From a virus: DNA of 64,000 bases. The notes under the pieces are model-generated. The model was not told the DNA's origin. It made no database searches and saw only the letters and a list, made by a program, of their open reading frames with translations. How positions within the stretch are numbered: the stretch's first letter is position 1; every line of letters begins with the position of its first letter. Of this stretch, positions 1 through 64,000 are shown one piece after another. Both the position numbers and the translations under genes were made by a program. The stretch is taken from the IMG/VR virus record IMGVR_UViG_3300007504_000003, positions 62,160 to 126,159 of that record. The stretch is one strand, 5' to 3'.

Positions 1-22
1 CTGGAAAGAAGCCCTTCAGTGG

Positions 23-475
23 ATGCAGGATCTGAACCTCCTGGCACCGATCAGGGAGATGGTGCTGTCGGACGAGCAGCTCAAGACCTCTCTCATCAAC
101 CACATCCGGGGTTACCGGTTGGAGATGCTGTTCAGCTTGATGGATCTGGGATTGCCGGTGGGCTACCGCGTGCGTTTCCTCCCTCGGGCGGATCAGAGTC
201 ATCTACGCGACTCTATCGGTCACTGGCCGGCTGAGGAAGCGTGGGGGTTCGTGGAAGCCTTGCGGAACCCTGGCGTCATCATCCAGGACAAGAAGTTTTT
301 CCCTGAACTGGCTCGGGAGCATGGGTTCCTCGGCCCTCAAATCGCGGGGTTCAACCGCGAGGTGTACCTGCCCATAGCTCGGAGGATCCTGATGGGGGAT
401 CCCCACATTCGGTTGAGCCCGGCCCGCTTTCGACGAGAGATCGCTGACCGAGTCAGGGCACGTCTTCGGCGGTAG
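23..475 (+). CDS. hypothetical protein (start uncertain, at window edge)
   Basis: 150-aa ORF; its TAG stop is part of the promoter-like motif preceding the next gene. Confidence 0.5.
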   Translation: MQDLNLLAPIREMVLSDEQLKTSLINHIRGYRLEMLFSLMDLGLPVGYRVRFLPRADQSHLRDSIGHWPAEEAWGFVEALRNPGVIIQDKKFFPELAREHGFLGPQIAGFNREVYLPIARRILMGDPHIRLSPARFRREIADRVRARLRR

Positions 476-498
476 GTTCTCTATCTCAGTGGGGTGAT

Positions 499-1623
499 AT
501 GAAGGATTACCCGCCCTCTCGTCTTGTAGCCTCTCGTTGGTTGGTTGCATCCAAGTCGAAGTACCGATCCGTTTTGCGGCGGGGTCGCTCTCGCGTGGAA
601 GCCGCCTACCGGCAGGATGATTGGACTGCGGCTGCGGCTGCCTATGAGCAGGCGGCTTCGGCTCTCCGTCCCCTCGGGGGACTTCTGGATGGGGTTACCG
701 TCGAGCGGCAGAGTGAGCGGAGGAAGCTGAAGAACGTCCGCCGGAACCTGTCTCTGATCAAGCGGTATACGGCTCCTGGCTTCCTCCGAGATACCGAGTA
801 TCAGACCGCCTATTGGGCTTGGAGTAGCTGGGAGACGCTAGAAGATGCCGTGAAGGCTGTTCTGAGAGTCTGGGAGCGAGTGACCGGGTACCAGAGCTTG
901 ACTCGCTCCTTCCAGCACGGCCCTTTCACGGTTGAGAATCACTACGGCTACCGTGAGGAGGAATTGGCGGCACCCTTATCGCTCCTCTCAGGAGCGATGG
1001 ATCAGATCCGCTCCCGGGGGTTTGAGGAGGTCTTGTACGGGGTCGTTCAAATAGTGAGCCCGAAGAGCGGGGGGTTCTGTGGGAGGTACTTCAAGAATGG
1101 GGACTTCCTTCAGATCAACGCGGATTGCCAGTACCGCTTAGGGGCTGTTCATACGGTGGTCCACGAGCTAGGTCACCGGTTCTGGTTCCAGAAGATGACG
1201 TCCGCACAGCAGAAGGCATATGACGACGCCTATTCGGGTACAGCAGGCGTTGTGTTCTCTCTGGGGGACCGGGAGGACATGTGGCAGGCGTTCAAGGAAG
1301 CCGGGTACACCCTCCGAGGTGCTCATCGGCGGTTGAGGAACCCCGCCTTGCGGGAGCATCTCTCGGATTATGTCCGGGAGAGGAGGAAGGGGTTGTTGAT
1401 CGTCCCGGACCCGCGGACGGGGTTCATGGAGGCCCATGCTCAGAGAGCTTTCGTGGTCCCTTCTGTGAGAAACTTCTTCCTGGGCCGCCCCGTCTCCGTG
1501 AGTGATTACGCTGAAACAGGCGGGGTGACGGAGGATTTCGCTGAGGTCTTCGCGTTCTTCTGCACCGGGAAGAGGGTTGACGCAAGGGCTCTGGAACGCT
1601 TCCGGGACGCGACCGGCCGCTAG
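499..1623 (+). CDS. zincin-like metallopeptidase, putative virion cargo protein
   Basis: HELGH zinc motif plus downstream SDYAETGGVTEDFAEVF; N-terminal RLVASRWL tag. Confidence 0.7.
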   Translation: MKDYPPSRLVASRWLVASKSKYRSVLRRGRSRVEAAYRQDDWTAAAAAYEQAASALRPLGGLLDGVTVERQSERRKLKNVRRNLSLIKRYTAPGFLRDTEYQTAYWAWSSWETLEDAVKAVLRVWERVTGYQSLTRSFQHGPFTVENHYGYREEELAAPLSLLSGAMDQIRSRGFEEVLYGVVQIVSPKSGGFCGRYFKNGDFLQINADCQYRLGAVHTVVHELGHRFWFQKMTSAQQKAYDDAYSGTAGVVFSLGDREDMWQAFKEAGYTLRGAHRRLRNPALREHLSDYVRERRKGLLIVPDPRTGFMEAHAQRAFVVPSVRNFFLGRPVSVSDYAETGGVTEDFAEVFAFFCTGKRVDARALERFRDATGR

Positions 1624-1646
1624 TTCCTCTATGTGGGGAGGCTAGC

Positions 1647-3146
1647 ATGGAAACCCTCGCCCACGCTGAAGCCTCTGACGGCTCGCTCCCTATCATGGAG
1701 CCCCTCCACAATGTGCGGGAGGTGGCTAAGCAACTCATCCTGTTGGAAGACCACCTCTTTCATCCTGAGCGGCACTGCGAGGATTGCATCACCAAGCATC
1801 TCCTGACCGCTGAGGCGTTCGCAGAGGAGGCCCGTTCTCTCGACGTGGCGGGAGAGTTTTCCGAGCTGCTGAACCCTCTCCCAGGGGTCTTGAGGCGGCT
1901 GTTCCGAATGTTTCAGGAGGAGAAGCCGGTGCAGGAAATCGCTCAAGCAGCTCGCAAGTTGAGGAAGCGATTGATGCCGGAGACCCTCAAGGTGCGGGTG
2001 GCCTCCCGTTGGTTGTCGGCGGAGCGAGGTCGTCAGGTTTCGGACCTGCCTAGGTTTTTGATGGTGGGTAACCGCATTCTGAACAACTTGAACGCTTTGA
2101 AGCGGGCTGAGGCTGAGGGCCGCCATGACCGGTCAGTAGTCTGGGCTCTCAACACGGATTGGTCTAGCATTGTCTCAGCGGGTCGGCGGTGGTCAGAGGA
2201 GGTGATTGAGACTCGGGCTACTCCCAGGGGTAAGGCGAAGAAAATTGAGCTGGCGGTTCGGGCTTTCCAGGTCAGCCGTACTCGCGACTCAACGAAGTGG
2301 CTCAAGAAGAACCGTCGCCACATTGAGTTGCTGATTGAAGCGGAGAGGTGGCCCCTTCGCTCTGAAGCTTCCGACGATTTGGCGAGGCAGTTCCAGCAGG
2401 GTTCGTTTACCGTTCACAACACCATCCACGCTGAAGGAAACAAGCTTCAGGCTGTCCGGGATATGATCTCTGCTGCGTCGAGGGCCCTCCCCAGGACGGG
2501 GCTCGCAGGTGCTCAGAGCATGGCTTACGGCGATCTGTTGATTGTGGGTCAGATTGGCCGGGCGTCCTGGGCTGCGTGGTACACCCCGTCGAAGGACAAT
2601 ATCGCGATTCGCCCCTTCATTCGGGGGATTTCTGCGGCTGATGCTGCTCGGCATCTTGTCCATGAGATTGGACACCGGTATTGGCATAAAGTCATCGCCC
2701 GAGATCGGGATCTGGTCCGGGCGTGGCACGCTTACCACCGGAGGCTGGGGAGCCAGCCGGTAGACCCTGTGGCTTTTCCGGGGGTTGGGGAACAGCTCCC
2801 TCACCCGATCCACATGAAGATTCTTCCTCCAGGGAGAAAGCGTAGGAAGAGGGTGCTTATTCAACCCACGGTCAAGGCTCGGGGCTCTGAGTGGGTTGAG
2901 TTTGAGGAGGCTCCCGGGGTTCGCTATAGCGTGATTTCAGTTCAGCGGATTCTGGAGAACACTGGTCGGACAGGTCGTTTCCCCTCTCCGTATGCGGCCA
3001 CGGATCCGCAGGAGCATTTCTGCGAGGCGTTTTCCTTCAAGGCGTTTGGAGAACTTTCCCCTGAAGGGGTGGAAGCGTTTGACAGGATCTTTTTGGGCCG
3101 CACGGCGGCGGATCGGGTAGCCGATCGCTGGAGTGAGCAAAGCTAG
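1647..3146 (+). CDS. two-domain protein with zincin-like metallopeptidase (paralog of 499-1623)
   Basis: HEIGH and SPYAATDPQEHFCEAF; shares FQxGxFTVxN...HE[LI]GHR[FY]W with the previous ORF; RVASRWL internally and RVADRW at the C-terminus. Confidence 0.7.
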   Translation: METLAHAEASDGSLPIMEPLHNVREVAKQLILLEDHLFHPERHCEDCITKHLLTAEAFAEEARSLDVAGEFSELLNPLPGVLRRLFRMFQEEKPVQEIAQAARKLRKRLMPETLKVRVASRWLSAERGRQVSDLPRFLMVGNRILNNLNALKRAEAEGRHDRSVVWALNTDWSSIVSAGRRWSEEVIETRATPRGKAKKIELAVRAFQVSRTRDSTKWLKKNRRHIELLIEAERWPLRSEASDDLARQFQQGSFTVHNTIHAEGNKLQAVRDMISAASRALPRTGLAGAQSMAYGDLLIVGQIGRASWAAWYTPSKDNIAIRPFIRGISAADAARHLVHEIGHRYWHKVIARDRDLVRAWHAYHRRLGSQPVDPVAFPGVGEQLPHPIHMKILPPGRKRRKRVLIQPTVKARGSEWVEFEEAPGVRYSVISVQRILENTGRTGRFPSPYAATDPQEHFCEAFSFKAFGELSPEGVEAFDRIFLGRTAADRVADRWSEQS

Positions 3147-3150
3147 CTGG

Positions 3151-3162
3151 TATCCCTTCTAT
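3151..3162 (+). promoter_or_regulatory. putative late promoter motif
   Basis: TAT-ccctt-CTAT, one of about 15 copies listed under findings. Confidence 0.55.
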
Positions 3163-3197
3163 GGACTCCGGGGGTCGAGTCCTCTCGGAGTTGTAGG

Positions 3198-3860
3198 ATG
3201 CCCAAGGTCAAAGACCCGCTTGTCCGTCAGGCGGCGGATCGTCTTCGGGAAAGCACAAAGAAGGTGATCCGGGCTTTCGTGGAGCAAAAGCCTGGAGATA
3301 GTCGTGCTCTGAGGTCAGATGGACGGTCGTTGTGGAAGCGATCTTTTGGGGAGAGCAAGTTCGCAGTCTGGAGAGCGGGTCGAATCCTCATCCTGAACGA
3401 CGAGTCCTCTAAATTTGACGACCGGGTGATCCGGTACATCATCCGGCTTGCAGGAAAGCCAACCGTAGCTTTCGAGTACGACCGCGGGGGTGCCCACCCC
3501 AATATGAAGCTGACGTTTGAGATAGTTTGGGATGACGTAATCGGCCGAGAGGAGTACAAGGCTCGTCTCGGTGCCGTCATGACCGATGGGGGTGAGCGAG
3601 GGCTCGTGGGTTGGGTGGACTACTCCAAATATCAGGGGGAGTACACGATCGACCACGTTCATGTGGTGCCTGAGTATCGCCGTAGCGGGGTCGCCACTGC
3701 CTTGTATAAGGAGCTGTTCCGTCGGGAAGGGATCACTGTCCGGGACCTGGGCCCGAGCGCGAGGACCGACCTGGGGCAGAAGTTTCGGGAGAATGCCCGG
3801 CTCGCAGCAGCACGCCGGGTCGCTGCCCGTTACCTAGGGGGCAGTCGTGAGTCGGGATAA
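3198..3860 (+). CDS. GNAT-family acetyltransferase domain protein
   Basis: IDHVHVVPEYRRSGVATALY acetyl-CoA-binding motif A; C-terminal RVAARYL tag. Confidence 0.8.
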   Translation: MPKVKDPLVRQAADRLRESTKKVIRAFVEQKPGDSRALRSDGRSLWKRSFGESKFAVWRAGRILILNDESSKFDDRVIRYIIRLAGKPTVAFEYDRGGAHPNMKLTFEIVWDDVIGREEYKARLGAVMTDGGERGLVGWVDYSKYQGEYTIDHVHVVPEYRRSGVATALYKELFRREGITVRDLGPSARTDLGQKFRENARLAAARRVAARYLGGSRESG

Positions 3861-6558
3861 AGCGGCCATTCCTTCCGTTGAGAAGGTGGTGCGTTGTTAT
3901 CGTGAGACTCAGGCGAAGACGTTCAAGATTGAGGTGGGTGACCCGATCTGGTACGGGAAGTACAAGAATAAGAAGGGGATCGTCAAGGGCTTCAAGGGGA
4001 ACGACAAGGGAGATACGATCGTTGTGATCGAGCCTGACCCGAAGGGGCGGAAGCAGAACAAGGAGCTGAAGCTCTTCAAGATTCGGCCTCGGAAGGCCCA
4101 TGTCTCCCCTGAGGTTTACGTTGAGGGGGACCCCGAGGATTACCTCCGGTTCTTCCTCCGTGATGGGAGGATGGGAGAGAATTTGGCCCGGGTCTGGATT
4201 GTCCAGATGGATCCGGAGGGCTACTGGTACCTGGATAGCGCGAAGGCGTATATCCGGGGTCAGGGCTTCGGGGTTGAAGCCTACATGGCCGCGATCAAGT
4301 ATGCGACGGAGCATGGGGCCGGGCTCGTCTCGGACGATGAGGCGTCAGCCGCCGCGAAGCGGGCTCGGCAGGATCTCCGGAAGCGAGGGGTTCAGTTTAC
4401 TCCGGGCTACGTTTTCAAGACGCACCGGTCCTCCCATATGTTCGGGACCGCTCTTCCGGTGGACGCCTGGGATGTTCGGTCGGCGGTTCTGATGAAGTCT
4501 CGGCGTGGTCCTGCGTACCCGATCCGCCAAGCTGGCTCCGCCCCGGCTTGGGGTGCCGACAGTGTGGACGCTTTCCAGTACCTCATTCGGGGGGAGTACG
4601 ACGAGGGGTTGGAGTGGGTCGAGAAGTGGGGTCTGAAGTCCTCTCAGTGGGAGGAAATCGAGGGTGGGGATGGACCCCAGGTGGCTTTGGTGAATGACGC
4701 CTTCAACGACCTGGATGACTTCATCAGTCGTCACAACGACAGGCTCCACTACCGTCACAAGGACCAGGAAGCTCGGGATTGGGCTCCGCTTGGGCGACAT
4801 TTCAAGGAAGCAGGTTCGGGTCTACCTGTGGGCTGGACTCTTCGCCACAAGTGGTATGGCCGGACGCTCATGGTGGAAATCTGGGATGACCAGAAGGATG
4901 AGCAGGTTGTCCTGATGGCGACCCGAGAGTCTGTTTCTTCCATGTCGTCAGGATGCCAGGAGGATATCCGTGCTCTCGCGGCTCAGACAGGAGCCTCGGA
5001 GGCTGACGTGCTCGTTGTACGGTCGGCCCATGCCGGGGACCACCAGGGTCGGGGGTTTGGCCGGATGGTGTATGAGCGGGCTCTGGGAGAGGCTGCGGCA
5101 GCTAATTTGATCCTGGTCCCTGATGACTGCGAGGAAGCCCGGCGGACGAGCCCCTCAGCGGCTCGGGTCTGGGATTCTCTTCGTCGCAGGTATCCGAATG
5201 ACGGGGACGCTTTCTGGGGCCGGAAGGCCAGTGAGGACGTGATGGGTCGCACAGCGTCGTATGGGGAGCAGTTGTTTATGTTGCGGCCTGGGCAGGCGTG
5301 GTCACCCAGGTTGATGAACAACGTCACCGTGTCCACCTCCCGGTCGGATATGAACAAGCCCCGCGGCGGGTTCTGGACGTCCACGTATGCGGGGGGTCGG
5401 TCGGACTGGCTGGACTGGTGTGATCGAGAGGGCTTCCGTGGCGGCAACCAGGGGGTTCTATTTGTCCCTGGGGGCAGCGTCTTCCATATCCGCGATCTGA
5501 AGAGCTATCTCCAGCTCGCTGCGGCTCATGGTCGGGTTCATCGCGACGCCATGTTCGGGGACACGGAGAACCTGATCGATTGGAATTCTGTCGCTCTCTA
5601 CTACGACGGGGTTCACTTCACTCGGGAAGCCCTACGGGACCGTGCCTTATCCGAGTACCTCTATGGGATAGATGCGGAGTCAACGATCTGGTTCAACCCT
5701 CGGGTTCTCCAGTACAAGGGGCTCGTAGATATCCAGTCGCGGTGTCGGGTGAGAGCCGCCCGGGTTGCTCAGCGGTGGCTGGAGGGGGCTCGTCCAATTC
5801 CCTTGAACCCGGCGATGGTGGATAAGGTCGTTGCTCGGGTGGTGCGGAAGATCATTTCGGGGCTCTCCGTGTTCCGGCGAGATCGAGACGATTCTCTCTA
5901 TTACGTCCGGGGCTTTGACCCGAGGAAGTGGGGCGGTGAGGTCGCGGTCTACGAGACGACCGATGTTCGGGGTCAGCGGATTAATGTCCCTGTCCGATTG
6001 AAGACAGAGCAAGAGCTATCGAATCACGTTCGGCGGTACATCGTCGGTGGAGCGGTCAGCGCCCGGTATTCCCACGGGGAAAAGTTTGGTCGTAAGTGGC
6101 AGATGGTGATCAAGCTGAATTCAGCGAGGACTCCGAATGAGATTATGGGGGACTTGAATCGGGTTACCCAGGAGGTCCGCTCCGTGGTCATCCACGAGGC
6201 GACTCATTTGCGAGACCTCCTCCGTCTTCAGTCCCCGGAAGATCGGGAGACGAGTCAGCGTGACCCCGACGCCTATTACAACCTCCCCCATGAAGTTCGG
6301 GCGTTCATGCAGCAGGTCGTCGCGGAGGTGCGGGAGGGTTTGGAGGACGCCGCCAAGTCAGGGGCTCGCTGGTACTGGCGAGCCCGGAAGATCGACAAGA
6401 GGGTCTCCAGCGGCTTTGTTATGCGGGCCTTGGAGCAGGCTCCGACATGGAACCGGGTGAGGCCGTTCATGACTGAGGAAAACCGCCGGCTGATCCTCAA
6501 GGCGGTCGCGACGTCTCTGACGGATTGGGATCCTTTCTCCATCGGGGTCCAGGTATGA
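3847..6558 (+). CDS. multidomain polyprotein: KOW/SH3-like, two GNAT-like, KPxGGxWTS domain, HExxH zincin
   Basis: IRGQGFGVEAY and HQGRGFGRMVYE GNAT motifs; KPRGGFWTS...YDGVHF...DAES; HEATH; RKAH, RKAS/RTAS and RVAQRWL fall between the domains. Confidence 0.65.
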   Translation: MSRDKAAIPSVEKVVRCYRETQAKTFKIEVGDPIWYGKYKNKKGIVKGFKGNDKGDTIVVIEPDPKGRKQNKELKLFKIRPRKAHVSPEVYVEGDPEDYLRFFLRDGRMGENLARVWIVQMDPEGYWYLDSAKAYIRGQGFGVEAYMAAIKYATEHGAGLVSDDEASAAAKRARQDLRKRGVQFTPGYVFKTHRSSHMFGTALPVDAWDVRSAVLMKSRRGPAYPIRQAGSAPAWGADSVDAFQYLIRGEYDEGLEWVEKWGLKSSQWEEIEGGDGPQVALVNDAFNDLDDFISRHNDRLHYRHKDQEARDWAPLGRHFKEAGSGLPVGWTLRHKWYGRTLMVEIWDDQKDEQVVLMATRESVSSMSSGCQEDIRALAAQTGASEADVLVVRSAHAGDHQGRGFGRMVYERALGEAAAANLILVPDDCEEARRTSPSAARVWDSLRRRYPNDGDAFWGRKASEDVMGRTASYGEQLFMLRPGQAWSPRLMNNVTVSTSRSDMNKPRGGFWTSTYAGGRSDWLDWCDREGFRGGNQGVLFVPGGSVFHIRDLKSYLQLAAAHGRVHRDAMFGDTENLIDWNSVALYYDGVHFTREALRDRALSEYLYGIDAESTIWFNPRVLQYKGLVDIQSRCRVRAARVAQRWLEGARPIPLNPAMVDKVVARVVRKIISGLSVFRRDRDDSLYYVRGFDPRKWGGEVAVYETTDVRGQRINVPVRLKTEQELSNHVRRYIVGGAVSARYSHGEKFGRKWQMVIKLNSARTPNEIMGDLNRVTQEVRSVVIHEATHLRDLLRLQSPEDRETSQRDPDAYYNLPHEVRAFMQQVVAEVREGLEDAAKSGARWYWRARKIDKRVSSGFVMRALEQAPTWNRVRPFMTEENRRLILKAVATSLTDWDPFSIGVQV

Positions 6559-7505
6559 GCAGTATCACCGCTGGTACCTGGGGCTACGAGCCCTGGGCGG
6601 GCGACGCTCAGGAGGACAACCTGAGCGCGGTCCTGAAGACCTTGAAGAAGGGGCCGGCATACAAGAAGCTGCGGGATCTCCGGCCAAAGGCGAAGGATCT
6701 GAAGGACGAGTCCCCGGTTCGCCAGATCCTCCTCCCCTGGGATTGGGTGGGTGAGGTGTACCTCGTCTCAGACGCCCTCCAGGGTGTCCCTGAGAGCCTT
6801 GTGAAGCACGCCCTGGAGTTCGTAGAGGGGATCGAGGAACACCCCGCCTACGAGGAATTCCTGGCTTCTTGGAAGGAGCCTGAGGAGTTCCCAGCTATGC
6901 GTGAGCGGGTGGAGGCGGACCTCCGTCAGGCGTTGGATTTCAGCCGTGATGGGAGGGTCAGGCTGACTATCCCTCCTATGGGTCGGCTGGCGAAATACCG
7001 GCAACCACCGCTAGGCCCCCGCCAGGATCTTGTGGACAAGATTCGTTACCGAGTGCGGTCCAACAGTGATGGGATTGTCATCGCTCTCTATTCTGGGAGG
7101 CGTTCAGCGGGAGCGATGGTCGCGCACTGGAAGAGGTTCCCCGGGGACCTTTGCGTCTCGGATATCGGGATGCTCTCGATCACGGTGACTCCCACGCCCC
7201 AGCGGATCTTGCAGGTGTATACGTCAGGCTTGGAAGAGGGGTTCCGAGGGCTGGGATATGGTCGGGCGATGTATCAAGCGTTGATGGCGGAGGGCTGGAA
7301 GCAGGAGGGCCGCCCGTTTTTCCTGACGCCGATGTGGTGTAGCTATGGATCAGGCACGTCGGCTATGGCGATGCGAGTCTGGGATTCGCTGGCTCGACAG
7401 TATCCTTCCAGCGGCAAGGTGATTGCGGTGACGGGTCCCGTGAAGCCGGGTGTCCGGACTTCTGCGGGCGTCGTAGCGAATCGCTGGTTGGGGCTTCATG
7501 AGTGA
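6555..7505 (+). CDS. GNAT-like acetyltransferase domain protein
   Basis: GFRGLGYGRAMY and RVWDSLARQYP (matches RVWDSLRRRYP of the previous ORF); ATG overlaps upstream stop (ATGA); C-terminal RTSAGVVANRWL. Confidence 0.7.
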   Translation: MSSITAGTWGYEPWAGDAQEDNLSAVLKTLKKGPAYKKLRDLRPKAKDLKDESPVRQILLPWDWVGEVYLVSDALQGVPESLVKHALEFVEGIEEHPAYEEFLASWKEPEEFPAMRERVEADLRQALDFSRDGRVRLTIPPMGRLAKYRQPPLGPRQDLVDKIRYRVRSNSDGIVIALYSGRRSAGAMVAHWKRFPGDLCVSDIGMLSITVTPTPQRILQVYTSGLEEGFRGLGYGRAMYQALMAEGWKQEGRPFFLTPMWCSYGSGTSAMAMRVWDSLARQYPSSGKVIAVTGPVKPGVRTSAGVVANRWLGLHE

Positions 7506-10500
7506 GACCTGTCGGTCTGCGGGTGGCAGCAAGGTGCTCTTCTACATAGGGCATCGGCCTGCTCGACCTGTCCCGAAGCGGACCTCCTGGGTAGACCGGG
7601 GACAAGAGGGGCCTGATTGGGTCCGACCCTGGTTGGATTCCCCGGTTCAGGCTGGCGTCTTTCTTACGACCAACCCGTTTAATGTAGCGACAGAGCACGG
7701 CATCATGGGCCACGTCTATGCCTATCAGGTCCCTCGGTGGGTCCTGAAGGAAGCCGGTGGTCTCCAGCGGTATGACCACGCGACCGAGGTGCTGATTCCG
7801 GAGCCCTTGTGGGAGCACGTCAAGTTTCTGGGGAAGTCTCTGGACAAGGGGGCTTTCAGGCAGCGGGTTTTAGAAGGCCAGAATGAGCGAGCCTTCGCGC
7901 CTCATAATCTGGCTGTAGGGCTCGGTGAGGCAAGAGAGGTTTACATGAGGCCGAAACCCCAGAGGGTTGCTTTCCGGTACCTTCAGTCTTCTGATATCGC
8001 GGAGCGGGTCGCCGCTCGTTACCAGAAGAAGAAGGAAGTTCCGAAGGCGAAGGGCGAGGGGACCACCACGGTGTACGAGTACAGCGAGGGTCAGGTTCAG
8101 CACCGGAATCGGGAGAAGGCGAAGCGGATTGAGAAGCTCCGCACGGGAATCGGGAAGCTGCGAGCCAAGGTCAAGGGAGACCTCACCTCGTCAGACGATA
8201 AGACCCGTTTGACAGCCCTGGCTGTGGCTTTGATGGACGAGACCTATGAGCGGGTTGGGAATGACCAATCGGCTAAGGAGGGCCATTTCGGGGTCACTGG
8301 CTGGCAAGCCAAGCATGTGAAGTTCAGCGGGGGGAAGGCGACCATTTCCTACGTTGGAAAATCCGGTGTCCGTCAGAAGAAAGAGGTCACCACTGCGAAG
8401 GTGGTCTCGGCACTCAAGCGGGCGATGAAAGGCAAGTCCGGGACCACGCAGGTGCTCTGCGAGGGGGATGACTGTCGGGTTCTGGCTCAGGACGTCAACG
8501 GCTACTTGAAGCCTTTCAACATCACGGCGAAGGATATCCGTGGGCTCCACGCCAATGAGGAAGTCAAGACCCGACTGAAGGAAGTCCGCAGGAAGGGCGG
8601 CAAGCTCCCGACCGATCCGAAGAAGAAGGCTGAGAAGCTCAAGGCGGAGTTCAAGGAAGCCTTGGAAGCCGCCGCTTCGGCTGTCGGTCACCAGCCCGGC
8701 ACCCTCAAGAGTCAGTACCTCGTACCTGGAGTAGAGCAGACCTTCCTGAAGGATGGCTCTGTTTCCGTGAAGCACGCCTCCAGCCGGGTCGCGATTATCA
8801 ATCTCAACCACGCCACGGATGGGGAGAAGGGAGACCACTCCCTACGTGGAGTGGCTGGGTTGATCTCCAGTCTCACCTACTATGAGCGGGCTCTGGTTCA
8901 GGATATGCTGGTTCACGATCAGCCAATCCGGAAGGGGAAGGAGGGGTATTCTCTTCGCGGCCACCCCGTCATGTCTGATGCTGTAGGTGAGCTGGTCGCC
9001 GCGGGCTATCTGGAGGGGGAGGGGGAGGTCCGGCTCTCGGGGTTGTTCCTGGCGAAAAAGAAGCTCTACAAGAAAGAAGCTTCCCTGGACCGGGCGGCGG
9101 AGGCTTTTCTGTCTTCTGCCCCGGAGAAGTGGGGTCGGGCAGATCTCCTGGCTTTCACTCGGGTCGATCCCTGGTTCCAGGCGATGACTCTCCCCTCACG
9201 AGTCGCAGCGGCGGGTGAGTTGTTTGGTCGGGTTCTCCGAGCGGGTGTCATGGATCGCTCACATCCCCAGGCGGTAGCCTGGGTGGAGTCGTTTTTTCAG
9301 CGGCATCCAGCTCTGCGTCGCTACCAGGGGATTCCGGTTCTCCACGTCTCCTCGCCGGGGTCGGGTTCGCATCCCGAGGCTCGTCAGACCTATCGGGGGA
9401 TTGAGCTGTATCCGAAGTTCTGGGGTCACTCCACGGAAATCCAGGACTTCATCTTCGCGCATGAGATCGGTCACGCGGTTCGATCGGAGTGGGGCTTGGC
9501 TTTTGGCGTGGCTGCTGCTGCTCTTGGGATTGACCCGTGGGATACACCGAATCTCCCCTTCGGTCAGTTCAATCAGGACGAGGCCTTCGCGGATTCCTTC
9601 GCCAGTTATTTCACGGATGGGGATGTAGGTCGGAGGTATCCGGCGTGGAGTCGGCTCGTAGAGGAGGGGCTCCGGATTCGGGTAGGGAAGAAATCCCCCG
9701 CGGACAAAGAGGATGCCGAGGTAGAGCGGCTGGTGAGGCCCTCGCCTAAGAAGAAGCCGCCGCGGAAGGACAAGAGACGAGAGCAAATTCGTGAGGAGGA
9801 TCGGGACACGGACGGAGACCGGGACACCAAGCGAGACAAGGATATGAGCCTCAACTACAAGGATAGCGTCAGCCGGGTGGCGGCTCGTTATCTGGAGGCC
9901 CTCCGCGTCAAGACGGTTCGGGTCTTGAATACGGATACCGGGAAGATGGAGAACATCTCTCCGGAGCGGTTCCAGAGGAACCCGGGGAAGTACAAGCTGT
10001 GGCGGGACATGTCCCCCGAGGAAAAGGACAAGAATAGGCTCCGTAAGAAGCCTCCGGTTGAGGAGACTCCCCAGGAGGAAGAGGCGGAAGAAGCTCCTCA
10101 GGAAGAGGAGGGAGGAGAGGAGGGGGAAGAGGAGGAAGAAGAGGCCCCCCAGGAAGAAGAGGCCCCCCAGGAGGAAGAGGTTTCCCAGGAGGAAGAGGTT
10201 TCCCAGGAAGAAGAATCTACGAGTGACCCGGACACGGAGGACTACGAGGATGTGTCTTCCCTGCTGGAGGAGATCCCGGAGTCTCTGACTCCGGAGCAGA
10301 AGGCAATTCGCCGGAGCGAGTTGGTTGAGGCTGCCTTGTCCGTGATGACGAACAAGTTGGCGGCTGCTGAGAAGGAAGTGGCTGAACTGGAGGAGTCCCT
10401 GGATTCCCTTTTGGCTGACCCTGCCACGACCAGTAAGCAAAAGGCGTCTGCGAAGCAGAAGCTCCAGGCAGCGGTGAAGGGCCGCAACGAGATGAAGAAG

Positions 10501-11535
10501 GAGGTGTCCCGCCTCCAGAGCCGTCGGGACACCCTGGAGTCCGAGCGGCAGCAGAGAGAAGACGCTGCGGCTGCAAAGAAGATGAAGTCTGAGCGAGCCA
10601 AGGCTCTACAGGACTTGGTCGGTCAGGTCGGCGGCATGGTGGATCGTCTGGATGATCCTGGCGGGGATTTCACTGACCCGCTGGAGGTCGGTCAGATGTT
10701 CTACAAGGAAATCTCTGGTCTGACCCCAGCAGAATCTCAGAGCCTCGTCGATCAGATCCAGGACCGAGTCCGGGAGCTTCCGGGAGAGGAGTCCGTTCTC
10801 CGGGCAGGGTATGTGGCTGCCCTCGACGCGGTGGAGGTTGCGTCTATCGTTCGTGGTCAAGAAGTCGCCATTGAGGGGCGTTCCCCGCTGATGCAGATGG
10901 CTCACCGTCTTCTGAAGACGGTCGCGAAAATCCCTGGAAAGGAGGTTGACCTTCTTGGAGTGGGTCGCGGGGTCGGGTCAGGCTCCTGGGTTGGGATTTC
11001 GGACCAGATTAAGAACCTCTCCCATGAGGATCTGGTCCGGGTGGTAGGGGCTGACTCGGACCAACACCCCTTTTCCGGCATGGCGAAGTTCTTGCTGGAC
11101 TCTGAGGCTCCTGATGAGCGGAAGGCGATGGCTCGCCAATGGATGCAAGATGCCGCCTTGGACGCTTTTGGTTTGCTCTCCCCGGTGGCAGAGGAGATCG
11201 TTCAGGACAGTCGGGATCTGGGTTCCGGAGCGGGTGAGGAATTGGTGATAGAGGTGCAGGAGGCATACGCCGGCACCTGGGCTGCCGTGGAGGGTGGGGG
11301 CGACAGCGACGACCAAGAAGAGGCCGATCTTTACTCTTTTGAGGACCCTCTTCAGGAAACCCTGGGGAGCCCGGAGAAGCAGGAGGTCTCGCGCTTGGAT
11401 AGCCTTCAACGTGTTCTGGACATGCTCCAGAAGCGGTTTGAGGGGGTTCGTACACGGACTATGAAAGTAATCGAGGCCCTCCTCATTAAGGGGGATCCGG
11501 ACGTGGGTCCGGTCTCGTTCAACCGAGCAACCTAA
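7498..11535 (+). CDS. 1345-aa polyprotein: ART-like domain, DNA topoisomerase IB core, zincin, acidic low-complexity and helical regions
   Basis: TopIB motifs YERVGN, YVGKSG, AKDIRG, VGHQPGTLKSQYL; HEIGH with DEAFADSF; GVFLTTNP...EVLI; RVAFRYL, RVAARYQ and RVAARYL at domain borders. Confidence 0.75.
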   Translation: MSETCRSAGGSKVLFYIGHRPARPVPKRTSWVDRGQEGPDWVRPWLDSPVQAGVFLTTNPFNVATEHGIMGHVYAYQVPRWVLKEAGGLQRYDHATEVLIPEPLWEHVKFLGKSLDKGAFRQRVLEGQNERAFAPHNLAVGLGEAREVYMRPKPQRVAFRYLQSSDIAERVAARYQKKKEVPKAKGEGTTTVYEYSEGQVQHRNREKAKRIEKLRTGIGKLRAKVKGDLTSSDDKTRLTALAVALMDETYERVGNDQSAKEGHFGVTGWQAKHVKFSGGKATISYVGKSGVRQKKEVTTAKVVSALKRAMKGKSGTTQVLCEGDDCRVLAQDVNGYLKPFNITAKDIRGLHANEEVKTRLKEVRRKGGKLPTDPKKKAEKLKAEFKEALEAAASAVGHQPGTLKSQYLVPGVEQTFLKDGSVSVKHASSRVAIINLNHATDGEKGDHSLRGVAGLISSLTYYERALVQDMLVHDQPIRKGKEGYSLRGHPVMSDAVGELVAAGYLEGEGEVRLSGLFLAKKKLYKKEASLDRAAEAFLSSAPEKWGRADLLAFTRVDPWFQAMTLPSRVAAAGELFGRVLRAGVMDRSHPQAVAWVESFFQRHPALRRYQGIPVLHVSSPGSGSHPEARQTYRGIELYPKFWGHSTEIQDFIFAHEIGHAVRSEWGLAFGVAAAALGIDPWDTPNLPFGQFNQDEAFADSFASYFTDGDVGRRYPAWSRLVEEGLRIRVGKKSPADKEDAEVERLVRPSPKKKPPRKDKRREQIREEDRDTDGDRDTKRDKDMSLNYKDSVSRVAARYLEALRVKTVRVLNTDTGKMENISPERFQRNPGKYKLWRDMSPEEKDKNRLRKKPPVEETPQEEEAEEAPQEEEGGEEGEEEEEEAPQEEEAPQEEEVSQEEEVSQEEESTSDPDTEDYEDVSSLLEEIPESLTPEQKAIRRSELVEAALSVMTNKLAAAEKEVAELEESLDSLLADPATTSKQKASAKQKLQAAVKGRNEMKKEVSRLQSRRDTLESERQQREDAAAAKKMKSERAKALQDLVGQVGGMVDRLDDPGGDFTDPLEVGQMFYKEISGLTPAESQSLVDQIQDRVRELPGEESVLRAGYVAALDAVEVASIVRGQEVAIEGRSPLMQMAHRLLKTVAKIPGKEVDLLGVGRGVGSGSWVGISDQIKNLSHEDLVRVVGADSDQHPFSGMAKFLLDSEAPDERKAMARQWMQDAALDAFGLLSPVAEEIVQDSRDLGSGAGEELVIEVQEAYAGTWAAVEGGGDSDDQEEADLYSFEDPLQETLGSPEKQEVSRLDSLQRVLDMLQKRFEGVRTRTMKVIEALLIKGDPDVGPVSFNRAT
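10066..10212 (+). repeat. Glu-rich tandem EE[AV][PS]QEE repeats inside the 1345-aa ORF
   Basis: repeated gaggaagaggc/tttcccaggag units visible in the DNA. Confidence 0.8.
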
Positions 11536-11613
11536 TCTTCTAAAGGGGCTCGGGAGTTAGGTCTGCGGGTACTCAGACCGCCCTCCGTAAATAACTGCGG
11601 GTAACTTTGGCGG

Positions 11614-11625
11614 TATTCTCCTTAT
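11614..11625 (+). promoter_or_regulatory. putative late promoter of the head operon
   Basis: TAT-tctcc-TTAT; GGTAACTTT also present at 11600. Confidence 0.6.
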
Positions 11626-11694
11626 AGCCCTCTCTATAGGTCAGACAGCAGTAAACCCCTGCTTGCGTATGAGCATGACCTGTGGAGATAGCAA

Positions 11695-12204
11695 ATGGCG
11701 AAGCTGACCCTTGCGGGTGCTAAGCGAGTCACGGCTGATATGGAGCGGATCGCTGAGGTTGTTCAGCGTGAGTTTGCTGTTCTCGGGATTCCCGAGAAGG
11801 TGGCGATGGATTACGCCTATCGGACAGACCTCCTTTCGGATCGGATTGAGAAGGTCGCAGCGGACAACGCAGCGTCTATCGCTCCGGATGAGATCGGGGA
11901 GATCAAGCCCGGTCCTGAGGAGATGGAGTCGGACGAGTCCTATATGAAGGGGCAGTTCACTCAGGTGGACAACGAGGAGCTGAGCCGCAAGCAAGAGTCG
12001 GGTCGGCTTGCTCGCCTCAAGGAGCTACAGGCGTCCCTGGCGACACTCCAGGGGGAGATTCAAGTTCTCCAGGCCGGTTCAGAGGATTCTGAGAAGAAGG
12101 AAGCTGCGGCGGAGCCTGTTGAGGAGAAGGAAGCTTCCACTCCTCCCACGGAGAAGGAGGCTTCCGAAGCCCCTTTTAGCCACGGCTACAACCTCTTCGC
12201 CTGA
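11695..12204 (+). CDS. putative head assembly/internal head protein
   Basis: acidic, KVAA/KEAA/KEAS sites, directly upstream of the protease operon. Confidence 0.55.
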   Translation: MAKLTLAGAKRVTADMERIAEVVQREFAVLGIPEKVAMDYAYRTDLLSDRIEKVAADNAASIAPDEIGEIKPGPEEMESDESYMKGQFTQVDNEELSRKQESGRLARLKELQASLATLQGEIQVLQAGSEDSEKKEAAAEPVEEKEASTPPTEKEASEAPFSHGYNLFA

Positions 12205-12213
12205 GTTCTACGG

Positions 12214-12729
12214 ATGGTCCGTTCCGCCCTCGATTACCAGTCTCTTGCTCGCGATTTCAGCGAGGGAGACATGGTGTCCGTGGTCCGGACCCCAAACTCT
12301 CGGGGTCGGGTGACCGAGGTCTACCAGGGGATCGGGATGGTTGACGTGAAGTTCCCCACGGGGACTATCCGTTACCCGGTGGAAGACCTCATGCGGCTGG
12401 ACCAGAGCAACGCGGAGGTGGCTCCTCCGAAGGACCGGGAAGCGTCCCGTGCCCCCAACCCGGAGAGGGTTGCTAAGGCGTTTGCTCGTAAGGCGATCTA
12501 TTGGGCTTCCCGAGATCGCCAGTACCGGGCAACCAGGGGCGAGCAAGACTCTCGCAGCTACGCCTGTCCTCGGTGCGGTTCGTCCCTGAAAGCCATGATC
12601 TACAAGCGGGAAGAGGGCCGGAGCCAGCGGCTCTATGGCTGCTCTGGGCACGAGTGCTCGTTCTTGATCAAGCCCACAGCCATCCATGGGTGTCACCTCA
12701 ATGGTTGTGATGAGGAGGCTGGGCTCTGA
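12214..12729 (+). CDS. hypothetical head-region protein (SH3/KOW-like N-terminus, C-terminal Cys zinc ribbon)
   Basis: EGDMVSVV...GRVTEVY; CPRCG...CSGHEC; REAS...ERVAKAF. Confidence 0.55.
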   Translation: MVRSALDYQSLARDFSEGDMVSVVRTPNSRGRVTEVYQGIGMVDVKFPTGTIRYPVEDLMRLDQSNAEVAPPKDREASRAPNPERVAKAFARKAIYWASRDRQYRATRGEQDSRSYACPRCGSSLKAMIYKREEGRSQRLYGCSGHECSFLIKPTAIHGCHLNGCDEEAGL

Positions 12730-15700
12730 TGGCTTTCCGTAAGTTCGCCAACGCCAGGGTCACACACCCGCGAATCTCTTCCCGGGGCTGGGGTCGGGTG
12801 CGGACTGCGGCTCGGAAGAAGGGCGGCGCGTCCCCGATTGCCTCTCATGATCTCGCCTCTCGGGCGTCAGAGATTCTCGGGGAGCGGTTCGACCCTGATC
12901 GGTATCTCCTCTCCCACGCTACGATCGTGGCTTCGGTGGATGTGGAGGAGGTCCAGGGCGCCAAGCTGGGCAAGGTGCGGGTGGGCAGCAAGACCATCGA
13001 TCGTCGATGGGGTGCTTACTACATCAATCCGGCGTGCTCTGATCTGGTCAACAACAACGGGGATGCGTGGTCGAGGAAGGTGCTCCTGGCGAGCTACCCC
13101 ACGTTCATTGGTTCCCACAACTTCTGCTTCGCGGCTGGTACCGGCATTCTCCTGTCGGATGGCACTTACAAGGCTATCGAGGAAGTCCAGGTGGGGGACC
13201 GTGTGGTAACCCATACGGGTGCTTGTCAGGCAGTAACTCATAAGTTCGAGCGGGATTACGAAGGGGACATTCACGCTATCGGATTCGACCGATTTAAGGA
13301 TCCGGTGTTGGTGACGGGCAACCATCCCTTCCGAGGGATTCAAGTCTCTTCGGCACCCGTCAAACCACGGTCAGGTTCCAAGGCGTCCAGCACTACCCGT
13401 TATTACAAAGATCAGGTGGCTAAGGCTCTACGGGGCGACAAGCACTCTCTCAAGGATTTCAAGGCTGAATCCACTTGGGTTCGTGCTGATCAGATGCGGG
13501 TAGGGGACCGGGTTCTGGGTCCCGTCCGAGAGGCTGGCACTCATTCGGATCCGGGCCTAGCTGAGTTGCTAGGGTACTACTTGGCTGAGGGATGCCCTTT
13601 GTCTCCGAGTTCGGATCAGGGCTTCGTGCTCGCCTTCGGGCACCACGAAGTTGATCTGGCTCGCCGTGCTGAGTCTCTGGCTTACGCAGTGCTGAACCCA
13701 AGCTCCGTGACGGTGGCTACGGTTCAGACCGGCATTCAAGTGCGGGTATACTCCGCGGAGGCATCCCGTCGAATGGTGTCCCTGGGCGGGCACCGGGCTG
13801 CGGATAAGCGGCTGTCGGAAGAGGTTTTCTCCTGGGATGAGGAGTCCTTGCTCCGTCTCCTGGCCGCTTGGTTGGCTGGGGACGGGAACCTCCATAAGGC
13901 CACCCTTCGTCTGCGTGGAACCACCACCTCTGAAGCTCTCGCTCAGCAAATGCAGCGGGTGGCTGAGCTGGCTGGTGTCAAGTCTTTTGTTATGTTTGAG
14001 CCCCAGAAGATTGGGGAAGTCCAGAGTCGTGTTGTGATGACCATCGGGGGCGAAGATAGGTCCTTTGATGTAGTTCCTCGTCACCACGTCTGGACGCTGG
14101 TTGTCTCCAAGGGCTCTACTTCGCAAGTGGCTTCGGCAACCCCAAGGTGGGGCACCCCGTTGTTTGATGCGACGGCGAAGCGGAAGCGGTCGGAGTTGGC
14201 TTGGTGGGGTGGCTGCCGCACTCATCGAGTGGCTTCTAATGAGACTCTTCCTTTCCGTGGAAAGGTCTACAATATTGAGGTCGAGGGCGATCACAGCTAC
14301 GTTATCGATTACGGAATCGCAGTACATAACTGCGAGCATGTCCAGGTAGAGGAGCTGTCCAAGGGCAGGATTATCGACGCCGCCGCGAGGGATATCGGTC
14401 GGTCGGTCTACGTGGATATTCTGGTCGCGACTGACCGGAAGCACACCCAGCTTGTCACGGATATTGAATCCGGGAAGATGGGCACGCTCTCGATGGGCTG
14501 CACAACCCAGACGACTCAGTGTACGAAGTGCGGCAACGTCGCCGTGGATGACACGGATACCTGCGACTGCATCCGGTACCACAAACTCGATACCTTCTAC
14601 GACAGTCAAGGTCAGCGTCGAGTCATCGCGGAGCTGTGTTTCCCTCCTGGCATCCGAGTCTCAATCGGAGATGGGAGTCGGGTAGCCATTGAGGATCTCC
14701 AAGTTGGGGATGTGGTTCTCTCCCACACGGGGCACCGACGTGAGGTCGTTGAGATTTTCGAGCGGGACTTTGATGGTGATCTGGTAGCCTTGGACTTGGT
14801 GGGTCTCCCGCAAACGCTACGGAGCACCCCCAACCACCCCTTCTGGGTTATCAGCCAGAATGATGTGTGTGCCTGTGGTTGCGGCATCAAGCTTAAGAGC
14901 GTCCGCAAGACCTTTGCACGGGGGGAATATACTCGTAAGTATGCCCCAGGGCACAACCCTACGAATGTCGTGTCCTTGGATGCGCCCTCTTTTGACTTTG
15001 TCGAAGCCGGGAACGTGAGGGTTGGGGACATGGTGGCGATGCCGGCCCCGCAGGGTGTGGTGGTTCCGGAGGATGTGGATGAGGACAGGGCACGGCTCCT
15101 GGGATGGTTCTTGGCTGAGGGCTGCTACATCAAGAAGGATGGGCAGCGGGTGGGCATTCAACTCACCCTTAATGCAGAGGATGAGGTGGGTGTTGCGGAA
15201 GCCCTGGCTTCCCTCCTGAGCAAGTGCTTTACTCCCGAGTTCAACCTCCAGAAGGCCACGAAGGTCCGGCTGTTGGAAGCTCTGGCGATCCCCGCAACGA
15301 CTCGACAGGTTTCTCGTAGATTGGGGTTGCGAGAGAAGACAATTCAACTGGCTTTGTCGGGGCTCAGGTCAGAGGGACTCGTTTCGAGTCGGAGGCTTCG
15401 TGCTTCGGAGAAGACGCAATTCGGGGCCTCCGGGACCAACGCTCTCGTGTGGGAGCGGCTGAGTGGTGCTCCGGCTGATTGGTTTAATCTAGCCCGGGTT
15501 CATTGCTTTGACCGGGTTGCGGAGCCCGGCAAGAAGTTGGTCGTCTGCTATACGAACCGAAGTGCTGCCGACTGGTTCTATAAGCACGCCGGGGAGTATT
15601 CCGGTTCCAAGAGGCTCTCGGAGGATGCAATTCTCTGGCCCAAAACCCTGCAAGCATCGATGCTTCGATCTTACCTCTGGGGGGACGGCACCGTTGACAC

Positions 15701-16790
15701 CCGAGGTCGCCATTCTGTGTCGTCCGTGTCGGAGACCCTGATCAGCCAGATGCAAGTGGTGGCTGCTCGGTGTGGTTTCTGGACCCGACGGCAAGTGATT
15801 TTCGAGGGTCAATGTGTAGAGCTTCAGCAAGTCGTCAACGGGACAGCGGTGCCTGTTGGGTCTGACGGATTCCGTGCTCGTCATGAACTGCACATCCAGC
15901 CTTCTGATGAGGCCACGGCGTTTTTCGGATTGACTGAGGTTGGTAGTCGAGGTTTGACCCCGGCATGGCGTACCCATGAGGGGTACATGCTGTACCGGGT
16001 CCGGGATGTGTGGACGGAGTCCTATAAGGGGAAGGTTCACAACATCGCAGTGGACACCGATCATTCGTATCTGGCGGAAGGGATTGCCGTACATAATTGC
16101 GGGCATCATTCCCTGGATGACACTGGCGGAGTGGTGTTCATTGAGGCTTCCTGGGTGGGGAATCCTGCGTTCAAGGGAGCCGTTCTCCGGAACGTTCTTT
16201 CTCCTACTCAGGCGATTCCCCACAACAAGACTCTCCAAGATGTGCTCTCCTCTCCTCCCCCGACCTGGACTGAGGGGGGGATGCCGCGAGCGGCGGCTCT
16301 AGCCTTCGACTTCGGTGATCCGGAGGATGGCGAGGAAGAGCAGGATTCTCCGAAGTCCCCTGCGCGTCCCTTGGACAAGACCAAGGAGAAGCTCAAGGAG
16401 AAGCTCATCAAGGATGTTCGTGAGGACATTGAGAAGGATTTGGAGGACGAGAAGCCTCCATCCTCGGATGAAGTCCACACCAACGACAATCTTCACAAGC
16501 AAGCTCAGGAGCGGGTAGAGAGGGTTCTCCTCCGTACCGCGAGTTCCGAGACCGATCTCATCAACAAGGTCGCTCTTCTGGATGCTGAGTTTGGCTGTGT
16601 TCAGCCTCGGGACACCTACCTGACTGCCCTCCGGGTTGGAGGGCAGGCATACCGCGACAACCCGGCTCGCTTCCTCTTGGCGTGTCAGGATCACACGGGA
16701 CGCCGCTTTGGTATCCCAGAAGTCAAGGTGTTCCGACGCCTTGGAAGTCTCCTCTCCCTGCTGGAGAGCCCCCCCAACAAGACCCCCTAG
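12729..16790 (+). CDS. prohead (maturation) protease precursor containing two inteins; about 464 aa after splicing
   Basis: spliced extein reads SHNF|CEH...GTLSMG...AEL|CGH...FIEASWVGNPAFKGA (His/Ser pattern of HK97-like proteases); lies before scaffold and capsid genes. Confidence 0.75.
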   Translation: MAFRKFANARVTHPRISSRGWGRVRTAARKKGGASPIASHDLASRASEILGERFDPDRYLLSHATIVASVDVEEVQGAKLGKVRVGSKTIDRRWGAYYINPACSDLVNNNGDAWSRKVLLASYPTFIGSHNFCFAAGTGILLSDGTYKAIEEVQVGDRVVTHTGACQAVTHKFERDYEGDIHAIGFDRFKDPVLVTGNHPFRGIQVSSAPVKPRSGSKASSTTRYYKDQVAKALRGDKHSLKDFKAESTWVRADQMRVGDRVLGPVREAGTHSDPGLAELLGYYLAEGCPLSPSSDQGFVLAFGHHEVDLARRAESLAYAVLNPSSVTVATVQTGIQVRVYSAEASRRMVSLGGHRAADKRLSEEVFSWDEESLLRLLAAWLAGDGNLHKATLRLRGTTTSEALAQQMQRVAELAGVKSFVMFEPQKIGEVQSRVVMTIGGEDRSFDVVPRHHVWTLVVSKGSTSQVASATPRWGTPLFDATAKRKRSELAWWGGCRTHRVASNETLPFRGKVYNIEVEGDHSYVIDYGIAVHNCEHVQVEELSKGRIIDAAARDIGRSVYVDILVATDRKHTQLVTDIESGKMGTLSMGCTTQTTQCTKCGNVAVDDTDTCDCIRYHKLDTFYDSQGQRRVIAELCFPPGIRVSIGDGSRVAIEDLQVGDVVLSHTGHRREVVEIFERDFDGDLVALDLVGLPQTLRSTPNHPFWVISQNDVCACGCGIKLKSVRKTFARGEYTRKYAPGHNPTNVVSLDAPSFDFVEAGNVRVGDMVAMPAPQGVVVPEDVDEDRARLLGWFLAEGCYIKKDGQRVGIQLTLNAEDEVGVAEALASLLSKCFTPEFNLQKATKVRLLEALAIPATTRQVSRRLGLREKTIQLALSGLRSEGLVSSRRLRASEKTQFGASGTNALVWERLSGAPADWFNLARVHCFDRVAEPGKKLVVCYTNRSAADWFYKHAGEYSGSKRLSEDAILWPKTLQASMLRSYLWGDGTVDTRGRHSVSSVSETLISQMQVVAARCGFWTRRQVIFEGQCVELQQVVNGTAVPVGSDGFRARHELHIQPSDEATAFFGLTEVGSRGLTPAWRTHEGYMLYRVRDVWTESYKGKVHNIAVDTDHSYLAEGIAVHNCGHHSLDDTGGVVFIEASWVGNPAFKGAVLRNVLSPTQAIPHNKTLQDVLSSPPPTWTEGGMPRAAALAFDFGDPEDGEEEQDSPKSPARPLDKTKEKLKEKLIKDVREDIEKDLEDEKPPSSDEVHTNDNLHKQAQERVERVLLRTASSETDLINKVALLDAEFGCVQPRDTYLTALRVGGQAYRDNPARFLLACQDHTGRRFGIPEVKVFRRLGSLLSLLESPPNKTP
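13125..14330 (+). mobile_element. intein 1 (402 aa) with LAGLIDADG homing endonuclease
   Basis: starts CFAAGTGILLSDG, block B VTGNHPF, LLGYYLAEG and LAAWLAGDG, ends VYNIEVEGDHSY...VHN followed by Cys+1. Confidence 0.93.
14637..16097 (+). mobile_element. intein 2 (487 aa) with LAGLIDADG homing endonuclease and HTH insertion
   Basis: starts CFPPGIRV, STPNHPF, LLGWFLAEG and LRSYLWGDG, ends VHNIAVDTDHSY...VHN followed by Cys+1. Confidence 0.93.
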
Positions 16791-16800
16791 GAGTCTACTC

Positions 16801-18117
16801 ATGTCCAAGCGACAGCGCATGACCCAGAAGCAGGGCGAGGACAAGGCCGCCGCTCTGCCTCCTGCACAGCCCACTGAGAGCGGTTGGCACCCCGCCCACC
16901 AGTCCGAGGATCCGGGCCTCCACGACTACGAGAACGGCGACACTTCCAAGTGGAAGGAAGACGTAGCTCAGCCCCCCTACCCCGAGGGTAAGCCCCCCGC
17001 CCAGCCCTCCGAGAGTGGCTGGCACCCCGCGGAGAAAGCCGCCGCGGATCAGATCCGCGTCGCCGCTACGGAGAAGGCTGCCAAGTGCATCCGGTTGGCT
17101 GAAGCCATGCTCCCCCCCGGCACCGACACCGCCGCGATCGAGGATCAGGCCCTCACCTTCATGGACATGGCCGACACGGCGATCGATCAGAGCCTCAGCC
17201 GCCTCGCGGCCGATGAGGAAGAGGAGGAAGAGGTGGATGAGGGCAAGAAGGCGGAGACCCAGGTCACCGCGTCGGACCAGAAGATCGCGGAGCTGACCTC
17301 CCTGGTCCAGAGCCTCGCGGCTTCCGTCCAGGGTCTCATGACTGCGAAGAAGGCCGAGGTCGCTCCCGCGGCGGTCGAGACCCCCGTCGAGAAGAAGGCC
17401 GAGGAGGTCGATTCCGACGAGGCTCTCCTCAAGAAGATGCTGGCGGAAGAGGCGGCTCGCCCCGATCCCGATGAGGCCCTCCTTCAGCAGATGCTCGCTG
17501 AAGAGAAGGCCGCTTCGGATCCCGATGAGGTTCTGCTTCAGCAGATGCTCGCGGAGGAGACCGCTGGGAAGAAGGCCGAGATCGATCCCGATGAGGCCCT
17601 CCTTCAGCAGATGCTCGCGGAAGAGGAGGATGACTCCGACGACGACAGCGAGGATGACTCCGACGATGACAGCGGGGAGTCCGACGACGACGCCGGGAAG
17701 AAGGCCGAGGAGGTCGCTGAGACCGGCAAGGCTGCCGAGGAGGCTGACAAGGCTGCCTGCGGTGAGATGGCGGACATGGGCCTGGACGATCTGCTCGCGG
17801 AGCCCGAGGAAGAGGACATGCTCGACATGGGCATGGCCGAGGACCCGATGGGCCTCATGAGCGACGAGGTCCCCTACCCTGAGGATGACTCGGTGCTCTC
17901 CGCCATCTTCGCGGAGGAGGCCCGCTCCTCGATGGGCCTGGAGTCCGACTCCACCGCCGCGGACACCATCAACAAGGCCGCCGCTCAGACCCCCCGCCCC
18001 CGCAAGGCGTCCAAGGGTCCGAAGACCGTGGGTGCTCAGGTCCGCACCGCGTCCGCGGACGTGGACCTGGAAGGTCTCTGGGAGACCAAGCCCGATATCA
18101 GTCAGGTGTTCTCCTGA
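16801..18117 (+). CDS. capsid scaffolding protein
   Basis: very acidic, helical and repetitive; located between protease and capsid genes; many KKA/KAA sites; ATG at 16801 preferred over the longer upstream start. Confidence 0.75.
   Translation: MSKRQRMTQKQGEDKAAALPPAQPTESGWHPAHQSEDPGLHDYENGDTSKWKEDVAQPPYPEGKPPAQPSESGWHPAEKAAADQIRVAATEKAAKCIRLAEAMLPPGTDTAAIEDQALTFMDMADTAIDQSLSRLAADEEEEEEVDEGKKAETQVTASDQKIAELTSLVQSLAASVQGLMTAKKAEVAPAAVETPVEKKAEEVDSDEALLKKMLAEEAARPDPDEALLQQMLAEEKAASDPDEVLLQQMLAEETAGKKAEIDPDEALLQQMLAEEEDDSDDDSEDDSDDDSGESDDDAGKKAEEVAETGKAAEEADKAACGEMADMGLDDLLAEPEEEDMLDMGMAEDPMGLMSDEVPYPEDDSVLSAIFAEEARSSMGLESDSTAADTINKAAAQTPRPRKASKGPKTVGAQVRTASADVDLEGLWETKPDISQVFS
17410..17625 (+). 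repeat. four DPDEALLQQMLAEE-type repeats in the scaffold
   Basis: copies begin at 17410, 17464, 17518 and 17584. Confidence 0.9.
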
Positions 18118-18305
18118 TTTGATTGCGTCCCCCTGGGGCGGCGAGTTTCGCCTCAGGGGAGCGTGAGCCCCCTCGGGATGGGCTGAAAGTCTCGATAACA
18201 TGTAAATACGACAAACATGTATAGGTGAACCCGGTCGGTCTGAGCGGGTGAATCAAACTCAACCCCCTCTCCCCTGTAAACAGGGAGCACGAGCCCGGAG
18301 AAATC

Positions 18306-18968
18306 ATGGCTTTGCTTGGACAGGCGAGCGGTGCGTGGACTGAGTCGAGCAGCGCCCTGAGGATCCTCTACAAGGGGATCAACAACTCGGTGGGCATCCT
18401 GACCGATGATAGCTTCACGCAGACCAACCCGCCGATCGTCACCGCAACCTCTACCATCGCTTCCAACGTGGACACCAGCCTCCTGGGCGTCCTCAGCGGC
18501 TCGGTGGCCTTCACCCGCCCCGATGAGGGCAGCAACTACATCGGCGGCAACGCCGAGGGTCTCGCGACCGCCAGCCACGAGCTGATCGTCCGTCCCCTGG
18601 GGCTGTTCATCAACAACGCGGCGGGCAACTCTTTCGAGAACCAGCCGGCGTCCGCCAGCGGCAAGGGGCCCTACGTCTCCGGCCAGGGCACCTACGCCAG
18701 CCAGCTCTTTGAGACCCAGCTCCTCAGCGGCACCGGCCTCACCGGATCCGCTGGCGACGATATCAGCTACCTGACGGGCCTCTCCCTGGTGGCGAGCCGC
18801 AACGGCTACCTCCAGCCGTCCTACGATCTCACCAACACTGAGACGATGGACGTGGCTTCTGTGGCTGCCGAGGTCGAGCACGGCCAGTCGGCGTCCACCG
18901 TCATCGGAATCCTCAAGATGCCCTCGGATGCCACGCAGGCCGAGATCGTCTTCGACCAGCGCATCTGA
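18306..18968 (+). CDS. putative capsid decoration/cement protein
   Basis: beta-rich, strongly biased codon usage, immediately upstream of the major capsid gene. Confidence 0.6.
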   Translation: MALLGQASGAWTESSSALRILYKGINNSVGILTDDSFTQTNPPIVTATSTIASNVDTSLLGVLSGSVAFTRPDEGSNYIGGNAEGLATASHELIVRPLGLFINNAAGNSFENQPASASGKGPYVSGQGTYASQLFETQLLSGTGLTGSAGDDISYLTGLSLVASRNGYLQPSYDLTNTETMDVASVAAEVEHGQSASTVIGILKMPSDATQAEIVFDQRI

Positions 18969-18981
18969 GGAGGGAGACACA

Positions 18982-19857
18982 ATGGCAAAGGTAAGCAACG
19001 CTGTCAAGCAGCGGATCATCAGCGAGTACATCAAGACCCCCCGCGGTCGTGCTCGCCTCGCAGCCTCCATGACGCAGCCCCTCCGGATGCGTCGGGACTA
19101 CTCGGCGGTCGGTCGCAAGACCTTCCTCGTCGAGGATCTCCCCGATGGAGCCCTCCCGATCTACGACAAGGATCCGGAAGTCACCGCCTACGTGGTGGGC
19201 GAGGAAGGTGAGAACATCCTCGCCATCCAGAAGCCGCGTCGGGTGCTCTTCCCCCTGTTCGAGATCGCGTCGAACCCCGAGATCCCGCTCACGCAGATCA
19301 AGGAACGCCGGTTCGACATGATCGACCGGGCCCAGGTGCTCGCGAAGTCGCAGGTCCAGGCCGCCGAGGACGAGCGTGTCTTCGCCGTGCTGGACGCCAT
19401 CGCGACCAACGGCTTCGACTCCGTGGCGGGCGGCACCAACGCCGATATCCCCGTCATCGCGCCGCTGTCCGCCGCGGTCATCGCTGACGCGATGGGTCTC
19501 GTCGAGCGGCACGACCTCCACGCCGCTCGGATCTACATGAACCAGCGGGACTTCACGGATATCCGGAAGTTCGGCCGCGACGTGTTCGACCCCGAGAGCC
19601 AGCGGGAGCTGGTCCGCACCGGCCTCGTCGGCACCATCTACGGCTGCCAGATCGTGACCTCCCGCCTCGTCCCGGTGGGCACGGTGTACGTGTGTTGCGA
19701 TCCCGAGATGTTCGGCCGCATCCCCGTCCGCACCGAGCTGACGGTGCTCTCGGCCGACGACCCGAAGGCCCGGACCATCGGCTTCAGTATTTTCGAGAAC
19801 CTCGGTCTGGGTGCCTACAACCCCCGGGGCCTCGCTCGGATGACGATCACTCGCTGA
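18982..19857 (+). CDS. major capsid protein (HK97 fold)
   Basis: 291 aa after RBS GAGGAGGGAG; IASNPEIPLTQIKERRFDMIDRAQ...AAEDERVF, IYMNQRDF..IRK, GTIYGCQIVTSRLVP; follows protease-scaffold. Confidence 0.85.
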   Translation: MAKVSNAVKQRIISEYIKTPRGRARLAASMTQPLRMRRDYSAVGRKTFLVEDLPDGALPIYDKDPEVTAYVVGEEGENILAIQKPRRVLFPLFEIASNPEIPLTQIKERRFDMIDRAQVLAKSQVQAAEDERVFAVLDAIATNGFDSVAGGTNADIPVIAPLSAAVIADAMGLVERHDLHAARIYMNQRDFTDIRKFGRDVFDPESQRELVRTGLVGTIYGCQIVTSRLVPVGTVYVCCDPEMFGRIPVRTELTVLSADDPKARTIGFSIFENLGLGAYNPRGLARMTITR

Positions 19858-19878
19858 TTGGCCTGCTGAGCGAGTCTA

Positions 19879-19914
19879 CGAGGCCCGGCCTTCCCACCAG
19901 GAGGCCGGGCCTCG
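19879..19914 (+). terminator. GC-rich stem-loop after the capsid gene (likely terminator)
   Basis: cgaggcccggcct / aggccgggcctcg 13-bp stem with a T-rich tract a few nt downstream. Confidence 0.7.
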
Positions 19915-19963
19915 CCGCGTCTGGTCTTTACTTAATGTTCCTTTCTGTTTTTGTTCTCGGACA

Positions 19964-19995
19964 AAGTATACACATGTCGCAAGGGGTGTATACTT
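19964..19995. promoter_or_regulatory. operator-like inverted repeat upstream of the LAGLIDADG-MTase gene
   Basis: AAGTATACAC-N12-GTGTATACTT perfect 10-bp arms in an AT-rich gap. Confidence 0.55.
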
Positions 19996-20022
19996 CTGCT
20001 CGAATGAGCGGGATATGGTACA

Positions 20023-21924
20023 TTGATTACCGAAGAAGAATTACGGCGTCTCTACTGCGACGATTTGAAGTCCGAACAAGAGATTGCGGAAGCCTTTGGC
20101 ACCTATCAGGTGAAGGTGGGTCGGCTTCGCCGCAAATTTGGTATCCCGACCATCAGTAAGGCCCAACGACTTGAACGTCAGTTGCCACCTTTGACGACAT
20201 TCCAGGTGGAACTCCTGGTGGGTTCGCTCTTGGGTGACGGGCACATGAAAGAGTCGAGTAGGGCTTCAGCTCGGTTTATCGAACGTCATGGAGAGTCTCA
20301 GGCTCCCTACCTCATGTGGAAAGCGGGCTTGCTGGGTGACTACATCTCCAGCACCTACCCCACCGTGAAGCGGCTACCTGACGGTCGCGAGTTTCATGGC
20401 ATGGAACTGAACACTAAAAGTTGCCCCCAGCTCCGAGGGCTGTTCGACTTGTTTTACCAGAGCGGGAAGAAGGTGTTTCCCGCCAGTCTCCCAGATCTGA
20501 TGACACCAATGGTTTTGGCGGTCTGGTACCTGGACGATGGTTCCTTAGCCTCTAACTATCACCCCAGGATTCACTTCGGTCTCGGCTCCAGAAGCCTCAA
20601 ACGGGCTGTGAAAGCCCTGAGGCGGTTGGGTCTGAAACCAGATCATCGTGGTGAGAATGGGGACCAGATGATTTCGTTCCCAGGACAGGGCAGGAAGTTC
20701 TTTGACTTGGTCCGGCCACACATCCCAGATTGTATGAGCTACAAGGTCCCCAGGACGGATTCACCTCGTCGTGTTCAGGACCGGAATGCGTCTCAGGTGA
20801 CCCCTGAGATGGTGGGCCGGCTTTACTCTGATGGGATGTCTTTGGGTGCCATCGCCCGACGATACGGGGTGGGCCGCTCCACAGTCCATCGTCGTTTGAA
20901 AGCCGTGGGTGCTACACCACGTCGGATGGGGAGGCCCAGAGCCGGATACACGGTGGAGTCCGCTACTGTCCTCCTCGGAAATCTCGATCCGATTCTGGGT
21001 ACTGACCAGTTGCTTGAGGAAGCCTTGCGGATCCTCAAAAAGACTCCGTTTCCTTTCCCGGCTCCGATGGACGAGACGGAGGCTCACAAGGAGCTGGCTC
21101 GGGTTCAGAAGTCCAAATCCGGGATCACTTCCTGGACCCCTGTTGGGGTGCGGGTGTGTAACAGCCTCTTCCCCAACAGGTACAAGGCTACCTACAAGAG
21201 CAACGTCTCTGCGTGGGAGGGCTGGCATGACGAGAAGCACCTTCGTAGGGCGATCAGGTTCCAGGTTCGGGTGGGAGATCCGGTCATCCCGAAGAGAGTT
21301 TTGAGAGCCTTGACCGCCAACTGTCGGACGCCCTCGGTCTTCCGTCCCGTGGTAGCCAGATACCTGTACGAGACCTACTGCCCCTCTGGTGGGGTGGTCT
21401 GGGATCCCTGCTCAGGGTACGGTGGGCGGCTCCTGGGGGCTCTCGCGGCGGGTGTTGGGAAGTATATCGGGACGGACGTGGAGCCTGAGACAGTGGGGGG
21501 GAACCGTCGTTTGGCTGCTCTCCTGGGCATGGAAGACCGGGCTGAGATTCATCTGAACCCCGCTGAGACGTTTGATCCCGGTCCTGTGGACTTGGTCTTT
21601 ACGTCCCCTCCCTACTTCAACCTGGAGCTGTACGGGAGATCGCGGGATCAATCGTCGGTGACGAATTCTGGTTTTGAGGAGTGGGTCTCTGGGTTTCTGG
21701 TTCCGGTCCTCGTCACGGCGTACAGGAGGCTCCCAGATGGCGGTGTGTTGGTCCTGAACGTCACCGATGTTCGCCAGGGTAGGAAGACCTTCCCCCTGGT
21801 CGAAGCAGCCATCAGGGAGGCTGTGACGGCGGGTTTCAAGCATGAGGACACCCTCCGGATGCCTTTGGCGAGCTTAAACCGGAAGAACGCCTCGGAGCCT
21901 TTGCTGGTGTTCCGACGACGATGA
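20023..21924 (+). CDS. LAGLIDADG endonuclease-HTH-DNA amino-methyltransferase fusion
   Basis: LLVGSLLGDG and LAVWYLDDGS (LAGLIDADG); HTH SLGAIARRYGVGRSTV; WDPCSGYGGRLLGA (motif I) and FTSPPY (motif IV); TTG start. Confidence 0.8.
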   Translation: MITEEELRRLYCDDLKSEQEIAEAFGTYQVKVGRLRRKFGIPTISKAQRLERQLPPLTTFQVELLVGSLLGDGHMKESSRASARFIERHGESQAPYLMWKAGLLGDYISSTYPTVKRLPDGREFHGMELNTKSCPQLRGLFDLFYQSGKKVFPASLPDLMTPMVLAVWYLDDGSLASNYHPRIHFGLGSRSLKRAVKALRRLGLKPDHRGENGDQMISFPGQGRKFFDLVRPHIPDCMSYKVPRTDSPRRVQDRNASQVTPEMVGRLYSDGMSLGAIARRYGVGRSTVHRRLKAVGATPRRMGRPRAGYTVESATVLLGNLDPILGTDQLLEEALRILKKTPFPFPAPMDETEAHKELARVQKSKSGITSWTPVGVRVCNSLFPNRYKATYKSNVSAWEGWHDEKHLRRAIRFQVRVGDPVIPKRVLRALTANCRTPSVFRPVVARYLYETYCPSGGVVWDPCSGYGGRLLGALAAGVGKYIGTDVEPETVGGNRRLAALLGMEDRAEIHLNPAETFDPGPVDLVFTSPPYFNLELYGRSRDQSSVTNSGFEEWVSGFLVPVLVTAYRRLPDGGVLVLNVTDVRQGRKTFPLVEAAIREAVTAGFKHEDTLRMPLASLNRKNASEPLLVFRRR

Positions 21925-21925
21925 G

Positions 21926-22750
21926 ATGGTTCGGTATGCTCCCTATGGGAGACCTCCAGTAAACGCTGAGGTCTCCCTATGTCTGACTCCACCCTCCCCT
22001 CTCGCTTGTTCAGGTAGAGCCCACAAGTTCGACGCCTGGGGTCGTATGGGGAGACAGGAGAAGCCTGTGACCCCAGGAGAACTATCCAGTCCGCCTCAGC
22101 CCCGTCGATCCGTGAATGCCGGCATTCCTGGCATGATGCCCTTGTTGCCCGGCGGTAATTTCTTGTCGGGTCAGATCACGCAGGTCATGGGTTCCTTTGA
22201 TCTGCTCAGGTGGTTCCGCGAGATGGTGTGGCGGCACCATGCCGAGCAGGAGGGTTCCCCGGTGGTTCACGTCACTTCCCGAGGGTCTCTCGTTTCGACT
22301 CGGGTGGCCGGTTCAGAGGATTGGGTCAAAGGAGCCCGGGTTGATGTGGTGGAGAACTTCTGGAGGGCAACCGATCTCGCGGTAGCGGCGGGCTCTCCGC
22401 TGGTACTCGCGGACGTGGAATTTCTCCCGAAAATCACTCACCCGGCGGCACCCGGGCCTGTTTATAGGGCCAAGATGACCTCGGTGTTTGTCCAGAATAT
22501 TGGCCCTCGCTTGGAATCTACCGGGGCAGCCTTACTCGTCTTGACGGAAGCGAAGGATCACCGAAACGTGGCGGGGTCAAGGGTGTGGGGCTTCGCATCC
22601 TCGGAACGTTTCTTCTTGTCGCGAGAAGACGGTGGGATCAAGATCGAGTGCCTGAAGCCCCGGAGCGGGCTTTCTTTTGGGGCTTCCGTGGTGGTCTGCC
22701 CGGAGACCGGCTTGCTGCGCTCTTCCTCTTTGCCGGAGGCAGGAGCGTAG
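21926..22750 (+). CDS. hypothetical protein with possible degenerate RecA-like fold
   Basis: LVLADVEFL, ALLVLTE and AGSRVWGFASSERFFLSR recall the RecA core; no Walker A motif. Confidence 0.35.
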   Translation: MVRYAPYGRPPVNAEVSLCLTPPSPLACSGRAHKFDAWGRMGRQEKPVTPGELSSPPQPRRSVNAGIPGMMPLLPGGNFLSGQITQVMGSFDLLRWFREMVWRHHAEQEGSPVVHVTSRGSLVSTRVAGSEDWVKGARVDVVENFWRATDLAVAAGSPLVLADVEFLPKITHPAAPGPVYRAKMTSVFVQNIGPRLESTGAALLVLTEAKDHRNVAGSRVWGFASSERFFLSREDGGIKIECLKPRSGLSFGASVVVCPETGLLRSSSLPEAGA

Positions 22751-22751
22751 C

Positions 22752-23207
22752 GTGGATAAGCTCACGGAGACTCTTCCTCACCCGATCCCGGCTGACAGCT
22801 TTCTCCGGTGTCAAGCGTGTGGGATCACCTACGACGATATCTGCTACCTGAACCTCTGGTGGGAGGCTGACGAGGACGATGAGTGGGAGGATACCTCCCC
22901 TGCCGTCTTGGTCTGCAAAGCGGACCCGTGCAAGCAGGTGATTCTGGACCACGAGCGGCTGTATGCAGAGATGCCCTGGTCTCGCGGGGGCCCCGGTCGG
23001 TTTATGCTCGTCTGCGGGACTTGTCCCCACCGGGAGGGGACTACATGTACCCACCCCAAGCTGACTGCGAATGGCGGGGAAGGGCTGCTGGTTACCGCGA
23101 GCCAGATTCTTCCTTCGGTCCATATCAACCGAGGTCCCGGTCGTTCCGGGTGGTTGCCCTTTACTCCAGCGACGAAGTGTGAGGGCAACCCGGACGGAGG
23201 GGCTTGA
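22752..23207 (+). CDS. Cys-rich hypothetical protein
   Basis: CQACG, CKADPC, CGTCPH...CTHP. Confidence 0.55.
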   Translation: MDKLTETLPHPIPADSFLRCQACGITYDDICYLNLWWEADEDDEWEDTSPAVLVCKADPCKQVILDHERLYAEMPWSRGGPGRFMLVCGTCPHREGTTCTHPKLTANGGEGLLVTASQILPSVHINRGPGRSGWLPFTPATKCEGNPDGGA

Positions 23208-23234
23208 ACTTTTGGTGTAATCTGTCTTACATCA

Positions 23235-23903
23235 ATGAACCGTCGGCTTCCGGTTTGGGATCAGTTGTGGTCTCATGCGTCCATGAGAATGATCACCCTC
23301 TTGGCAGCCTTCCTCTTCACCTTTATCCCCGTTGCGGGGGCCAGCGGGAGCTATTCCGGGGTCTCCTTTCAGGACGATGAAGTCTCGTTCTCGGTCAGCG
23401 AGATCAACGGGCTTCTGGTTCTGAGTATCGGTGAAGCCTTTGAGCAGATCTGGGAGTCCTACGACGCTGACCACAGCGAGATGACCACCCCGCTCCAGGT
23501 GCCTTCCACCGGGACTTTGGTGAGTCTGGATCCTGAGGCGGTTTACTACCGCTATGAGGCGGGGGAGGATCCGGAAGAGGTCTCCGTTGATGAGATGCTG
23601 GGCTTCCTGGGCAGCGAGGTGGTTTGGGTGTCCAAGGTGCTTCCGGACGGCACCTATGCCAATCTCTTCGTTTGCTCTTCCGGGATGGCGTTTCCGAAGG
23701 AGTACGACTCCTCGGGCGGGCCTGGGTCGGGCATCTGGGTAGGCAAGTGCGGTGGGGTGTTGTACTCTGCGACCAAGCCTTCCCAGGCAGGGGGTACGGG
23801 CTCCTCGATGGGCTCCCTTCTGTACAGCCCGATCGTGACGGTGAGCAATCCCTGTTGGTTTGAGCTATGGCCGGGAGTCCATGAGCCTCCCTGGTGTGGC
23901 TAG
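23235..23903 (+). CDS. secreted/periplasmic hypothetical protein
   Basis: signal-peptide-like MRMITLLAAFLFTFIPVAGA followed by an acidic domain with four Cys. Confidence 0.55.
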   Translation: MNRRLPVWDQLWSHASMRMITLLAAFLFTFIPVAGASGSYSGVSFQDDEVSFSVSEINGLLVLSIGEAFEQIWESYDADHSEMTTPLQVPSTGTLVSLDPEAVYYRYEAGEDPEEVSVDEMLGFLGSEVVWVSKVLPDGTYANLFVCSSGMAFPKEYDSSGGPGSGIWVGKCGGVLYSATKPSQAGGTGSSMGSLLYSPIVTVSNPCWFELWPGVHEPPWCG

Positions 23904-23904
23904 C

Positions 23905-24897
23905 TTACAGGAATTCCGGCCCCCGTTGGTGGAATCGGACTCGGGTGCTCCCCCAGGGATTCCAGATCCGAATCCACTCTCGCAGCGTCTTGGAATAGAC
24001 GTCCACGAATTTGATTGAAGCCTCGTTCAAGTTCGCTTTCATGTCGGGCACGGCAGCGGTGGCTGATACACAAGCGATCAGGGCGAAACTCCTCTGTCTC
24101 AAGTTGGATAGGTTGGTCCCGGCTTCATACTCCGCCCGAGCGATCGACACCCCCCAGCGGTCACAGCCTCTAAGGGAGCAGATTTTGCTGAAGAGGGCTC
24201 GGCCCAGGGCTTCCTCTGGCATGTAGTCCCCGACCCCGATCTTCAGAGATCGAAGGTTCGGGCCAGGGTCGGACCGGGTTCTGTCGGCTTCTTCTTCCAC
24301 GAGTCGGAGTTGAAGGGCTCGGGTGACTGCGTTCGCGGAATCCTTGTAGAAGGTCCCCTTGTAGAAGACGATCTCTCGCTCTCGCAGCCCCACTTGACCT
24401 AACTGACCCTGGAGTTCAAGCAGCGGTGTAGGTTCAGCCCCACCACCGCGGACGGTGTACCACTGGAGGACGTCGGAGGTCTCGACTTTAAGGGAGCATC
24501 CCAGCCCGGAGGAGCAGAAGGCGGGGTCCAGGTCAATGGTCCCTGCTTTGGGATCCATCTTGCCCCCCGCACCTTCCAGGTGAGCGAAACTTCGCCCCTT
24601 GCCCTGAATCTCAGCCATGAACAGCTCGTGGCCCAGACGCTTCCCTCTTTGGGCCTCGCCCCATTGAGCTATCTCGGTTCGGTTGCTCCCCCATTGAGAA
24701 CCGTAGGCTCTCTCTCCTGCGATGGAGTAGGAGCCTCCTTCGATTTTCCCTGTGGAGAGAATTCGACGTAGCTCTTCCCCGTCGAAGACACGGAAGAGCT
24801 GGATGGGGGAGAGAAACTTTCCGATAGCAATGGCCCCGCCGAATTGCTTCCGGGCTTTGTTTGTCCCTCTGGGGGACACTTGGACTTTGACCGCCAT
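23905..24897 (-). CDS. hypothetical protein, possible ADP-ribosyltransferase-like N-terminal domain
   Basis: LFRVFDGEELRRILSTGKI...GSQWG pattern; start inferred at ATG 24897. Confidence 0.4.
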   Translation of the reverse strand: MAVKVQVSPRGTNKARKQFGGAIAIGKFLSPIQLFRVFDGEELRRILSTGKIEGGSYSIAGERAYGSQWGSNRTEIAQWGEAQRGKRLGHELFMAEIQGKGRSFAHLEGAGGKMDPKAGTIDLDPAFCSSGLGCSLKVETSDVLQWYTVRGGGAEPTPLLELQGQLGQVGLREREIVFYKGTFYKDSANAVTRALQLRLVEEEADRTRSDPGPNLRSLKIGVGDYMPEEALGRALFSKICSLRGCDRWGVSIARAEYEAGTNLSNLRQRSFALIACVSATAAVPDMKANLNEASIKFVDVYSKTLREWIRIWNPWGSTRVRFHQRGPEFL

Positions 24898-24923
24898 ATT
24901 CGGGCCCTCATATAGGAGCCCGA

Positions 24924-24936
24924 ATAATTGGTTTAT
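24924..24936. promoter_or_regulatory. bidirectional late promoter motif between divergent genes
   Basis: TAA-N5-TTAT on both strands of the same 13 bp. Confidence 0.55.
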
Positions 24937-24963
24937 TGTCCTTGAGAGGTGTCTGGAGAAGTA

Positions 24964-25788
24964 ATGAGATCTCTGCGTTCTAGCGTCATCCGGCTGGCTG
25001 CTTCCTTGGAAGCAGGAGACCCGCTTCGGGGTCATCTTGTAGAGGCAGCAGCGGGCTTTGAGGAGTTGACGAGATTCAATTTCTCTTCCGTCTTGCAGTC
25101 CTTAGTGGCTCAGATGCTCCGAGAGAACACGGGTACGCTCTATGTAGTGGACGATGACGGCGTCACCTCGGAGCGGGCTTTGAAGGACAAGTTGGACGAG
25201 GCACTCTCAGGTGCCTCGGTTCGGCCTACTTCCGGTATGTGGACCGGCCGGGGGCCTAAGCCCCGGAAGCCGACTCTTCCTCGGGTAGAGGGGTTCAAGG
25301 CTCGCTATGAGCAGCTCTTGGATGCGGAACGTATGGACTGGAGGAACAAGACGGTAGAGGTGCAGGCTATCCGGTCACCCAGGACTCGGAGGCCCGGGTA
25401 CAGGGTCACCTGGGAATTCAAGCGTCCGGCTGCCCAGCCGATGCAGTCTCTTGATTTCCGTCGCCTTGTGACGATCCACTATGGTTCAGGTCGAGAAGCT
25501 TTTCAGCAGGTTCTCCCTGAGATTTTGAGGTACCTGAGCAGTCAGCGGGGCGTACAGGTTGTTCGGGAGTCGGCTCCCGTGGCATTCACTTATGAGGGAG
25601 AGGAGTTCGGGCTTCACTTTTCTGTCAACGCTTACGGGAGCAACAACGTGCTCTCGATCGTTCGTCCCGACCCTCATGAGGTGATTTCTCTTTCCGTGCT
25701 GGGTCACTGGTCGGTGCCCACCCTCGGGGACCTCCCGAGGGTGGTCTGGGAGGAGTTCGTCAAGAACCTCGCGGCTAAGAACCGCTAG
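24964..25788 (+). CDS. LRxxVIRLA-leader protein of unknown function
   Basis: N-terminus MRSLRSSVIRLAASLEAGDPLRGHLV. Confidence 0.65.
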   Translation: MRSLRSSVIRLAASLEAGDPLRGHLVEAAAGFEELTRFNFSSVLQSLVAQMLRENTGTLYVVDDDGVTSERALKDKLDEALSGASVRPTSGMWTGRGPKPRKPTLPRVEGFKARYEQLLDAERMDWRNKTVEVQAIRSPRTRRPGYRVTWEFKRPAAQPMQSLDFRRLVTIHYGSGREAFQQVLPEILRYLSSQRGVQVVRESAPVAFTYEGEEFGLHFSVNAYGSNNVLSIVRPDPHEVISLSVLGHWSVPTLGDLPRVVWEEFVKNLAAKNR

Positions 25789-26390
25789 GCGGCCTCGACC
25801 TGGAAGGTGCCGCCCGCCTGACCCTTGAGCCGGAGCACCTCTCCGTCCTCGGTCTCGAAAGTGTGGGTCTCTTCCCACGTCTTCGGACAGAAGGTGCTGT
25901 CGGTACGTCGCCCGGCCTTCAGACGCTCCCAGAGCGTCGATCGCCCTCGCGGGGGTCCCGGGAGGCTCCGGAACTGAATCGAGGTGCCTGGGAGGCACTG
26001 GACCGTCCGAGGTCGCCGTGCGGGGATCTTCGCCGGGACCTGCTCCGGCTCCGCCTTGACGGGTTCCGGCTTCGGCGGGCTCGGAGCTTCGGGCTTGGGT
26101 GTGGCCTTCTTCGGGCCGAAGTGCTTCCGGCAGAAATCCCGCTGCTGGAGCCCCAGGCGGAGGTAGGTGACGATTACATGGTCGTAGATGTGCTCGCAGA
26201 TGATCCCGAGAAAGTCGTGGGTCAGCCAGTACCGGGTGTTCTGGCTCCGGTTCCCTCGTCGGCCCAGGAGGACCATGACGAGGTCCGGGCTCAGCTCAGT
26301 GGCGACGTGGCGGGCCGCGAGCAGGGCTAGCGGTGTGGCTTCCGGGTGATGTATCTGGAATCGCTGGATCGCGTGTCGTCCGACTCGCAT
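25785..26390 (-). CDS. hypothetical accessory protein
   Basis: RBS AGGAGG and an upstream TCGTATAC promoter motif. Confidence 0.6.
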   Translation of the reverse strand: MRVGRHAIQRFQIHHPEATPLALLAARHVATELSPDLVMVLLGRRGNRSQNTRYWLTHDFLGIICEHIYDHVIVTYLRLGLQQRDFCRKHFGPKKATPKPEAPSPPKPEPVKAEPEQVPAKIPARRPRTVQCLPGTSIQFRSLPGPPRGRSTLWERLKAGRRTDSTFCPKTWEETHTFETEDGEVLRLKGQAGGTFQVEAA

Positions 26391-26408
26391 GGGATACCTC
26401 CTATTTTC

Positions 26409-26436
26409 GTATACGACTGGCCCGGAGATATTTCCC
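26409..26436 (-). promoter_or_regulatory. ECF-like promoter motif
   Basis: GGGAAATAT-N11-TCGTATAC. Confidence 0.55.
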
Positions 26437-26502
26437 TAAAAATGTCCGGGGTTGCGGCCGGTAGATCCCTGATAGGTTCCACCAGTGTAGAGGAGCCCGC
26501 TG

Positions 26503-27390
26503 ATGGGATTCAGCAATCAAGAGCGGATCAACCTGCTTACCAAGGCGCTGGCCGCCGGGGTGTTGGACGCTAATTCGGTTTCTTCCTGGTATGAGACCTT
26601 CTTCCCGTTTCGGTTCATCAACGAGGCGGGGACGGTGTGGATGGAGCTGGGGACGCTCAGGGGCTTCCCAGCCGCGAATCTGTCAGCCGCCCAGACGAAC
26701 GCGGCAGACCCGGCTCTCTCCACAATTTTGGAGGATCGTTCCGCAGCCGCGAACGCGGTTCGTTTAACCGCGGTGACGGGGACCAACGGTAGCACTTGGG
26801 TTGCTCACAGCACCTACAACGACGCCTCTTCAGCCGTCCTGACCAACTGGCTCCTCCCGCAGCTTGTTCCGCAGTCTTCTGGGGTGCCTTCCAACGGGTA
26901 CGCGATTCGCTTGTATGAGGGCGACCCGGCGAGCGGCGGCACGGAGATCTCTACGACCTCAGGGACGACCGGGACGGGTGACGAGAAGACTGTCGGCTGG
27001 GTCTGGAACTACGCGAACGGGATGCTGCTGCTCTCTGACGACTTCAAGGGGAGCGTCTCGGACCCTTACGTGGTCGGGTTCCGGTATGTCGGACGAACGG
27101 CTCAGGATACGGAGGATGACCTCCAGACTCTTGAGGCGAGCGTAGCGACGACCCAAGGAGAAGTCAGCACTCTCCAGTCGGAAATGGCGACGGCTCAGTC
27201 AAATATCACGACTCTTCAGTCAGAGATGACCGCTGCGGAGGCGGATATCGACTCCCTGGAGTCTGATATGACGACAGCGCAATCAGATATTACGACGCTT
27301 CAAAGCGACGTAACAACGCTTCGGGACGACGTGGATGCCCTTCAGCAATCGGCTAATGGGATGGTGGTTCGTTTCGTAAAGGGCGGGTGA
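26503..27390 (+). CDS. virion fibre-like protein with C-terminal coiled coil
   Basis: 14-aa periodic repeats (TTLQSEMATAQSNI type) at about 27120-27345. Confidence 0.65.
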   Translation: MGFSNQERINLLTKALAAGVLDANSVSSWYETFFPFRFINEAGTVWMELGTLRGFPAANLSAAQTNAADPALSTILEDRSAAANAVRLTAVTGTNGSTWVAHSTYNDASSAVLTNWLLPQLVPQSSGVPSNGYAIRLYEGDPASGGTEISTTSGTTGTGDEKTVGWVWNYANGMLLLSDDFKGSVSDPYVVGFRYVGRTAQDTEDDLQTLEASVATTQGEVSTLQSEMATAQSNITTLQSEMTAAEADIDSLESDMTTAQSDITTLQSDVTTLRDDVDALQQSANGMVVRFVKGG

Positions 27391-27393
27391 TCT

Positions 27394-29412
27394 ATGCCGC
27401 TTGGACAAGCTGGAGATCCCTTCACCTTCCACGTCCTCTGGTTGGACGCGGAAGGGAGCCCGATGACGGTGACCTCTCCTGCGATCGATATCTTCTACTT
27501 CGATAACGCTGGGGATAGGCAGAATCTTGTCACCAGCGGGGTGATGACTGCCGTGACCGGGGACACGGGGCGGTATGCCTACGTCTACACCGTCAGCTCT
27601 TCCTACGACGAGCCCTCACCTGTCTACGGGTTGATGACGGCGACGGAGACGGCGACGGGGTTGGAGCTGGTGGAAGAGATGGTGGTCGATGTGATCGACC
27701 CCAACGCGAGCACCCTGACGGTGAAGAACGAAGGGGTGGTGCTCAACACCAGCGTGACTAGCATCGATTTCATCGGGGTCGATGTGGAGTCCGACAACCC
27801 TTCTGGAGACGCGATCCGGGTCTTTATCCCGCCTCCCAGCTATCAGTCTCACTGGAATACTTCGGACGGGGACAACGGGAACCAGTCGGTCACGGAGTCG
27901 ATCTCCAGAACGACGACTCGGATCCCCGACCCCAGCGGGGGTGAGGGCTCCCCATTCAAGACAGGCGGGTGGGCTGACTCCAATCAGGACACCACGCTGA
28001 GCACCTCAGCGACCTTCACGACTCCGGATGTGACCACGGGGTTCGGTGGGGACTCCACCATGACAGTGAATGTCTACGACGCAGACGGCTCTACTGTCTT
28101 GGAGACCTTCACTACGGCAGCCCTGGACGGGGATGGCTCGTATGACGCCCCTAGCGGGAACATCAGCGTCACCTTGTCCAGCTACGGGTCGGATACTCTT
28201 CAGTGGAAGGCGAAGGCGTCTGTCGTCGTGGACTTCGACGGGGTTTTGTCTGACGCTGGCCTCACGGGGGGACGCTGCCACGCTGAAGTGATTCACACCA
28301 CGGACAGCGGAACCGACGGTACCGGTCCCTACACGTATACTCAAGACCCGTTCTTTCTGGACAGCAACCCCAGCACCCCAGCGATTAACGGCACCGTTTC
28401 GGTGTCCGAGACCGCTGGGCAGGTGTTAACCAAGCATCTCTCTGGGGTGGAATACTACATCCTCAGCTCGCAGTTCACAGCGTCGGTGACGGATATCGAC
28501 GGCTTGAACGCCAACAGCATCAGAACGAGCGCGAACCTCGTCCTGACCGGGTCGGAGTACGGTCTCTCTTCCCTCTCCCACAGCCCCTTCGGGACAGGTA
28601 GTGCGAATTTCTCGGGTTGGTCATCTGCGGAGAACCAGGATGACGTGTCCTACAGCAACACTGCCTGGGCGATCACCCAGGGGAGCTATCGCTATTTCGG
28701 CTCGACCGCGAATATCTCCAGCTATCCCCGGGACCCTTGGGCTAACGGCTCTACTCAGAACTCGTCCAATGCCTCGATTCTGATCGACACCTACACGTCC
28801 AGCTCAAGTGCCCTGGTCGAGAACTTTGACGACGAAGATCTCCGCCAGGACAGCGGGTTCAACAGCGGGGCCGCAGCGGGCAACTGGACCAGTACGACAG
28901 CTCTGGTTTCCGGGGAGGGCTTTGTCCACAACGGGAAGCTCATGTCTCCGGAGGCAGCCTCCTACCAGGACTGGTCCAGCTTTCAGCCTTCAGCCGGCGG
29001 CGCCAACCCAGACTACTCCGCCTTGTCGGTTCCCGTGAGCTATTACCGGACTTTTGAGGACACGTCAGGGGATTCTCGCTCCAGCTTTTCGGTGGTGTTC
29101 AGCGGGGCCTTTGTGTCCGACGCGACGACGGATCTCGCCAATAGCGACCTGGAGATCTTTGTCAGGCGGGTGTCTTCGCCGCTTGGCGATTCCGGCCCGA
29201 GTGCGAATCCGCTCAACCTCCACGGGTCGCTGTACAACTTTTCCTCATTCGACGACGGGGTCACCAACGGTGATATCCGAGAGGGGTCGTCGTCTGGGAA
29301 CACCGTGAATGGCACCTTCGGGGGGCTCCCTTGTGAAGATGGGATCCATGTCCACGTCCGCATCAACGACGCGACGATTCAGATCGACAGCATGACGGTG
29401 ACCTTCTTCTGA
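27394..29412 (+). CDS. Ser/Thr/Gly-rich virion structural protein
   Basis: beta-rich composition; N-terminal domain paralogous to 30163-30480 (VTSPxIDIFYFD). Confidence 0.65.
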   Translation: MPLGQAGDPFTFHVLWLDAEGSPMTVTSPAIDIFYFDNAGDRQNLVTSGVMTAVTGDTGRYAYVYTVSSSYDEPSPVYGLMTATETATGLELVEEMVVDVIDPNASTLTVKNEGVVLNTSVTSIDFIGVDVESDNPSGDAIRVFIPPPSYQSHWNTSDGDNGNQSVTESISRTTTRIPDPSGGEGSPFKTGGWADSNQDTTLSTSATFTTPDVTTGFGGDSTMTVNVYDADGSTVLETFTTAALDGDGSYDAPSGNISVTLSSYGSDTLQWKAKASVVVDFDGVLSDAGLTGGRCHAEVIHTTDSGTDGTGPYTYTQDPFFLDSNPSTPAINGTVSVSETAGQVLTKHLSGVEYYILSSQFTASVTDIDGLNANSIRTSANLVLTGSEYGLSSLSHSPFGTGSANFSGWSSAENQDDVSYSNTAWAITQGSYRYFGSTANISSYPRDPWANGSTQNSSNASILIDTYTSSSSALVENFDDEDLRQDSGFNSGAAAGNWTSTTALVSGEGFVHNGKLMSPEAASYQDWSSFQPSAGGANPDYSALSVPVSYYRTFEDTSGDSRSSFSVVFSGAFVSDATTDLANSDLEIFVRRVSSPLGDSGPSANPLNLHGSLYNFSSFDDGVTNGDIREGSSSGNTVNGTFGGLPCEDGIHVHVRINDATIQIDSMTVTFF

Positions 29413-29450
29413 AGTCGCCGGGGTATTCGGCCTATACATCCGGGAGGGCA

Positions 29451-29756
29451 ATGAGTCGTTTTTCTGACCCGTTTCGCCTCAGGGTGCTGGAAGACCAGAT
29501 CCGAATCTCTGTCCGGGTGACGGAGAGGAAGGTGGACGAGTACACGTTCTCCATTTCTGAAATCCGGGGGATCACTCTGTCGTTCCCGCCCGGCCCGGAG
29601 TGGGTGGAGGCCGGGTCCCTGAAGGTTCGTATCCGCGACGGGAAGGCGATGATCGGGTTCCAGGTCTCCGCTTACAAGTGGGAGATTTATTCGATGGTCC
29701 CCGGCAATCTCGTTCGTTTCCTAGCCCAGCTCCGGGCAGCGTTGGGGGAGGGCTGA
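29451..29756 (+). CDS. hypothetical protein
   Basis: ORF with RBS and late-type promoter motif. Confidence 0.55.
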   Translation: MSRFSDPFRLRVLEDQIRISVRVTERKVDEYTFSISEIRGITLSFPPGPEWVEAGSLKVRIRDGKAMIGFQVSAYKWEIYSMVPGNLVRFLAQLRAALGEG

Positions 29757-30163
29757 TGCCTATCGGAAGATCGCCTCGGATTCGGGCCGCCCAGATCAGG
29801 TCTTACCTGACCATCGAGGCTTATGGCGTGACTCAGGGGGAGGTTGTCTCCGTGGTAGACGATGGAGGCACGATGAAGCTGCTTCCTTGCTCGTCAAATC
29901 TCTATGCGGACACCTTCTATGGATTCGCGGACGCGACGACGGCTCAAGGGACCATCCCTACCATCACGGGCAGGGGGTCTCGGGTAACCCCGCTCGTTAA
30001 AAACGACGACCCTCTGGTGATCGGTGTCGGCGTGTGGCTGAGCGACACCGCGGGTCGGGTGGTACAGACACCCCCCTCGTCGGGCACGATTCTCCGGGTG
30101 GGGACCGCGGTGACTACGACTGAGATGGTCCTGGCGACAGATGCCAAGGTGAGCATCGGTTGA
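29756..30163 (+). CDS. putative capsid cement/DUF2190-like protein
   Basis: GVWLSDTAGRVVQTPPSSGTILRVG resembles the C-terminal domain of the 44245-48708 fibre; TGATG coupling. Confidence 0.5.
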   Translation: MPIGRSPRIRAAQIRSYLTIEAYGVTQGEVVSVVDDGGTMKLLPCSSNLYADTFYGFADATTAQGTIPTITGRGSRVTPLVKNDDPLVIGVGVWLSDTAGRVVQTPPSSGTILRVGTAVTTTEMVLATDAKVSIG

Positions 30164-30480
30164 TGGCATACACCACCCTGGGTGAGGCGGTGACCTTCAC
30201 CGCGGTCTTTGTGGACGGGGTCAATGACCCGCTCACGGTGACCTCTCCACTGATCGATATCTTCTACTTCGACAGCGGAGGCGACAAGCAAGCCCTGGTG
30301 ACTGAGCAAGCCATGACGAGCCTGGGATCAGGGCACTACGTGTATTTCTACACCCCGGTGGGGCTCTCCACAGGCGTGGTTCTCGTGGGGTTCATGCGGG
30401 GAACTTCTGATGGGGTCCAGGTTTCTACGGAGCAGAGTTTCTCTATCCGGTCAAGCGTCCCCCTTAAACTCTCCAGGTAG
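30163..30480 (+). CDS. Ig-like virion protein, paralog of the N-terminus of 27394-29412
   Basis: TVTSPLIDIFYFDSGGDKQ vs TVTSPAIDIFYFDNAGDRQ. Confidence 0.65.
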   Translation: MAYTTLGEAVTFTAVFVDGVNDPLTVTSPLIDIFYFDSGGDKQALVTEQAMTSLGSGHYVYFYTPVGLSTGVVLVGFMRGTSDGVQVSTEQSFSIRSSVPLKLSR

Positions 30481-30495
30481 ATCGTATACAAGACC

Positions 30496-30867
30496 ATGCT
30501 CTCTCTTTCCGAAATTGATCGCCGGCTGGTCCGGGCTCACCAGACGAGCCGAGTCGTCGTTTCCCTGGGTGAAACCATCCGGGAGATGATTTCGGAGGAT
30601 CCCGAGGTGACTCTGCTCCGGGTTGAGAAGAGGCTCCGGGAGCTTGGTAGCTCAGTACATCTCCTCGCGGCTCCCCTGGAGCAGATGCGGCCTGGGCTTG
30701 AGGCCCGGAACGTTGATGGTTCCCTGGCTTCCTATTGGCTCTGGATATGCCTCTATCCTCGGGAGCTGGAATCAACCCGGGAGCGATTCGGAATCCAGAG
30801 CCCGCAGGAAAATCTCCTCCGGCTCCGGGAGACTGGTTTCCTCATGCTTCAGGATTCTCATGGTTGA
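30496..30867 (+). CDS. hypothetical protein
   Basis: 123-aa ORF with TCGTATAC just upstream. Confidence 0.55.
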   Translation: MLSLSEIDRRLVRAHQTSRVVVSLGETIREMISEDPEVTLLRVEKRLRELGSSVHLLAAPLEQMRPGLEARNVDGSLASYWLWICLYPRELESTRERFGIQSPQENLLRLRETGFLMLQDSHG

Positions 30868-31270
30868 TCTCACTCAGCGGTATCTTCAGGAGCCCCTCCT
30901 TCACGCCGTCGTGACCGCTCTGGTCAACATCTCGCTGGATGGGGTGGAAGACCAGCCCGGTCGAACGAAGGACTTCCTCGGGCGAGTCGCCCGAGAGTTT
31001 CTGGTCCGCGGAGAAGCGATCCTGGTTCGGGTTGGTGACGAGGCTGCTTTGATCGCCCCTGGCGCGATCACCGAGCTGGGGTCAGTGCCCATTCTGGAGG
31101 GGGTCACCCTGGAGCCCGAGTCCGTCTTGAGGATCTCTCGGCCTACGGGTCTGGACCCGAGCCGTATCCGGAAGGACACTGATCTCCAGGGAGTCGATAT
31201 TCCGGTGCTCCGGAACTTCATTCCTCGCACTCTCACGTTCCTTGGGGACAGGAGGTTGATCGGTGTCTGA
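30860..31270 (+). CDS. hypothetical protein
   Basis: overlaps neighbours in an operon-like manner; ATG 30860. Confidence 0.5.
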   Translation: MVDLTQRYLQEPLLHAVVTALVNISLDGVEDQPGRTKDFLGRVAREFLVRGEAILVRVGDEAALIAPGAITELGSVPILEGVTLEPESVLRISRPTGLDPSRIRKDTDLQGVDIPVLRNFIPRTLTFLGDRRLIGV

Positions 31271-31646
31271 TTACGAAATCAGCGGTGGGCTCATGTCTCC
31301 AGACGGGATGGGCTCCCTGTTTCTGGATGGCTATGCGATTCCCGAGCCCGTAGATCCCAGGATCGTGGGGGCCCATGTCGGATCGAGTGTGCCCGGCTCC
31401 TGCTGCATTCGGGGTGAGAAGGAAGGGCTCCCCGTGGAGTGGGTGGTGGAGTTCGACTGGCTCTTCGCCTCGTTTACCCCGGACAAGGTGAACCACCATG
31501 TCGCAGTTATCTGCGGAACCTTCCCGGTGCATGTGGAGGCTGTCCACGAGCCGGTCACCGTGACCCTGAGGTGGAAGGACGCAGAGGGGCTCCATGAGGA
31601 GGAGCGTCGCTTGGATTCCGGAGTCGCGGAATTCCGCTCCCGATAG
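31263..31646 (+). CDS. hypothetical protein
   Basis: 127-aa ORF in operon context. Confidence 0.5.
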   Translation: MSDYEISGGLMSPDGMGSLFLDGYAIPEPVDPRIVGAHVGSSVPGSCCIRGEKEGLPVEWVVEFDWLFASFTPDKVNHHVAVICGTFPVHVEAVHEPVTVTLRWKDAEGLHEEERRLDSGVAEFRSR

Positions 31647-31688
31647 ATTCTCTATAGGGCTTCGTGGTTGAAGCCTTGGAGAATCCGC

Positions 31689-32342
31689 ATGAGTGGCCTG
31701 CGTCGAGCTATCATCCGTTTGGCCGCTTCTACGGCGGAGGCTGACCTCAAGAGCGACTTGCTCCGGTTGGTCGCAGCTCCCGCAAAGGGAGGGCTGTACC
31801 TCCGTCCCCAGAACCCGCGTGTTACCGAGAGGTGGAGTGCCCTTCTGGGTCGAATCCTGTACGATAAGTATGGGTCTGGGGTTGTGAATATCCCAGATGT
31901 GTCCCTAGTGGACACGGATCACGGGGAAGAAGTCTTCGTGGACATGTACGGGGTCGGGATTTCGGTCAAGAGCCACACCACTGTCCTGGCTTTGCTCGGG
32001 GTTAGCTTCTACGATGAGAAGTCTGGGATCGAGGCGGTCAAGACACTCCAGAAGGATCCGCGTCACCCCCCGCTAGGCTTGTTTCGCGCAACCAAGTATC
32101 GCAGCACCCGCGTCTATCCTCCGATGAAGGAGGTCCCCCAGGGGGGTTCGTCCTACAGAATTCGGGGGGACAAAGTGCAGGTTTCTATAAATCCTGACCG
32201 GATTTACGTCAGCGGATCGACGTACCCGATCAAGGATGACCTCCGGAGTATGGGGTTTCGCTGGGATCGAGACCGCAAGGCGTGGTGGCTGGATGCCCGC
32301 CGGTATGACCGAGGCGTTGAGCAGCGCCTCAAGGCAATGTAG
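31689..32342 (+). CDS. LRxxIIRLA-leader protein of unknown function
   Basis: MSGLRRAIIRLAASTAEADLKSDLL; C-terminal TYPIKDDLRSMGFRWD...WW motif. Confidence 0.65.
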   Translation: MSGLRRAIIRLAASTAEADLKSDLLRLVAAPAKGGLYLRPQNPRVTERWSALLGRILYDKYGSGVVNIPDVSLVDTDHGEEVFVDMYGVGISVKSHTTVLALLGVSFYDEKSGIEAVKTLQKDPRHPPLGLFRATKYRSTRVYPPMKEVPQGGSSYRIRGDKVQVSINPDRIYVSGSTYPIKDDLRSMGFRWDRDRKAWWLDARRYDRGVEQRLKAM

Positions 32343-32351
32343 GGGAGAGCG

Positions 32352-33041
32352 ATGCCCGGTGGAGCAGTCAAGACTCCCGCAGATGAGAAGCGGTGGAGCC
32401 GAGCCAAGGAGATCTTCAAGGAGCAGAAGGGCCGAGACCCGGAGGGGGATGACTATGCCCTGGTCATGCACATCTTCCAGGGGATGAAGCGGACCAAGCA
32501 TGTCCCCGGTCAGAAGAAGAAGGCTCTCACGGATCTTCGTCGGGCGGTGATCCGGCTCGCGGCTTCTGAGCCGCAGGAGAGCCCCCTCCGGAAAGCTCTC
32601 CTCGCCTCCATGTATGGTCCTGCTCCGACAGAGCGAGTCTCCCGGCCGAAGGAGGTGAGGAATCCTCGGCCCCTTCGGTACCACAGGTCCAATCGTGATT
32701 TTGTGGAGATCAAGAAGGCGGTGGAGGGTTCCATCGTTTTCTACCAGGAGGAAGACCCGCGGTTCTCCAGCAGCCGACCTGACCCGGAGTTTGACTATCT
32801 CATGGTTCTGGCTCACTACCAGAACCCACGACACGGGGTTCACTACGTGTGGGAGATGTTCGACCTGGATTCGGACAGCGGGGAGCCTATCTGGGAGGAA
32901 GAGGAGGAGGAAGATCCTCGTCGGTGGTGGAGTGTCCAACAGGCGTGGAAGCACGCTACGGATTCCGCTATCGACACCAGGAACGACCCAGGCGACCCAC
33001 CGGACTCCTATTTCGAGCAGGGGTCTTACTACAGCTTCTAG
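32352..33041 (+). CDS. ChaB-like N-terminal domain plus internal LRRAVIRLA tag
   Basis: DEKRWSRAKEIF...DYALVMHIFQGMK then KKKALTDLRRAVIRLAASEPQESPLRKALL. Confidence 0.55.
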   Translation: MPGGAVKTPADEKRWSRAKEIFKEQKGRDPEGDDYALVMHIFQGMKRTKHVPGQKKKALTDLRRAVIRLAASEPQESPLRKALLASMYGPAPTERVSRPKEVRNPRPLRYHRSNRDFVEIKKAVEGSIVFYQEEDPRFSSSRPDPEFDYLMVLAHYQNPRHGVHYVWEMFDLDSDSGEPIWEEEEEEDPRRWWSVQQAWKHATDSAIDTRNDPGDPPDSYFEQGSYYSF

Positions 33042-33054
33042 CTGAGGTGTTGAG

Positions 33055-33498
33055 ATGGCGAAGGAAACTCTCCGTAGGAGAGCGATTCGGGTCGTGAAGG
33101 CTCAGCCGGTGGGGTCACCCTTGCGGCGACACTTGCTCGCAGCCCTGAAGCAGAGCTACGAGCCCTACCGGGAGTATGAGGATCATTATGAGGATGTGGA
33201 GCAACCATTCCCGAGCCGGCTAGCCCCCACTCGGGTGTCTCCGACCTCCTATCATCGTCGTCAGCGGGAGTTTCAATCCGTCGCTCGGGCGTGGAAGGGT
33301 TCCATCAGCTACGGGAGAAAGCGGGACGACTACTTCCTTTTTCTGGTGGTCTATGAGGACGGGGTCTTCTGGGAAGCCTTTCAAGATGGCGTCTGGGATG
33401 GGCCCGTGTTCGATGACAGCTACGACAACGACAGGCCGGAGTCGGTCTGGAGGCGGGTGGTGACGTCGGTGCTGGAAGACGACGGCTACGACTTCTGA
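33055..33498 (+). CDS. LRRRAIR-leader protein of unknown function
   Basis: MAKETLRRRAIRVVKAQPVGSPLRRHLL. Confidence 0.6.
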   Translation: MAKETLRRRAIRVVKAQPVGSPLRRHLLAALKQSYEPYREYEDHYEDVEQPFPSRLAPTRVSPTSYHRRQREFQSVARAWKGSISYGRKRDDYFLFLVVYEDGVFWEAFQDGVWDGPVFDDSYDNDRPESVWRRVVTSVLEDDGYDF

Positions 33499-34205
33499 AC
33501 GTGCAACAAGAGATCACGGGCTGAGCCATAGGGCTTGTCGAATCCCAGGAGCGCGTTCCCATCCCTGTCCGCCTTTTTCACCCATTCCAGCATCTCGGGA
33601 TCAAAGACCCCGATAGGGTCGGAGAAACAGGAGCCTGGGCGGTGCTGAGCGGCGTTCTGGGGCGGGTAAATGTCAGGGCTTACCCTGACCCCTAAGAGGG
33701 CTTCAAGAGCCTTGTAGAGGCGGCTGGAGTCCAGCAAGAGGTCAATCTGGAGGGGAGACCCGAAGGCCCATTCGGTCGTCCAGGTGAACAGCCCGGCTCT
33801 TCGATTGAGGAGACTCGGTCGGAAGTCCGGGTCCCCCTTGGCGAAGTTGTTGACGACCTGGAAGTCTCTCTCCAGGTCGGTGACCTCATTGGGGTGTGTG
33901 ACCCCATAGAGGAAAGGCTTGAACCCGGGCTCTCCATTGCCCCAGCTCCGGAGTCGTTCCCGCCCCTCGGCTCCGGAGCTGGCGTGCTGGTAGAGGCTCG
34001 CGTACCAACTCCAGGCGTCTCGGTGGGTCCCGAAAACTTGTCTACCTTCACGCAGAGAGTGGTCAAGTTTTTGGATGCTCTCGTGTCGTCGGATGCCTGA
34101 TATTCTCTCGGCTCCCAGGCCACGAGCGAGAACCCGGCTGACGGACATGCCTCCGGTCTTGGGCATGTGCCAGTAGAGGAAGCTCTCGGTTCGGAGTATC
34201 GCCAT
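33486..34205 (-). CDS. sulfotransferase-family-like protein
   Basis: FLYWHMPKTGGMS (5'-PSB loop) and RDAWSWYASLY (3'-PB-like). Confidence 0.65.
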   Translation of the reverse strand: MAILRTESFLYWHMPKTGGMSVSRVLARGLGAERISGIRRHESIQKLDHSLREGRQVFGTHRDAWSWYASLYQHASSGAEGRERLRSWGNGEPGFKPFLYGVTHPNEVTDLERDFQVVNNFAKGDPDFRPSLLNRRAGLFTWTTEWAFGSPLQIDLLLDSSRLYKALEALLGVRVSPDIYPPQNAAQHRPGSCFSDPIGVFDPEMLEWVKKADRDGNALLGFDKPYGSARDLLLHVQKS

Positions 34206-34991
34206 CTACTTCATCCCCTCGATCAATCGAGGGAGGAAGGTCTCGGAGGCTTCACGGAAGTGAATGGCGTACTCCTCCAGAAACTCAGGGAGGGGGCCGG
34301 GGTCAATCACGAAGGTGGGGAGGGGTGCGATGGTCGCGGAGAAGACCGCTTGCTCGGTGATTCCGACCGCGAAGGAAGTCCCGATGAAGATACAGCAGGT
34401 CATTTGATCCAGCGCGCTCAAGGCTTCTGAGAACCGGTAGCTCTCGTGACTTTGGTAGTTCTCGTCAAACCACAGGACGTGGGGGCGAAGGAACTTCCGG
34501 CACTTGGGGCACCGAGGGAGGGTCTCCCGACAGGGATTCGCCCGGAAGGCGGAGAAGAGGCTCTCATCCCATTCGACGAGGCCCCTGGGCTCTCCGTTGA
34601 CGCAGTGTCGGTTGGTGCAGCGGAGATATCGGGCTGCCCCGTGGACCTCCATCACGGAGGTAGATCCCGCCGCCGTGTGGAGTCCGTCTACGTTCTGGGT
34701 GATGATCTGGAGCTGCGGGATCATTTGCTCCAGGTCCGCCAGGGCTGTATGGCCGGCGTTGGGTGAGGCCGAGCGGCAACCGTCGAAACGGCGGAGGTAC
34801 CAGGACCACTGCTTGACGGGCTGGCGGAGGAAAAACCTCCAGGTGCCCATCTCCAGTACGGTCTCTGACCAGACCGCATCCGGGTCTTGACCGCGAAAAG
34901 TGGGGATCCCGCTGGCTAGGCTGATGCCGGCTCCCGTGACTACAACAGGTCGGGCGTCAGGTCTCTGGAGCTGCTGGATGAGATCTCGCAT
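34206..34991 (-). CDS. Sir2-family NAD-dependent protein deacylase (CobB-like)
   Basis: TGAGISLASGIPTFRG, TQNVDGLH, EVHG, zinc-binding Cys pairs, LRPHVLWFDE, IGTSFAV. Confidence 0.93.
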   Translation of the reverse strand: MRDLIQQLQRPDARPVVVTGAGISLASGIPTFRGQDPDAVWSETVLEMGTWRFFLRQPVKQWSWYLRRFDGCRSASPNAGHTALADLEQMIPQLQIITQNVDGLHTAAGSTSVMEVHGAARYLRCTNRHCVNGEPRGLVEWDESLFSAFRANPCRETLPRCPKCRKFLRPHVLWFDENYQSHESYRFSEALSALDQMTCCIFIGTSFAVGITEQAVFSATIAPLPTFVIDPGPLPEFLEEYAIHFREASETFLPRLIEGMK

Positions 34992-35056
34992 GGGGGATGA
35001 TACCGTTTTCGTGGTCAGTAATGGCTTAATAGGTCCGAGTGGCTGAGGAACAGCCT

Positions 35057-35467
35057 ATGACTCCCCTGCGTCGTCGAGCGATTCGTCTAGCTTCCAGGCT
35101 CCCCGCTGGGGCTCCTTTGAAGGTGGCTCTCCTGAAAGCCGTCGAGGCGTCGTCAGATCCCTATGGACAGGAGATCCTCCGTCAGCTCGGGGGATCTCGC
35201 TGGCTTCAGATGATGATCGGAGCCAAGAATTTTATGGTCGGGCACACCAACGGTGGGGCTCTTGGGGGTCTCAGTTTCAAGTTCCCCCGGCCGGGTCGAG
35301 GCAAGCCGAATTTCGTTCGGATTCTCCTTATGGGAGACGACACCTACAGCGTGGAGTTCATGTCTCTCCACGGGTACAACGCCCGCTCTATGAGCAAGGT
35401 AGATGGGATCTACGCAGACCAGCTCCGGGGTCTCTTTGAGAGGAACACGGGCCTTTATCTGAGGTGA
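35057..35467 (+). CDS. LRRRAIRLA-leader fused to a conserved small phage/plasmid domain
   Basis: leader MTPLRRRAIRLASRLPAGAPLKVALL; payload EILRQLGG...GAKNF...DTYSVEF...GIYADQL...TGLY. Confidence 0.65.
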   Translation: MTPLRRRAIRLASRLPAGAPLKVALLKAVEASSDPYGQEILRQLGGSRWLQMMIGAKNFMVGHTNGGALGGLSFKFPRPGRGKPNFVRILLMGDDTYSVEFMSLHGYNARSMSKVDGIYADQLRGLFERNTGLYLR

Positions 35468-35485
35468 TTGCCGTATAGTAGAGGC

Positions 35486-36010
35486 ATGAACCGACGACAT
35501 TTCCTGAAAGCAGCCGTGTCCGCCTCTACTCTTCCCCTGGTCCCCGGGGTGGCCTTTGCGGCAGGGTCGGAAGCGGTCTTCCATATCCCGACCTTTTGCT
35601 CCGGCTTCACGAAGGACAAGAAGCCGGAGGTCATTTCAGGTGAACTGGTGGCTCAGGTGGCAGATATGACCTGGGGAGCCCTGGAGCGGTCGTTCGGGGG
35701 ACGTCTCCCGGTCTGGAGGGACTACGATCGGTTCAGGCCACCGATCGGCTGGCTGGTGGGGTTGGAGAGCAACGCCTCTCGACCGATGCAGCCTCTCTAT
35801 GACAAGAACGGAGAGGTCTTTGACTACATCCCGGGTAAGTTGAACATGACCCTCCTCGCGACGGTGAGGTCTCGTGAAGACCTCACCGGGCTCCATCTGG
35901 GCCCTACTCTTCACTGGCCCTCTGCGGGGGGTTTGGAGTTGGGGGCCTGGGGTCTCTTTGAGAAGGCCGTGTTCGCTGTGCCCCACGGAGCCCGTAAGGT
36001 GGCTGGGTGA
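35486..36010 (+). CDS. Tat-signal protein of unknown function
   Basis: MNRRHFLK twin-arginine motif, hydrophobic stretch, AFA cleavage site. Confidence 0.65.
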   Translation: MNRRHFLKAAVSASTLPLVPGVAFAAGSEAVFHIPTFCSGFTKDKKPEVISGELVAQVADMTWGALERSFGGRLPVWRDYDRFRPPIGWLVGLESNASRPMQPLYDKNGEVFDYIPGKLNMTLLATVRSREDLTGLHLGPTLHWPSAGGLELGAWGLFEKAVFAVPHGARKVAG

Positions 36011-36240
36011 GGCGGTTCTTTCTCCTCCGAACGGAGGATGTGAACGGGAATTCAGGGACCGGCAAGGTCGCGGAAGGGGTGGAGTCCATCACGGGCAAGG
36101 TAGTCCTCTTCTGGACGGTGCCTCCCTGCAAGGTCGCCCTGTATGACTCTCTCACGGACCTGGAGAGCCTTCACTCCCACGGGGGTCGGACCAAGCTGAT
36201 CATGGTGGACAAAGAGCACGCGAAGCCAAGTCGATCCTGA
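36007..36240 (+). CDS. conserved small phage protein
   Basis: RTEDVNGNSGTGKVAEGV...HSHGGRT. Confidence 0.65.
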   Translation: MRRFFLLRTEDVNGNSGTGKVAEGVESITGKVVLFWTVPPCKVALYDSLTDLESLHSHGGRTKLIMVDKEHAKPSRS

Positions 36241-36294
36241 GGGGTCCAACTTTGCCCTCTCCCTCGTAAAGGGAGCATCACCAGGAGGTGTTGA

Positions 36295-37485
36295 GTGGCG
36301 AAGCGAGGATTGAAGGCCGCAGAGGAAGAGGTGTACCGGGCTTCATTCCAGTCGAAGACCCGGCCCAATCCTTGCGATGGGAAGGGTCTCTCTTCTGAGA
36401 AGGTAGCGAACATCGCCCGGGACTTCACTGATCCCAAGGAGCGGTTCTCTTTGGCTGGTGCCGCCGCTTTGCTGATGGAGCGGCAGGATTCCATCCTCGC
36501 GAATGGGGAGGTCGCCCACACGTTTGAGCCCTTCTGCCGGGTGGCGAGCGTGAACAAGGTCGAGCACGCCACCTCCCAGGGAGAGACCGGGAAGTACCGG
36601 ATTTTGTGGAACCCGGCGAAGCTCGCAGAAGTTCTGGGGGGATCCTCTGGCAACTGGATCGCCTGGACACGGGCTGCCCTGGACAGGAAGTCGGATCCCT
36701 CTCACCTCCCGATGATTTACCCCGCGGACCTCGGGCAGCTCACCCGAAATCACCTGCTGGTGAACCACGGTGTCGCCTGGGGGCGTCGTGAGCCTGTGTA
36801 CTATCTCAGTACCACTGCGATGGTCGCCTATCTGATGGCTCAAAAGAAGTGGGGTGATCCCGCTCTCGTGAAGCGGTTTCAGGAGATCGTGGGTCGGCAC
36901 GCTGACTTCATCGAGCCTCTCCTGGTCATTCTCCCAAAGGAAGACCCGGCGGTAGCCGTGGTGAAGGGTGACGGCGTGATGGTTTCCGAGGAGGCTCCTC
37001 CGGAGAAGGAGCGGGTGACTCAGGAGGCTGGGGGCTCTCCCGTTGAGGAGCCCCTCTCGGAGATCGATTTCCTTTTGGATGAGGTGCTGGTTCCACTTCC
37101 TCAGAAGGTCGTATCTCTCATTGACTCTCAGGAGGAACAGGACGTGGGTTCTCAGAACAAGACGGTGGCTGAGCTTCGGTTGGAGCTGGCCCAGCATGAT
37201 GCGAAGATGCAGCGGCTCCGGGTTCAGTTGGCCGCCGCCGAAGAGGCGGAGAAGCGCACTGCCTGGAAGGAGAAGTGGACCGGTGTCTTCGGGTCCTTCA
37301 TGGACGGGATCATCCCTGATGATGAGTTCAAGTTCGCCAAGACGGTCTCGTTCAAGGTGGGCAGTGAAATTCTCACCTACGAGTTGACGCGGTCCCGGGA
37401 GGAGGTCGAGGTTGCCGTGCTGACTTTCGGAAGCGACGACGCTTCAGCCCTGGCGGAGGGGCTCACTGGTATCCTGCGGACTTGA
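36295..37485 (+). CDS. hypothetical protein with coiled coil
   Basis: 396-aa ORF with RBS AGGAGG. Confidence 0.6.
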   Translation: MAKRGLKAAEEEVYRASFQSKTRPNPCDGKGLSSEKVANIARDFTDPKERFSLAGAAALLMERQDSILANGEVAHTFEPFCRVASVNKVEHATSQGETGKYRILWNPAKLAEVLGGSSGNWIAWTRAALDRKSDPSHLPMIYPADLGQLTRNHLLVNHGVAWGRREPVYYLSTTAMVAYLMAQKKWGDPALVKRFQEIVGRHADFIEPLLVILPKEDPAVAVVKGDGVMVSEEAPPEKERVTQEAGGSPVEEPLSEIDFLLDEVLVPLPQKVVSLIDSQEEQDVGSQNKTVAELRLELAQHDAKMQRLRVQLAAAEEAEKRTAWKEKWTGVFGSFMDGIIPDDEFKFAKTVSFKVGSEILTYELTRSREEVEVAVLTFGSDDASALAEGLTGILRT

Positions 37486-37566
37486 GTGTATAGTGTGGGG
37501 GAACCGGCGTGCCGTGAGCCGGGTCCAACCGCACGGTCTTCAACCTAAAACGACGGAAGAAGACCA

Positions 37567-38040
37567 ATGGTACGCGCAAAGTTCAGGTGTTTGGACACCT
37601 CCGCCTCTTGGAGTGGAGTGCGGACGGCGATCCTCAAGCCGGTGACCCCGAAGTCGGTGTACGACAACGGGACGCCGGAAGAGGCGGAAGAAAACCGCCG
37701 GTTCTGGTCGGCATCCCCCAGCGGGGAATGTACGCTCCGCTACAGGGGCGACATGCCGTTCGTTCCTGGCTCCTATTACTACGTGGATATGGAGCTGGGG
37801 TCTCCTCAGGAGGGAGACCGGGAGTGGCGTCTCGCCTCTCTTTACTTCCGGGACGGCAACCTGGAAGTTTGCTTGAACACTCCTTGGCTCAAGGATGCCC
37901 CCGATCTTGTGGACGGGGTGTTGACCCTGGTGATCGACAACAGGGAGGCGTGGCCTCACTTCGTGAAGTTGTCTGAGGACAACATCCCTGAGGTGGGGAT
38001 TTCGTGGAGGGTGGTGTTCAGGGAAACCCGAGCCGCCTGA
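37567..38040 (+). CDS. conserved phage hypothetical protein (VRAKF type)
   Basis: MVRAKFRC...EENRRFWSASPSG...GSYYYVD. Confidence 0.6.
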   Translation: MVRAKFRCLDTSASWSGVRTAILKPVTPKSVYDNGTPEEAEENRRFWSASPSGECTLRYRGDMPFVPGSYYYVDMELGSPQEGDREWRLASLYFRDGNLEVCLNTPWLKDAPDLVDGVLTLVIDNREAWPHFVKLSEDNIPEVGISWRVVFRETRAA

Positions 38041-38475
38041 GTTTCAGCCTCCTCAAAGGAGACCACCCGGCCCCCTAGGGCCCCCCACTCTTCACCCGTG
38101 AGTGGTCTTAGGGGCCCGGGAGACCCGTAGATTGTCAGGGTGTTTCGACGGCTGGGGACGTGCGCTAAAATCCTCCGTTCTCGTAGGTGAGAGAAGAGGC
38201 TGCGATCTCCGCAGGCACTCCCGCTGGTGTTGCATCCCAGGTAGATGACGGTTTCTGCCGTCTCCAGCAACGGGGTGATCCCTCGGAGATAAGTGGGGGG
38301 CCCGGATAGTCAGATGACTCCCCGTGGGATCACGGGGAGGTCTTTGTGGAGACTCCGGATGAAATGAATGGGTCGCCCACGGCATAAGCTGGGGCTTACG
38401 GGTTCTTTGTCTACGGCGATGATTCCACGAAGGGTTTGAGAGCCTGCTTCATTTCAGGCAGGATCTTCCCGAAGC

Positions 38476-38892
38476 TCATCGGTGCTGGGGAGCCTCGCGC
38501 CAGGATTCCATGCGGTTGCCCTCGCTATCCCACACGGGGAAGTCCGGGAGATCTCCCCGGAACATCGCTCGACAGAGGCGCTCCGCATCCTCGATGGAGA
38601 TGCCCTGCATCCTGGCGAGGGGTACTCCGTCGAGAGCCCCGCGAATGCCGGAGAAGGAGCAAAAGACCCGGGCGAACTTGGAGATCGCCTCGGGGTTATT
38701 CTCGTACTCGCGATCCTCGTCGTAGGTGGTGCCGGTGAGGCACCCGAAGATGGGCCGGCTGCTCCCGGTGTAGACGAACCAGTCTCCCGTTCGGAGATTT
38801 CGCTGCTCGGGGGTGATGGCGGCGGCGAGCAGACGACGGCTTTCTTCCATCGCGGCGAAGAGTCCCTCGATGGAGTTGAAAGAGCGGATCAT
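38476..38892 (-). CDS. hypothetical accessory protein
   Basis: RBS GGAGG and TCGTATA promoter motif upstream. Confidence 0.6.
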   Translation of the reverse strand: MIRSFNSIEGLFAAMEESRRLLAAAITPEQRNLRTGDWFVYTGSSRPIFGCLTGTTYDEDREYENNPEAISKFARVFCSFSGIRGALDGVPLARMQGISIEDAERLCRAMFRGDLPDFPVWDSEGNRMESWREAPQHR

Positions 38893-38911
38893 GTTGAAAA
38901 CCTCCACTTTG

Positions 38912-38939
38912 ATATACGAGTCACCCGCAGAAATTATCC
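38912..38939 (-). promoter_or_regulatory. ECF-like promoter motif
   Basis: GGATAATTT-N11-TCGTATAT. Confidence 0.55.
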
Positions 38940-39061
38940 TTCGGTATCCGTTCTATTTTCACTCTGGAGTGTGGAATCCCCGCGAGGTCTTCAGGGGGAG
39001 CCCGATAATCCCTCTATCTAGTCGGCTTGAGTGATAAGCCCCCTACTCTGGAGATCTGGCG

Positions 39062-39685
39062 ATGGCTTTCGGACCTGCGATCACCCTCACCCACGCTGGT
39101 GCTTCTACCGGTCCCCTCTTTCTCTCCGATGTTCGGATGAGGACGGATGGACCTCACTATGCAGCGGGAGCTGCTGGTGGCGGAGGCGTCTACGTCCCTT
39201 CGGGATCCACCCGTACCCTCTTCTACTCGGGCGACGTGGCTCGTTCCTATGAGTCCGGAGCGATCCGGGGCTTCATCGATGCCGGTGAGCTGACCGTCGC
39301 CTGGGAGATCGGAACGGAGTTCGCTGACGCTTTCAGCCACACCGAGCGGTTCCAGTCTGCTATCGTCGCCAACGGGACCGAAGCCCTGGCGTGGGTTGCT
39401 CCGCACGCCCTGGAGGTTCTGTCCATCAAGGCGTATGCTGCCACCGTCGCGACGGTGGGTGCCTACACCCTCGCGGTGTCGGGTGACGGCAACAACCTCC
39501 TGGTGGGGGCCACCTTCGACCTCACCTCCATGTCGGACGCCACGGTCGAGGAGCTGTCCCTGACCGCTACTGCGGCTGACCTGACTCTGGCGGAGGACGA
39601 CGTGGTCCTGCTGTCCATCGTCAGCGACAACGCCGGTCTCGACGCCGCCAACATGGTCGTTGTGATCGAGTACGCCCACCGCTGA
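39062..39685 (+). CDS. virion structural protein (paralog A)
   Basis: aligns end to end with 39787-40413 (TDGPHY...GGGGVYVP...GDVARS). Confidence 0.7.
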   Translation: MAFGPAITLTHAGASTGPLFLSDVRMRTDGPHYAAGAAGGGGVYVPSGSTRTLFYSGDVARSYESGAIRGFIDAGELTVAWEIGTEFADAFSHTERFQSAIVANGTEALAWVAPHALEVLSIKAYAATVATVGAYTLAVSGDGNNLLVGATFDLTSMSDATVEELSLTATAADLTLAEDDVVLLSIVSDNAGLDAANMVVVIEYAHR

Positions 39686-39689
39686 TAAC

Positions 39690-39787
39690 CTATCGACCTG
39701 AGTTGATAGGGGGCTCCTTGACTCGGGTCGATAGAGTGCCTATTCGACGCCCCTGGTAGATTCACTCTCTACCAGGGGCGTCGAATA
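39690..39787 (+). promoter_or_regulatory. tandem hairpins; perfect 20-bp inverted repeat ending on the start codon
   Basis: stem 39690-39703/39721-39734; stem 39741-39760/39768-39787. Confidence 0.7.
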
Positions 39788-40413
39788 TGGCTCAGGGAAT
39801 CATCCTCAGGCTGACTCACTCAGGATCGACCTCCGATTCCATCCTGATCAGCGATATCCGTCAGTACACGGATGGACCTCACTACGCGCAGCCTGACCCT
39901 GGCGGCGGCGGGGTTTACGTCCCTGTAGGGGGGACAAGAGACCTCGTCTTCGCTGGAGATGTAGCTCGCAGTCTGGAGAGTGGTTGCATTCGCGGGATGG
40001 TGGATGGGGGCTACATCACCAGCAGCTTCGTTTTCGGGGCTGACTGGAATGCGGCTTCTATCCTCAACGAACGGCTGGAAGTCACTATCTCCGGTGGGAA
40101 CACGATCAACATCCGGTGGGTGGTCCCGGCGGACTTGACCATCTTGAAGGCCAAGGCGTACATCCAGACAGCGGCGACTACTGCCGGGGTGTACACCCTC
40201 GCTGTGGATGGGGCGGGGAACAACGTTCTGGGAGCCGCGACCTTCGACCTCACTAGTCTGGTCGCTGCGACGCCCACGGACCTGACCCTGACTTCGACGG
40301 CGGCGGACCTCGACCTCGATGAGGACGACGTGGTGACGCTGTCTGTCGTGAGCGACAACGCCGACCTGACGGGCGGCGGGCTCTTCTTCCAGATCGTCTA
40401 CGGACTGAGGTAA
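39787..40413 (+). CDS. virion structural protein (paralog B)
   Basis: tandem duplicate of 39062-39685. Confidence 0.7.
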   Translation: MAQGIILRLTHSGSTSDSILISDIRQYTDGPHYAQPDPGGGGVYVPVGGTRDLVFAGDVARSLESGCIRGMVDGGYITSSFVFGADWNAASILNERLEVTISGGNTINIRWVVPADLTILKAKAYIQTAATTAGVYTLAVDGAGNNVLGAATFDLTSLVAATPTDLTLTSTAADLDLDEDDVVTLSVVSDNADLTGGGLFFQIVYGLR

Positions 40414-40415
40414 TC

Positions 40416-41467
40416 ATGGCTGAATACGATGGCATCTTTGACGCGGTAGTCGGTGTCGCCCAGGGTGGTGCTCAGTTCTTCAAGGCGACCTGCAAGTACA
40501 ACACCGGTTCAGGCGACGTGACCGATGGTGAGACGGGGACGATTCTGGGGGAGCTATCGTCTACTTCGCTGGAACGGCGGAGGGTGACGCTGTTTACTTC
40601 GGAGCCCCCGAGCCTTTCCACTCCATGAAGGTGGAGTTCACGGCATCCGGTGACATGGGGGCGTCAGAGCCTCCCTGGCAGTTCTGGGATGGCTCAGCCT
40701 GGAGCAGTGTTGAGGTGATGTTCTCCTCATCTGCGGGGGAGCACAACGAGCAGGGAGGCCCCGGGGGCGGGGGCGGACAGGAGACCATGAGGATGGGCTC
40801 CATGACCGGGTGGTCGTCCAAGGATCTGGATGGGGAAGATCTCTATTGGGTGAGGTTCATTCTCCCCGGTGCGATCACAACTTCCCCTTCCGGGTACATC
40901 CCGACCGTCTCGACGGCGAAAAGTTTCACGAACGAGGAAGGGGTCACGGAATTCTTCGGGGAAGGTCGCCCGGTCTTTACCTTTGACCTGATGCCAGATG
41001 GGAATTCTGGGCTCGCGTCGAGTGCTATCGCGCTCTCTTCTGGGATCACGGTCTCGTTCTCCGAGGCTGTTTTCCCGGATGCGGCTTCCAGCTCCAAGGT
41101 CTTTTACGCTCGCTGTCCTGTCGGCCTGGACGCGACGGTGCCTCTGGATATCGATATCACCTTCGTATCCGATGCAGCCGCTAGCGGCGACGTGGAGTGG
41201 GATGTAACCGCTTGCCTCGTGCCCACCGATGACACCGTGATTGACGGCGCCCTTCAGGAGTTTGCGGGTTCCGTTGTCAAGTCGGTGGACGCCGCGAACA
41301 AGCTGTTCATGGCGAACCTCTCTCTTCAGGTCGGAGGTCTCTTCCCCGGAGCTATCCTGGTCCTGGAGGTGACTCGGGATGCCCAGGTGGGCAACGCCGA
41401 GGACACTTACGCGGATCAGGTCTCCCTGGTCTCCGTGGAGTGCCGCGGGACCAAGTGGAAGGTCTAA
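40416..41467 (+). CDS. virion structural protein(s): two ORFs (40416-40628, 40625-41467) or one frameshifted gene
   Basis: second frame is open from 40532; beta-rich composition. Confidence 0.5.
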
Positions 41468-41871
41468 TCTCGGAAGAAGGACCGAACGGCCCCTTCTGAG
41501 ATCCCCAGAGCCTCGCCCTCTGCCAGGAGTGCGGCTCGGTTCTCTTGGGAGCCCTGCAAGGCCAGTACGAGTTTGAAGATCCGGACGACGAAGTTGACGG
41601 TGAAGTCGTCTCGGTCGGATCTTCCGTTGGCTCCCCAGCCCCCGGTGAGGGTGGTGTAGAGGCTGAAGTACCTACGCGGGCCGGTCATCGACTTATCCCA
41701 CCGGATGTGCCCCAGGTAGGATTCGCCTATCTTCACCACGAACGTCGGCGTCACGCTGTACATGTGGTGCTGGACGTGGTTCGGCTTGTAGATGAACGAG
41801 ACCTCCTCTCCGAGCTGATCCCGGAGAGCACGGCGGACCTCATGGAAGAATTCTATGGTCTTTCGGCTCAT
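41464..41871 (-). CDS. hypothetical protein
   Basis: 135-aa ORF downstream of the PAPS-reductase-like gene. Confidence 0.55.
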   Translation of the reverse strand: MSRKTIEFFHEVRRALRDQLGEEVSFIYKPNHVQHHMYSVTPTFVVKIGESYLGHIRWDKSMTGPRRYFSLYTTLTGGWGANGRSDRDDFTVNFVVRIFKLVLALQGSQENRAALLAEGEALGISEGAVRSFFRD

Positions 41872-41881
41872 GGGGTAGTCC

Positions 41882-42997
41882 TTAGCAGGGACCGTTGGTG
41901 TGGCGGAATGCTCCGGCGGGGAGGGTCCAGCGGTCGGGAGAGACCTTCACCTGAAGTCGGTAGGGCCCCGTGACTCGCTGCTGAGCCCACGGCACCAGGA
42001 CCCGGGCGACGAAGCTCTTTCCCTTGTCCGCCTGCTCGACGACCGAGAGGGCTCGGTTGATGGTCACACCGAAGCGGCTCTCTGCGTCAGCCACGCGGCT
42101 GAACATCTCAGGGGCGATCTCTCGGATGGTCGCCCACTCGTCCTTTCCGCCGAAGATGCAGGTAGCGCAGGAGGCTCGGGAGTAGCCGAGATCGTAGCAG
42201 GGGTGGGCTCGGACGCCGGCCTCACGGATGGTCTTCCAGATCAGAGCCTCGTTCCAGTCGAGGACTGGGCGATACTGGTGGACGATCCGGGACTTCGCGG
42301 AGGCCCGGTGCCTCTCTACCCGAGCATACCGGGAGCGGGCCTTGGACTCCTCCCATCGCTCCCCGGTGATCACGAGGATCTTGGGGATGTGGGTGACCAC
42401 CACCTTGTAGCGACCGTTGATCCGTCGCCGTTCCTTGGTCGGCTGGAGGCGGGGGTCCTTTCGGATCGCCGTAGCACCCACGTCGATCTTGAGATAGGCG
42501 GAGCACCACCGGACGCTGAGGTCCGCGGACACCTGGGGGAACTTCATCCGGGTGCCGTTGGGTCCCTTCCCCCCTGTCCGCCCAATGGTGCCGTCAGGGA
42601 GCTGGTAACGGGTCGGGGCGGTGGGCTGGTTGTTTCGGTTCATCTCGCCTGCGAAGCCCCCTTCCTTCCACTGGAAGCGGATCTCCAGGCCCATCGCCTC
42701 TGCAAACGCCTTGCAGTAGGACTCCGTGACCGGCCAGTCCATGAAGGTATCGGAGCCCGGGGCTCCGTCGATGCATTGGTGCCACAGCTCCAGTCGATCA
42801 CGGGGAACCCCAGCCGCCGCCATCTGGCGGAGCATCTCGATGACACACGCCACCGAGTCCTTTCCGCCGGAGAACTGGAGCAGGATCTTGTCGTACTCCC
42901 CCAGGGGGAGCAGAGTGGCAGAGTCCGGCCGGGCGTCTTCAGACGTGATCCGCCCGGCGTTCCGGGTCCAGTTAAGGTGAGAAGGGGTCGCGACCAT
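41882..42997 (-). CDS. PAPS reductase-family (PP-loop) protein
   Basis: FSGGKDS, RWCSAYLK, GERWEES..R, HPCYDLGYSRASCATC. Confidence 0.85.
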   Translation of the reverse strand: MVATPSHLNWTRNAGRITSEDARPDSATLLPLGEYDKILLQFSGGKDSVACVIEMLRQMAAAGVPRDRLELWHQCIDGAPGSDTFMDWPVTESYCKAFAEAMGLEIRFQWKEGGFAGEMNRNNQPTAPTRYQLPDGTIGRTGGKGPNGTRMKFPQVSADLSVRWCSAYLKIDVGATAIRKDPRLQPTKERRRINGRYKVVVTHIPKILVITGERWEESKARSRYARVERHRASAKSRIVHQYRPVLDWNEALIWKTIREAGVRAHPCYDLGYSRASCATCIFGGKDEWATIREIAPEMFSRVADAESRFGVTINRALSVVEQADKGKSFVARVLVPWAQQRVTGPYRLQVKVSPDRWTLPAGAFRHTNGPC

Positions 42998-43019
42998 GAT
43001 GATTCCTCCGTTCCTTCTT

Positions 43020-43047
43020 GTATACGACCAGACCTCGGAAAGTTACC
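43020..43047 (-). promoter_or_regulatory. ECF-like promoter motif
   Basis: GGTAACTTT-N11-TCGTATAC. Confidence 0.65.
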
Positions 43048-43106
43048 CCACTTCGGTATCTGCTTTATGGTTTTCTGGGGTTGAATAGCGTGGGTAAGTT
43101 GGGTTC

Positions 43107-43391
43107 ATGAGCCGTCCTTCCACCTCTAGCCCGGCTCCCGTGGCGGATCGGTTGTACCTTACGGATTTCCGCATGGCGGGGTTCCTAGTAGCTCGGGGTG
43201 CTCGTTTTACCGGGACGGAGATAGCGCCGAATGGCGATGTGGTTTTTTCATTTCAGGATGACCAAGATCAAGCCACGGAGATTCTCAACGAATATCCGGG
43301 ATCACCGGAGCAGCGGTATGACTCCGCGGTGAAGACCATGCACGACTTTGTGAAGATGGCACAGCGTCGGAAGAGGGGTAGACGTGGGTAA
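43107..43391 (+). CDS. DUF5659-like small protein
   Basis: YLTDFRMAGFLVARG...VVFSF; similar to 54927-55169. Confidence 0.5.
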   Translation: MSRPSTSSPAPVADRLYLTDFRMAGFLVARGARFTGTEIAPNGDVVFSFQDDQDQATEILNEYPGSPEQRYDSAVKTMHDFVKMAQRRKRGRRG

Positions 43392-43506
43392 AGGCAAAGG
43401 GAACGCACGTCGGGCTCGGGCCCGACGTGAGAAAAAACGGCATCTACGCCACCTCAAGTCCAAGAAGCGGGGCCGCCCCGCGAAGTCTCGAAAGGAGTTT
43501 GTTCCA

Positions 43507-44061
43507 ATGGCTCGCAGAACCGATATCGCCTTCATTGAAGAGCAGATCGCCGCTGGGCGTTCCACTATTCAGAGCATCAACCAGAAGTATCAGGCGTACC
43601 ACGAAGAGGTGGGGGCCAAGGTGCGAGAGGTGCTGGAGGAGGCTGGGGTTTTCGAGGAGGTCAAGGCTCTGGAGACCGAGCGTGAGGAGACCCGTCAGAA
43701 GGCCCAGGCGAAGATCAACAGGATCAACGGTCAGCTCCAGCAGCTCGCGGCGACCCAGAACTTCCTCCTTCAGCGGGAGGCTGACGCTCCCGAGGTTTCC
43801 TCGGAGGAAACTTCCTCCGAGGAGGCTCTTGAGGAGACCCCGGCAGAGGCTCCCATTCCTGAGGGGATGGATGACGCCTCGGAAGAGGTTGAGATGCTCC
43901 CTGTCCCTGCCGTTGAGGACGAGGGTGAGGCTCAGGACGGGACGGATGACGAGACCCCGGCTCCAGGGACGGTCATCACTGAGATGGAGCTGATCCAGGC
44001 TCAGGTTTCTGAGGCCCGGAAGAAGAAGAAGGGTTCTTCCCCGAAGCCCCCTCAGTTCTAA
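43507..44061 (+). CDS. coiled-coil protein with acidic tail
   Basis: heptad-rich N-terminus; ATG 43507. Confidence 0.6.
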   Translation: MARRTDIAFIEEQIAAGRSTIQSINQKYQAYHEEVGAKVREVLEEAGVFEEVKALETEREETRQKAQAKINRINGQLQQLAATQNFLLQREADAPEVSSEETSSEEALEETPAEAPIPEGMDDASEEVEMLPVPAVEDEGEAQDGTDDETPAPGTVITEMELIQAQVSEARKKKKGSSPKPPQF

Positions 44062-44071
44062 AAATCTTCGC

Positions 44072-44083
44072 TAGGACCTCTAT
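44072..44083 (+). promoter_or_regulatory. putative late promoter of the fibre gene
   Basis: TAG-gacct-CTAT. Confidence 0.55.
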
Positions 44084-44244
44084 AAGGGGATCCCTATAGC
44101 GACAGCCCATCCTCCGTGATTGTCGATTGGAAGGAGGAGCGAGGACCAGCTTTCCGCTGGGCGGCCTATCCCCTCGCCTGATTGGAAGGCCCCGATGAGG
44201 GGTCCGCCCAGAACCTTCCGCACGACTTCGCGGAGAAGATAAAC

Positions 44245-47200
44245 GTGGCTAACCAGACCAATAACCTGCTCGTCATGGAGCACTCTTCCGGGGCCCCCTC
44301 CGGAATTACCCGAACTCTCGGCAGCTCGGACGACGTCGTCCTGAGCAACTACAACTCCTGGACGTTCTCCAACAACGTCGTGGACTTCGACGCCGGCCTC
44401 ACCCTGGCCGCTTCGCAGTCCATCGTCGGAGACGGAGCCCTGACCCTCTCGGGAACCAGCGGCGACCTGACCCTCTCCAGCGTCACCTCCGGAGATGTGA
44501 TCATCGATCCGGCCGGGGACGCCATCGTCAAGCTCGCGGGGACTTCCTCCAGCGACTTTTTCGAGGTTGAGGACTCCGCGGACGCCACCGTCCTGAAGAT
44601 CGCTGGTGATGGTACCGGCCAGATGGGCAAGTCGGGCGCGACTATCACCATCAGCGGCAACCTGACCGTCAGCGAGAACTTCACGGTGGACGGCACTACC
44701 ACCACCGTGAACTCGACCACCCTGGTGGTGGACGACAACCTGATCGTCGCCAACAGCGGCCCCGGTGCTTCCCGGGACGCTGGCTACATGATCCAGCGGT
44801 GGCAGGACGAGGTCAACGACGGAACCGGTGACCTCTCCAGCGACACCGCTGCGGAGACCGGAACCGCCCAGGCGGGTGCGGCGAGCACCATCACCCTGGC
44901 TGCCGGAGCCAACGCCAGCGACGACTACTACAACGGCTGGTACATCAAGATCACCAACGATACTCCCACGGGTATCCAGAACGAGATCCGCAAGATCACG
45001 GACTACGTGGGCGCGACCAAGATCGCGACCGTGAACACCGCCTGGGATGCGGGTTCTCCGACCTCTTCGACCACCTACGCTCTGCTGGACCGTCCCTACA
45101 TGGGCGTCTTCTACGACGAGTCCGCTGACGAGTGGGTCTTCGGTGCTACGGCTTCCGACCCCGGTGCCGCTGCGGTCACCATCACCGACAACGTCGCTGT
45201 TCACGTCGGCGGTCTGACCGCTGACGACGCCTCCACCTTCGCGGCGGCGGTGACGTTCTCCGGCGGTGAGAAGCTCATCTCCGGCGGCAACCTCCAGCTC
45301 AACGACAGCATCACGCTGTCCCTGGGCTCCGACGACGACCTCTCCGTGATGCACAATGGCGGCAACGCTGCTTTCATCAACACCACGGGCCACATGGCGT
45401 TCGACAATCAGGTGGCGGACAAGCAGATCCGCTTCAACCTGGGCTCCGACGACGCCAACTCCTCCTTCCGCGTGCGGAGTGATGACAACACCGTCGTCTT
45501 CCAGGTAGATGGCGGGGGTGCCGGGGCGTTCTCTGGCAGCCTGGACGTGGACGGGGCTTCCACCTTCGATCAGGTCACCATCGACACCAGCGACGGCACC
45601 TTCACGGTGAACGGCTCCGGTGCGATGGACGTGGACGTCTCCTCGGACTTCGGTGCGGGGCTGATCAACTCCGCGGGCGAGCTGCTGGTTTCCGGCGGCA
45701 ACGTCCAGCTCAACGACAACATCGTCCTCAGCCTCGGCTCGGACGACGATCTGGCGTTGAAGCACACGGGCTCCGCTGGCTCGATGGTCAACCTCACTGG
45801 CGATCTCACGGTCGATCAGCAGGCGACCACGTCCTCGATCATCCTCATGCTGGGTGACGACGCTGCGGGCTCCTCGGTGCAGTTCCAGAACAACTCCGCC
45901 GTCGCCCTGTTCAAGGTGGACGGTGATGGGGATGTGGCGGTCAGCATCGCGGGGCAGACCACGACGGTGGCCTCTGCCCTGGTGGTGGACGAGAACATCA
46001 CCCTGGGCTCCAACGCCTCGGACACCCTGACCATCAACGCGGACCTCGCCTCCAACCTGATCCCGGACGCCGATGGCACCCGGGACCTGGGTGAGGCGGC
46101 GAACGCCTTCCGGGGTCTCTACCTGGGTGAGGATGCCAACTCCGGTGCCTACTTCGGGCTCGACTCCAACTGGCGGCTCTGGTACGACGAGGGCACGGCT
46201 GACACCTTCTACATCGATGGTGCGGCTTCCAGCCCCAACACTGCGGGTACCGCGCTCGTCCTCCAGGGCTCCCACGGTGGAGCTGGTGGTGGCGGTTCCT
46301 CCGCTGGTCTGGGTGGCAACGTCACCCTCTACTCGGGTGATGGTGGTGCCGGTGCTTCCGGTGGAGCCAACAACCCGAGTGCCGGTGGCGCGATGGCTTT
46401 CCAGTCGGGCTCCGGTGGTGCCGGTGTCGCTTCGACCCACAACGGTGCGGCTGGCGGCTCCCTGAGCATCACGGGTGGAACCGGTGGTGCAGGTGCGGCT
46501 TCCCAGACCTCCGGTGCTGGTGGTGCTCTCACCATCCAGGGTGGAGACGCGGGTGCGGCGAACGGCGGCACCCAGGGGAACGGTGCGAACCTCGTCCTCG
46601 ACGGTGGGGCCGGTGCTACCAACGGTGCTGTCAACGTCGGCCCGACCAACGCGGCGTCGGTCGGCATCGGCCGCTCCGGCATCACCGCGACCGTCGCGGG
46701 TGCCCTGACGGTGACCGAGGCCAGCCAGTTCAACTCCACGGTCACCGTGGGTGTGGACGACACCGGCTACGACGTCATCTTCTACGGCGCGACCGCTTCG
46801 GCCTACATGCAGTGGGATGAGTCGGCGGACAACCTGATCCTGAACGGAGCCGCTGGCTTCACCTTCGGGACCGGCGTGGTGATCGACGACATTCTGGACG
46901 AGGACAACATGGCCTCTGACTCTGCGACGGCTCTCGCCACGCAGCAGTCGATCAAGGCCTACGTGGACTCGGCGGTCTCGGGCTCCGACCTGGACTTCGC
47001 TGGTGACAGCGGGACCGGTGCGGTGGACCTGGACTCCCAGACCTTCACGGTGGACACCGGCAACGGTCTGACCACCGCGGCGGCTTCCCAGACGCTCACG
47101 GTCAGCCTGGACGCCTCCAACAGCGTCCAGACCACCTGGACCGGCTCCAGCCACTCCGTCACCACGGCGGGCGGCATCGATCTGGTCTCCACCGAGGACG

Positions 47201-48708
47201 CTGCTTCCAGCATCTACCTCCACGCGAACGGTGGCACCTCCGAGTCGATCACCCTCCACTCCGACCAGGGAACCGGGGCGGCCTCCATCGCCCTGCTCTC
47301 CGACGTGGGTGGGATCGACGTGGACGCCACCGCGGGTCCGATCGACGTCCTGGCGGGGACCACGCTGTCCGCCAAGGGTGCCGGTGGTGCCTCCTTCGGT
47401 GACGATGTGGGTACCTGGGAGTTCGACGGTGCGGGCGCGGTCTCCGAGACGGGCATGACCAGCCTCTCGGCTACGCCGAGCGGTGCGATCACCCTGACCG
47501 CTGGTGGTGCTTCCACCTGGAGCACCACCTCCGGTGCCCTGACCCTGACCTCCGCTGCTGCGGCTACCTGGAGCACCTCCGCTGGTGCCCTGAGCCTCGA
47601 CGGTGCGGGCGGCGTCAACATCGCTGGCAACGCGGGCGAGGTGGACGTCACCACTTCGGGTGCGGTGGATATCAACTCGGGTGCTGGTACCTGGGATGCG
47701 TCCACCCTGTCCCTGGACAGCACGGACAGCACCAACCTCACCATGACCGCGAACGACGGCTCCGCCAAGGTGCTGACCATCGCGGCGACCAACGGTGGGG
47801 CGGGTGAGGCTCAGATGAGCATCTCCGCCACCGACCAGCTCGATATCGGGGACGGCACTGCGACCCTGACCTTCGACGCTGGCGCGATCTCCGAGGCCGG
47901 TGCCACCAGCTTCAGCATGACCCCCTCCGGGGCGATCACGCTGACTGCCGGTGCTGCTTCGGTGTGGAGCGTGTCCTCCGGTGCCCTCGATATCGACTCC
48001 GCGGGTGCCCTGAGCCTCAACAGCTCGGCGGGCGTCATCAACGTCGGTAACGACGCTGTCAACCAGAACATCAACGTCGGAACCACGGGCACGCGGCAGA
48101 TCTCGGTGGGCTCCGCCTCCGCGACTGTCCACCTGACCTCCGGCGGCGGTGCGATGGCGGTGGACTCGACTGGTGGTGCCTCCACCTGGACCGTGGTGGA
48201 CAACACCGCGGACTCCCTCAAGGTGGCCGCCTCCGGCCAGGATCTCATGAGCTTCCACTCGACCAACTCCGCGGAGCTGGTCGAGTCGGTGGCCTACCTG
48301 GAGTGGGCCGCGGGTGCTGGTGTCCGTCTCTCCTCCGGTGCCGCCGTCACGGCGAGCTACGCCGTCTACATCGACACCACCGGTCGCGTCCAGCACTGCG
48401 ACCCCAACTCCGACGCTTCGGCTCGCTTCTTCGGCGTGTCCCTGGACGCGGCGGCGGGTGCCGGTGAGGCGGACAAGCGGGTCGTCTCTGAGGGTCTGGT
48501 GACGATGGAGTTCGACGGCACCGCCATCGTGGACGGTGACCGCGGCAAGCCGGTCTACCTGTCGGCCTCCACGGTCGGCAAGGTCTCGATCGACGTGCCC
48601 AGCGGCTCCGGTGACACCATCTTCCGCGTCGGCTACCTCCAGACGCGGAACAGCGACACTCAGGGCGTTGTCGCCCTCGACAAGCGGTTCGTTGGCAAGA
48701 TCGCGTAA
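44245..48708 (+). CDS. large virion (probably head) fibre protein
   Basis: about 1487 aa, G/A/S/T-rich with internal repeats (QLNDxIxLSLGSDDDL x2; GAITLTAGxAS x2); C-terminal cement-like domain; GTG start after GGAG. Confidence 0.75.
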   Translation: MANQTNNLLVMEHSSGAPSGITRTLGSSDDVVLSNYNSWTFSNNVVDFDAGLTLAASQSIVGDGALTLSGTSGDLTLSSVTSGDVIIDPAGDAIVKLAGTSSSDFFEVEDSADATVLKIAGDGTGQMGKSGATITISGNLTVSENFTVDGTTTTVNSTTLVVDDNLIVANSGPGASRDAGYMIQRWQDEVNDGTGDLSSDTAAETGTAQAGAASTITLAAGANASDDYYNGWYIKITNDTPTGIQNEIRKITDYVGATKIATVNTAWDAGSPTSSTTYALLDRPYMGVFYDESADEWVFGATASDPGAAAVTITDNVAVHVGGLTADDASTFAAAVTFSGGEKLISGGNLQLNDSITLSLGSDDDLSVMHNGGNAAFINTTGHMAFDNQVADKQIRFNLGSDDANSSFRVRSDDNTVVFQVDGGGAGAFSGSLDVDGASTFDQVTIDTSDGTFTVNGSGAMDVDVSSDFGAGLINSAGELLVSGGNVQLNDNIVLSLGSDDDLALKHTGSAGSMVNLTGDLTVDQQATTSSIILMLGDDAAGSSVQFQNNSAVALFKVDGDGDVAVSIAGQTTTVASALVVDENITLGSNASDTLTINADLASNLIPDADGTRDLGEAANAFRGLYLGEDANSGAYFGLDSNWRLWYDEGTADTFYIDGAASSPNTAGTALVLQGSHGGAGGGGSSAGLGGNVTLYSGDGGAGASGGANNPSAGGAMAFQSGSGGAGVASTHNGAAGGSLSITGGTGGAGAASQTSGAGGALTIQGGDAGAANGGTQGNGANLVLDGGAGATNGAVNVGPTNAASVGIGRSGITATVAGALTVTEASQFNSTVTVGVDDTGYDVIFYGATASAYMQWDESADNLILNGAAGFTFGTGVVIDDILDEDNMASDSATALATQQSIKAYVDSAVSGSDLDFAGDSGTGAVDLDSQTFTVDTGNGLTTAAASQTLTVSLDASNSVQTTWTGSSHSVTTAGGIDLVSTEDAASSIYLHANGGTSESITLHSDQGTGAASIALLSDVGGIDVDATAGPIDVLAGTTLSAKGAGGASFGDDVGTWEFDGAGAVSETGMTSLSATPSGAITLTAGGASTWSTTSGALTLTSAAAATWSTSAGALSLDGAGGVNIAGNAGEVDVTTSGAVDINSGAGTWDASTLSLDSTDSTNLTMTANDGSAKVLTIAATNGGAGEAQMSISATDQLDIGDGTATLTFDAGAISEAGATSFSMTPSGAITLTAGAASVWSVSSGALDIDSAGALSLNSSAGVINVGNDAVNQNINVGTTGTRQISVGSASATVHLTSGGGAMAVDSTGGASTWTVVDNTADSLKVAASGQDLMSFHSTNSAELVESVAYLEWAAGAGVRLSSGAAVTASYAVYIDTTGRVQHCDPNSDASARFFGVSLDAAAGAGEADKRVVSEGLVTMEFDGTAIVDGDRGKPVYLSASTVGKVSIDVPSGSGDTIFRVGYLQTRNSDTQGVVALDKRFVGKIA

Positions 48709-48722
48709 GTGATCTGACCTGA

Positions 48723-48801
48723 CGGGGGCTCCGGCCACGGAGCCCCCGCAGAACCACGGAGCCCCCGGTGAGCCTACAAAGTAGAGCGCGCCGGGGGCTC
48801 C
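48723..48801 (+). terminator. stem-loops after the fibre gene
   Basis: cgggggctcc/ggagcccccg (48723-48748) and ggagcccccgg/ccgggggctcc (48758-48801); no U tract. Confidence 0.5.
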
Positions 48802-48833
48802 TTGCTTGGTAGGGTGGGGCCGACTGAGGGAAT

Positions 48834-49202
48834 TTGATGGGCCGCGATATCGTAATTCAAGGAGAGCTTACCCAAGTCCGGATGGGCCTTGGTCAAGCCG
48901 TGTTGCGGTTGGTACACGTTGAAGAAATGTACCAACAGGGGATCCGGGTTCCGGAAGATCTCGTCAACGAGAGGAAGCTGATCGTCGCAGCCCTGGACCA
49001 GTTTGAACTGGACCTGGGATTTGATTGCGACGGCGATGGGGTGGTAGACGTTGCTCCAGATGTGACCATCTTCAAGCAATCCGCGGAGACTTCTTGCTGC
49101 CGGATTCTTCCCCGGGACTACAGCAAGCGAGCGACAAAGACCGGGGCGAAGGCTGGGAAACCTCGTCGGCTTCGCCGCACCAAACCAAAGGTGGGTGGCT
49201 GA
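48834..49202 (+). CDS. hypothetical protein
   Basis: 122-aa ORF coupled to the next gene. Confidence 0.5.
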   Translation: MMGRDIVIQGELTQVRMGLGQAVLRLVHVEEMYQQGIRVPEDLVNERKLIVAALDQFELDLGFDCDGDGVVDVAPDVTIFKQSAETSCCRILPRDYSKRATKTGAKAGKPRRLRRTKPKVGG

Positions 49203-49573
49203 TGCCTACTGCTCTACACCTTCTTCTGATGTACGGGCTGTGCTTCGGCTTCCAGAATAAGCTGCCTTTCCTTCATGGAAAGGCAGCCCTGCTGGATCGG
49301 CTGCTTCACTGCTCCTACTGCACCGGCTTCCATAGCGGCTGGATAGCGTGGTTGTTCTCGGTCGGCGTCGCCTGGGAGCTTCCCACGACGACGGTTCAGG
49401 GGAGCCTATTGTCGGTCTTGACCTGGGCTTTCATCGGTGCTGCGACTTGCTACATTCTGGACGTGGTAGTGCAGTGGCTAGAGGTCTTTCAAGCCACCGC
49501 CCGGGACTATGTCCAGGTAATCGCCGCCTCGAATGGTATCGAATTTGAGGAGGGTGCGGACACAGGTGATTAA
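49202..49573 (+). CDS. DUF1360-like membrane protein
   Basis: CSYCTGFHSGW and hydrophobic helices. Confidence 0.55.
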   Translation: MPTALHLLLMYGLCFGFQNKLPFLHGKAALLDRLLHCSYCTGFHSGWIAWLFSVGVAWELPTTTVQGSLLSVLTWAFIGAATCYILDVVVQWLEVFQATARDYVQVIAASNGIEFEEGADTGD

Positions 49574-49871
49574 CGTCAACGTACCTATTGAGGTACCCGA
49601 TGACCTAGCTGTCGGGACTACGGCGAACTCTATTCGCATTCTTCCGGATGCTGGAGGAGAAGTTCTTCTGGACTTCTGTGTGTTCTCTGCTCAGGCCCAG
49701 CGAGCAGTGGTGGTCAGCCGGATACGAATCCAGAAGGGCTTCCTCGCGGTGCTCTTCAAGAAGCTCGCGACGATTGTCCAACCTCCCTCTCCCCCTCGGA
49801 TAGATGCAAACAGCGGCGTGCTCTCCGATGGCAGGATTCTCCTGGTGAAAACGCCAGAGGAAGAGAACTAA
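49566..49871 (+). CDS. hypothetical protein
   Basis: operon-coupled ORF, GTG start inferred. Confidence 0.5.
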   Translation: MINVNVPIEVPDDLAVGTTANSIRILPDAGGEVLLDFCVFSAQAQRAVVVSRIRIQKGFLAVLFKKLATIVQPPSPPRIDANSGVLSDGRILLVKTPEEEN

Positions 49872-50056
49872 AGGGTGAAGTCGATGATGACCACACCGCG
49901 CTTAGGCTGGTCGCTCTGAGGGTCCCGGCCTTTTCGCTCGTGATCCCGGTCGGTTCTGGGGGCTTCAATGTAGAGAGGGATCTGAGCCGGAGTCCGCTCT
50001 TCCTCTTGACGGCGGCGACGTTCCTCGATGATCTTCCAGGGGATCTGCTGAGTCAT
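49868..50056 (-). CDS. small hypothetical protein
   Basis: RBS AGGAG; variant TCGTAT promoter motif upstream. Confidence 0.55.
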   Translation of the reverse strand: MTQQIPWKIIEERRRRQEEERTPAQIPLYIEAPRTDRDHERKGRDPQSDQPKRGVVIIDFTL

Positions 50057-50181
50057 GGTCGTTCTCCTACCCCTAGATACGAATAGGAAAGCCTTCTTAC
50101 CGGTTTTTTCTTCTGATGTTGGGTAGAGTGGGCCTGTTTATGTACGCAGCCGGGGACTAAGTCCCCCTTACTGGAGACTTT

Positions 50182-51285
50182 ATGGCGACCCGCAAGTTCC
50201 GAGCAGTCAGCAACATCCACCTCGGATCTCGTGAGACTTACATTCAGGAAGGCGAGGTGCTGGATTGGGATGGTCGTTCGGTCACCCAGCATGGGGAGCC
50301 AGTTCAGGGGCTCCCTTCCCGTAGCTTTGAGGCTGGTATTAAGGCCGGCATGTTCGTCTTGGTCGAGGACACCACGACAACGTACAGGGCTCGCCCTGCC
50401 GACGTCCGGATTGGCCCGGCTCAGTCGGCGGGGTCGAAAGACCGGGTTCGCACGATGAAGATCCAGACGGTTGAGTCTGACGAGCGAGTGGTGGGCACCC
50501 ACAGTCAGTTCAGCGATCACCGGAAGGAGATGGAGCGGACTGGCGGCCGTAAGAAGATGAAGATCGTGGTGACGGACGGGGTGGACCAGCACGGGAACTC
50601 TATCGCTGGTCTGGAGCCCCAGGAGGGAGAGCTGGTCGGGAAGCTCCGGCCTGCGGTGATGACCACGGACGTGTCCTCTGCCGACTACCACCGTGAATTG
50701 CGGCGGACGAATCCCATCGAGGGTTCGGGTCTGGAGGTGGAGAGGGTGGCTGCGGACCCCGTGCCCGACAAGACCCGGTACACGGGAGACGTTTCCCGTC
50801 CGGTGGCGGGGGATTCCCTGCGAGACATTTTCTCGCAGGCGGACGCGGCTGTCGGGCACACCCCTGAGCCTGGACTGGCCGGAACCGGGCCCGAGGTTCA
50901 CGATCTCAAGGCGAAGGCAGCCAGGGCGGCGGCGACTGCCGCGAGGGCTGCTGCTGAAGCTGCCGCAGCTCAGGCGGAGGCTGTTCGTCTGGAGGCGGAA
51001 GCTCTCGCTCAGGAAGCCGCTGCGCTGGAGGCCGCTCGCCGGCAGGAGGCCGATGCAGTCTCCTCTCTCCCGGATGACGAGGAAGAGGTCACCAGCGCGG
51101 CGATTCAGGATGCGAAGTTCCAGGCGGCTCGGTCGTTCCTCCCGGACTTTGAGTGGGATATGGGGAGGCACTGGCGGACTCGGGTTTCCGCAGCCCTGAA
51201 GGCGGACTCGACGACTCTCCTCGCCATCATGGCGGTGGAGTCCGACACCGTGAAGCGGCACGTTCAGGCGGCTCTGGACCGCTAA
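50182..51285 (+). CDS. hypothetical structural/assembly protein
   Basis: 367 aa with an Ala/Glu-rich helix. Confidence 0.6.
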   Translation: MATRKFRAVSNIHLGSRETYIQEGEVLDWDGRSVTQHGEPVQGLPSRSFEAGIKAGMFVLVEDTTTTYRARPADVRIGPAQSAGSKDRVRTMKIQTVESDERVVGTHSQFSDHRKEMERTGGRKKMKIVVTDGVDQHGNSIAGLEPQEGELVGKLRPAVMTTDVSSADYHRELRRTNPIEGSGLEVERVAADPVPDKTRYTGDVSRPVAGDSLRDIFSQADAAVGHTPEPGLAGTGPEVHDLKAKAARAAATAARAAAEAAAAQAEAVRLEAEALAQEAAALEAARRQEADAVSSLPDDEEEVTSAAIQDAKFQAARSFLPDFEWDMGRHWRTRVSAALKADSTTLLAIMAVESDTVKRHVQAALDR

Positions 51286-51330
51286 GAGTCGGTGTCCTGC
51301 CTATAGCAGTCGCTCGTGTGAGGACTGCTG

Positions 51331-52320
51331 ATGCGAGACCGTCAATCTTCTTACCAAGCTGAGTGGTCCCTCCTGATGGGAGGGATCGCTCAAGCTCGTC
51401 TGGAAGCTCATCGGATCCGGCATCTACTCCAACGAGCCCGGGACCTTGTGGACCGATCGGAGCAGAAAGAAGCCATTTATCAGGCAGCCGGGGATATTCT
51501 CCAAGCCCTTCCGACACGTTGGACTCGCATGGAGAATCATCTGGACAGGACCGCTTACGGTCTGATGGTTCTCGGAGAAGGGAACTTCCGAGACCGACTC
51601 CCGATGGATGACCGAGCTGTTGTGGATGGGGGTCTCCACAAGGGCAAGTCTTTGATGGCTACCCGGGTCGCTGCCCGGTGGTTGTCTGGTCGGTACACCC
51701 CGCTGCCGCAGGATATGAGCGGCTGGCTCCCGGGACAGGTCCACAAGGAGGAGAAGCCCCTACTCCCCCAGGCAGCAGAAGACCCCCAGCTAGGTTGGCC
51801 TGGAGGCCCCTGTCATCTGGTTCATAGGATTCACTACCGCGTCAGGAACCCCGACCTTCGGGAGCGGCTGACGGAGCAGGTGGAGTGGGCGGGGAAGCTC
51901 GATAAGGCTGATGAGCGGAAGGTTTATGACCCGATCCGGATTCCAGGGATCGGGTCGCTTCGGGACATTGAGCTGGTCCCCCATGCCCAGCACCGGATGG
52001 ATCAGAGGTCCATTATCCAGAATGATATCCGTCTGACCCTGCGTGATTGGTTGAAGAAGTGGGCCCAGGGGAAAAGCCTCGCGGGTCAGCCGGTGCGGAA
52101 GCCAAAGCTGAAGAAGCTTCTTCAGCAATTTGAGGCGTGGAATCAGGAGATCCGCTGGAGGCAGCCTATCGAGTACCTCGACCCGCAGACCAATATCTTT
52201 CTGGTCTTCCTGGTGGGTCTGGACAGTCGAGGGACTCCCGTAGCGGCGAAGGTGGTGACTGCATACTGGCGTGGGGTCTCCGACCCGCGACCCCCCGGAG
52301 GCGGAACATGTCCGGCTTGA
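51331..52320 (+). CDS. RVAARWL-tagged protein with C-terminal DUF4258/RelE-like domain
   Basis: RVAARWL at 51664; VPHAQHRMDQRSI...KVVTAYW. Confidence 0.55.
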   Translation: MRDRQSSYQAEWSLLMGGIAQARLEAHRIRHLLQRARDLVDRSEQKEAIYQAAGDILQALPTRWTRMENHLDRTAYGLMVLGEGNFRDRLPMDDRAVVDGGLHKGKSLMATRVAARWLSGRYTPLPQDMSGWLPGQVHKEEKPLLPQAAEDPQLGWPGGPCHLVHRIHYRVRNPDLRERLTEQVEWAGKLDKADERKVYDPIRIPGIGSLRDIELVPHAQHRMDQRSIIQNDIRLTLRDWLKKWAQGKSLAGQPVRKPKLKKLLQQFEAWNQEIRWRQPIEYLDPQTNIFLVFLVGLDSRGTPVAAKVVTAYWRGVSDPRPPGGGTCPA

Positions 52321-53780
52321 CCCACCTGGAACTCCCCCAGGGGAAGCAGGAGCACTTGGACAGTGCCCTGCCTTTGAAAGACACCCCGGAGTCCGTGCGA
52401 GAGCTGCCCTCCCAGGAATACAACACCCCTGATGGGGAGTCCACTGAGCGGGTCAAGCCCGCGTTGCCTGATGACGAGCGAGATTCGATTAGGGATTACA
52501 AGCTGTTGAACGCCCGGCAGGCAGCCCTGTACAGCCCGCGTATGCGGTGGAAGAAGCAGCGACGCCAGAGAGGGCGGCAGAAGATCAAGGATCGCAGGCG
52601 GTACATGAGGAATCGCCGCCGGACTCTACAGAAGTCCAAGCTGCGGTATCGTCGCATCAAGAACAACCCGCAGTTCAAGCGGAGGAATCTCCTCCGAAGG
52701 AAGAACCCCAACCGGTACAAGCGGCGGACCTCTTCGGCCTTGATTCCTGAAATTGGCTTCGTCGTGGGGCCTGACCTCCAGCCGGGTTTTGTCCGGGATA
52801 TCAGCTCCCTGACGGGACAGGTGAACGTCATGGTGGGGAGTCAGAGCTACTCTCTGCCCCCTATGTCCCTGCTCTCTTCTGTGGTCTTCATGGACGAGTC
52901 GGGCATGGAAGAGATGTTCCGGCTCATTGACGAGGTTGTCGGAGAGGCGGCTTACGAGGATCTCTGCCCTGAAGACATTCACGGGACGGCAGATCTCTTC
53001 AGTGTCCCCTGGGATGACGATTCCGAATTCATGGCGACGTGTGAGCGTCTGACGGGTCAGCGTCACCTCGATGACATGACCGTGGAAGACCTGGAAGCTG
53101 TGGAGGACGGGCTCCTGAATGGGGCCTTTCAGGGCAAGCCGCTCCAAGCCTACTGGAGAGTCGCAGGAGAAATCTTCCTGGTAGATAAGGAGCCCACGCC
53201 GTCTATCCGCCCGGATGACGAGTCCGAGAGAAACTCGCCGGCTGATATCCCTGAGGTAGACGATTCCGATTGGCCGCCCTCTACCGTGAAGGAGCCGGCT
53301 TGGAGGAAGCAGGCAGCTACCATTCAGGAGATTCTGGACGGTACGAGCCGTGATATCCATACGCGGTCTTCACGAGTCCGCTGGCGGTTGAGTCGTGCTG
53401 ATCCCAAGCGGGCGATCTGGACTTTCCAGGTTCAAGGCTCGTCGGATACCTACACCGTTCGGGTGCGTGGCGTTCAGCAAAAGAAGGGGGCCAGCCTCGG
53501 GGCTGGGCAGGTCCAGGTAAGCTGCTCGTGTCCTTTTTTCCGTTGGCAGGGGCCGGAACACCACGCCAGCGTGAATCGGTATCTGTATGGGCGCCCCCAG
53601 GGCACGGCGTCCAAGCCCGCAGCGAAGGATCCTGGTAGCCGCCATTGGGCTTGCAAGCATGTGGTAGCCGTGCTCCGGGTCGCTTCCAAGTATCGAATGG
53701 CTTCTGAGCGGCTGGTGTTTTCCGAGCCTACTGAGGTCGTCCCCGCACCTCCCCAGGTAAGGTCAGGTCATCGGGAGTAG
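52308..53780 (+). CDS. multidomain protein with Arg-rich segment and C-terminal SWIM zinc finger
   Basis: VSCSCPFF...CKHVVAVL; RQAA and KQAA sites. Confidence 0.6.
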   Translation: MSGLTHLELPQGKQEHLDSALPLKDTPESVRELPSQEYNTPDGESTERVKPALPDDERDSIRDYKLLNARQAALYSPRMRWKKQRRQRGRQKIKDRRRYMRNRRRTLQKSKLRYRRIKNNPQFKRRNLLRRKNPNRYKRRTSSALIPEIGFVVGPDLQPGFVRDISSLTGQVNVMVGSQSYSLPPMSLLSSVVFMDESGMEEMFRLIDEVVGEAAYEDLCPEDIHGTADLFSVPWDDDSEFMATCERLTGQRHLDDMTVEDLEAVEDGLLNGAFQGKPLQAYWRVAGEIFLVDKEPTPSIRPDDESERNSPADIPEVDDSDWPPSTVKEPAWRKQAATIQEILDGTSRDIHTRSSRVRWRLSRADPKRAIWTFQVQGSSDTYTVRVRGVQQKKGASLGAGQVQVSCSCPFFRWQGPEHHASVNRYLYGRPQGTASKPAAKDPGSRHWACKHVVAVLRVASKYRMASERLVFSEPTEVVPAPPQVRSGHRE

Positions 53781-53782
53781 CC

Positions 53783-54193
53783 ATGCCTATCTACGAATTC
53801 ACTTGTGACCCCTGCGATCAGGACTTCGATCTGGTCATGCGTATGTCTGAGTACAGCCGGGACCAGAAGTGTCCGGAGTGCGGTGCTGACGCGAGACGAG
53901 TTATTCGGACCTCGGTGAATTTCAATCTCCCTGGGGACGATTGGGCGACGAAGAACAATCGCCTCCGCGGGCAGATGAAGAAGAGGACTGATCACTTCAA
54001 GAGGAAGACGGAGGAGCAGAAGAGGGACGCACCTCCGGTGACCCTCGCACCCAATGTAGACGGCGAGCGAACGGACACCTGGGTGGAGGCTCGGAAGCTC
54101 GCGGCTTCCAAGGGGAAGGATCCCAGCTCCTATGACAAGATGGTTAAGAAGGAGCAGGAGAAGAAAAACTGGAAGCGGATTGAGGTGACCTGA
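53783..54193 (+). CDS. FmdB-family zinc ribbon protein
   Basis: MPIYEFTCDPC...CPECG. Confidence 0.8.
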   Translation: MPIYEFTCDPCDQDFDLVMRMSEYSRDQKCPECGADARRVIRTSVNFNLPGDDWATKNNRLRGQMKKRTDHFKRKTEEQKRDAPPVTLAPNVDGERTDTWVEARKLAASKGKDPSSYDKMVKKEQEKKNWKRIEVT

Positions 54194-54885
54194 TGGCGAC
54201 GACACCCGGATTGATCAGCAGGCAGCCCAACCGCGTGGACCTCCTGTTCCTTCACACGGACGATGTGACGGCGTGGAGGCTGTCTGCCTCAGACACGCTC
54301 ACGGGAGCCTTTTCCTCGACTACAGCCTTTCTCACGGTAGAAAGGGGTTTCTCTTATCGCTCCGTCTCTCTCCGTAAGCGGGGGATTCGGATTGAGGACA
54401 CCAGCCAGCGGAAGGGCACCCGGGTCCTGTTTGACCCTGCGGATTTTGAGGACCCGGGCAACAACATCCCCGGAGACACCTTCCTCTGGTACATCCGGGT
54501 GGAAGAGAGAAACGCTGCTGGAGTGTGGCGTCCGAAGGGCCCTATCTGGATTCTCCCGACCAGCGACTTCTTCGCGGTGGAAGCTCCTTCCTTGATCCTG
54601 GCGGGGACGGCTCCTGCTGCCGCTCTAGGGGCCCGAGGGACGCCTCCAGCCGGAGCCATGCACGTCGTCATGCCCCGACCCGTGGGCACGGTGGTTATCT
54701 CCAACACGGGGGGCGATATTCTGAAGATCGGTACCAACCCTGGTCAGCCGATGACTCAGACGGCTGCTGGCAGCGAGACCACTCTCTTCGACGCGGACGA
54801 CCGCCAGTTTTTCTTCTGCGTGGACCACGCCTCCAATACGACGACATTCACCGCCTATGTGATTTTGACCAATGGGGTCATCTGA
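54193..54885 (+). CDS. putative virion structural protein
   Basis: beta-rich, in structural operon. Confidence 0.5.
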   Translation: MATTPGLISRQPNRVDLLFLHTDDVTAWRLSASDTLTGAFSSTTAFLTVERGFSYRSVSLRKRGIRIEDTSQRKGTRVLFDPADFEDPGNNIPGDTFLWYIRVEERNAAGVWRPKGPIWILPTSDFFAVEAPSLILAGTAPAAALGARGTPPAGAMHVVMPRPVGTVVISNTGGDILKIGTNPGQPMTQTAAGSETTLFDADDRQFFFCVDHASNTTTFTAYVILTNGVI

Positions 54886-54926
54886 GTCGGTAGAGTCCGG
54901 GACCCGAAGCTCCATAGAAGGATCCC

Positions 54927-55169
54927 ATGCCTGACGACCCCAAGCAGGGTCAGTACCGTACTGCTGACCTCTATTTCGCGGCCTTTCTTCGCCTATCCAA
55001 AGTCACCCTCTTGGACGTTGTCCGGACAGGACGGACGGCTCATTTCATTTTTGAGCGGTTGGACGGTCTCCCTGCTTTGAAGATGGATTATTACAATCGA
55101 CGGGCCCGCGTTGACCCCTTGACCTATACGGATGAGATCAAGGCAATGAAGACCCTGGTTCACAGGTGA
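54927..55169 (+). CDS. DUF5659-like small protein
   Basis: YRTADLYFAAFL...FIFE...YTDEIKAMK. Confidence 0.55.
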   Translation: MPDDPKQGQYRTADLYFAAFLRLSKVTLLDVVRTGRTAHFIFERLDGLPALKMDYYNRRARVDPLTYTDEIKAMKTLVHR

Positions 55170-55237
55170 AGAAGTCCTGTTGCCGGTGGAAGAAGAAGCC
55201 GAAGCCCAAGGTGGTTCGGCAGTCGGATCTGAAACGG

Positions 55238-55249
55238 TAGGGCTCCTAT
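55238..55249 (+). promoter_or_regulatory. putative late promoter of the neck gene
   Basis: TAG-ggctc-CTAT. Confidence 0.55.
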
Positions 55250-55277
55250 GGTCCCTGCGTAGCAGGAGGTCGTACCC

Positions 55278-56171
55278 GTGTCTGTTGTCTTTTCTCCTGG
55301 TCAGACGCTCGGGCGTGGCGACCTGGACATGTTCCTGAGCAACGCCAATGGCAACGCGGCGAATGCTTATTCGATCACCTACGCCATCTATTATGTGGAC
55401 CCGGACACTTCCGCGGAAGTGCTGATCGGGTCCGCGACTCGGACACCGGTAAACCCCGCCGTCGGGGAGTATTACGCCTCTCTCCAGGTCCCGACGACTT
55501 CGCTGGCTGGGGATTACCGCATTCGGTGGACCTTCGCGGAATTCTCCTCCTCGCCTAGCCAGCAGGTCGTTCAGGAATGGGCTGTAGTCGCCAGCTCCCA
55601 GCTCTCGTCAGCTACCTATACGACGAGTGAGCAGATGATGATCGATAAGCTCAGGATCCTTCTAAGGGACGGGAATCCGGACAGAAATTATAAATTCCGG
55701 CCCCCAGAGCATGAGGGGGATATCAACGCCTACAACCAAGTTTTCGGGTTCGTCTGGGAAGACTCCGAGCTGTACGAGTACCTGGGGATGGCTCTGGACA
55801 TGTGGAACCTGTCCCCGCCGGAGACCGAGAATCTCTGCTCGCTGGACAAGCTGGTTTCCCAGAAGGCGGTTTGGAAGACCCCGGTGATCTGGGGCGCCGT
55901 CTACCACGCCCTGCTCGCTCTCGCGATAAATTGGGTCCACGACGAGTTCGACTACTCCATCGGCGGGGTCTCCCTCTCCATCGAGAAGTCGTCGAAGTAC
56001 GAGTCCCTGAAGCAGAACGCTGAACAGCAGTTTGAGAAAGCCACCGAGGCCAAGCAGCGGACGACCAAGTTTCTGAGGGGCATCCGCCAACCCAGGTTTG
56101 GTGCAGGAGCCCGTTCGGCTTTCGGCCCCTACGTGGGTCGGAACGTTATGAGCCCGAGGAAATTCCTTTGA
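55278..56171 (+). CDS. putative head-tail adaptor/neck protein with N-terminal Ig-like domain
   Basis: IDKLRILLRD, WEDSELYEYL, EFDYSIGGVSLSIEKSSKY. Confidence 0.55.
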   Translation: MSVVFSPGQTLGRGDLDMFLSNANGNAANAYSITYAIYYVDPDTSAEVLIGSATRTPVNPAVGEYYASLQVPTTSLAGDYRIRWTFAEFSSSPSQQVVQEWAVVASSQLSSATYTTSEQMMIDKLRILLRDGNPDRNYKFRPPEHEGDINAYNQVFGFVWEDSELYEYLGMALDMWNLSPPETENLCSLDKLVSQKAVWKTPVIWGAVYHALLALAINWVHDEFDYSIGGVSLSIEKSSKYESLKQNAEQQFEKATEAKQRTTKFLRGIRQPRFGAGARSAFGPYVGRNVMSPRKFL

Positions 56172-56183
56172 GGTTTTTCGGTC

Positions 56184-56212
56184 TTGACGTGGGGAGTAGC
56201 GTACTGTAAAGT
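56184..56212 (+). promoter_or_regulatory. sigma70-type promoter
   Basis: TTGACG-N17-TAAAGT, 5 nt before the ATG (near-leaderless). Confidence 0.7.
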
Positions 56213-56217
56213 GGGGT

Positions 56218-57654
56218 ATGGTTAAGTGTCCTCATTGTTCGCGGGAATTCAAGGGCTCCAAACTCAACGCCCGCCACCTGTCGATCTGCAACCCGAGTGC
56301 GAGACCGCGGGTAGAGCCCTGTCTTTGTGGTCATGAGGCGACTTCCCTGACCCAGATGAAGAGGCATCGTCGGGGGTGTGAGATCTGGCGTTCTCGGGAC
56401 AAGAAGGCCCTCGCGTCAGCTCGCCGTAAGGCTACAAACCTGAAGCGATATGGGGTAGAGGATGCCTCTCAGACTGCGGAGGCACGGGCTCGGAGGGCTG
56501 CGACGAATAAGGTCCGCTACGGGGCTGAGAACGTCTTCTGCCGGGAGTCCGGGGTCTTCGACAAGGTGCAGGCCAGTCTGGAGGGAAAGCGGTTCAGACC
56601 GGACGTGAGCCCCTTTGCTGACCCTGAGGTCCAGGCGAAGAGCCGATTGACTGTCCGAGAGCGGTACGGGGTCGAGAACGTCCAGCAGGTGCCGGAGATC
56701 CGGGCTCGTACCGAGGCCACGATGCGGGAGAGGTATGGGGGTTCGTTGATGGCTTCTGCTAAGCTGGCTGCGAAGGCCCGAGCGACGAATGAGGCTCGGT
56801 ATGGGGATGCCTGTCCCCAGCGGACGGACGAGGTGAAGGAGCGTCAGCGGCAGACGAACCTGGAGCGGTGGGGAGTGGAGTGGACGGGTCAGCACCCGGA
56901 GGTTCGTGCTCGCCAGCTAGCGACTCACCACGAGCGATATGGATCCCACTGGTTCGCGTCTGACGAGGGGAAGGAGGTTGTCCGGGCTGCGATGCTGGAG
57001 AGGTACGGGGTGGATCATCCGGCGAAGATGGAGGGCTTCTGGGAGAAGGTGGTTATGACTTTCCGGGAACGCTATGGGGTAGACCACCCTCTTCAGGACC
57101 CCGAGTTTCAGGCCAAACAGCGGGCTACGAACATTGAGCGGCATGGGTGGGATTACTACATCAACTCCGTTGAGTTTGTTCGATCTTGTTTTATTGGGGC
57201 TGGGGTTCCCTTGCCGGAGGTTCTCCCATACCACCCGATGAAGAATAGGGAGTACGCCCGTAAGCACCTGGAGAGAATGGGGGCAGGTATACCGGGACCC
57301 AACGGGCTTGAATCCAAGGTACTCAACTTGGCTCCGCCAGGGTCTCTGACGTTCACGGGCGACAGAAAGTGGTGGCGGTGGCTCCCTCTCCTGGGGCGGC
57401 ACAAGAACCCGGATTTCATCGTTCCGGGCCCGGATCCTGATCATCCCTTCCGTGGGGTCACGAAGGCTATTGAGGCGTTCGGTGATTTCTGGCATTCCCG
57501 CATGTTCACCGGCAAGGCTCCCTTTGCCCATGAGAGCGAGCTGGTAGCGGCCTATGCCGAGATTGGGATTGCGTGTTTGGTGGTGTGGGAGTCTGAGGTC
57601 AAGACAGACCCGGAGGGGGTGCGGTCTCGGTTGTCTGAGTTTCTCAGCGGCTAA
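56218..57654 (+). CDS. homing-endonuclease-like protein: zinc finger, RYGV repeats, PD-(D/E)xK/Vsr-like nuclease
   Basis: CPHC..H..C; about 10 [NR]xERYGV repeats; KNPDFIV...IEAFGDFWH...LVVWESE. Confidence 0.7.
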   Translation: MVKCPHCSREFKGSKLNARHLSICNPSARPRVEPCLCGHEATSLTQMKRHRRGCEIWRSRDKKALASARRKATNLKRYGVEDASQTAEARARRAATNKVRYGAENVFCRESGVFDKVQASLEGKRFRPDVSPFADPEVQAKSRLTVRERYGVENVQQVPEIRARTEATMRERYGGSLMASAKLAAKARATNEARYGDACPQRTDEVKERQRQTNLERWGVEWTGQHPEVRARQLATHHERYGSHWFASDEGKEVVRAAMLERYGVDHPAKMEGFWEKVVMTFRERYGVDHPLQDPEFQAKQRATNIERHGWDYYINSVEFVRSCFIGAGVPLPEVLPYHPMKNREYARKHLERMGAGIPGPNGLESKVLNLAPPGSLTFTGDRKWWRWLPLLGRHKNPDFIVPGPDPDHPFRGVTKAIEAFGDFWHSRMFTGKAPFAHESELVAAYAEIGIACLVVWESEVKTDPEGVRSRLSEFLSG

Positions 57655-58051
57655 CTAGCCGGTGCCGGCGGAGGTGTCCGCCGATACCTCGGTACATGTT
57701 GTCTTTGGAGATATCTCCTCCGACCATGTCGATGTGGTAGTTCTTTGAGAGCCTCTTCTGGCCCTTTTTGTCGAAGATTTCAACGAGGAGGGGCTCTAGA
57801 AAGTCCGTCTCGGTGAAACGGACTTCTGCTCCACTGTCGAAGTAGATGGTAGCTACGTTCCCGCGGACGCTCCAATCGTCGATATATCGACGATATTTGC
57901 GGGCGAATTCTTTCGCGTAGACTTCTAGCCCGTATCGGGACGCCTTCACGACTCCCGCGAGGATCGCTCTCCTCGTCTCATCCCCGATGGGGAGGGAGTC
58001 CGCGAGATGGATTAGGGCACGTCGGTCGCTTGCAGTCAGGAGTCGGGGCAT
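57644..58051 (-). CDS. leader-tagged protein of unknown function
   Basis: MPRLLTASDRRALIHLADSLPIGDETRRAILAGVVKAS. Confidence 0.6.
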   Translation of the reverse strand: MPRLLTASDRRALIHLADSLPIGDETRRAILAGVVKASRYGLEVYAKEFARKYRRYIDDWSVRGNVATIYFDSGAEVRFTETDFLEPLLVEIFDKKGQKRLSKNYHIDMVGGDISKDNMYRGIGGHLRRHRLVSR

Positions 58052-58110
58052 TCTGGGCCTCACTACAAACTGTCCCCATAAATGTTTTACCGGTGGAGGT
58101 CCGCCCCAAG

Positions 58111-58344
58111 TCAGGGTAGGTGCGTTACGGAACCCGTAGGCTCGATCAACCACACTTCATCCTCGCCGTGCTGGAGATCGAAGGTCTCGCCGTACATTTG
58201 AATCGAAAGTCTCTCCGGGTTCTCTCCTGAGGAGAGAAGGAATCGGTAGAGGGTGTCGATCGCCTCTGGGGGTGTCGGCTTCCGGGAGAAGATGGCGGCG
58301 ATGATGAGACCCGTCTCGGGACAGATTCGGTAGAGAAGGTACAA
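58111..58344 (-). CDS. small hypothetical protein
   Basis: TTG start after GGAG with TCGTATA motif upstream. Confidence 0.5.
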   Translation of the reverse strand: MYLLYRICPETGLIIAAIFSRKPTPPEAIDTLYRFLLSSGENPERLSIQMYGETFDLQHGEDEVWLIEPTGSVTHLP

Positions 58345-58370
58345 GAAAGGCTCCGGTAGGGTTCCCCTGG

Positions 58371-58398
58371 ATATACGAACGAGCCGGGAGAATTTGCG
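58371..58398 (-). promoter_or_regulatory. ECF-like promoter motif
   Basis: CGCAAATTC-N11-TCGTATAT. Confidence 0.55.
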
Positions 58399-58686
58399 GT
58401 GCCGAATAACGAGGTCACTCCCGCGGACGCGGTCGCCTACTTGAACGAGCTGGTGCGACTTGATCGCCCTGCGATGCACGCTCTTGTAGAGAGCCGTGTA
58501 CCCTGTCAGGAGGCTTTAGCGGACCACCCCACGGTCCAGGTAGTCTCGGACGGTGAAGACGCCGTGGTGGGCTTCCTGGGGGTCCTGAACGGGTTGTTTG
58601 GAACTGACGCGGAGGGGTGGGGTGCTATCGCTGCTGTGTTTGATGAGCAGGGAGATCTGCTCCGGTTCAAGGAGCGGGGGTCTTGA
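58399..58686 (+). CDS. conserved phage hypothetical protein
   Basis: LADHPTVQV...VGFLGVLNGLFG. Confidence 0.6.
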   Translation: MPNNEVTPADAVAYLNELVRLDRPAMHALVESRVPCQEALADHPTVQVVSDGEDAVVGFLGVLNGLFGTDAEGWGAIAAVFDEQGDLLRFKERGS

Positions 58687-59152
58687 GGTCTCCGTCCGGG
58701 TGAGTCTCATTCCACCACTCTGCTGACCACTCGCGTGCCCGGGAAATCGGGGGGTCTCCCTCCGGAGCCCGTCCGGTTTTTCCGAGGACTCTGTCCATTG
58801 CTGCCTCGGCCTGGATCACCTGGGAGAGGGTGTGGGAGAAGCTATAGGAGTAGGGGAGGTTCCACCAGTATCTCGGGAAGATGGTGCCCCGGTAGACTTC
58901 CAGCAGCCGGAGTCGGTTTTGGAAGATTCGGGGGACGATAGTCCCCCGGTCATACCGATGACCGGTTTTCTCCGCCATCAGATCGCTGAGCCCCCGAGCG
59001 AGAATGGCGTGTGTGTTGGCGTGCTCGGCCCATCGCACCGTGTGGGCCAGTCGCTCCTCTTCCTCTCCCGACCCGGGGTCATAGAAGACGAGGTAGGTGC
59101 GGCTGAACTTGGAGCGGCTCTTGCGATTTTCTACTTGACCGACACAGATCAT
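58667..59152 (-). CDS. hypothetical protein
   Basis: start MICVGQ inferred. Confidence 0.45.
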   Translation of the reverse strand: MICVGQVENRKSRSKFSRTYLVFYDPGSGEEEERLAHTVRWAEHANTHAILARGLSDLMAEKTGHRYDRGTIVPRIFQNRLRLLEVYRGTIFPRYWWNLPYSYSFSHTLSQVIQAEAAMDRVLGKTGRAPEGDPPISRAREWSAEWWNETHPDGDLKTPAP

Positions 59153-59193
59153 CCCGGTTTCGGTCTGGGCTCCGGTCAGGTCCGGCCAGTGGA

Positions 59194-59571
59194 TCACAGC
59201 AACCCTCCGCACTGGCAGCAGTAGATGGTTTGACGCCAGCGTCGTTGGAAGGCTCCCCCACCGCAGCCACAGCCGACGATCCGGGGGAACCCGTAATCGT
59301 CGCTGTCCTTTGGCTTTGCGAGTCCCTCGCGGATTTCTCGGGCGGCCTGCTCGGCTTCGTTGCGAGATCTGAAACGAGCCCCACCCTGGAAGAAGCCGGA
59401 GGGATCCTTCACCTTCCAGGGTGACCCCTTCGCTCGGTCGTACCGTCTCCCTTCGGGGGCCTCTTCGATGGGGGAGTAGGACACATCCGGGTCCTCGCTT
59501 TGACGGAAGTGTCGGCCGCAGGACCACCGGATCCAAGGGGGGAGGTTCATGTTGTCGGGATAGTCAGGCAT
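59194..59571 (-). CDS. hypothetical protein with Cys cluster
   Basis: promoter motif directly upstream; GCGCGG...CCQCG. Confidence 0.5.
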   Translation of the reverse strand: MPDYPDNMNLPPWIRWSCGRHFRQSEDPDVSYSPIEEAPEGRRYDRAKGSPWKVKDPSGFFQGGARFRSRNEAEQAAREIREGLAKPKDSDDYGFPRIVGCGCGGGAFQRRWRQTIYCCQCGGLL

Positions 59572-59577
59572 ATCCCG

Positions 59578-59605
59578 GTATACGAATGAGTCCTGGGAAT
59601 TTACC
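59578..59605 (-). promoter_or_regulatory. ECF-like promoter motif
   Basis: GGTAAATTC-N11-TCGTATAC. Confidence 0.65.
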
Positions 59606-59656
59606 GTTCCCAGCTCGACAGGGTGGCTCTCCTGCCTCCAACCGGGCCTGAATACC

Positions 59657-60037
59657 TCAGCCCAGCAGGGCCTTGAAGGGGTTGTGGGTGAGGGGGCTGG
59701 CGTCGGTGGCCTCCGCCAAGCGGCGGGCCTCCTCCTTCGCCTCCCGCTCCTGAGCCGCGTAGAGAGCCGCGATCTCGTCGCGGATCTCGCTCGCCGTCAG
59801 AGCGGCAAACCGCTCGGAGGTCCAGCGGGGGCGGATCCCCCTCATCTCCTTGTAGGTGTCGGAGTAGGCCGACACCGCCAGGGCGTGATCGAGCTGGTCC
59901 GCGGTCTCGATTCCCTGATCGGACCAGAACTTCTGGTCCTCCACGAGGAGCCCGGCGCCGCGGTTGCCAGGGTCCTCCGCGATCCAGGCCCGGGTTTTGG
60001 CGTTGCGGGCGCGGGCGAAGTCAGAAGCGGTCTGCAT
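59657..60037 (-). CDS. conserved phage protein (SDxYKExxGIRPR motif)
   Basis: YSDTYKEMRGIRPR; RBS and promoter motif upstream. Confidence 0.65.
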   Translation of the reverse strand: MQTASDFARARNAKTRAWIAEDPGNRGAGLLVEDQKFWSDQGIETADQLDHALAVSAYSDTYKEMRGIRPRWTSERFAALTASEIRDEIAALYAAQEREAKEEARRLAEATDASPLTHNPFKALLG

Positions 60038-60075
60038 GGGAGGTTCTCCAGGTCTCTGCTTGTTCCTTCGTATAG

Positions 60076-60103
60076 GTATACGACCACCCCTGAAAAAGTT
60101 ACC
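60076..60103 (-). promoter_or_regulatory. ECF-like promoter motif
   Basis: GGTAACTTT-N11-TCGTATAC. Confidence 0.65.
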
Positions 60104-60147
60104 TCGATAGATTGGTTATTTTCAGGGAGGGTAATTTGGGAGTATCC

Positions 60148-60834
60148 ATGTCTACTCTTCGCTCCGCGGTCATCCATCTTGCTCGGGACAATGAGGAGTT
60201 GCGGCCTCATCTCCTCCGGCTGGCTCAGAGGGGCGTTTATGTGGCTCTCCGAGATCTCCCGCCTGTCCTGAAGGGCCCGCTCAAGAGTCTCATGCGGTAT
60301 CGCCGTCAGGAGATTGAGGTCATCCCTTCCGCGACTTTCCGCACGTCAGGCCCGGCGTTTGAGGGGAACCGAAACGTGATGGTTCTCGTCAATCTCCAGA
60401 CCGGGGCGACGGAGTTTCTCCGCGGTGCTTATGGGGGAGCGAATCCTTACGAGCAGACGAAGCTGGTGGACCAGCAGACGGGGGGCATTCCCATCCCTCC
60501 GAATGGGGCTGTGCTCTCTGGGGAGACGGGTGGCCGGGGCAGCTTCGCTCGGATTTACATCCACCCGAGCAATATGGCTCAGATGATCCCGGAGGATTCC
60601 GGGGACTCACTCTCTGACGGAGCAAAGTCCGCTCTCAAGGCGTTTGGGCTGAAGGGTGGGGCTTACCGGCGGGATTACTTCCTGCGGTCGGGCCTTGGTC
60701 GCTACGACGCTGAGAACCAGTACATCCGGGAGCTGGCTGATGCGGGATTGGTCAAGGTCAATCGTAGCGGCGGGATTCGGATCACGACGAAGGGCCGGAA
60801 CGTGAAGAAGAGCCTTCCGGGCTCTTACTACTGA
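60148..60834 (+). CDS. LRSAVIHLA-leader protein of unknown function
   Basis: MSTLRSAVIHLARDNEELRPHLL. Confidence 0.65.
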   Translation: MSTLRSAVIHLARDNEELRPHLLRLAQRGVYVALRDLPPVLKGPLKSLMRYRRQEIEVIPSATFRTSGPAFEGNRNVMVLVNLQTGATEFLRGAYGGANPYEQTKLVDQQTGGIPIPPNGAVLSGETGGRGSFARIYIHPSNMAQMIPEDSGDSLSDGAKSALKAFGLKGGAYRRDYFLRSGLGRYDAENQYIRELADAGLVKVNRSGGIRITTKGRNVKKSLPGSYY

Positions 60835-61247
60835 TCGGACAGCCACCAGCTATCGGCGTCTTCCATGTCGATCTGCTCGTACATCCAATCAGGGAGTGAG
60901 GGTAGACACTCGCAGGTGAACCACTCCCCCTCGGAGGTTCGGGACTTGTAATCCCGAAGCCGGGTGTGGATTCGACGCTCCAGGTTGCCCTGGTTCTTGA
61001 CCAGGAGGAGACACTTGAGTCGATACGGGGAGCCAGTCAGCAGCTCTTTGAGCCGCCGGTTGATGTTACTGGTCCTCCCGACCTTGATCGCCCCGGTCGT
61101 GTGTTGCTGGACGATGTAGAGGTGGGCTCCCTTCCGGGGACGCTTTGCTTTGACGAGAGAAGCTCTCCCCTCCGGGGTCTGGAGAGCGTTTCTGATTGCC
61201 TTGCAACGTGAGCATAAATCCCAGGGGGGACATTTGGGGCAGGGCAT
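60828..61247 (-). CDS. GIY-YIG nuclease, T5orf172/MUG113 family
   Basis: LYIV...IKVGRTSNINRRLKEL.TGSP...ERRIH...GEWF. Confidence 0.85.
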   Translation of the reverse strand: MPCPKCPPWDLCSRCKAIRNALQTPEGRASLVKAKRPRKGAHLYIVQQHTTGAIKVGRTSNINRRLKELLTGSPYRLKCLLLVKNQGNLERRIHTRLRDYKSRTSEGEWFTCECLPSLPDWMYEQIDMEDADSWWLSDQ

Positions 61248-61277
61248 CCGAACGGGCTCAAGCTGAGTCCCGGGACT

Positions 61278-63023
61278 TTACCCGAGCAGGGCGAGCAGGG
61301 TTCGGGCGGCGGCTCTCCGAGCCTTTTTCTTGGAGGGCCCCTCTGCTGTCGCTTCCTTCCCAAGAGCGGCGACGTGGACTCGGAAGACCGGGAGGTGTGA
61401 GACTCCCCCTGAGCGGGTCTCCCGGTACTCGGGGAGAGGTGCCCCGGACTTCTGACAGAACTCTTGGAGAGCCCCGATGGGGTTCTGGCTCTCTGGACTC
61501 GGGACAGGGACAGCCGCTTGAGCCGGCGGAGGCTCAACTCTCTCAACGGGGGGCGGCGGGAGGATACACCCGCTCTTCAAGAGGCAGAGTTGAACACTGA
61601 CTCGCTGGAGTGCCTTTTTCTTGCTGGGGTTCCGGATCGTGGTGGTCTTGAGGTCCCCGAGTTTGCCCTGAGCGAGGAACCCGTCGTCTGCTTCCTTGCA
61701 AGAGATTCTTGCTGCCGGCCAGTCGAGCACCTGCGAGCCCATCGTGAGGAGAGAAGGCCCGTCGTGGGGGTGCTGTACAAGGTGTTCTGTGAAAGCCACT
61801 CTCAGGGGCTCCCAGGAGCTTTCTGAGAGCACCAGGAGCCTGGACAGGAGGGAAACCCGCCCCTGACCCAGCAAGGCCAGGAGAGCCGCCTGGAGGCCCT
61901 CGGGAGCCTCTCCCGGGCCCTCTCTGATGGAGACCTTGACCACTCTGTCGAGCTGCTTTGCTGGGAGGTTGAGGAACGCCCGGGATCCGATCTGATCCCG
62001 GGCTCTTTGGTTGGCGGCGGCTTTTTCGTACTGGCTCCGGCTCTCCCTCCTCTCCTGAAGGCTCGTGTTGATGTAGCAGGCGAGTTCGGTGAGGCCCTCC
62101 TGGGTGTAGGGCCTTTCACCTCGGGCGAGGATCTGCCACCAGTTGACGAGATCCACGTACCTTCGGAGAGGGGAGGTGAAGTGGCCGTAAGCGGAGCTGT
62201 TGAGACCGAAGTGTGGCCTCAGGACAGCTTCATAGATCGCTCGCTCCATGACCAGATGGGTCCGGCGTTGGAGGGCTTGGATGAGGCCCCTGTGTCCAGC
62301 TTGGAAAGCCTCTTCCATCTCTCGTTGGAGGTCTCCTCGCTCGGGAGCGGCGGGTCGGGCTTGATGGGTCCGGAAGAGGATGGGAATCCCTTGCTCAGCG
62401 CAGTAGCTCGCCAACACTTCGTTGGTCAGGATCATCAGCTCTTGAATAATGACGTAGCCGATCGTCCTCTCGTCCGGCTCCAGTTTCTTGAGACCCCCTT
62501 CCTCCGTGGTCACCCACCCGCTGTTCAGGTCGTATAGGACCAGGGCTCCTCGACTCCTACGCCGGTCGAGAAGGCGGACAGCTAACCTCTGGGCACAGGA
62601 GAGCATCGGATTCAGATCGTGATCCCGATCCGCTAGGATGCCCGGGACCTCCGCGTAAGCTACTGCCGCCTGGGAGGTGACCTTCGTGGTCTGGATTGAG
62701 GGGGCACCGACAATGTCCAGGTCAGCATTCATGATGACCTGGACAGCGATGGCGTGCCTCTCCTTTCCCGGGTTCAGGCTGAGCTTCCTCTCCGAGAGGA
62801 AGTGGGGGAGCATCGGGGAGGATCCCCTCGCGAAGTAGCGGGATTCAAGCCTCTGGTAGGCTCCCCGATGCTCGTCTGAGCCTACGTCGTAGCGAGACCC
62901 TTTCTTGATGGCTCGGGCTACGTTGGTGATGTAGACGATGACCTGGAGAGTCCCGTCTGGAGCTTCTTCCAGGTGAAATCCGTCATCCCGATCCCGGGTC
63001 GTGGCTGCGTCGATAGTGATCAT
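61278..63023 (-). CDS. RNase II/RNB-domain exoribonuclease with C-terminal dsRNA-binding domain
   Basis: IDAATTRDRDDG, IQELMILTN, HFGL...YGHFTSPLRRYVDL; dsRBD NPIGALQEFCQK...GPSKKKARRAAA. Confidence 0.88.
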   Translation of the reverse strand: MITIDAATTRDRDDGFHLEEAPDGTLQVIVYITNVARAIKKGSRYDVGSDEHRGAYQRLESRYFARGSSPMLPHFLSERKLSLNPGKERHAIAVQVIMNADLDIVGAPSIQTTKVTSQAAVAYAEVPGILADRDHDLNPMLSCAQRLAVRLLDRRRSRGALVLYDLNSGWVTTEEGGLKKLEPDERTIGYVIIQELMILTNEVLASYCAEQGIPILFRTHQARPAAPERGDLQREMEEAFQAGHRGLIQALQRRTHLVMERAIYEAVLRPHFGLNSSAYGHFTSPLRRYVDLVNWWQILARGERPYTQEGLTELACYINTSLQERRESRSQYEKAAANQRARDQIGSRAFLNLPAKQLDRVVKVSIREGPGEAPEGLQAALLALLGQGRVSLLSRLLVLSESSWEPLRVAFTEHLVQHPHDGPSLLTMGSQVLDWPAARISCKEADDGFLAQGKLGDLKTTTIRNPSKKKALQRVSVQLCLLKSGCILPPPPVERVEPPPAQAAVPVPSPESQNPIGALQEFCQKSGAPLPEYRETRSGGVSHLPVFRVHVAALGKEATAEGPSKKKARRAAARTLLALLG

Positions 63024-63052
63024 ATGAGATACTACGACTGGAGGGCTCTCTG

Positions 63053-63247
63053 ATGGCTTGGAACCGATCGGCAGCGGGGTGGGTCCGGGTGGACGGTGTC
63101 CGGATTCAGAAAACGACGGACGGCTGGCGAGCCTTTCTGCCGAAGGGCCGGCTTCATCTGGGCTTCCCTCCCTGGCCGATCCGGGAGGTCATAGCTCTGG
63201 TAGATGTGGAGTGGCCTCTTTCGGAAGACTACCAGGAGCGGAAGTAG
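63053..63247 (+). CDS. small hypothetical protein
   Basis: 64-aa ORF with GGAGG RBS. Confidence 0.35.
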   Translation: MAWNRSAAGWVRVDGVRIQKTTDGWRAFLPKGRLHLGFPPWPIREVIALVDVEWPLSEDYQERK

Positions 63248-63357
63248 CGACCGATCTCACCTGTCTGACAGCCATCCAGGCCCCCGGCGAGCAGGGAGAC
63301 CAGGATCAGGATGATCGCGACGGTGATGATCAGTTCGATGAGAGTGTAGCTTCGCAT
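63229..63357 (-). CDS. 42-aa type IV pilin-like peptide (absent from ORF track)
   Basis: hand translation MRSYTLIELIITVAIILILVSLLAGGLDGCQTGEIGRYFRSW*; RBS AGGA. Confidence 0.65.
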   Translation of the reverse strand: MRSYTLIELIITVAIILILVSLLAGGLDGCQTGEIGRYFRSW

Positions 63358-63363
63358 GGTGTC

Positions 63364-63687
63364 CTATCGGCCCAGGAGGGCCCGCTTGGCGTAGTTGTAG
63401 CCGCAGCGGAGAGTACAGAAGAGCCCGTCGCCGTTGTACCCCGGCTTTTCCCAGATGGGGTCTCGGGACTTCACTCTCCGCTTCTGCTTGTAGCTGTGAG
63501 TGCCTCCCTCACAGCCCTCGGTCTGACAGTCGAACAGGCTGGGATCCCCTGCGTTGATCTTCCAGTTGGTCTCCCCGCAGAAGTCACACTCGCTCTTCGG
63601 TCGGTGCCACACCCCGGTGTTCTCCCACTCGGTGTGGTAGAAGGGCTGAAGCCTCTTGTTGCAGTAGAGACAGGACCGCTGTGCCAT
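63364..63687 (-). CDS. Cys-rich zinc-finger hypothetical protein
   Basis: CLYC, CDFC, GYNGDGLFCTLRCG. Confidence 0.6.
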   Translation of the reverse strand: MAQRSCLYCNKRLQPFYHTEWENTGVWHRPKSECDFCGETNWKINAGDPSLFDCQTEGCEGGTHSYKQKRRVKSRDPIWEKPGYNGDGLFCTLRCGYNYAKRALLGR

Positions 63688-64000
63688 TGTCAGGCTCCCA
63701 TGTGGTGATAGATGATCCAGGCCAGGACGCCGAAGAAGATGGCGAGGTAGGCGATAGCCTCGATGAGGTCTATAAGGGTAAGTTCACGACGACGGGAAAA
63801 GTTCACCGGTTTCTCAACTTTTTTAGAGATGACTCGGCCCCCGTGAGCGCGTCGCTCCGGGGGCCGACAGGGTTGTGGGGGTCTGTGGTGGGCGGGGGAA
63901 TCCCGCTTGTATAGCCATCGCTGTGGGAGGGGGCGTTCGGGCGGGAGAGGATCATTTTTTCACCGTAGGGGGAGGGGGCCCGGCGGGGGGGGGGGGGGGG

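Follow-up and report, generated by a model that had tools for sequence, protein, structure and literature searches.

A short peptide recurs in otherwise unrelated phage proteins

Proteins with little else in common, many of them encoded beside the head genes of an uncultivated huge phage, carry the same short peptide at their termini or between their domains, which raises the question of what this peptide does. A sequence-only reading of the window (the whole stretch of 64,000 nucleotides analysed here, positions 62,160 to 126,159 of the IMG/VR record IMGVR_UViG_3300007504_000003) had listed eleven copies and proposed that the peptide is a head-targeting and/or cleavage signal. Coordinates below are those of the window unless given as genome positions.

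In the 126-kb contig we identified 15 copies of the pattern [RVLT]-V-A-x-R-[WY]-[LQS], hereafter the tag, every one in coding frame. Ten lie inside the window, and the remaining five are located upstream of it in the first half of the contig (genome positions 6136, 13466, 40605, 42523 and 44420). The consensus is A-x-[RK]-V-A-x-R-[WYF]-[LIV], a helical peptide of 7–9 residues. Scores against a matrix built from the copies themselves are bimodal: the 15 copies, all in plus-strand coding frames, score 18.7–23.5 bits, and the best off-frame matches reach 16.0 and 15.4 bits. Ten of the eleven copies listed previously were recovered at the same places, while the sequence RVAKAF (12466) does not reach 11 bits with this matrix and was discarded.

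The chance expectation for the tag was defined by composition-preserving shuffles within each protein of the plus-strand ORF set. VA.R[WY] was observed 13 times against an expectation of 0.68 (maximum 5 in 2000 shuffles), and RVA.R[WY]L 8 times against an expectation of 0.0035, which, together with the bimodal scores, rules out a chance origin of the copies. Across the copies Val is encoded by four different codons, Ala by three, and Arg and Leu by four each, and since synonymous codons differ freely in this way, the conserved object is the peptide and selection acts at the peptide level. With synonymous variation at every position, a DNA-level repeat or regulatory site was rejected. The unrelated flanks likewise dismiss the tag as a piece of a conserved domain; orthologous large proteins align only over the tag and a short SLNYK island. 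We found no account of this motif in the literature searched.

The tag lies outside the folded domains of diverse enzymes

Six plus-strand genes at 499–11535 each carry at least one tag. The first (499..1623) encodes a 374-aa zincin-like protein with an HELGH motif, a paralogue of the product of the next gene, and has its tag, LVASRWL (523..543; 19.7 bits), near the N-terminus at residues 9–15. The second (1647..3146) encodes a 499-aa protein in which a helical N-terminal domain, a tag, a zincin-like domain with the motif HEIGH and a second tag follow one another. The first of these tags, RVASRWL (1995..2015, residues 117–123), lies between the helical and zincin-like domains, and homologues P0002–P0004 begin straight at it; the second, RVADRWS (3114..3134, residues 490–496), lies in the C-terminal tail. 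A 220-aa GNAT acetyltransferase (3198..3860; PF14542 and PF00583 over the cut-off) has the C-terminal tag RVAARYL (3816–3836), a 903-aa multidomain protein (3847..6558; weak GNAT match, phrog_8582) the internal tag RVAQRWL (5761–5781), and a 326-aa protein (6525..7505; weak GNAT match) the C-terminal tag VVANRWL (7470–7490). The last and largest product is a 1345-aa polyprotein (7498..11535) with a topoisomerase IB (TopoIB) domain at residues 201–405. Two of its tags, RVAFRYL (7963–7983) and RVAARYQ (8005–8025), lie directly ahead of the TopoIB domain, and the third, RVAARYL (9874–9894), is found between the conserved SLNYK island and a fast-evolving 550-aa C-terminal module.

The tenth copy in the window, RVAARWL (51664..51684), lies on the plus strand in the ORF at 51331–52320 and is N-terminal if translation starts at MATRVAARWL; the orthologue in a complete 436-kb relative (G001) is split right behind the tag. 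Immediately ahead of the six genes, the C-terminal part of a CCA-adding-enzyme-like protein is encoded at 2..475 on the plus strand; its N-terminus, upstream of the window, bears the degenerate tag RIADLWL. Sigma-factor and clamp-loader genes adjoin some of the tagged genes of this genome.

The domain assignments differ in their strength. TopoIB is solid (PF01028, 85.8 bits), of the three GNAT assignments one exceeds the Pfam cut-off while the others are weak, and the zincin label is drawn from the HExxH motifs together with a weak PHROG peptidase match and weak Foldseek matches; a fold search with the zincin model returned sub-threshold matches only, all of them zincins. These three families had been named in the sequence-only reading, whose further label, an ART-like fold, found no support in the analyses run here. 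Upstream of the array, a 2H ligase domain exceeds its cut-off alongside the CCA-like enzyme, and a weak LPD1 match falls short of its own (23.9 bits, cut-off 27). No MuF domain turned up when the array proteins were scanned with Pfam, megablast gave no match of the region to GenBank phages, and the ESM Atlas offered nothing usable for a 206-aa tagged protein.

Across these proteins the tag is positioned 4–15 residues from the N-terminus, 2–9 residues from the C-terminus, or in a linker. It is located outside folded domains, and in the AlphaFold model of the 499-aa protein both tags fall in stretches modelled as helix at a pLDDT below 50 (residues 116–132 and 486–499), in agreement with the previous suggestion that the motif avoids folded cores and is portable among unrelated enzymes, here zincin-like, GNAT and TopoIB proteins. 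In the tag logo, hydrophobic residues occupy i, i+3, i+4, i+7 and i+8 with arginines flanking them, a spacing from which we predict that the tag can form an amphipathic helix. Tags plus their flanks are basic.

Orthologues retain the tag, and modules occur fused or split

The tag is widespread within the clade and is conserved between orthologues while the remainder of the protein diverges, as seen in the tail of a C39-like cysteine peptidase, the N-terminus of a 104-aa protein and the N-terminal side of the zincin module. Its end can also change: the 206-aa protein has an N-terminal tag here and a C-terminal tag in G001. The sequence of the tag varies too, as in L143, where a variant has Val in place of the aromatic residue. 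Among 120 metagenomic homologues of the C39-like peptidase, 66 are tagged after the domain, 48 of these 2–9 residues before the stop codon, compared with 2 of 120 in a reversed-sequence control. The tagged C39 peptidase is found in no cultured phage of the GenBank phage set. G001 encodes a 2493-aa polyprotein that joins CCA-like, zincin and TopoIB modules, which are separate genes in the present genome. This polyprotein comprises four or more recognisable modules and has only two tags, so that not every junction is tagged. The pattern of fused and split modules fits one label per polypeptide.

These observations bear on an alternative reading, in which a phage peptidase, be it the prohead protease, the C39-like enzyme or one of the zincins, recognises or cuts the tag and splits polyproteins into modules. 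Internal copies are indeed situated at module borders, and the tagged set itself includes two zincins and the C39-like peptidase. C39 peptidases recognise amphipathic leader helices, and several of the C39 tails read Y-L-G. Such peptidases have moreover been predicted to process the polyvalent proteins of which they are part (Iyer et al., PMC5512222). However, most tags lie 2–15 residues from a terminus, where a cut would release nothing and the trimming of 3–9 residues would have no obvious use, and the strong conservation of these terminal tags argues against their being leftovers of split genes. Neither a Gly-Gly nor an x-x-Glu consensus follows the tag, no second conserved motif, Glu-based or other, was found alongside it, and Gly comes directly after only 2 of the 15 copies in the contig and 14 of the 66 C39 tails. 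A C39 double-glycine leader is N-terminal and ends in Gly-Gly or Gly-Ala, which does not describe a tag that is C-terminal in many proteins.

The proposal that R-V-A represents a [KR]-x-A cleavage signal fares no better. T4 gp21 cleaves after L/I-x-E. The consensus reported for a giant-phage prohead protease, SPN3US gp245, is A-x-E (PMC10052503). Neither has the form [KR]-x-A. Cleavage into modules at the tags, as had been envisaged, also finds no support in the two tags of the G001 polyprotein, and we consider a peptidase site improbable.

Tagged genes adjoin a head-gene block with an acidic scaffold-like protein

Nine of the 15 copies reside in the six genes at 499–11535, which are tightly packed and co-oriented between the portal gene on one side and genes for a gp19-like protease, scaffold and capsid on the other, so that the proximity of tagged genes to the protease, remarked on in the sequence-only reading, is supported in this genome. 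No promoter or terminator signals above chance were detected inside this array. The putative prohead protease (12729..16790, plus strand) is untagged and contains two inteins, and its exteins are homologous to gp19 of phage G, which is annotated as a head maturation protease (PMC12484599). Its identity as a protease is putative, as it derives from homology to an annotated, uncharacterised gene; the gp19-like protein matches no protease family in Pfam, a PDB profile search with it was empty, and its AlphaFold model is poor (mean pLDDT 55.8). Next on the plus strand are a very acidic scaffold-like protein (16798..18117) with four D-P-D-E-A-L-L-Q-Q-M-L-A-E-E repeats and an untagged HK97-type major capsid protein (18928..19857), 76% identical to that of LR745208.1 and 40% identical to phage G gp27. 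Long minus-strand ORFs at 16795–18201 and 44080–48738 were rejected as antisense artefacts.

The occurrence of the tag on the termini and linkers of unrelated enzymes would be explained by recognition by one common reader, and we infer that it is a docking peptide. The likeliest destination of the tagged proteins would be the assembling procapsid, where the basic, hydrophobic tag may bind an acidic component of head assembly. The candidate reader is the scaffold-like protein with its repeated E-A-L-L-x-x-M-L-A-E-E helices, given the charge complementarity between basic tags and this extremely acidic protein. Peptidases, acetyltransferases and TopoIB, joined in relatives by RNA-repair enzymes, would thereby enter the capsid and be delivered together with the DNA. 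The concentration of most tags of this genome in the head-gene block suggests such a destination, and the domain set matches that of polyvalent proteins, which have been predicted to be packaged and injected in a paper that describes no such short motif (PMC5512222). The number of LLxxML repeats in the scaffold-like protein appears to follow that of the tags, with four here (nine tags upstream) and two in L059 (four tags), a correlation that draws on three related genomes; G001 has many tags and only one or two such repeats. The tag is absent from the head region of phage G, whose particle proteome includes many non-structural proteins (PMC12484599).

Tagged genes are scattered in relatives

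Relatives have most of their tagged genes dispersed, as are the approximately 25 of G001, and several form a conserved group around a chaperonin gene, both of which weaken the case for head loading. The same enzymes might instead dock, without encapsidation, on another common hub of the infected cell, which could be a multi-enzyme assembly for counter-defence or RNA repair, a platform for replication or transcription, or a compartment built by the phage. Peptides that bind hubs, clamp-binding motifs for example, are typically short, position-independent and located at termini or in linkers, as is the tag. Docking on a hub would also suit the scattered tagged genes of G001, which include those for HAD_SAK, CPD/2H-like, TopoIB and SWIM proteins, and the sigma-factor and clamp-loader neighbours noted above. 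On the other hand, no candidate hub emerges, acetyltransferases and peptidases would be odd clients of a replication hub, and the tags of this genome are mostly concentrated in the head-gene block. The strict tag of more distant relatives is likewise found almost exclusively upstream of the protease (8 unique tags upstream versus 1 downstream among 44 such relatives). We regard a hub of this kind as possible, if somewhat doubtful.

The chaperonin neighbourhood invites a different reading, in which the tag steers newly made proteins to a phage GroEL-type chaperonin. The phage GroEL gene of G001, L141 and L143 has several tagged genes around it, arranged in a conserved order and far from the head genes, and a precedent, reported by Snyder and Tarkowski (2005) and cited in PMC10052503, is the targeting of proteins to GroEL by the N-terminus of T4 gp23. 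Yet GroEL is encoded by every complete relative, including G002, G003 and LR745208.1, which have few matches to the strict pattern; as the gene is present regardless of tag abundance, its presence or absence does not discriminate between readings. Tagged proteins of 42 to 107 aa would hardly require a chaperonin, no tag is present on the classical client among phage proteins, the capsid protein, and the adjacency may reflect nothing more than a conserved block. Steering to GroEL seems very unlikely.

The reading that we favour, tentatively and at rather less than even confidence, is that the tag serves for docking or as an address irrespective of its position in the protein, with head loading as the leading destination, the capsid as inferred target and the scaffold as its putative reader.

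Comparison with known targeting peptides

In T4, a capsid-targeting sequence (CTS) on IPI–III and Alt, and in HK97 the C-terminal capsid-targeting tail of the protease, are likewise short portable peptides that bring unrelated proteins, the protease among them, into the procapsid. Basic cargo, an acidic scaffold core and cargo genes among the head genes complete the likeness to T4. The T4 CTS, however, is strictly N-terminal, unrelated in sequence and removed by gp21 at L/I-x-E, whereas the tag occurs at either end or internally on about 15–25 proteins per genome. Its copies are not confined to the extreme N-terminus, and no prohead-protease site of the T4 (L/I-x-E) or SPN3US (A-x-E) type follows them.

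The tag also resembles the cargo-loading peptides of encapsulins and the encapsulation peptides of microcompartments, which are likewise short, N- or C-terminal or between domains, set off by poorly conserved linkers, and carried by unrelated enzymes. Microcompartment peptides are amphipathic helices, as predicted for the tag. Both kinds are read by a shell, which in encapsulins has the HK97 fold. As a short, probably amphipathic helix outside the fold, at a terminus or in a linker of unrelated cargo, the tag shares these structural features with the class, although its sequence differs and it belongs to a virus, and not to a cellular compartment.

Polyvalent proteins (Iyer, Burroughs, Anand, de Souza and Aravind 2017) share the repertoire of zincin, papain-like peptidase, GNAT, 2H and LPD1 domains beside the portal gene. 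Here, 2H, zincin-like, GNAT, TopoIB and CCA-like domains, with a weak LPD1 match, are encoded next to portal and head genes, the zincin-like, GNAT, TopoIB and CCA-like ones between the portal and the protease. In polyvalent proteins, MuF-type domains provide the anchor and the modules are covalently joined; in this genome, by contrast, many modules are separate genes that are each tagged, and neither MuF nor another known head-anchoring domain was found in the same polypeptide. A more specific proposal, which we hold to be conceivable but uncertain, is that in huge phages of this clade a 9-residue, position-independent encapsulation helix, read by acidic scaffold repeats or the capsid interior, loads 15–25 separate counter-defence and takeover enzymes, and so acts as a non-covalent substitute for the covalent polyvalent protein that is portable to any protein.

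Implications

Collectively, the tag has the look of an address label that has not been described before, with head loading as its most plausible use. Should it be an address label, it would mark out the proteins that uncultivated phages of 400–500 kb send to a single destination. These would probably make up a first-strike arsenal for injection, consisting of peptidases, acetyltransferases, TopoIB and RNA-repair enzymes, and metagenomes could then be searched for them with a simple sequence rule. If functional at both termini as well as internally, the tag would also be handy for bringing foreign proteins into capsids. Modules that are fused in one genome and split in another, finally, constitute a natural experiment on the evolution of polyvalent proteins.

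A phage-G-like contig with tagged genes ahead of its head genes

The window (contig positions 62160-126159) forms the second half of a linear virus contig of 126,159 bp, with a CheckV completeness of ~28%. Its capsid protein (window 18928-19857) shares 76% identity with that of LR745208.1, a 485-kb uncultured phage, 44% with that of Tunturiibacter phage Tunturi_5 and 40% with gp27 of Bacillus phage G; judged from these identities, and from dozens of relatives of 250-530 kb in IMG/VR, the contig is a piece of a phage-G-like huge phage. Gene order begins with two single-intein genes, those of the large terminase and the portal, and runs through a 1247-aa protein (2H ligase and a weak LPD1 match) and a CCA-enzyme-like protein to six tagged genes (window 499-11535). 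These are followed by genes for a 169-aa acidic and a 171-aa zinc-ribbon protein, and a two-intein gene (window 12729-16790) with exteins homologous to phage G gp19, for which PMC12484599 gives the annotation head maturation protease. The order continues with a scaffold-like protein that is very acidic (window 16798-18117, + strand), a 220-aa protein and the capsid protein.

Inteins thus interrupt three head-assembly genes in a row (large terminase, portal and gp19-like protease; window 12729-16790, L003:13499-16828 and L004:7419-10787), the two in the protease gene having Hint and LAGLIDADG matches. Immediately 3' of the capsid gene, a 633-aa ORF (window 20023-21924) with PHROG matches to homing endonucleases (HNH and LAGLIDADG) and to DNA methyltransferases is probably a mobile insertion into the head operon. 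Two long Gly/Val/Arg/Asp-rich ORFs on the minus strand (window 16795-18201 and 44080-48738) were rejected as artefacts lying antisense to GC-rich genes of the + strand, where the true gene of the first locus (16798-18117) is encoded.

The tag is a conserved peptide

The sequence-only reading had listed 11 copies of a peptide recurring in otherwise unrelated proteins, and we confirmed 10 of these; RVAKAF (window 12466) is not a tag copy. With five additional copies upstream of the window, a copy-derived matrix scores 15 copies at 18.7-23.5 bits, all in-frame and on the + strand, the best off-frame matches reaching 16.0 and 15.4 bits. Shuffling each protein showed that the peptide recurs above background: VA.R[WY] was observed 13 times against 0.68 expected, and RVA.R[WY]L 8 times against 0.0035. 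Several synonymous codons are used for each conserved residue, and therefore the peptide is the conserved object. Ala is also enriched two residues ahead of the core, giving A-x-R-V-A-x-R-[WY]-L; on a helix, A, V, A, W and L would share one face, with the two Arg alongside. No mention of the motif was found in the literature searched on polyvalent proteins, jumbo-phage genomics and capsid targeting. By putative function, we place the tag among portable targeting or encapsulation peptides.

Two other sequences recur. A second peptide, L-R-x-x-V-I-R-L-A...P-L-R-x-x-L-L, occurs at window 24973 and 32535 (+), and in LR745208.1 (L005 4893-5948, 13171-13575 and 48231-48653) as M-T-T-L-R-S-K-L-I-R-L-A-H-x-x-P-x-L-R-P-x-L-L-P-L-L-K, at or near the N-termini of several small proteins, with one such gene between the scaffold and capsid genes. 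The 17-nt word CCCCYGAAAAAGTTACC occurs twice in the whole contig: at genome 57537-57586, 62 nt 5' of the 1247-aa gene (first of the cargo array) and followed by TATAAT, and at window 60087-60110, upstream of an ORF (60112-60834) whose orthologue in the complete relative G001 is tagged. It may be a common promoter or operator.

Tags lie outside domain cores

Tag copies start 4-15 residues past the start codon, end 2-9 residues short of the stop, or sit within large proteins. A 499-aa protein (window 1647-3146), modelled from a 9-sequence alignment (mean pLDDT 78), has a helical N-domain and a zincin-like domain, both confident, and both of its tags fall outside these, in helical segments with pLDDT < 50 (residues 116-132 and 486-499). 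These placements bear out the earlier claim that tags lie at termini or between domains, not in cores. In other metagenomic phages, homologues of the zincin module carry the tag directly at their start; one homologue has the order TopoIB, tag, zincin.

The same reading had proposed a head-targeting and/or a [KR]-x-A cleavage signal; for the cleavage role we found no support. As published, prohead proteases of giant phages cut after A-x-E (PMC10052503), and comparison of the tag surroundings revealed no second motif accompanying the tags. Cutting at terminal copies would free a few residues only, and a pure cleavage site would need to occur at every polyprotein junction, which is not the case.

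Fusion and fission of tagged genes fit a label instead. In G001, CCA-like, zincin and TopoIB modules are fused in a single 2493-aa protein with two tags; in this contig their homologues are encoded separately, the six genes at window 499-11535 having one to three tags each. The CCA-like protein begins with the degenerate tag RIADLWL, and the G001 orthologue of ORF 51331-52320 (window) is split directly behind the tag. An address tag would be expected to occur as one label for each polypeptide. Elsewhere, at genome 42508-43259, a 42-aa ORF begins with a tag (MMREARVASRWL) and precedes two short ORFs with partial matches to a single 346-aa protein of the relative L141, itself tagged at the C-terminus; these ORFs may represent a frameshift-broken or rearranged gene.

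The tag in relatives

In the complete G001 genome (435,804 bp), the pattern matches 30 times on the main coding strand vs 5 on the other, and ~25 tagged ORFs are spread genome-wide. Among these, tags are C-terminal in a C39-like peptidase, a HAD_SAK RNA-repair domain protein and a SWIM protein, N-terminal in a CPD/2H-like protein and, in a second TopoIB protein, located at aa 501 as well as close to the N-terminus. Orthologues keep the tag on the C39 tail, on the N-side of the zincin and on a 104-aa protein (tagged in LR745208.1 too) and on a 206-aa protein, tagged N-terminally here and C-terminally in G001. L141, a JGI contig, bears the tag on five successive proteins. The C39-like domain has 60-75% identity among ~600 metagenomic proteins; in the best 120 of these, the tag follows the domain in 66, ending 2-9 residues before the stop in 48 of the 66, and reversed sequences match in 2/120. 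Taken together, these sequence comparisons show that the tag is widespread. Among 44 more distant relatives, surveyed with the protease gene as anchor, strict tags are rare, with 8 upstream and 1 downstream of the protease, and usually lie in a large protein ahead of the head operon, preceded there by a conserved SLNYK island. No tag was found in the phage G head region.

A candidate docking peptide with the head as leading candidate destination

In our reading, the motif is a putative docking peptide through which a single shared reader would bind the tagged enzymes. Three points make the head the leading candidate destination: the genomic surroundings of the tags in this contig and in distant relatives, a domain repertoire resembling that of polyvalent proteins (PMC5512222), and complementary charge, the tags with their flanks being basic and the scaffold-like protein extremely acidic. 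The latter has four E-A-L-L-Q-Q-M-L-A-E-E-type helices here and two in the relative L059 (four tags nearby), and most relatives with few tags have one or none; across three related genomes, this apparent relation between helix and tag number is only a lead. Both ends of the scaffold-like protein are conserved (Y-E-N-G-D-T-S-x-W close to the N-terminus and, C-terminally, L-W-E-x-x-P-D-[IV]-S-x-V-F), and its acidic or Gln-rich middle differs among relatives, here with four D-P-D-E-A-L-L-Q-Q-M-L-A-E-E repeats.

Counting against the head are the scattered tagged genes of G001 and a conserved tagged-gene block around the phage GroEL gene in three relatives. GroEL is found in tag-rich and tag-poor relatives alike, and its presence therefore does not discriminate. 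The block (L141:7554-18181; G001 73.5-84.6 kb; L143) opens with a tagged TopoIB or zincin, GroEL and two small genes, continues with a tagged 554-579-aa protein (G001, L143), a tagged C39-like peptidase and a tagged 346-aa protein (L141), and ends with a 671-aa protein and then an SNF2 helicase (L141, L143); this contig carries part of it, without GroEL, at its start (genome 4161-8166).

In L143 (Logan SRR30872644; L143:2279-11380), all four tag copies (RVADRVF, RVAHRVL, LADRVL and LAYRVL) are of R-V-A-x-R-V-[LF] type, with Val replacing the aromatic residue. This lineage-wide change hints at co-evolution with a reader, and the Val variant could help to find the tag reader through co-variation.

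Follow-up and report, generated by a model that had tools for sequence, protein, structure and literature searches.

Topoisomerase IB (TopIB) carried in the virion is a hallmark of poxviruses, in which the vaccinia enzyme resides in the virion core, acts on the viral genome and supports early transcription. TopIB relaxes DNA independently of ATP through a covalent 3'-phosphotyrosyl intermediate, using a catalytic fold and chemistry common to the tyrosine recombinases. In the two-domain TopIB of poxviruses and bacteria, a beta-sheet domain at the N-terminus (residues 1-80 in vaccinia) completes the clamp around DNA as its second half. We know of no tailed phage that carries a virion TopIB. In phage T4, unrelated internal proteins share a short peptide (CTS); they are loaded into the prohead, and the head protease then trims them.

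Polyvalent proteins are found in phages and conjugative elements. The phage versions are encoded beside virion genes, with packaging, processing and injection predicted for them, and the lethal-factor structure 4dv8 was used to define the polyvalent-protein metallopeptidase, which is predicted to process such proteins (Iyer et al. 2017, PMC5512222). In that paper's full text, the word 'topoisomerase' appears in the reference list only, placing TopIB outside the domains described in its text, and as far as the paper was searched it describes neither the RVAxR[YW]L tag nor the KPPRxD...SLNYK linker reported below. TopIB genes are carried by the cultured jumbo phages PaBG, Lu11, phiRSL1, Motura and NCTB, where they are treated as components of replication and recombination, not as modules of the head operon (Iyer et al. 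2021, PMC7824862). Searches of the literature outside subscription journals yielded no account of TopIB in head-operon polyvalent proteins.

The locus analysed here lies in a window of 64,000 nucleotides, part of a 126-kb contig that represents a portion of the genome of a phage-G-like huge phage. It encodes a mosaic protein of 1345 amino acids (P0001), one module of which is a TopIB (Table 1).

Table 1. Features of P0001 and of the neighbouring head genes, with positions in the window
Feature	Position	Strand	Remarks
Whole ORF (P0001)	7498..11535	+	1345 aa; mosaic multi-enzyme head-module protein
Module M1, ADP-ribosyltransferase-like fold	7498..7887	+	aa 1-130; AF2 model and VIA
Tag copy 1, RVAFRYL	7963..7983	+	aa 156-162
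Tag copy 2, RVAARYQ	8005..8025	+	aa 170-176; fused to N-terminus of TopIB module
Type IB topoisomerase module	8005..8769	+	aa 170-424; Pfam, PDB profile matches, invariant residues
TopIB catalytic residues (codon starts)	R252 8251, K288 8359, K345 8530, R348 8539, H398 8689, Y407 8716	+	
K-H-A-S junction at end of TopIB module	8770..8781	+	consensus L-x-K-x-[AG]-[SA]; candidate processing site
Module M3a	8782..9084	+	aa 429-529; ends in a second junction, K-E-A-S (9073-9084)
Zincin-like metallopeptidase module	9250..9687	+	aa 585-730; model, Foldseek and VIA
Conserved basic/acidic linker	9685..9873	+	aa 730-792; common to 49/55 homologs
Tag copy 3, RVAARYL	9874..9894	+	aa 793-799
C-terminal backbone	9895..11532	+	aa 800-1345; acidic, probably coiled-coil, weakly conserved
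Acidic QEEEAP repeats	10133..10214	+	TRF: period 18 nt, 4.6 copies, 92% matches
Probable prohead protease gene, two inteins	12729..16790	+	Hint and LAGLIDADG domains
Major capsid protein (MCP)	18928..19857	+	phrog_2522 E 1.4e-52; 40% identity to phage G gp27

The topoisomerase module and its relatives

The P0001 reading frame is uninterrupted from its ATG, which overlaps the stop codon of the upstream ORF by 8 nt, to its own stop at 11533-11535, and encodes an ART-shaped module, TopIB, M3a, a lethal-factor-like zincin and a linker-headed C-terminal backbone, in that order. It thus holds at least two disparate domains, with TopIB identified by Pfam, the zincin by VIA, and a candidate ART-like fold suggested by VIA. 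The whole protein had no PHROGs or NCBIfam match, and an ESM Atlas search with residues 930-1345 gave no usable match. A reading of the sequence alone had placed a TopIB within a multi-domain protein, and this description holds, the relatives carrying other enzyme domains fused to the same module.

Residues 170-424 are a true type IB topoisomerase whose active site is complete as judged from its sequence. Pfam family PF01028 (Topoisom_I) matches residues 201-405 with 85.8 bits (E 3.7e-24), far above the curated cut-off of 23.7 bits, and scored 91 bits in a six-frame search; the profile search proposed in the sequence-only reading therefore bears out its assignment. The catalytic set that it had named was also recovered at the positions first claimed: ERVGN at residues 251-255 (nt 8248-8262), GKSG at 287-290, AKDIR at 344-348 and VGHQPGTLKSQYL at 396-408, with Tyr407 encoded at nt 8716-8718. 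R252, K288, K345, R348, H398 and Y407 align with variola R130, K167, K220, R223, H265 and Y274, respectively, and all six are invariant both in 9 and in 32 relatives. The spacing of 9 between His and Tyr (H-x8-Y) is the same as that between variola H265 and Y274.

A profile built from 9 phage modules matched TopIB only among solved structures, with the catalytic residues lined up (6z01, E 1.5e-20; 2f4q, 2.6e-16; 2h7f, 8.8e-16). Bacterial and archaeal TopIB (Deinococcus radiodurans 2f4q/3m4a; 6z01) rank first or joint first among the sequence matches and have the same catalytic core, but these cellular enzymes are free-standing two-domain proteins, and in the alignment the D. radiodurans enzyme has Asn at the position where the phage module keeps His. 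The poxvirus enzymes (vaccinia/variola; 2h7f, 3igc, 1a41) share the aligned R, K, K, R, H and Y, are likewise small, work without ATP, as is predicted for the phage module, and have the virion role that is proposed below for the phage module, although the similarity to them is at profile level only (E 8.8e-16). Unlike them, the phage module is embedded in a 1345-residue protein of a tailed phage, with a tag in front, and most of the N-terminal DNA-recognition domain is missing. The module aligns with variola from residue 63 onwards and thus retains only the last hairpin of that domain (Y-x-Y), in front of which stand the tag and a KKK-rich stretch.

The sequence-only reading had called TopIB uncommon in tailed phages, which is correct for cultured phages (the only matches being PaBG, 27% identical, and one uncultured-phage record) but not for uncultured huge phages, among which at least 667 TopIB clusters were found at E <= 1e-30. 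The jumbo-phage enzymes resemble the present module in being phage-encoded topoisomerases I with a catalytic domain of the tyrosine-recombinase superfamily (PMC7824862), but the PaBG TopIB is distant from it (27% identical, E 8e-3). The module occurs on at least 126 IMG/VR contigs, either alone or at any position within proteins of 318-3381 residues, and its fusion partners include PolyA_pol/CCA, PAP2, RNA ligase, cREC, 2'-5' ligase, GNAT and AAT. TopIB forms an ORF of its own in ~10 loci, ~350 residues long and with a tag 5-20 residues from its start, and there are ~10 loci in which the free gene is placed directly between TerL and portal.

Flanking modules

An ART-like domain, a zincin and acidic repeats had been reported to flank the topoisomerase, and the last two were recovered as described. 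The repeats sit within a wider acidic tract (~10060-10227). The zincin carries HEIGH at residues 655-659 (9460-9474) and a third-ligand helix, DEAFADSFA, at 694-702 (9577-9603); its model has a pLDDT above 90, its best Foldseek matches are lethal factor, PPEP-1 and abylysin, and VIA gave Z 10.7 to 4pkt (rmsd 3.5 over 147 aligned residues) and 10.6 to 4dv8, in both cases to the lethal-factor catalytic domain (residues 580-776). By its modelled fold, with HExxH, in which E656 is the predicted catalytic Glu, and a further Glu downstream, this module is predicted to be a zinc metallopeptidase of the anthrax lethal-factor type. The HExxH motif is found in 66 of the 182 TopIB-bearing proteins, and self-processing therefore cannot be general.

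The ART-like flank has weak support, at the level of fold only: VIA placed the AF2 model of M1 (pLDDT 66) closest to ParT (Z 6.7, which is below Z 8; rmsd 3.8, 101 residues), followed by RES/MbcT (6.0) and diphtheria toxin (5.9), and the top 50 rows were all of the ART fold. The His of FYIGH, considered as a catalytic residue, is Lys or Phe in relatives and was rejected; the candidate residues are R20, T57 and E97, which are conserved in 8 homologs apart from a Lys at position 20 in one. M1 is found at other positions in 6 homologs. M3a, common to 10-16 homologs, also directly follows TopIB in other loci; its model has low confidence.

The linker was found in 130 of the 182 proteins, always C-terminal to TopIB. 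Its family consensus, from 39 aligned loci, is ATK..EKEDEE..LVRP.PKKKPPR.DLRR...DKDLSLNYK., in which P755 is invariant. Within the backbone that follows, residues 948-1018 have a weak coiled-coil match (PUMA_CC), and in some relatives the backbone is a separate linker-headed ORF immediately 3' of the portal gene.

Tags and junctions

The recurring tag reported upstream of TopIB is present, and RVAxR[YW] precedes the module in most of 66 distinct ORFs. The 126-kb contig contains 7 strict tags in 5 ORFs, compared with ~0.1 expected by a rough estimate from residue frequencies, and the related loci contain 71 on plus-strand ORFs compared with none in 572,000 residues of minus-strand ORFs. Over the initial 30 residues of an ORF, tags are ~2.5-3 times as dense as in ORF interiors, and they occur internally and at C-termini too. 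The T4 CTS is similarly short, helical in pattern, borne by unrelated proteins and frequent near N-termini, but the two are without sequence similarity, and the phage tag is also internal and C-terminal.

The tag logo is that of an amphipathic helix from positions -3 to +8, with flanking residues unconserved. A protease site was considered for the tag and is not favoured, the logo showing a helix pattern only and no conserved flanking residue; on the basis of these sequence patterns we favour a docking helix, with cutting predicted at the K-x-A-S and linker junctions instead. When the capsid protein and 36 residues spanning the tag (9835-9942) were modelled as a complex, without controls, the score was 0.00, which is uninformative on binding.

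The junction logo from 170 homologs has L in 78%, K in 66% and A/G in 64%, after which conservation drops off. K-x-A-[AST] is enriched 8-fold in the 12 residues upstream of tags, a stop codon lies within 8 residues past the K-x-A-S junction in 7 loci, and gene boundaries in relatives coincide with the tag, the K-x-A-S junction and the linker. The downstream copy of the tag that had been read in KHASSRVA (residues 425-432) is a different matter: the letters are there, but K-H-A-S ends the TopIB module and VAIINLNHATDG starts the next. 'SRVA' lacks the R-[YW] half of a tag, and relatives show that it is the start of M3a.

Head-gene neighbourhood

The genes run in the order TerL, portal, a protein with a 2'-5'-ligase domain and a sub-threshold LPD1 match, an array of large ORFs, the P0001 gene, two small ORFs, the intein-split probable protease, an acidic scaffold-like protein and MCP. 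LPD1 was found only in the neighbouring 1247-residue protein, at 23.9 bits, under the 27-bit cut-off. An intein-free homolog of the protease gene (L005:13156-14763) matches phrog_18299, 'head maturation protease' (8.7e-10), from which alone the protease assignment derives, since Pfam S77 and S78 found nothing contig-wide; the Mu F domain was likewise absent from the whole contig by Pfam. Promoter-like and terminator-like sites are no commoner in positions 1-20000 of the window, which span the array, than in shuffled sequence. A terminator-like hairpin lies 3' of the MCP gene.

The order of portal, TopIB ORF and protease, scaffold-like and capsid genes is kept in ~60 of 82 related IMG/VR loci, on contigs that reach 618 kb. 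In a survey anchored on MCP and covering up to 10 kb upstream, the linker was present in 25 of 30 loci and TopIB in 15. Cultured phage G (498 kb) has homologs of the portal, the protease-like protein and MCP; neither TopIB nor the linker was found in it.

P0001 resembles the polyvalent proteins in combining several unrelated enzymatic domains in one polypeptide, in its in-line lethal-factor-like zincin, which matches 4dv8, and in the ART-like and GNAT modules within the same protein or array (PMC5512222). It is also encoded, as they are, among late virion genes (TerL, portal, probable protease and MCP), but differs from them in the absence of the Mu F domain from its contig.

Proposed role and alternatives

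On balance, P0001 appears to be head cargo of the polyvalent type in a phage-G-like huge phage, a protein that is processed and travels into the cell with the DNA, and by analogy with poxviruses its TopIB is probably carried in the capsid. We infer its packaging, cleavage, injection and DNA target as follows. P0001 would be made late, alongside the portal, protease, scaffold-like and capsid proteins, and would enter the procapsid by means of its backbone, its short amphipathic RVAxR[YW]L helices or both. It may then be cut at the K-x-A-S and linker junctions by its own metallopeptidase, the prohead protease or both, and the fragments would leave the head along with the DNA. The freed TopIB would relax supercoils without ATP, forming a 3'-phosphotyrosyl intermediate at Tyr407, and its most likely substrate would be the incoming phage genome of ~450 kb, aiding early transcription as in poxvirus cores.

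Other readings differ from this one in the nature of the enzyme or in the place where it acts. A tyrosine recombinase or telomere resolvase is extremely unlikely: although these have the catalytic fold and chemistry of TopIB, Pfam gave Topoisom_I alone, with no integrase family at E <= 1, all solved-structure matches are TopIB, and the positions of K288 and K345 and the H-x8-Y spacing are TopIB-like; the better match to a recombinase that would have spoken against the topoisomerase first proposed was not seen. Quite improbable, too, is an ordinary cytoplasmic multi-domain enzyme, neither cut nor packaged, that stands in a late operon by chance and in which RVAxRY has nothing to do with the capsid and serves as a linker or interaction motif. 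Such an enzyme would agree with the lack of a Mu F-type head-targeting domain in the contig (Pfam), but it would not account for the position between portal and protease, kept in ~60 loci despite heavy module shuffling, the linker-headed backbone that, where the protein is split, forms its own gene immediately 3' of portal, the enrichment of tags at ORF termini, or an in-line zincin of the polyvalent-protein type.

If the protein is packaged, the topoisomerase could serve as a weapon against the host, relaxing the negatively supercoiled host chromosome and disturbing transcription and replication beside the ART-like and other host-directed modules of the same proteins. Fusion to ART and GNAT, which are of kinds classed by Iyer et al. 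as host-directed conflict domains (PMC5512222), argues for this, as do the RNA-repair and nucleotide enzymes likewise fused to TopIB (PolyA_pol, RNA ligase and 2'-5' ligase), and the truncated N-terminal domain could mean low sequence specificity. The sequence gives no distinction between host and phage DNA as substrate, however, and the few injected molecules would need to outcompete host gyrase; with the closest precedent, the poxvirus virion enzyme, working on the viral genome, we regard an anti-host function as rather unlikely. It is likewise fairly unlikely that TopIB serves head filling, as an assembly factor that relieves torsional stress at or in the procapsid while ~450 kb are packaged and that need not be injected. 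The ~10 free genes directly between TerL and portal point to this role, together with the co-orientation of the TopIB gene with the packaging genes, the promoter-like sites at shuffled-sequence level in positions 1-20000, and the confinement of the family to genomes of very large size, the contigs reaching 618 kb. A packaging role is not obvious, however, for the ART-like, RNA-repair enzyme and GNAT partners, phage G packages 498 kb without TopIB, and the enzyme may be dispensable, as about half of the MCP-anchored relatives lack it within 10 kb upstream, a distance at which copies farther away (for example between TerL and portal) would be missed.

If the reading of P0001 as delivered head cargo is true, the DNA of hundreds of huge-phage lineages enters the cell together with a topoisomerase, which would bear on the unpacking and first transcription of genomes of 400-600 kb and on the role of the large unannotated genes between portal and capsid in huge phages. 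A broader reading is possible, if doubtful: phage-G-like huge phages may have a general cargo-loading system, in which RVAxR[YW]L helices and K-x-A-S/linker junctions would address and release a shuffled set of capsid enzymes, with TopIB as the most constant enzymatic cargo and the likeness to poxviruses a convergence. Were this so, very large dsDNA viruses of bacteria and of eukaryotes would both need a pre-packaged swivelase for the onset of expression from their huge incoming genomes. The grammar of tags and junctions gives experiments on cargo loading in huge phages a concrete point of attack.

The module, at ~255 residues and with most of the N-terminal domain missing, is the smallest natural TopIB architecture seen in this analysis, and is attractive as a minimal TopIB for study.

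The topoisomerase module and its family

Topoisom_I (PF01028) is the sole significant Pfam family in P0001, the protein of the ORF at 7498-11535 (85.8 bits against a cut-off of 23.7, E 3.7e-24, residues 201-405), and among solved structures a nine-module profile matched type IB topoisomerases only: 6z01 (1.5e-20), Deinococcus radiodurans 2f4q (2.6e-16), variola 2h7f (8.8e-16), vaccinia 1a41 (4.6e-12) and human TopIB (5.7e-11). Alignment with the variola enzyme places ERVG at the R130 motif, GKSGV at K167, AKDIR at K220/R223 and VGH...Y at H265/Y274, with the same nine-residue spacing between histidine and tyrosine. R252, K288, K345, R348, H398 and Y407 show no variation in 9 relatives, nor in 32 relatives. 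The full catalytic set described in the sequence-only reading stands, including its catalytic tyrosine at 8716 (Tyr407, nucleotides 8716-8718). A tyrosine recombinase, the alternative named in that reading, is unsupported, as no integrase family was found in P0001 in the Pfam search even at E <= 1. The variola alignment begins at variola residue 63, implying that the module (residues 170-424) retains just the final hairpin of the N-terminal domain known from poxviruses and, with most of that domain missing, is unusually compact.

The module belongs to a family of 667 clusters at E <= 1e-30, the best 150 of which all fall below 1e-107, range from 318 to 3381 aa and carry the module anywhere in the protein. 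Its fusion partners include CCA/polyA polymerase, PAP2, RNA ligase, cREC, 2'-5' ligase, GNAT and AAT domains. About 10 loci have TopIB as a gene of its own, 350 aa long, with terminase and portal genes on either side. Free genes of about 350 aa in this position (loci L031, L048, L050, L056, L057, L060, L062, L071 and L072; ~9950-11030 in each) share a C-terminal extension, conserved and about 90 aa long (PPL.F..R.IRQLVDH...GG.WE), which is missing from embedded modules. Among cultured phages the sole match to the module was a distant one in PaBG (27%, E 8e-3), and phage G gave no TopIB match.

The module mosaic of P0001

Blocks of P0001, delimited by BLAST against 55 homologs, recur independently and in varying order, with weak conservation in the C-terminal part of the protein (table). 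The first block has a predicted fold of modest confidence (pLDDT 66), and its structural neighbours are ADP-ribosyltransferase-fold proteins only (ParT, Z 6.7; RES/MbcT, 6.0; diphtheria toxin, 5.9), which is suggestive of the ADP-ribosyltransferase-like domain claimed earlier; R20, T57 and E97 are conserved, position 20 being Lys in one homolog, but the histidine pointed out earlier is not. The acidic repeats proposed from sequence proved real, and the zincin proposed with them is supported by HEIGH with a downstream DEAFADSFA helix, a fold predicted at pLDDT > 90, and a superposition on the anthrax lethal factor catalytic domain with Z 10.7 and rmsd 3.5 over 147 residues. That comparison included 4dv8, which Iyer et al. 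(PMC5512222) took as the defining structure for the polyvalent-protein zincin metallopeptidase. The module following TopIB, M3a, is predicted as a winged-helix-like helix-helix-beta-hairpin at pLDDT < 50, and might bind DNA alongside TopIB.

Coordinates of P0001, its blocks and associated features (window positions unless P0001 residues, or positions in L003 that lie just upstream of the window, are indicated)
Feature	Position	Remarks
Terminase large subunit, intein-bearing	L003:6340-9669	Hint + LAGLIDADG
Portal, intein-bearing	L003:10260-13628	phrog_16240, 6e-25; Hint + LAGLIDADG
1247-aa protein	upstream of P0001	2'-5' RNA ligase domain; LPD1 match sub-threshold
GNAT ORF	3198-3860 (+)	C-terminal end RRVAARYLGG
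ORF directly upstream of P0001	6525-7505 (+)	tag VVANRWL five residues before stop
P0001	7498-11535 (+)	unbroken, 1345 aa
First block	aa 1-140	6/55 homologs
TopIB block	aa 170-430	55/55 homologs
M3a block	aa 430-530	10-16 of 55 homologs
M3a	8782-9084 (aa 429-529)
Zincin block	aa 585-725 (fold, aa 585-730)	13-15 of 55 homologs
Linker block	aa 725-800	49/55 homologs
Two small ORFs	downstream of P0001
Small acidic ORF after P0001	11695-12204 (+)	contains GIPEKVAMDYAYRTDLLSD
Probable prohead protease, two inteins	12729-16790	Hint + LAGLIDADG; intein-free homolog, 'head maturation protease' 8.7e-10
Very acidic repeat protein	16636-18117 (+)	23% D+E; four DPDEALLQQMLAEE-type repeats
Major capsid protein	downstream of P0001	phrog_2522, 1.4e-52; phage G gp27, 40% identity
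Further tag-bearing ORFs	51331-52320, 52137-53780 (+), 1647-3146 (+)	RVAARWL, RVASKY, RVASRWL

Tags, junctions and linker

The tag R-V-A-x-R-[YW] occurs 7 times in the contig against ~0.1 expected, and in 80 related loci 71 tags lie on + strand ORFs and none in 572,000 residues of opposite-strand ORFs, with a density in the first 30 ORF residues 2.5-3 times that of ORF interiors. Most of 66 distinct ORFs have it at the head of their TopIB module, in keeping with the RVAARYQ noted upstream of the module here, and in free-standing TopIB genes it sits within a few residues of the start. Conservation is confined to positions -3 to +8, and the residue pattern, hydrophobic or small at -2, +1, +2, +5, +6 and +8, is that of a putative amphipathic helix. 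Tags also occur C-terminally beside the start of the next gene, as at the ends of the ORF directly upstream of P0001 and the GNAT ORF. Proteins at a distance of 40 kb from the head block hold further tags, and one of these proteins has a SWIM zinc finger.

KHASSRVA, previously read as a downstream bounding tag, instead joins two elements: K-H-A-S is the ending of the TopIB module, and 'VAIINLNHATDG' opens M3a, which follows TopIB in other loci too. Across 170 proteins the module ends in L-x-K-x-[AG]-[SA] (L 78%, K 66%, A/G 64%) with no conservation beyond; a second such junction, K-E-A-S, ends M3a (residues 526-529), and K-x-A-[AST] is enriched eight-fold immediately upstream of tags. The best-conserved non-enzymatic element is the 65-residue linker (ATK..EKEDEE..LVRP.PKKKPPR.DLRR...DKDLSLNYK, then a tag), which is C-terminal to TopIB in 130 of 182 TopIB proteins and N-terminal in none, and which in split forms makes up the N-terminal end of a separately encoded protein, its gene directly following the portal gene.

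Genomic context and proposed role

The window makes up the latter half of an IMG/VR virus contig of 126 kb with a CheckV completeness of 28%, corresponding to a genome of ~450 kb. The start of P0001 (ATG) and the stop codon of the ORF before it overlap by 8 nt. In positions 1-20000, which span the array, promoter-like and terminator-like sites did not exceed their frequency in shuffled sequence; 3' of the capsid gene lies a terminator-like hairpin. Between the protease and capsid genes lies the gene of the very acidic repeat protein, which had no match in a family search and probably serves as the scaffold. In several relatives (L081, L009, L064, L070 and L079) the TopIB protein carries the small acidic ORF after P0001 as a C-terminal fusion, and this ORF would thus be part of the same cargo/backbone unit.

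The gene order around P0001 (table) is kept in ~60 of 82 loci fetched via the TopIB module, on contigs of up to 618 kb, and at least 577 IMG/VR contigs carry the capsid gene. Where capsid-anchored loci had sufficient upstream sequence, TopIB was present in 15/30, the linker in 25/30 and the protease in 30/30. The post-portal position held by the polyvalent array here is occupied in phage G by gp15 (L091, 11033-12409), a protein of 458 aa containing a CCPVC motif.

In other phages the slot between portal and protease typically encodes head-internal proteins. The anatomy of P0001 also fits the polyvalent-protein strategy (PMC5512222), where genes adjacent to those for the virion encode proteins that combine several enzymes with an in-line zincin; packaging, processing and injection of such proteins are predicted. 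Together, this anatomy and gene slot favour P0001 as a head-cargo protein, from which TopIB would be released and delivered together with the phage genome, and may relax the incoming DNA as a swivel independent of ATP, much as in poxvirus cores. As less favoured alternatives, TopIB may be directed at host DNA, it may relieve torsion during packaging, or P0001 may be an unpackaged cytoplasmic enzyme.

Relative to the literature searched, TopIB within a protein of this type is an undescribed variant of the known polyvalent-protein strategy. In the full text of PMC5512222 'topoisomerase' occurs in a reference only, a jumbo-phage survey (PMC7824862) mentions TopIB just for a few cultured phages, as part of replication or recombination, and searchable literature on huge phages and topoisomerase yielded no relevant description. 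Elsewhere in the window, positions 44080-48738 hold open frames of ~1500 aa on both strands, with GC reaching 0.68 at 46001-48000.

Follow-up and report, generated by a model that had tools for sequence, protein, structure and literature searches.

The small basic helix-turn-helix at the C-terminus of the P22 scaffolding protein (PDB 2GP8) docks this protein to the capsid interior; this coat-binding domain is not known to be grafted on unrelated proteins. The MuF/SPP1 gp7-type N-domains of polymorphic toxins are folded, longer than 100 residues and believed to bind the portal. In phage T4, a short portable peptide, the capsid targeting sequence (CTS), is carried by the internal proteins IPI-III and by Alt (Mullaney & Black 1996, cited in PMC9026906); it is ~10 residues long, is strictly N-terminal and ends at a defined protease site. 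Head and ejection proteins of phiKZ- and SPN3US-type giant phages carry N-terminal propeptides that are cut by the prohead protease and have a suspected targeting role (PMC10052503, PMC5694885). Jumbo phages also inject polyvalent proteins along with their DNA (PMC7824862).

We analysed 64 kb (the window) of a 126-kb contig representing ~28% of the genome of an uncultured phage-G-like huge phage. A peptide of 23-28 residues, hereafter tag 2, recurs on its proteins. Like the T4 CTS, tag 2 is one short portable peptide that several unrelated proteins of the same phage have in common, and ~85% of its copies are N-terminal in three multi-copy genomes. However, it is longer, is predicted to form a helix-turn-helix, occurs also at C-termini, internally and more than once per protein, and does not resemble the CTS in sequence. 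Its length and the N-terminal location of only 119 of 330 database instances place it outside the class of short, strictly N-terminal T4-type peptides. As in P22, a head-module protein of 12 relatives has a hairpin of predicted helices as its last, C-terminal element, whereas the seven window copies are N-terminal or internal and a PDB profile search gave no sequence or profile homology to the gp8 C-terminal domain. With phiKZ and SPN3US, the phage shares giant size and N-terminal segments on its proteins, and it would also share the packaging of many proteins. Their propeptides, in contrast, mostly span 111-254 residues, are protein-specific with no one common motif, and are cut at a motif ending in Glu, a residue not consistently found behind tag 2 (3 of 9 contig copies at the would-be (L/I)-x-E site). 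Tag 2 would resemble the MuF and polyvalent modules as a common module carrying variable effector domains into the head, but it is a 25-residue hairpin, mostly on small single-domain ORFans.

Tag 2 recurs on unrelated proteins and is conserved at the protein level

The original prediction described seven LRxxxIRLA...LRxxLL copies in the window, and all seven were located where first described (Table 1). Leave-one-out profiles built from six copies found every omitted seventh among the 2,395 six-frame ORFs of the contig (E 1.8e-9 to 6e-5), the top unrelated ORF never scoring below E 1.1. With two upstream copies, the contig total is nine, on nine small, mostly unrelated proteins. The window copies are a diverged variant, with a loop three residues longer in five of the nine contig copies. 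Nucleotide identity of the first helix between copies is at most 67% and codons vary. The 11 copies of LR745208.1, none of which was used in profile building, are 80% identical in amino acids, yet where their residues agree the codons do so in only 44% of cases. Tag 2 is conserved at the protein level, not at the nucleotide level, and is under purifying selection.

The regions downstream of the tag had been described as dissimilar. The payloads are indeed unrelated, except for a weak paralogy between those of 32352 and 33055 (E 0.001). Residues 1-58 of the 32352 protein had no second copy among the sequences searched. A late promoter motif had also been reported directly upstream of five of the six genes with an N-terminal leader. 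The strict motif TA-N6-YTAT precedes four of them (24964, 31689, 58051 and 60148), whereas 35057 has only a variant. Genome-wide, 15 of 32 motif copies lie 8-60 nt ahead of a gene start, as compared to ~0.9 expected, and the motif also stands ahead of tagged enzyme genes located between portal and protease; its designation as a 'late' promoter is an assumption. A narrower pattern derived from five leaders was circular, showed nothing beyond chance and was discarded.

Table 1. Features of the window and of the upstream part of the contig (L003 coordinates).
Feature	Coordinates	Strand	Remarks
Tag 2 ORF, 92 aa	L003:6981-7259		N-terminal tag 2; same contig, upstream
Tag 2 ORF, 72 aa	L003:7897-8115		C-terminal tag 2 directly behind RVAS remnant of tag 1; same contig, upstream
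p169, 169-aa head-module protein	11695-12204	+	Two genes upstream of intein-split protease-like ORF
Major capsid protein (phrog_2522)	18928-19857	+	76% identical to LR745208.1, 40% to Bacillus phage G
TA-N6-YTAT	24925-24936	+	28 nt before 24964 start
Tag 2 ORF, 274 aa	24964-25788	+	N-terminal core 24973-25041; payload without family match
TA-N6-YTAT	31644-31655	+	Upstream of 31689
Tag 2 ORF, 217 aa	31689-32342	+	N-terminal core 31698-31763; weak C-terminal DUF5710/phrog_15863 match
Tag 2 ORF, 229 aa	32352-33041	+	Internal core 32535-32603, residues 62-84
Tag 2 ORF, 147 aa	33055-33498	+	N-terminal core 33070-33138, then LKQS
TA-N6-YTAT variant	35019-35030	+	Upstream of 35057
Tag 2 ORF, 136 aa	35057-35467	+	N-terminal core 35066-35134; phrog_9437-type payload
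Tag 2 ORF, 135 aa	57644-58051	-	Core 57959-58027 near N-terminus, then VKAS
TA-N6-YTAT	58078-58089	-	Upstream of 58051
TA-N6-YTAT	60108-60119	+	Upstream of 60148
Tag 2 ORF, 228 aa	60148-60834	+	N-terminal core 60157-60216; beta-rich domain and C-terminal winged-helix-like part

Tag 2 is limited to one clade of huge phages in the records tested

The profile search that had been proposed as a check returned 2,695 representative protein clusters at E<=1e-3; those sampled were all metagenomic, with no cultured member among them. The 330 tag instances in the top matches comprised, besides the N-terminal ones, 64 C-terminal and 147 internal copies, and the top 150 matches mostly hold 2-5 copies split by low-complexity charged linkers. 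The peptide is therefore not strictly a leader, as had been supposed. Copy number varies: 15 in a complete 437-kb relative (G024), at least eight in IMGVR_UViG_3300028377_000008, and one per genome in several relatives. Tag 2 is absent from another complete 437-kb genome (G001), from phage G and from Tunturi_5, all close relatives, showing that it is not core to head assembly. A tblastn search of GenBank phages with a four-tag protein gave no match. In five out of five further tag-bearing IMG/VR records tested, the capsid protein was 69-80% identical to that of this phage. Overall, tag 2 was limited to one huge-phage clade in every record tested.

Payloads occur with other modules or without any

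Pfam and PHROGs searches with the seven window proteins gave a payload match for 35057 only, apart from the weak C-terminal match of 31689. As had been anticipated for the 35057 payload, members of its family are found elsewhere as stand-alone 97-103-aa proteins without a tag. The 60148 payload family was found with tag 2 (including a tagged orthologue in LR745208.1), with the second tag of the phage, tag 1 (RVARLWL; consensus RVAxRWL), with the p169 N-domain, or bare. In the homologue P0172, for instance, the p169 N-domain stands in place of the tag. Whatever the N-terminal module, an x-R-G, G-G or A-G junction before the payload is conserved. The proposal of a grafted, portable leader thus agrees with two payload families that also exist untagged, and tag 2 is a real portable module. 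The search for p169 homologues returned only p169 itself, and its motif DESYMKG (DEPYMKG) is common to the multi-tag proteins P0016 and P0019.

Gene position suggests a link to the head

In the 12 relatives mentioned above, the protein ending in tag 2 is 940-1370 aa long, and its gene precedes those for protease, scaffold and capsid. A large head-module protein of this kind ends in tag 2 or else in a double DEPYM motif, and the Tunturi_5 protein at the same position is annotated 'DNA ejection protein', the tag itself not being found there. A ligand-receptor relation between tag 2 and DEPYM was considered and dropped, as the complete DEPYM-type genome G001 lacks tag 2. LR745208.1 encodes a tagged 134-aa protein between a scaffold-like gene and the decoration and capsid genes. 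In G024, 11 of 15 copies lie at most 15 kb from the capsid gene and on the same strand, two of them in the genes directly downstream. Other tagged genes are far from the head genes: 9 of 11 in LR745208.1 and, in the window, 58051, on the opposite strand. In our phage, multidomain proteins akin to the polymorphic-toxin/polyvalent type are encoded between portal and protease; typing of the protease-like ORF with PDB and Pfam recovered two inteins only.

A link to the head is further suggested by the motif that p169 shares with multi-tag proteins, by the capsid identities in tag-bearing records and by the promoter-like motif common to tag 2 genes and tagged enzyme genes. Capsid targeting by tag 2 is supported indirectly, through gene position and analogy. 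The likeliest reading, if short of probable, is that tag 2 is a docking label placing unrelated accessory proteins in the phage head. For these proteins we infer a binding partner, a capsid destination, cleavage and ejection, as follows. The tag would act as a portable two-helix protein-protein docking module, attaching its carriers to a common component of the assembling head, which might be the scaffold or core, the inner face of the capsid or further core proteins that bear the tag. Docked carriers would be enclosed in the prohead and delivered together with the DNA, and the head protease may afterwards remove the tag.

Predicted structure and possible tag-tag contacts

The global consensus of tag 2 is LRxxLIRLAHxNPELRxxLLPLL. 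In the AlphaFold model of the 60148 protein, the tag forms helices H4-14 and H19-26 (pLDDT 50-60) and makes no contact with the payload (pLDDT above 90). The model of a 63-aa two-tag protein shows one helix-turn-helix per tag, hence four helices, with mean pLDDT 85 and pTM 0.63. Both models bear out the helical hairpin originally proposed, and tag 2 is predicted to be a helix-turn-helix that is not packed onto its payload. A known DNA-binding domain had been named as an outcome that would speak against the capsid-targeting idea. Tags searched alone against Pfam matched no recurrent family, a lone weak DUF6865 match not being reproduced, and a PDB profile search of all chains at E<=10 retrieved designed helical bundles and chance matches but no natural relative; in these searches, tag 2 matched no curated DNA-binding helix-turn-helix family. 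Foldseek with both models gave nothing at E<=0.001, the ESM Atlas search no usable match, and a literature search for tag sequence strings no matching paper.

It is a minor but serious possibility that tags bind each other, hubs with 2-5 tags and single-tag clients forming an assembly or condensate, perhaps a cytoplasmic factory or regulatory complex. The prevalence of multi-tag proteins with charged linkers among the top 150 matches agrees with this, as do the more confident two-tag model compared with the single tag of 60148 and the conserved hydrophobics, which at ~10 of the 23 core residues exceed what a lone hairpin can bury. However, the two-tag model was built from a single sequence of idealised helices, an input that easily yields bundles; this contig yielded no multi-tag protein; and several single-tag genomes offer no pairing partner. 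If such an assembly were located inside the prohead, this explanation would merge with the head-loading reading. A bolder reading, speculative and of low probability, is that tag 2, tag 1, the p169 N-domain and DEPYM make up an interchangeable address code, multi-tag hubs and single-tag clients co-assembling by tag-tag and tag-core contacts into an inner body in the prohead. Several dozen different accessory proteins would then be loaded and injected by these half-megabase phages, with a cargo system far larger and more modular than that of T4.

Less likely readings: docking outside the virion, processing and repeats

Alternatively, tag 2 could dock its carriers on a shared non-virion partner, such as a chaperone, a protease adaptor (for timed degradation), the transcription machinery or a host target. 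We regard this as doubtful. Degrons and docking peptides typically sit at one or the other end of a protein, the profile has three conserved basic positions (R 0.80, R/K 0.91 and R 0.96), many tagged genes are distant from structural genes, and the few recognisable payloads are non-structural (GNAT, pentapeptide repeats, RelA/SpoT). A non-virion partner nevertheless leaves unexplained why the large head-module protein of 12 relatives ends in the tag, why the tag can be swapped for the N-domain of the head-module protein p169, and why copies cluster beside the capsid gene in G024.

Several leaders had been said to end near KQS, EAS or KAS. Such residues are present behind three tags, but database-wide conservation of the positions after the second helix (K, K/E, A, A/G) is weak (K 0.39, A 0.32, K/E ~0.2 each), so that a cleavage site for the tag is putative. 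L-K-E-A stands behind many copies, including most of the LR745208.1 leaders. It is improbable that tag 2 is, rather than an address, a removable propeptide that keeps payloads from acting or folding before the head protease cuts. The frequent K-[KE]-A-[AG] behind the second helix and the junction kept before the 60148-family payload would fit such a role, but C-terminal tags stop 0-3 residues past LLPLL with no junction, the 60148 leader is free of payload contact in the model, and most payloads have no recognisable enzymatic domain. Finally, tag 2 might be a mere structural repeat unit (a HEAT- or LRV-like hairpin), or might have arisen as a side product when a mobile cassette of promoter and leader spread, with no targeting in either case; this reading is already disfavoured and very improbable. 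The tag does look like one element of a helical-repeat array, LRV repeats are present in one of the tag-bearing proteins, and four window copies lie behind the same promoter-like motif. However, none of 23 tag sequences matches LRV (PF01816), PF25591 or any other Pfam family at E<=5, most carriers have a single copy and multiple copies are split by long linkers with no solenoid array, the peptide is retained although its synonymous sites have been randomised, and C-terminal copies cannot derive from such a cassette.

Implications

If tag 2 does label proteins for loading into the head, the ~0.45-Mb phages of this clade would inject dozens of proteins, an arsenal that could be read directly from sequence; the estimate of ~30 tagged genes per genome was scaled up from the nine copies that lie on 28% of this genome, and a complete relative has 15. 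Thousands of unannotated ORFs would then be probable first-minute effectors, the tag would provide a compact peptide for packaging foreign proteins in large capsids, and the recruitment of non-structural cargo by huge capsids would become testable. Even if the partner is not the head, tag 2, with its 2,695 clusters and no Pfam family, would still be among the most widespread undescribed docking peptides of phage proteins.

The contig and its head module

The window makes up the right half of one virus contig of 126,159 bp, which is estimated to represent about 28% of a genome. Its capsid protein shares 76% identity with its counterpart in LR745208.1 (uncultured phage, 485 kb), 44% with the one in Tunturiibacter phage Tunturi_5 and 40% with the one in Bacillus phage G. 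Moreover, the capsid proteins of 52 IMG/VR contigs (up to 437 kb) are 58-79% identical to it. By these identities, the contig represents part of a phage-G-like huge-phage genome.

The head module encodes, in this order, a 1345-aa protein, p169 (169 aa), a 171-aa protein conserved in all relatives, a protease-like ORF, an acidic scaffold-like protein, a protein of 220 aa encoded where phage G has its capsid-decoration gene, and the capsid protein. The 1345-aa protein also carries an HExxH segment and several RVAxRYL copies of tag 1, the other tag of this phage, and its middle matches the N-terminus of the big post-portal protein of the relatives. At the protease position, LR745208.1 has an intein-free gene of 286 aa. 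The ORF directly 3′ of the capsid gene, with HNH/LAGLIDADG homing-endonuclease and DNA-methyltransferase matches (PHROGs), is probably a mobile insertion.

Positions of the features discussed (window coordinates unless indicated; L003 is a locus of the same contig, upstream of the window)
Feature	Position	Strand	Remarks
1345-aa multidomain protein	7498-11535	+	eukaryotic-type topoisomerase IB core, PF01028, E 3.7e-24
p169	11695-12204	+	
ORF at prohead-protease position	12729-16790	+	weak phrog_18299 match; interrupted by two Hint/LAGLIDADG inteins
Major capsid protein	18928-19857		phrog_2522
ORF 3′ of capsid gene	20023-21924	+	
Two genes between 33055 and 35057	33486-34991	-	
Annotated product of gene 35057	35117-35467		116 aa
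72-aa ORF	L003:7897-8115 (contig 43897-44115)		C-terminal tag 2 directly after RVAS remnant of tag 1

Tag 2 on the contig

The original prediction placed a leader peptide of the type LRxxxIxLA...PLRxxLL (tag 2) on seven proteins of the window, and all seven copies were recovered at the coordinates given. Profiles built from any six of them retrieved the seventh among all 2,395 ORFs from the six frames of the contig with E-values of 1.8e-9 to 6e-5, the top unrelated ORF being at 1.1 or worse. Upstream of the window, the same searches yielded two further copies: an N-terminal one in a 92-aa ORF and a C-terminal one in a 72-aa ORF. The 72-aa ORF, hardly longer than a tag-1 remnant (RVAS) with tag 2 right behind it, could be either an adaptor or a carrier in decay. 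Codons vary among the copies of the contig and nucleotide identity does not exceed 67%, showing that tag 2 is conserved as a protein. The loop is longer by three residues in five of the nine copies, and the window copies appear as a diverged variant of the global consensus, LRxxLIRLAHxNPELRxxLLPLL with a weakly conserved K-[KE]-A-[AG] after it.

The payloads, that is the protein parts beyond the tag, had been described as unrelated. They are indeed mutually dissimilar, except for those of the adjacent genes 32352 and 33055 (genes are named by their start), which are weak paralogues. In the public protein collection, gene 35057 is present only as a product whose start falls within the tag (LKVALL...), which shows that a leader can be missed by automatic gene calling. 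The two genes lying between 33055 and 35057 are on the strand opposite to theirs, and one is SIR2-like by its GAGIS..GIPTFRG motif. A late promoter had also been proposed ahead of five tagged genes. The motif TA-N6-YTAT was found upstream of four tagged genes and a variant upstream of a fifth. Of the 32 copies of the motif in the genome, 15 are located 8-60 nt upstream of a gene start, as compared to about 0.9 expected. The motif is thus promoter-like; its late timing is an assumption.

Distribution and portability of tag 2

A profile of 23 tags searched against 1.84 billion proteins gave 2,695 representative clusters at E<=1e-3, of which 136 also passed E<=1e-10. The best matches mostly carry two to five copies spaced by charged low-complexity linkers, and all ten clusters sampled were metagenomic and without names. 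No Pfam family matches tag 2, designed helical bundles are its only matches in the PDB, and its motif strings were not found in the literature searched. The exact string IRLAHxNPELR was located in 25 stretches, distributed over 20 IMG/VR contigs (28-485 kb); in all five of these contigs that were tested, the encoded capsid protein has 69-80% identity to the one in the window. Tag 2 is absent from phage G, Tunturi_5 and the complete 437-kb relative G001.

LR745208.1, which supplied no sequence to the tag-2 profile, contains 11 copies, ten of them N-terminal on ORFs of 93-351 aa whose payloads have no similarity among themselves. These copies show 80% amino-acid identity, with the same codon used at only 44% of identical residues, reflecting purifying selection on the peptide. 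At least eight copies are found in IMGVR_UViG_3300028377_000008, where one protein has a tag at each end. The payload of 35057 is a member of phrog_9437, a family in which bare proteins of 97-103 aa predominate. Tag 2 is absent from every member that was retrieved from other DNA.

The most telling evidence of portability comes from the payload family of 60148. Tag 2 is carried by the window protein, P0167, P0169, P0170 and P0171, tag 1 (RVARLWL) by P0168, and the N-domain of p169 by P0172 (45% identity, E 9e-15), while P0173 has a short stub and P0174-P0177 are bare. Tag 2 is a portable module and, on this one payload family, is naturally exchanged for tag 1 or for the N-domain of p169. AlphaFold modelling of the 60148 protein (mean pLDDT 82, from an alignment of 12 sequences) gave pLDDT values of 50-60 for the leader helices 4-14 and 19-26, as compared to above 90 for the payload from residue 30. 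This difference predicts that tag 2 is an appendage outside the payload fold.

Tag 2 and the assembling head

In 12 relatives, tag 2 forms the last 30 residues of a 940-1370-aa protein whose gene precedes those of the 171-aa protein and the protease; at this position, the Tunturi_5 annotation is DNA ejection protein. In other relatives, the protein terminates in two DEPYM motifs, not tag 2. It looks, from these termini, as if tag 2 and the double DEPYM were two alternative C-terminal anchoring modules. DEPYM is also present in p169 and, beside tags, in the multi-tag proteins P0016 and P0019. When loci L005, L006, L008, L018, L023 and L048 (about 2-5.6 kb of each, upstream) were set against L009-L038, the big protein ended in tag 2 or in double DEPYM, never in both.

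In LR745208.1, a tagged gene lies between the scaffold-like gene and the decoration and capsid genes, and a tagged orthologue of the 60148 payload is encoded 6 kb downstream of the capsid gene. In the complete 437-kb genome G024, 11 of the 15 copies are on the strand of the capsid gene and less than 15 kb away from it, and the first two genes after the capsid gene start with tag 2. Directly downstream of this capsid gene (locus L115, G024:215500-232500, minus strand), genes with tag-2 starts alternate with genes with tag-1-like starts (VAQKYL, VACMYL).

Gene position and analogy make it most economical to view tag 2 as a docking label that would recruit accessory proteins to one of the components of the head during its assembly, a view to which we give slightly less than an even chance. 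Against it, close relatives lack any tag 2, many tagged genes are distant from structural genes and, unlike the T4 signal, the tag is also C-terminal, internal or multi-copy. In addition, the weakly conserved residues after tag 2 define no cleavage site, and PDB and Pfam searches with the protease-like ORF, meant to type the protease, matched only its two inteins. Tags could instead co-assemble with each other outside the virion. A natural 63-aa two-tag protein was modelled as four helices (pLDDT 85, pTM 0.63), which is compatible with tags packing on one another; this is weak evidence because the model is single-sequence. Alternatively, tag 2 could dock to a non-virion partner or be an inhibitory propeptide. 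A mere repeat unit is disfavoured by the lack of a Pfam match, by the charged linkers between copies and by the codon divergence of the LR745208.1 copies. As a docking label, tag 2 would have functional analogues in the capsid targeting sequence of T4 (PMC9026906) and in giant-phage propeptides (PMC10052503). Such a role would fit the injected polyvalent proteins described in jumbo phages (PMC7824862).
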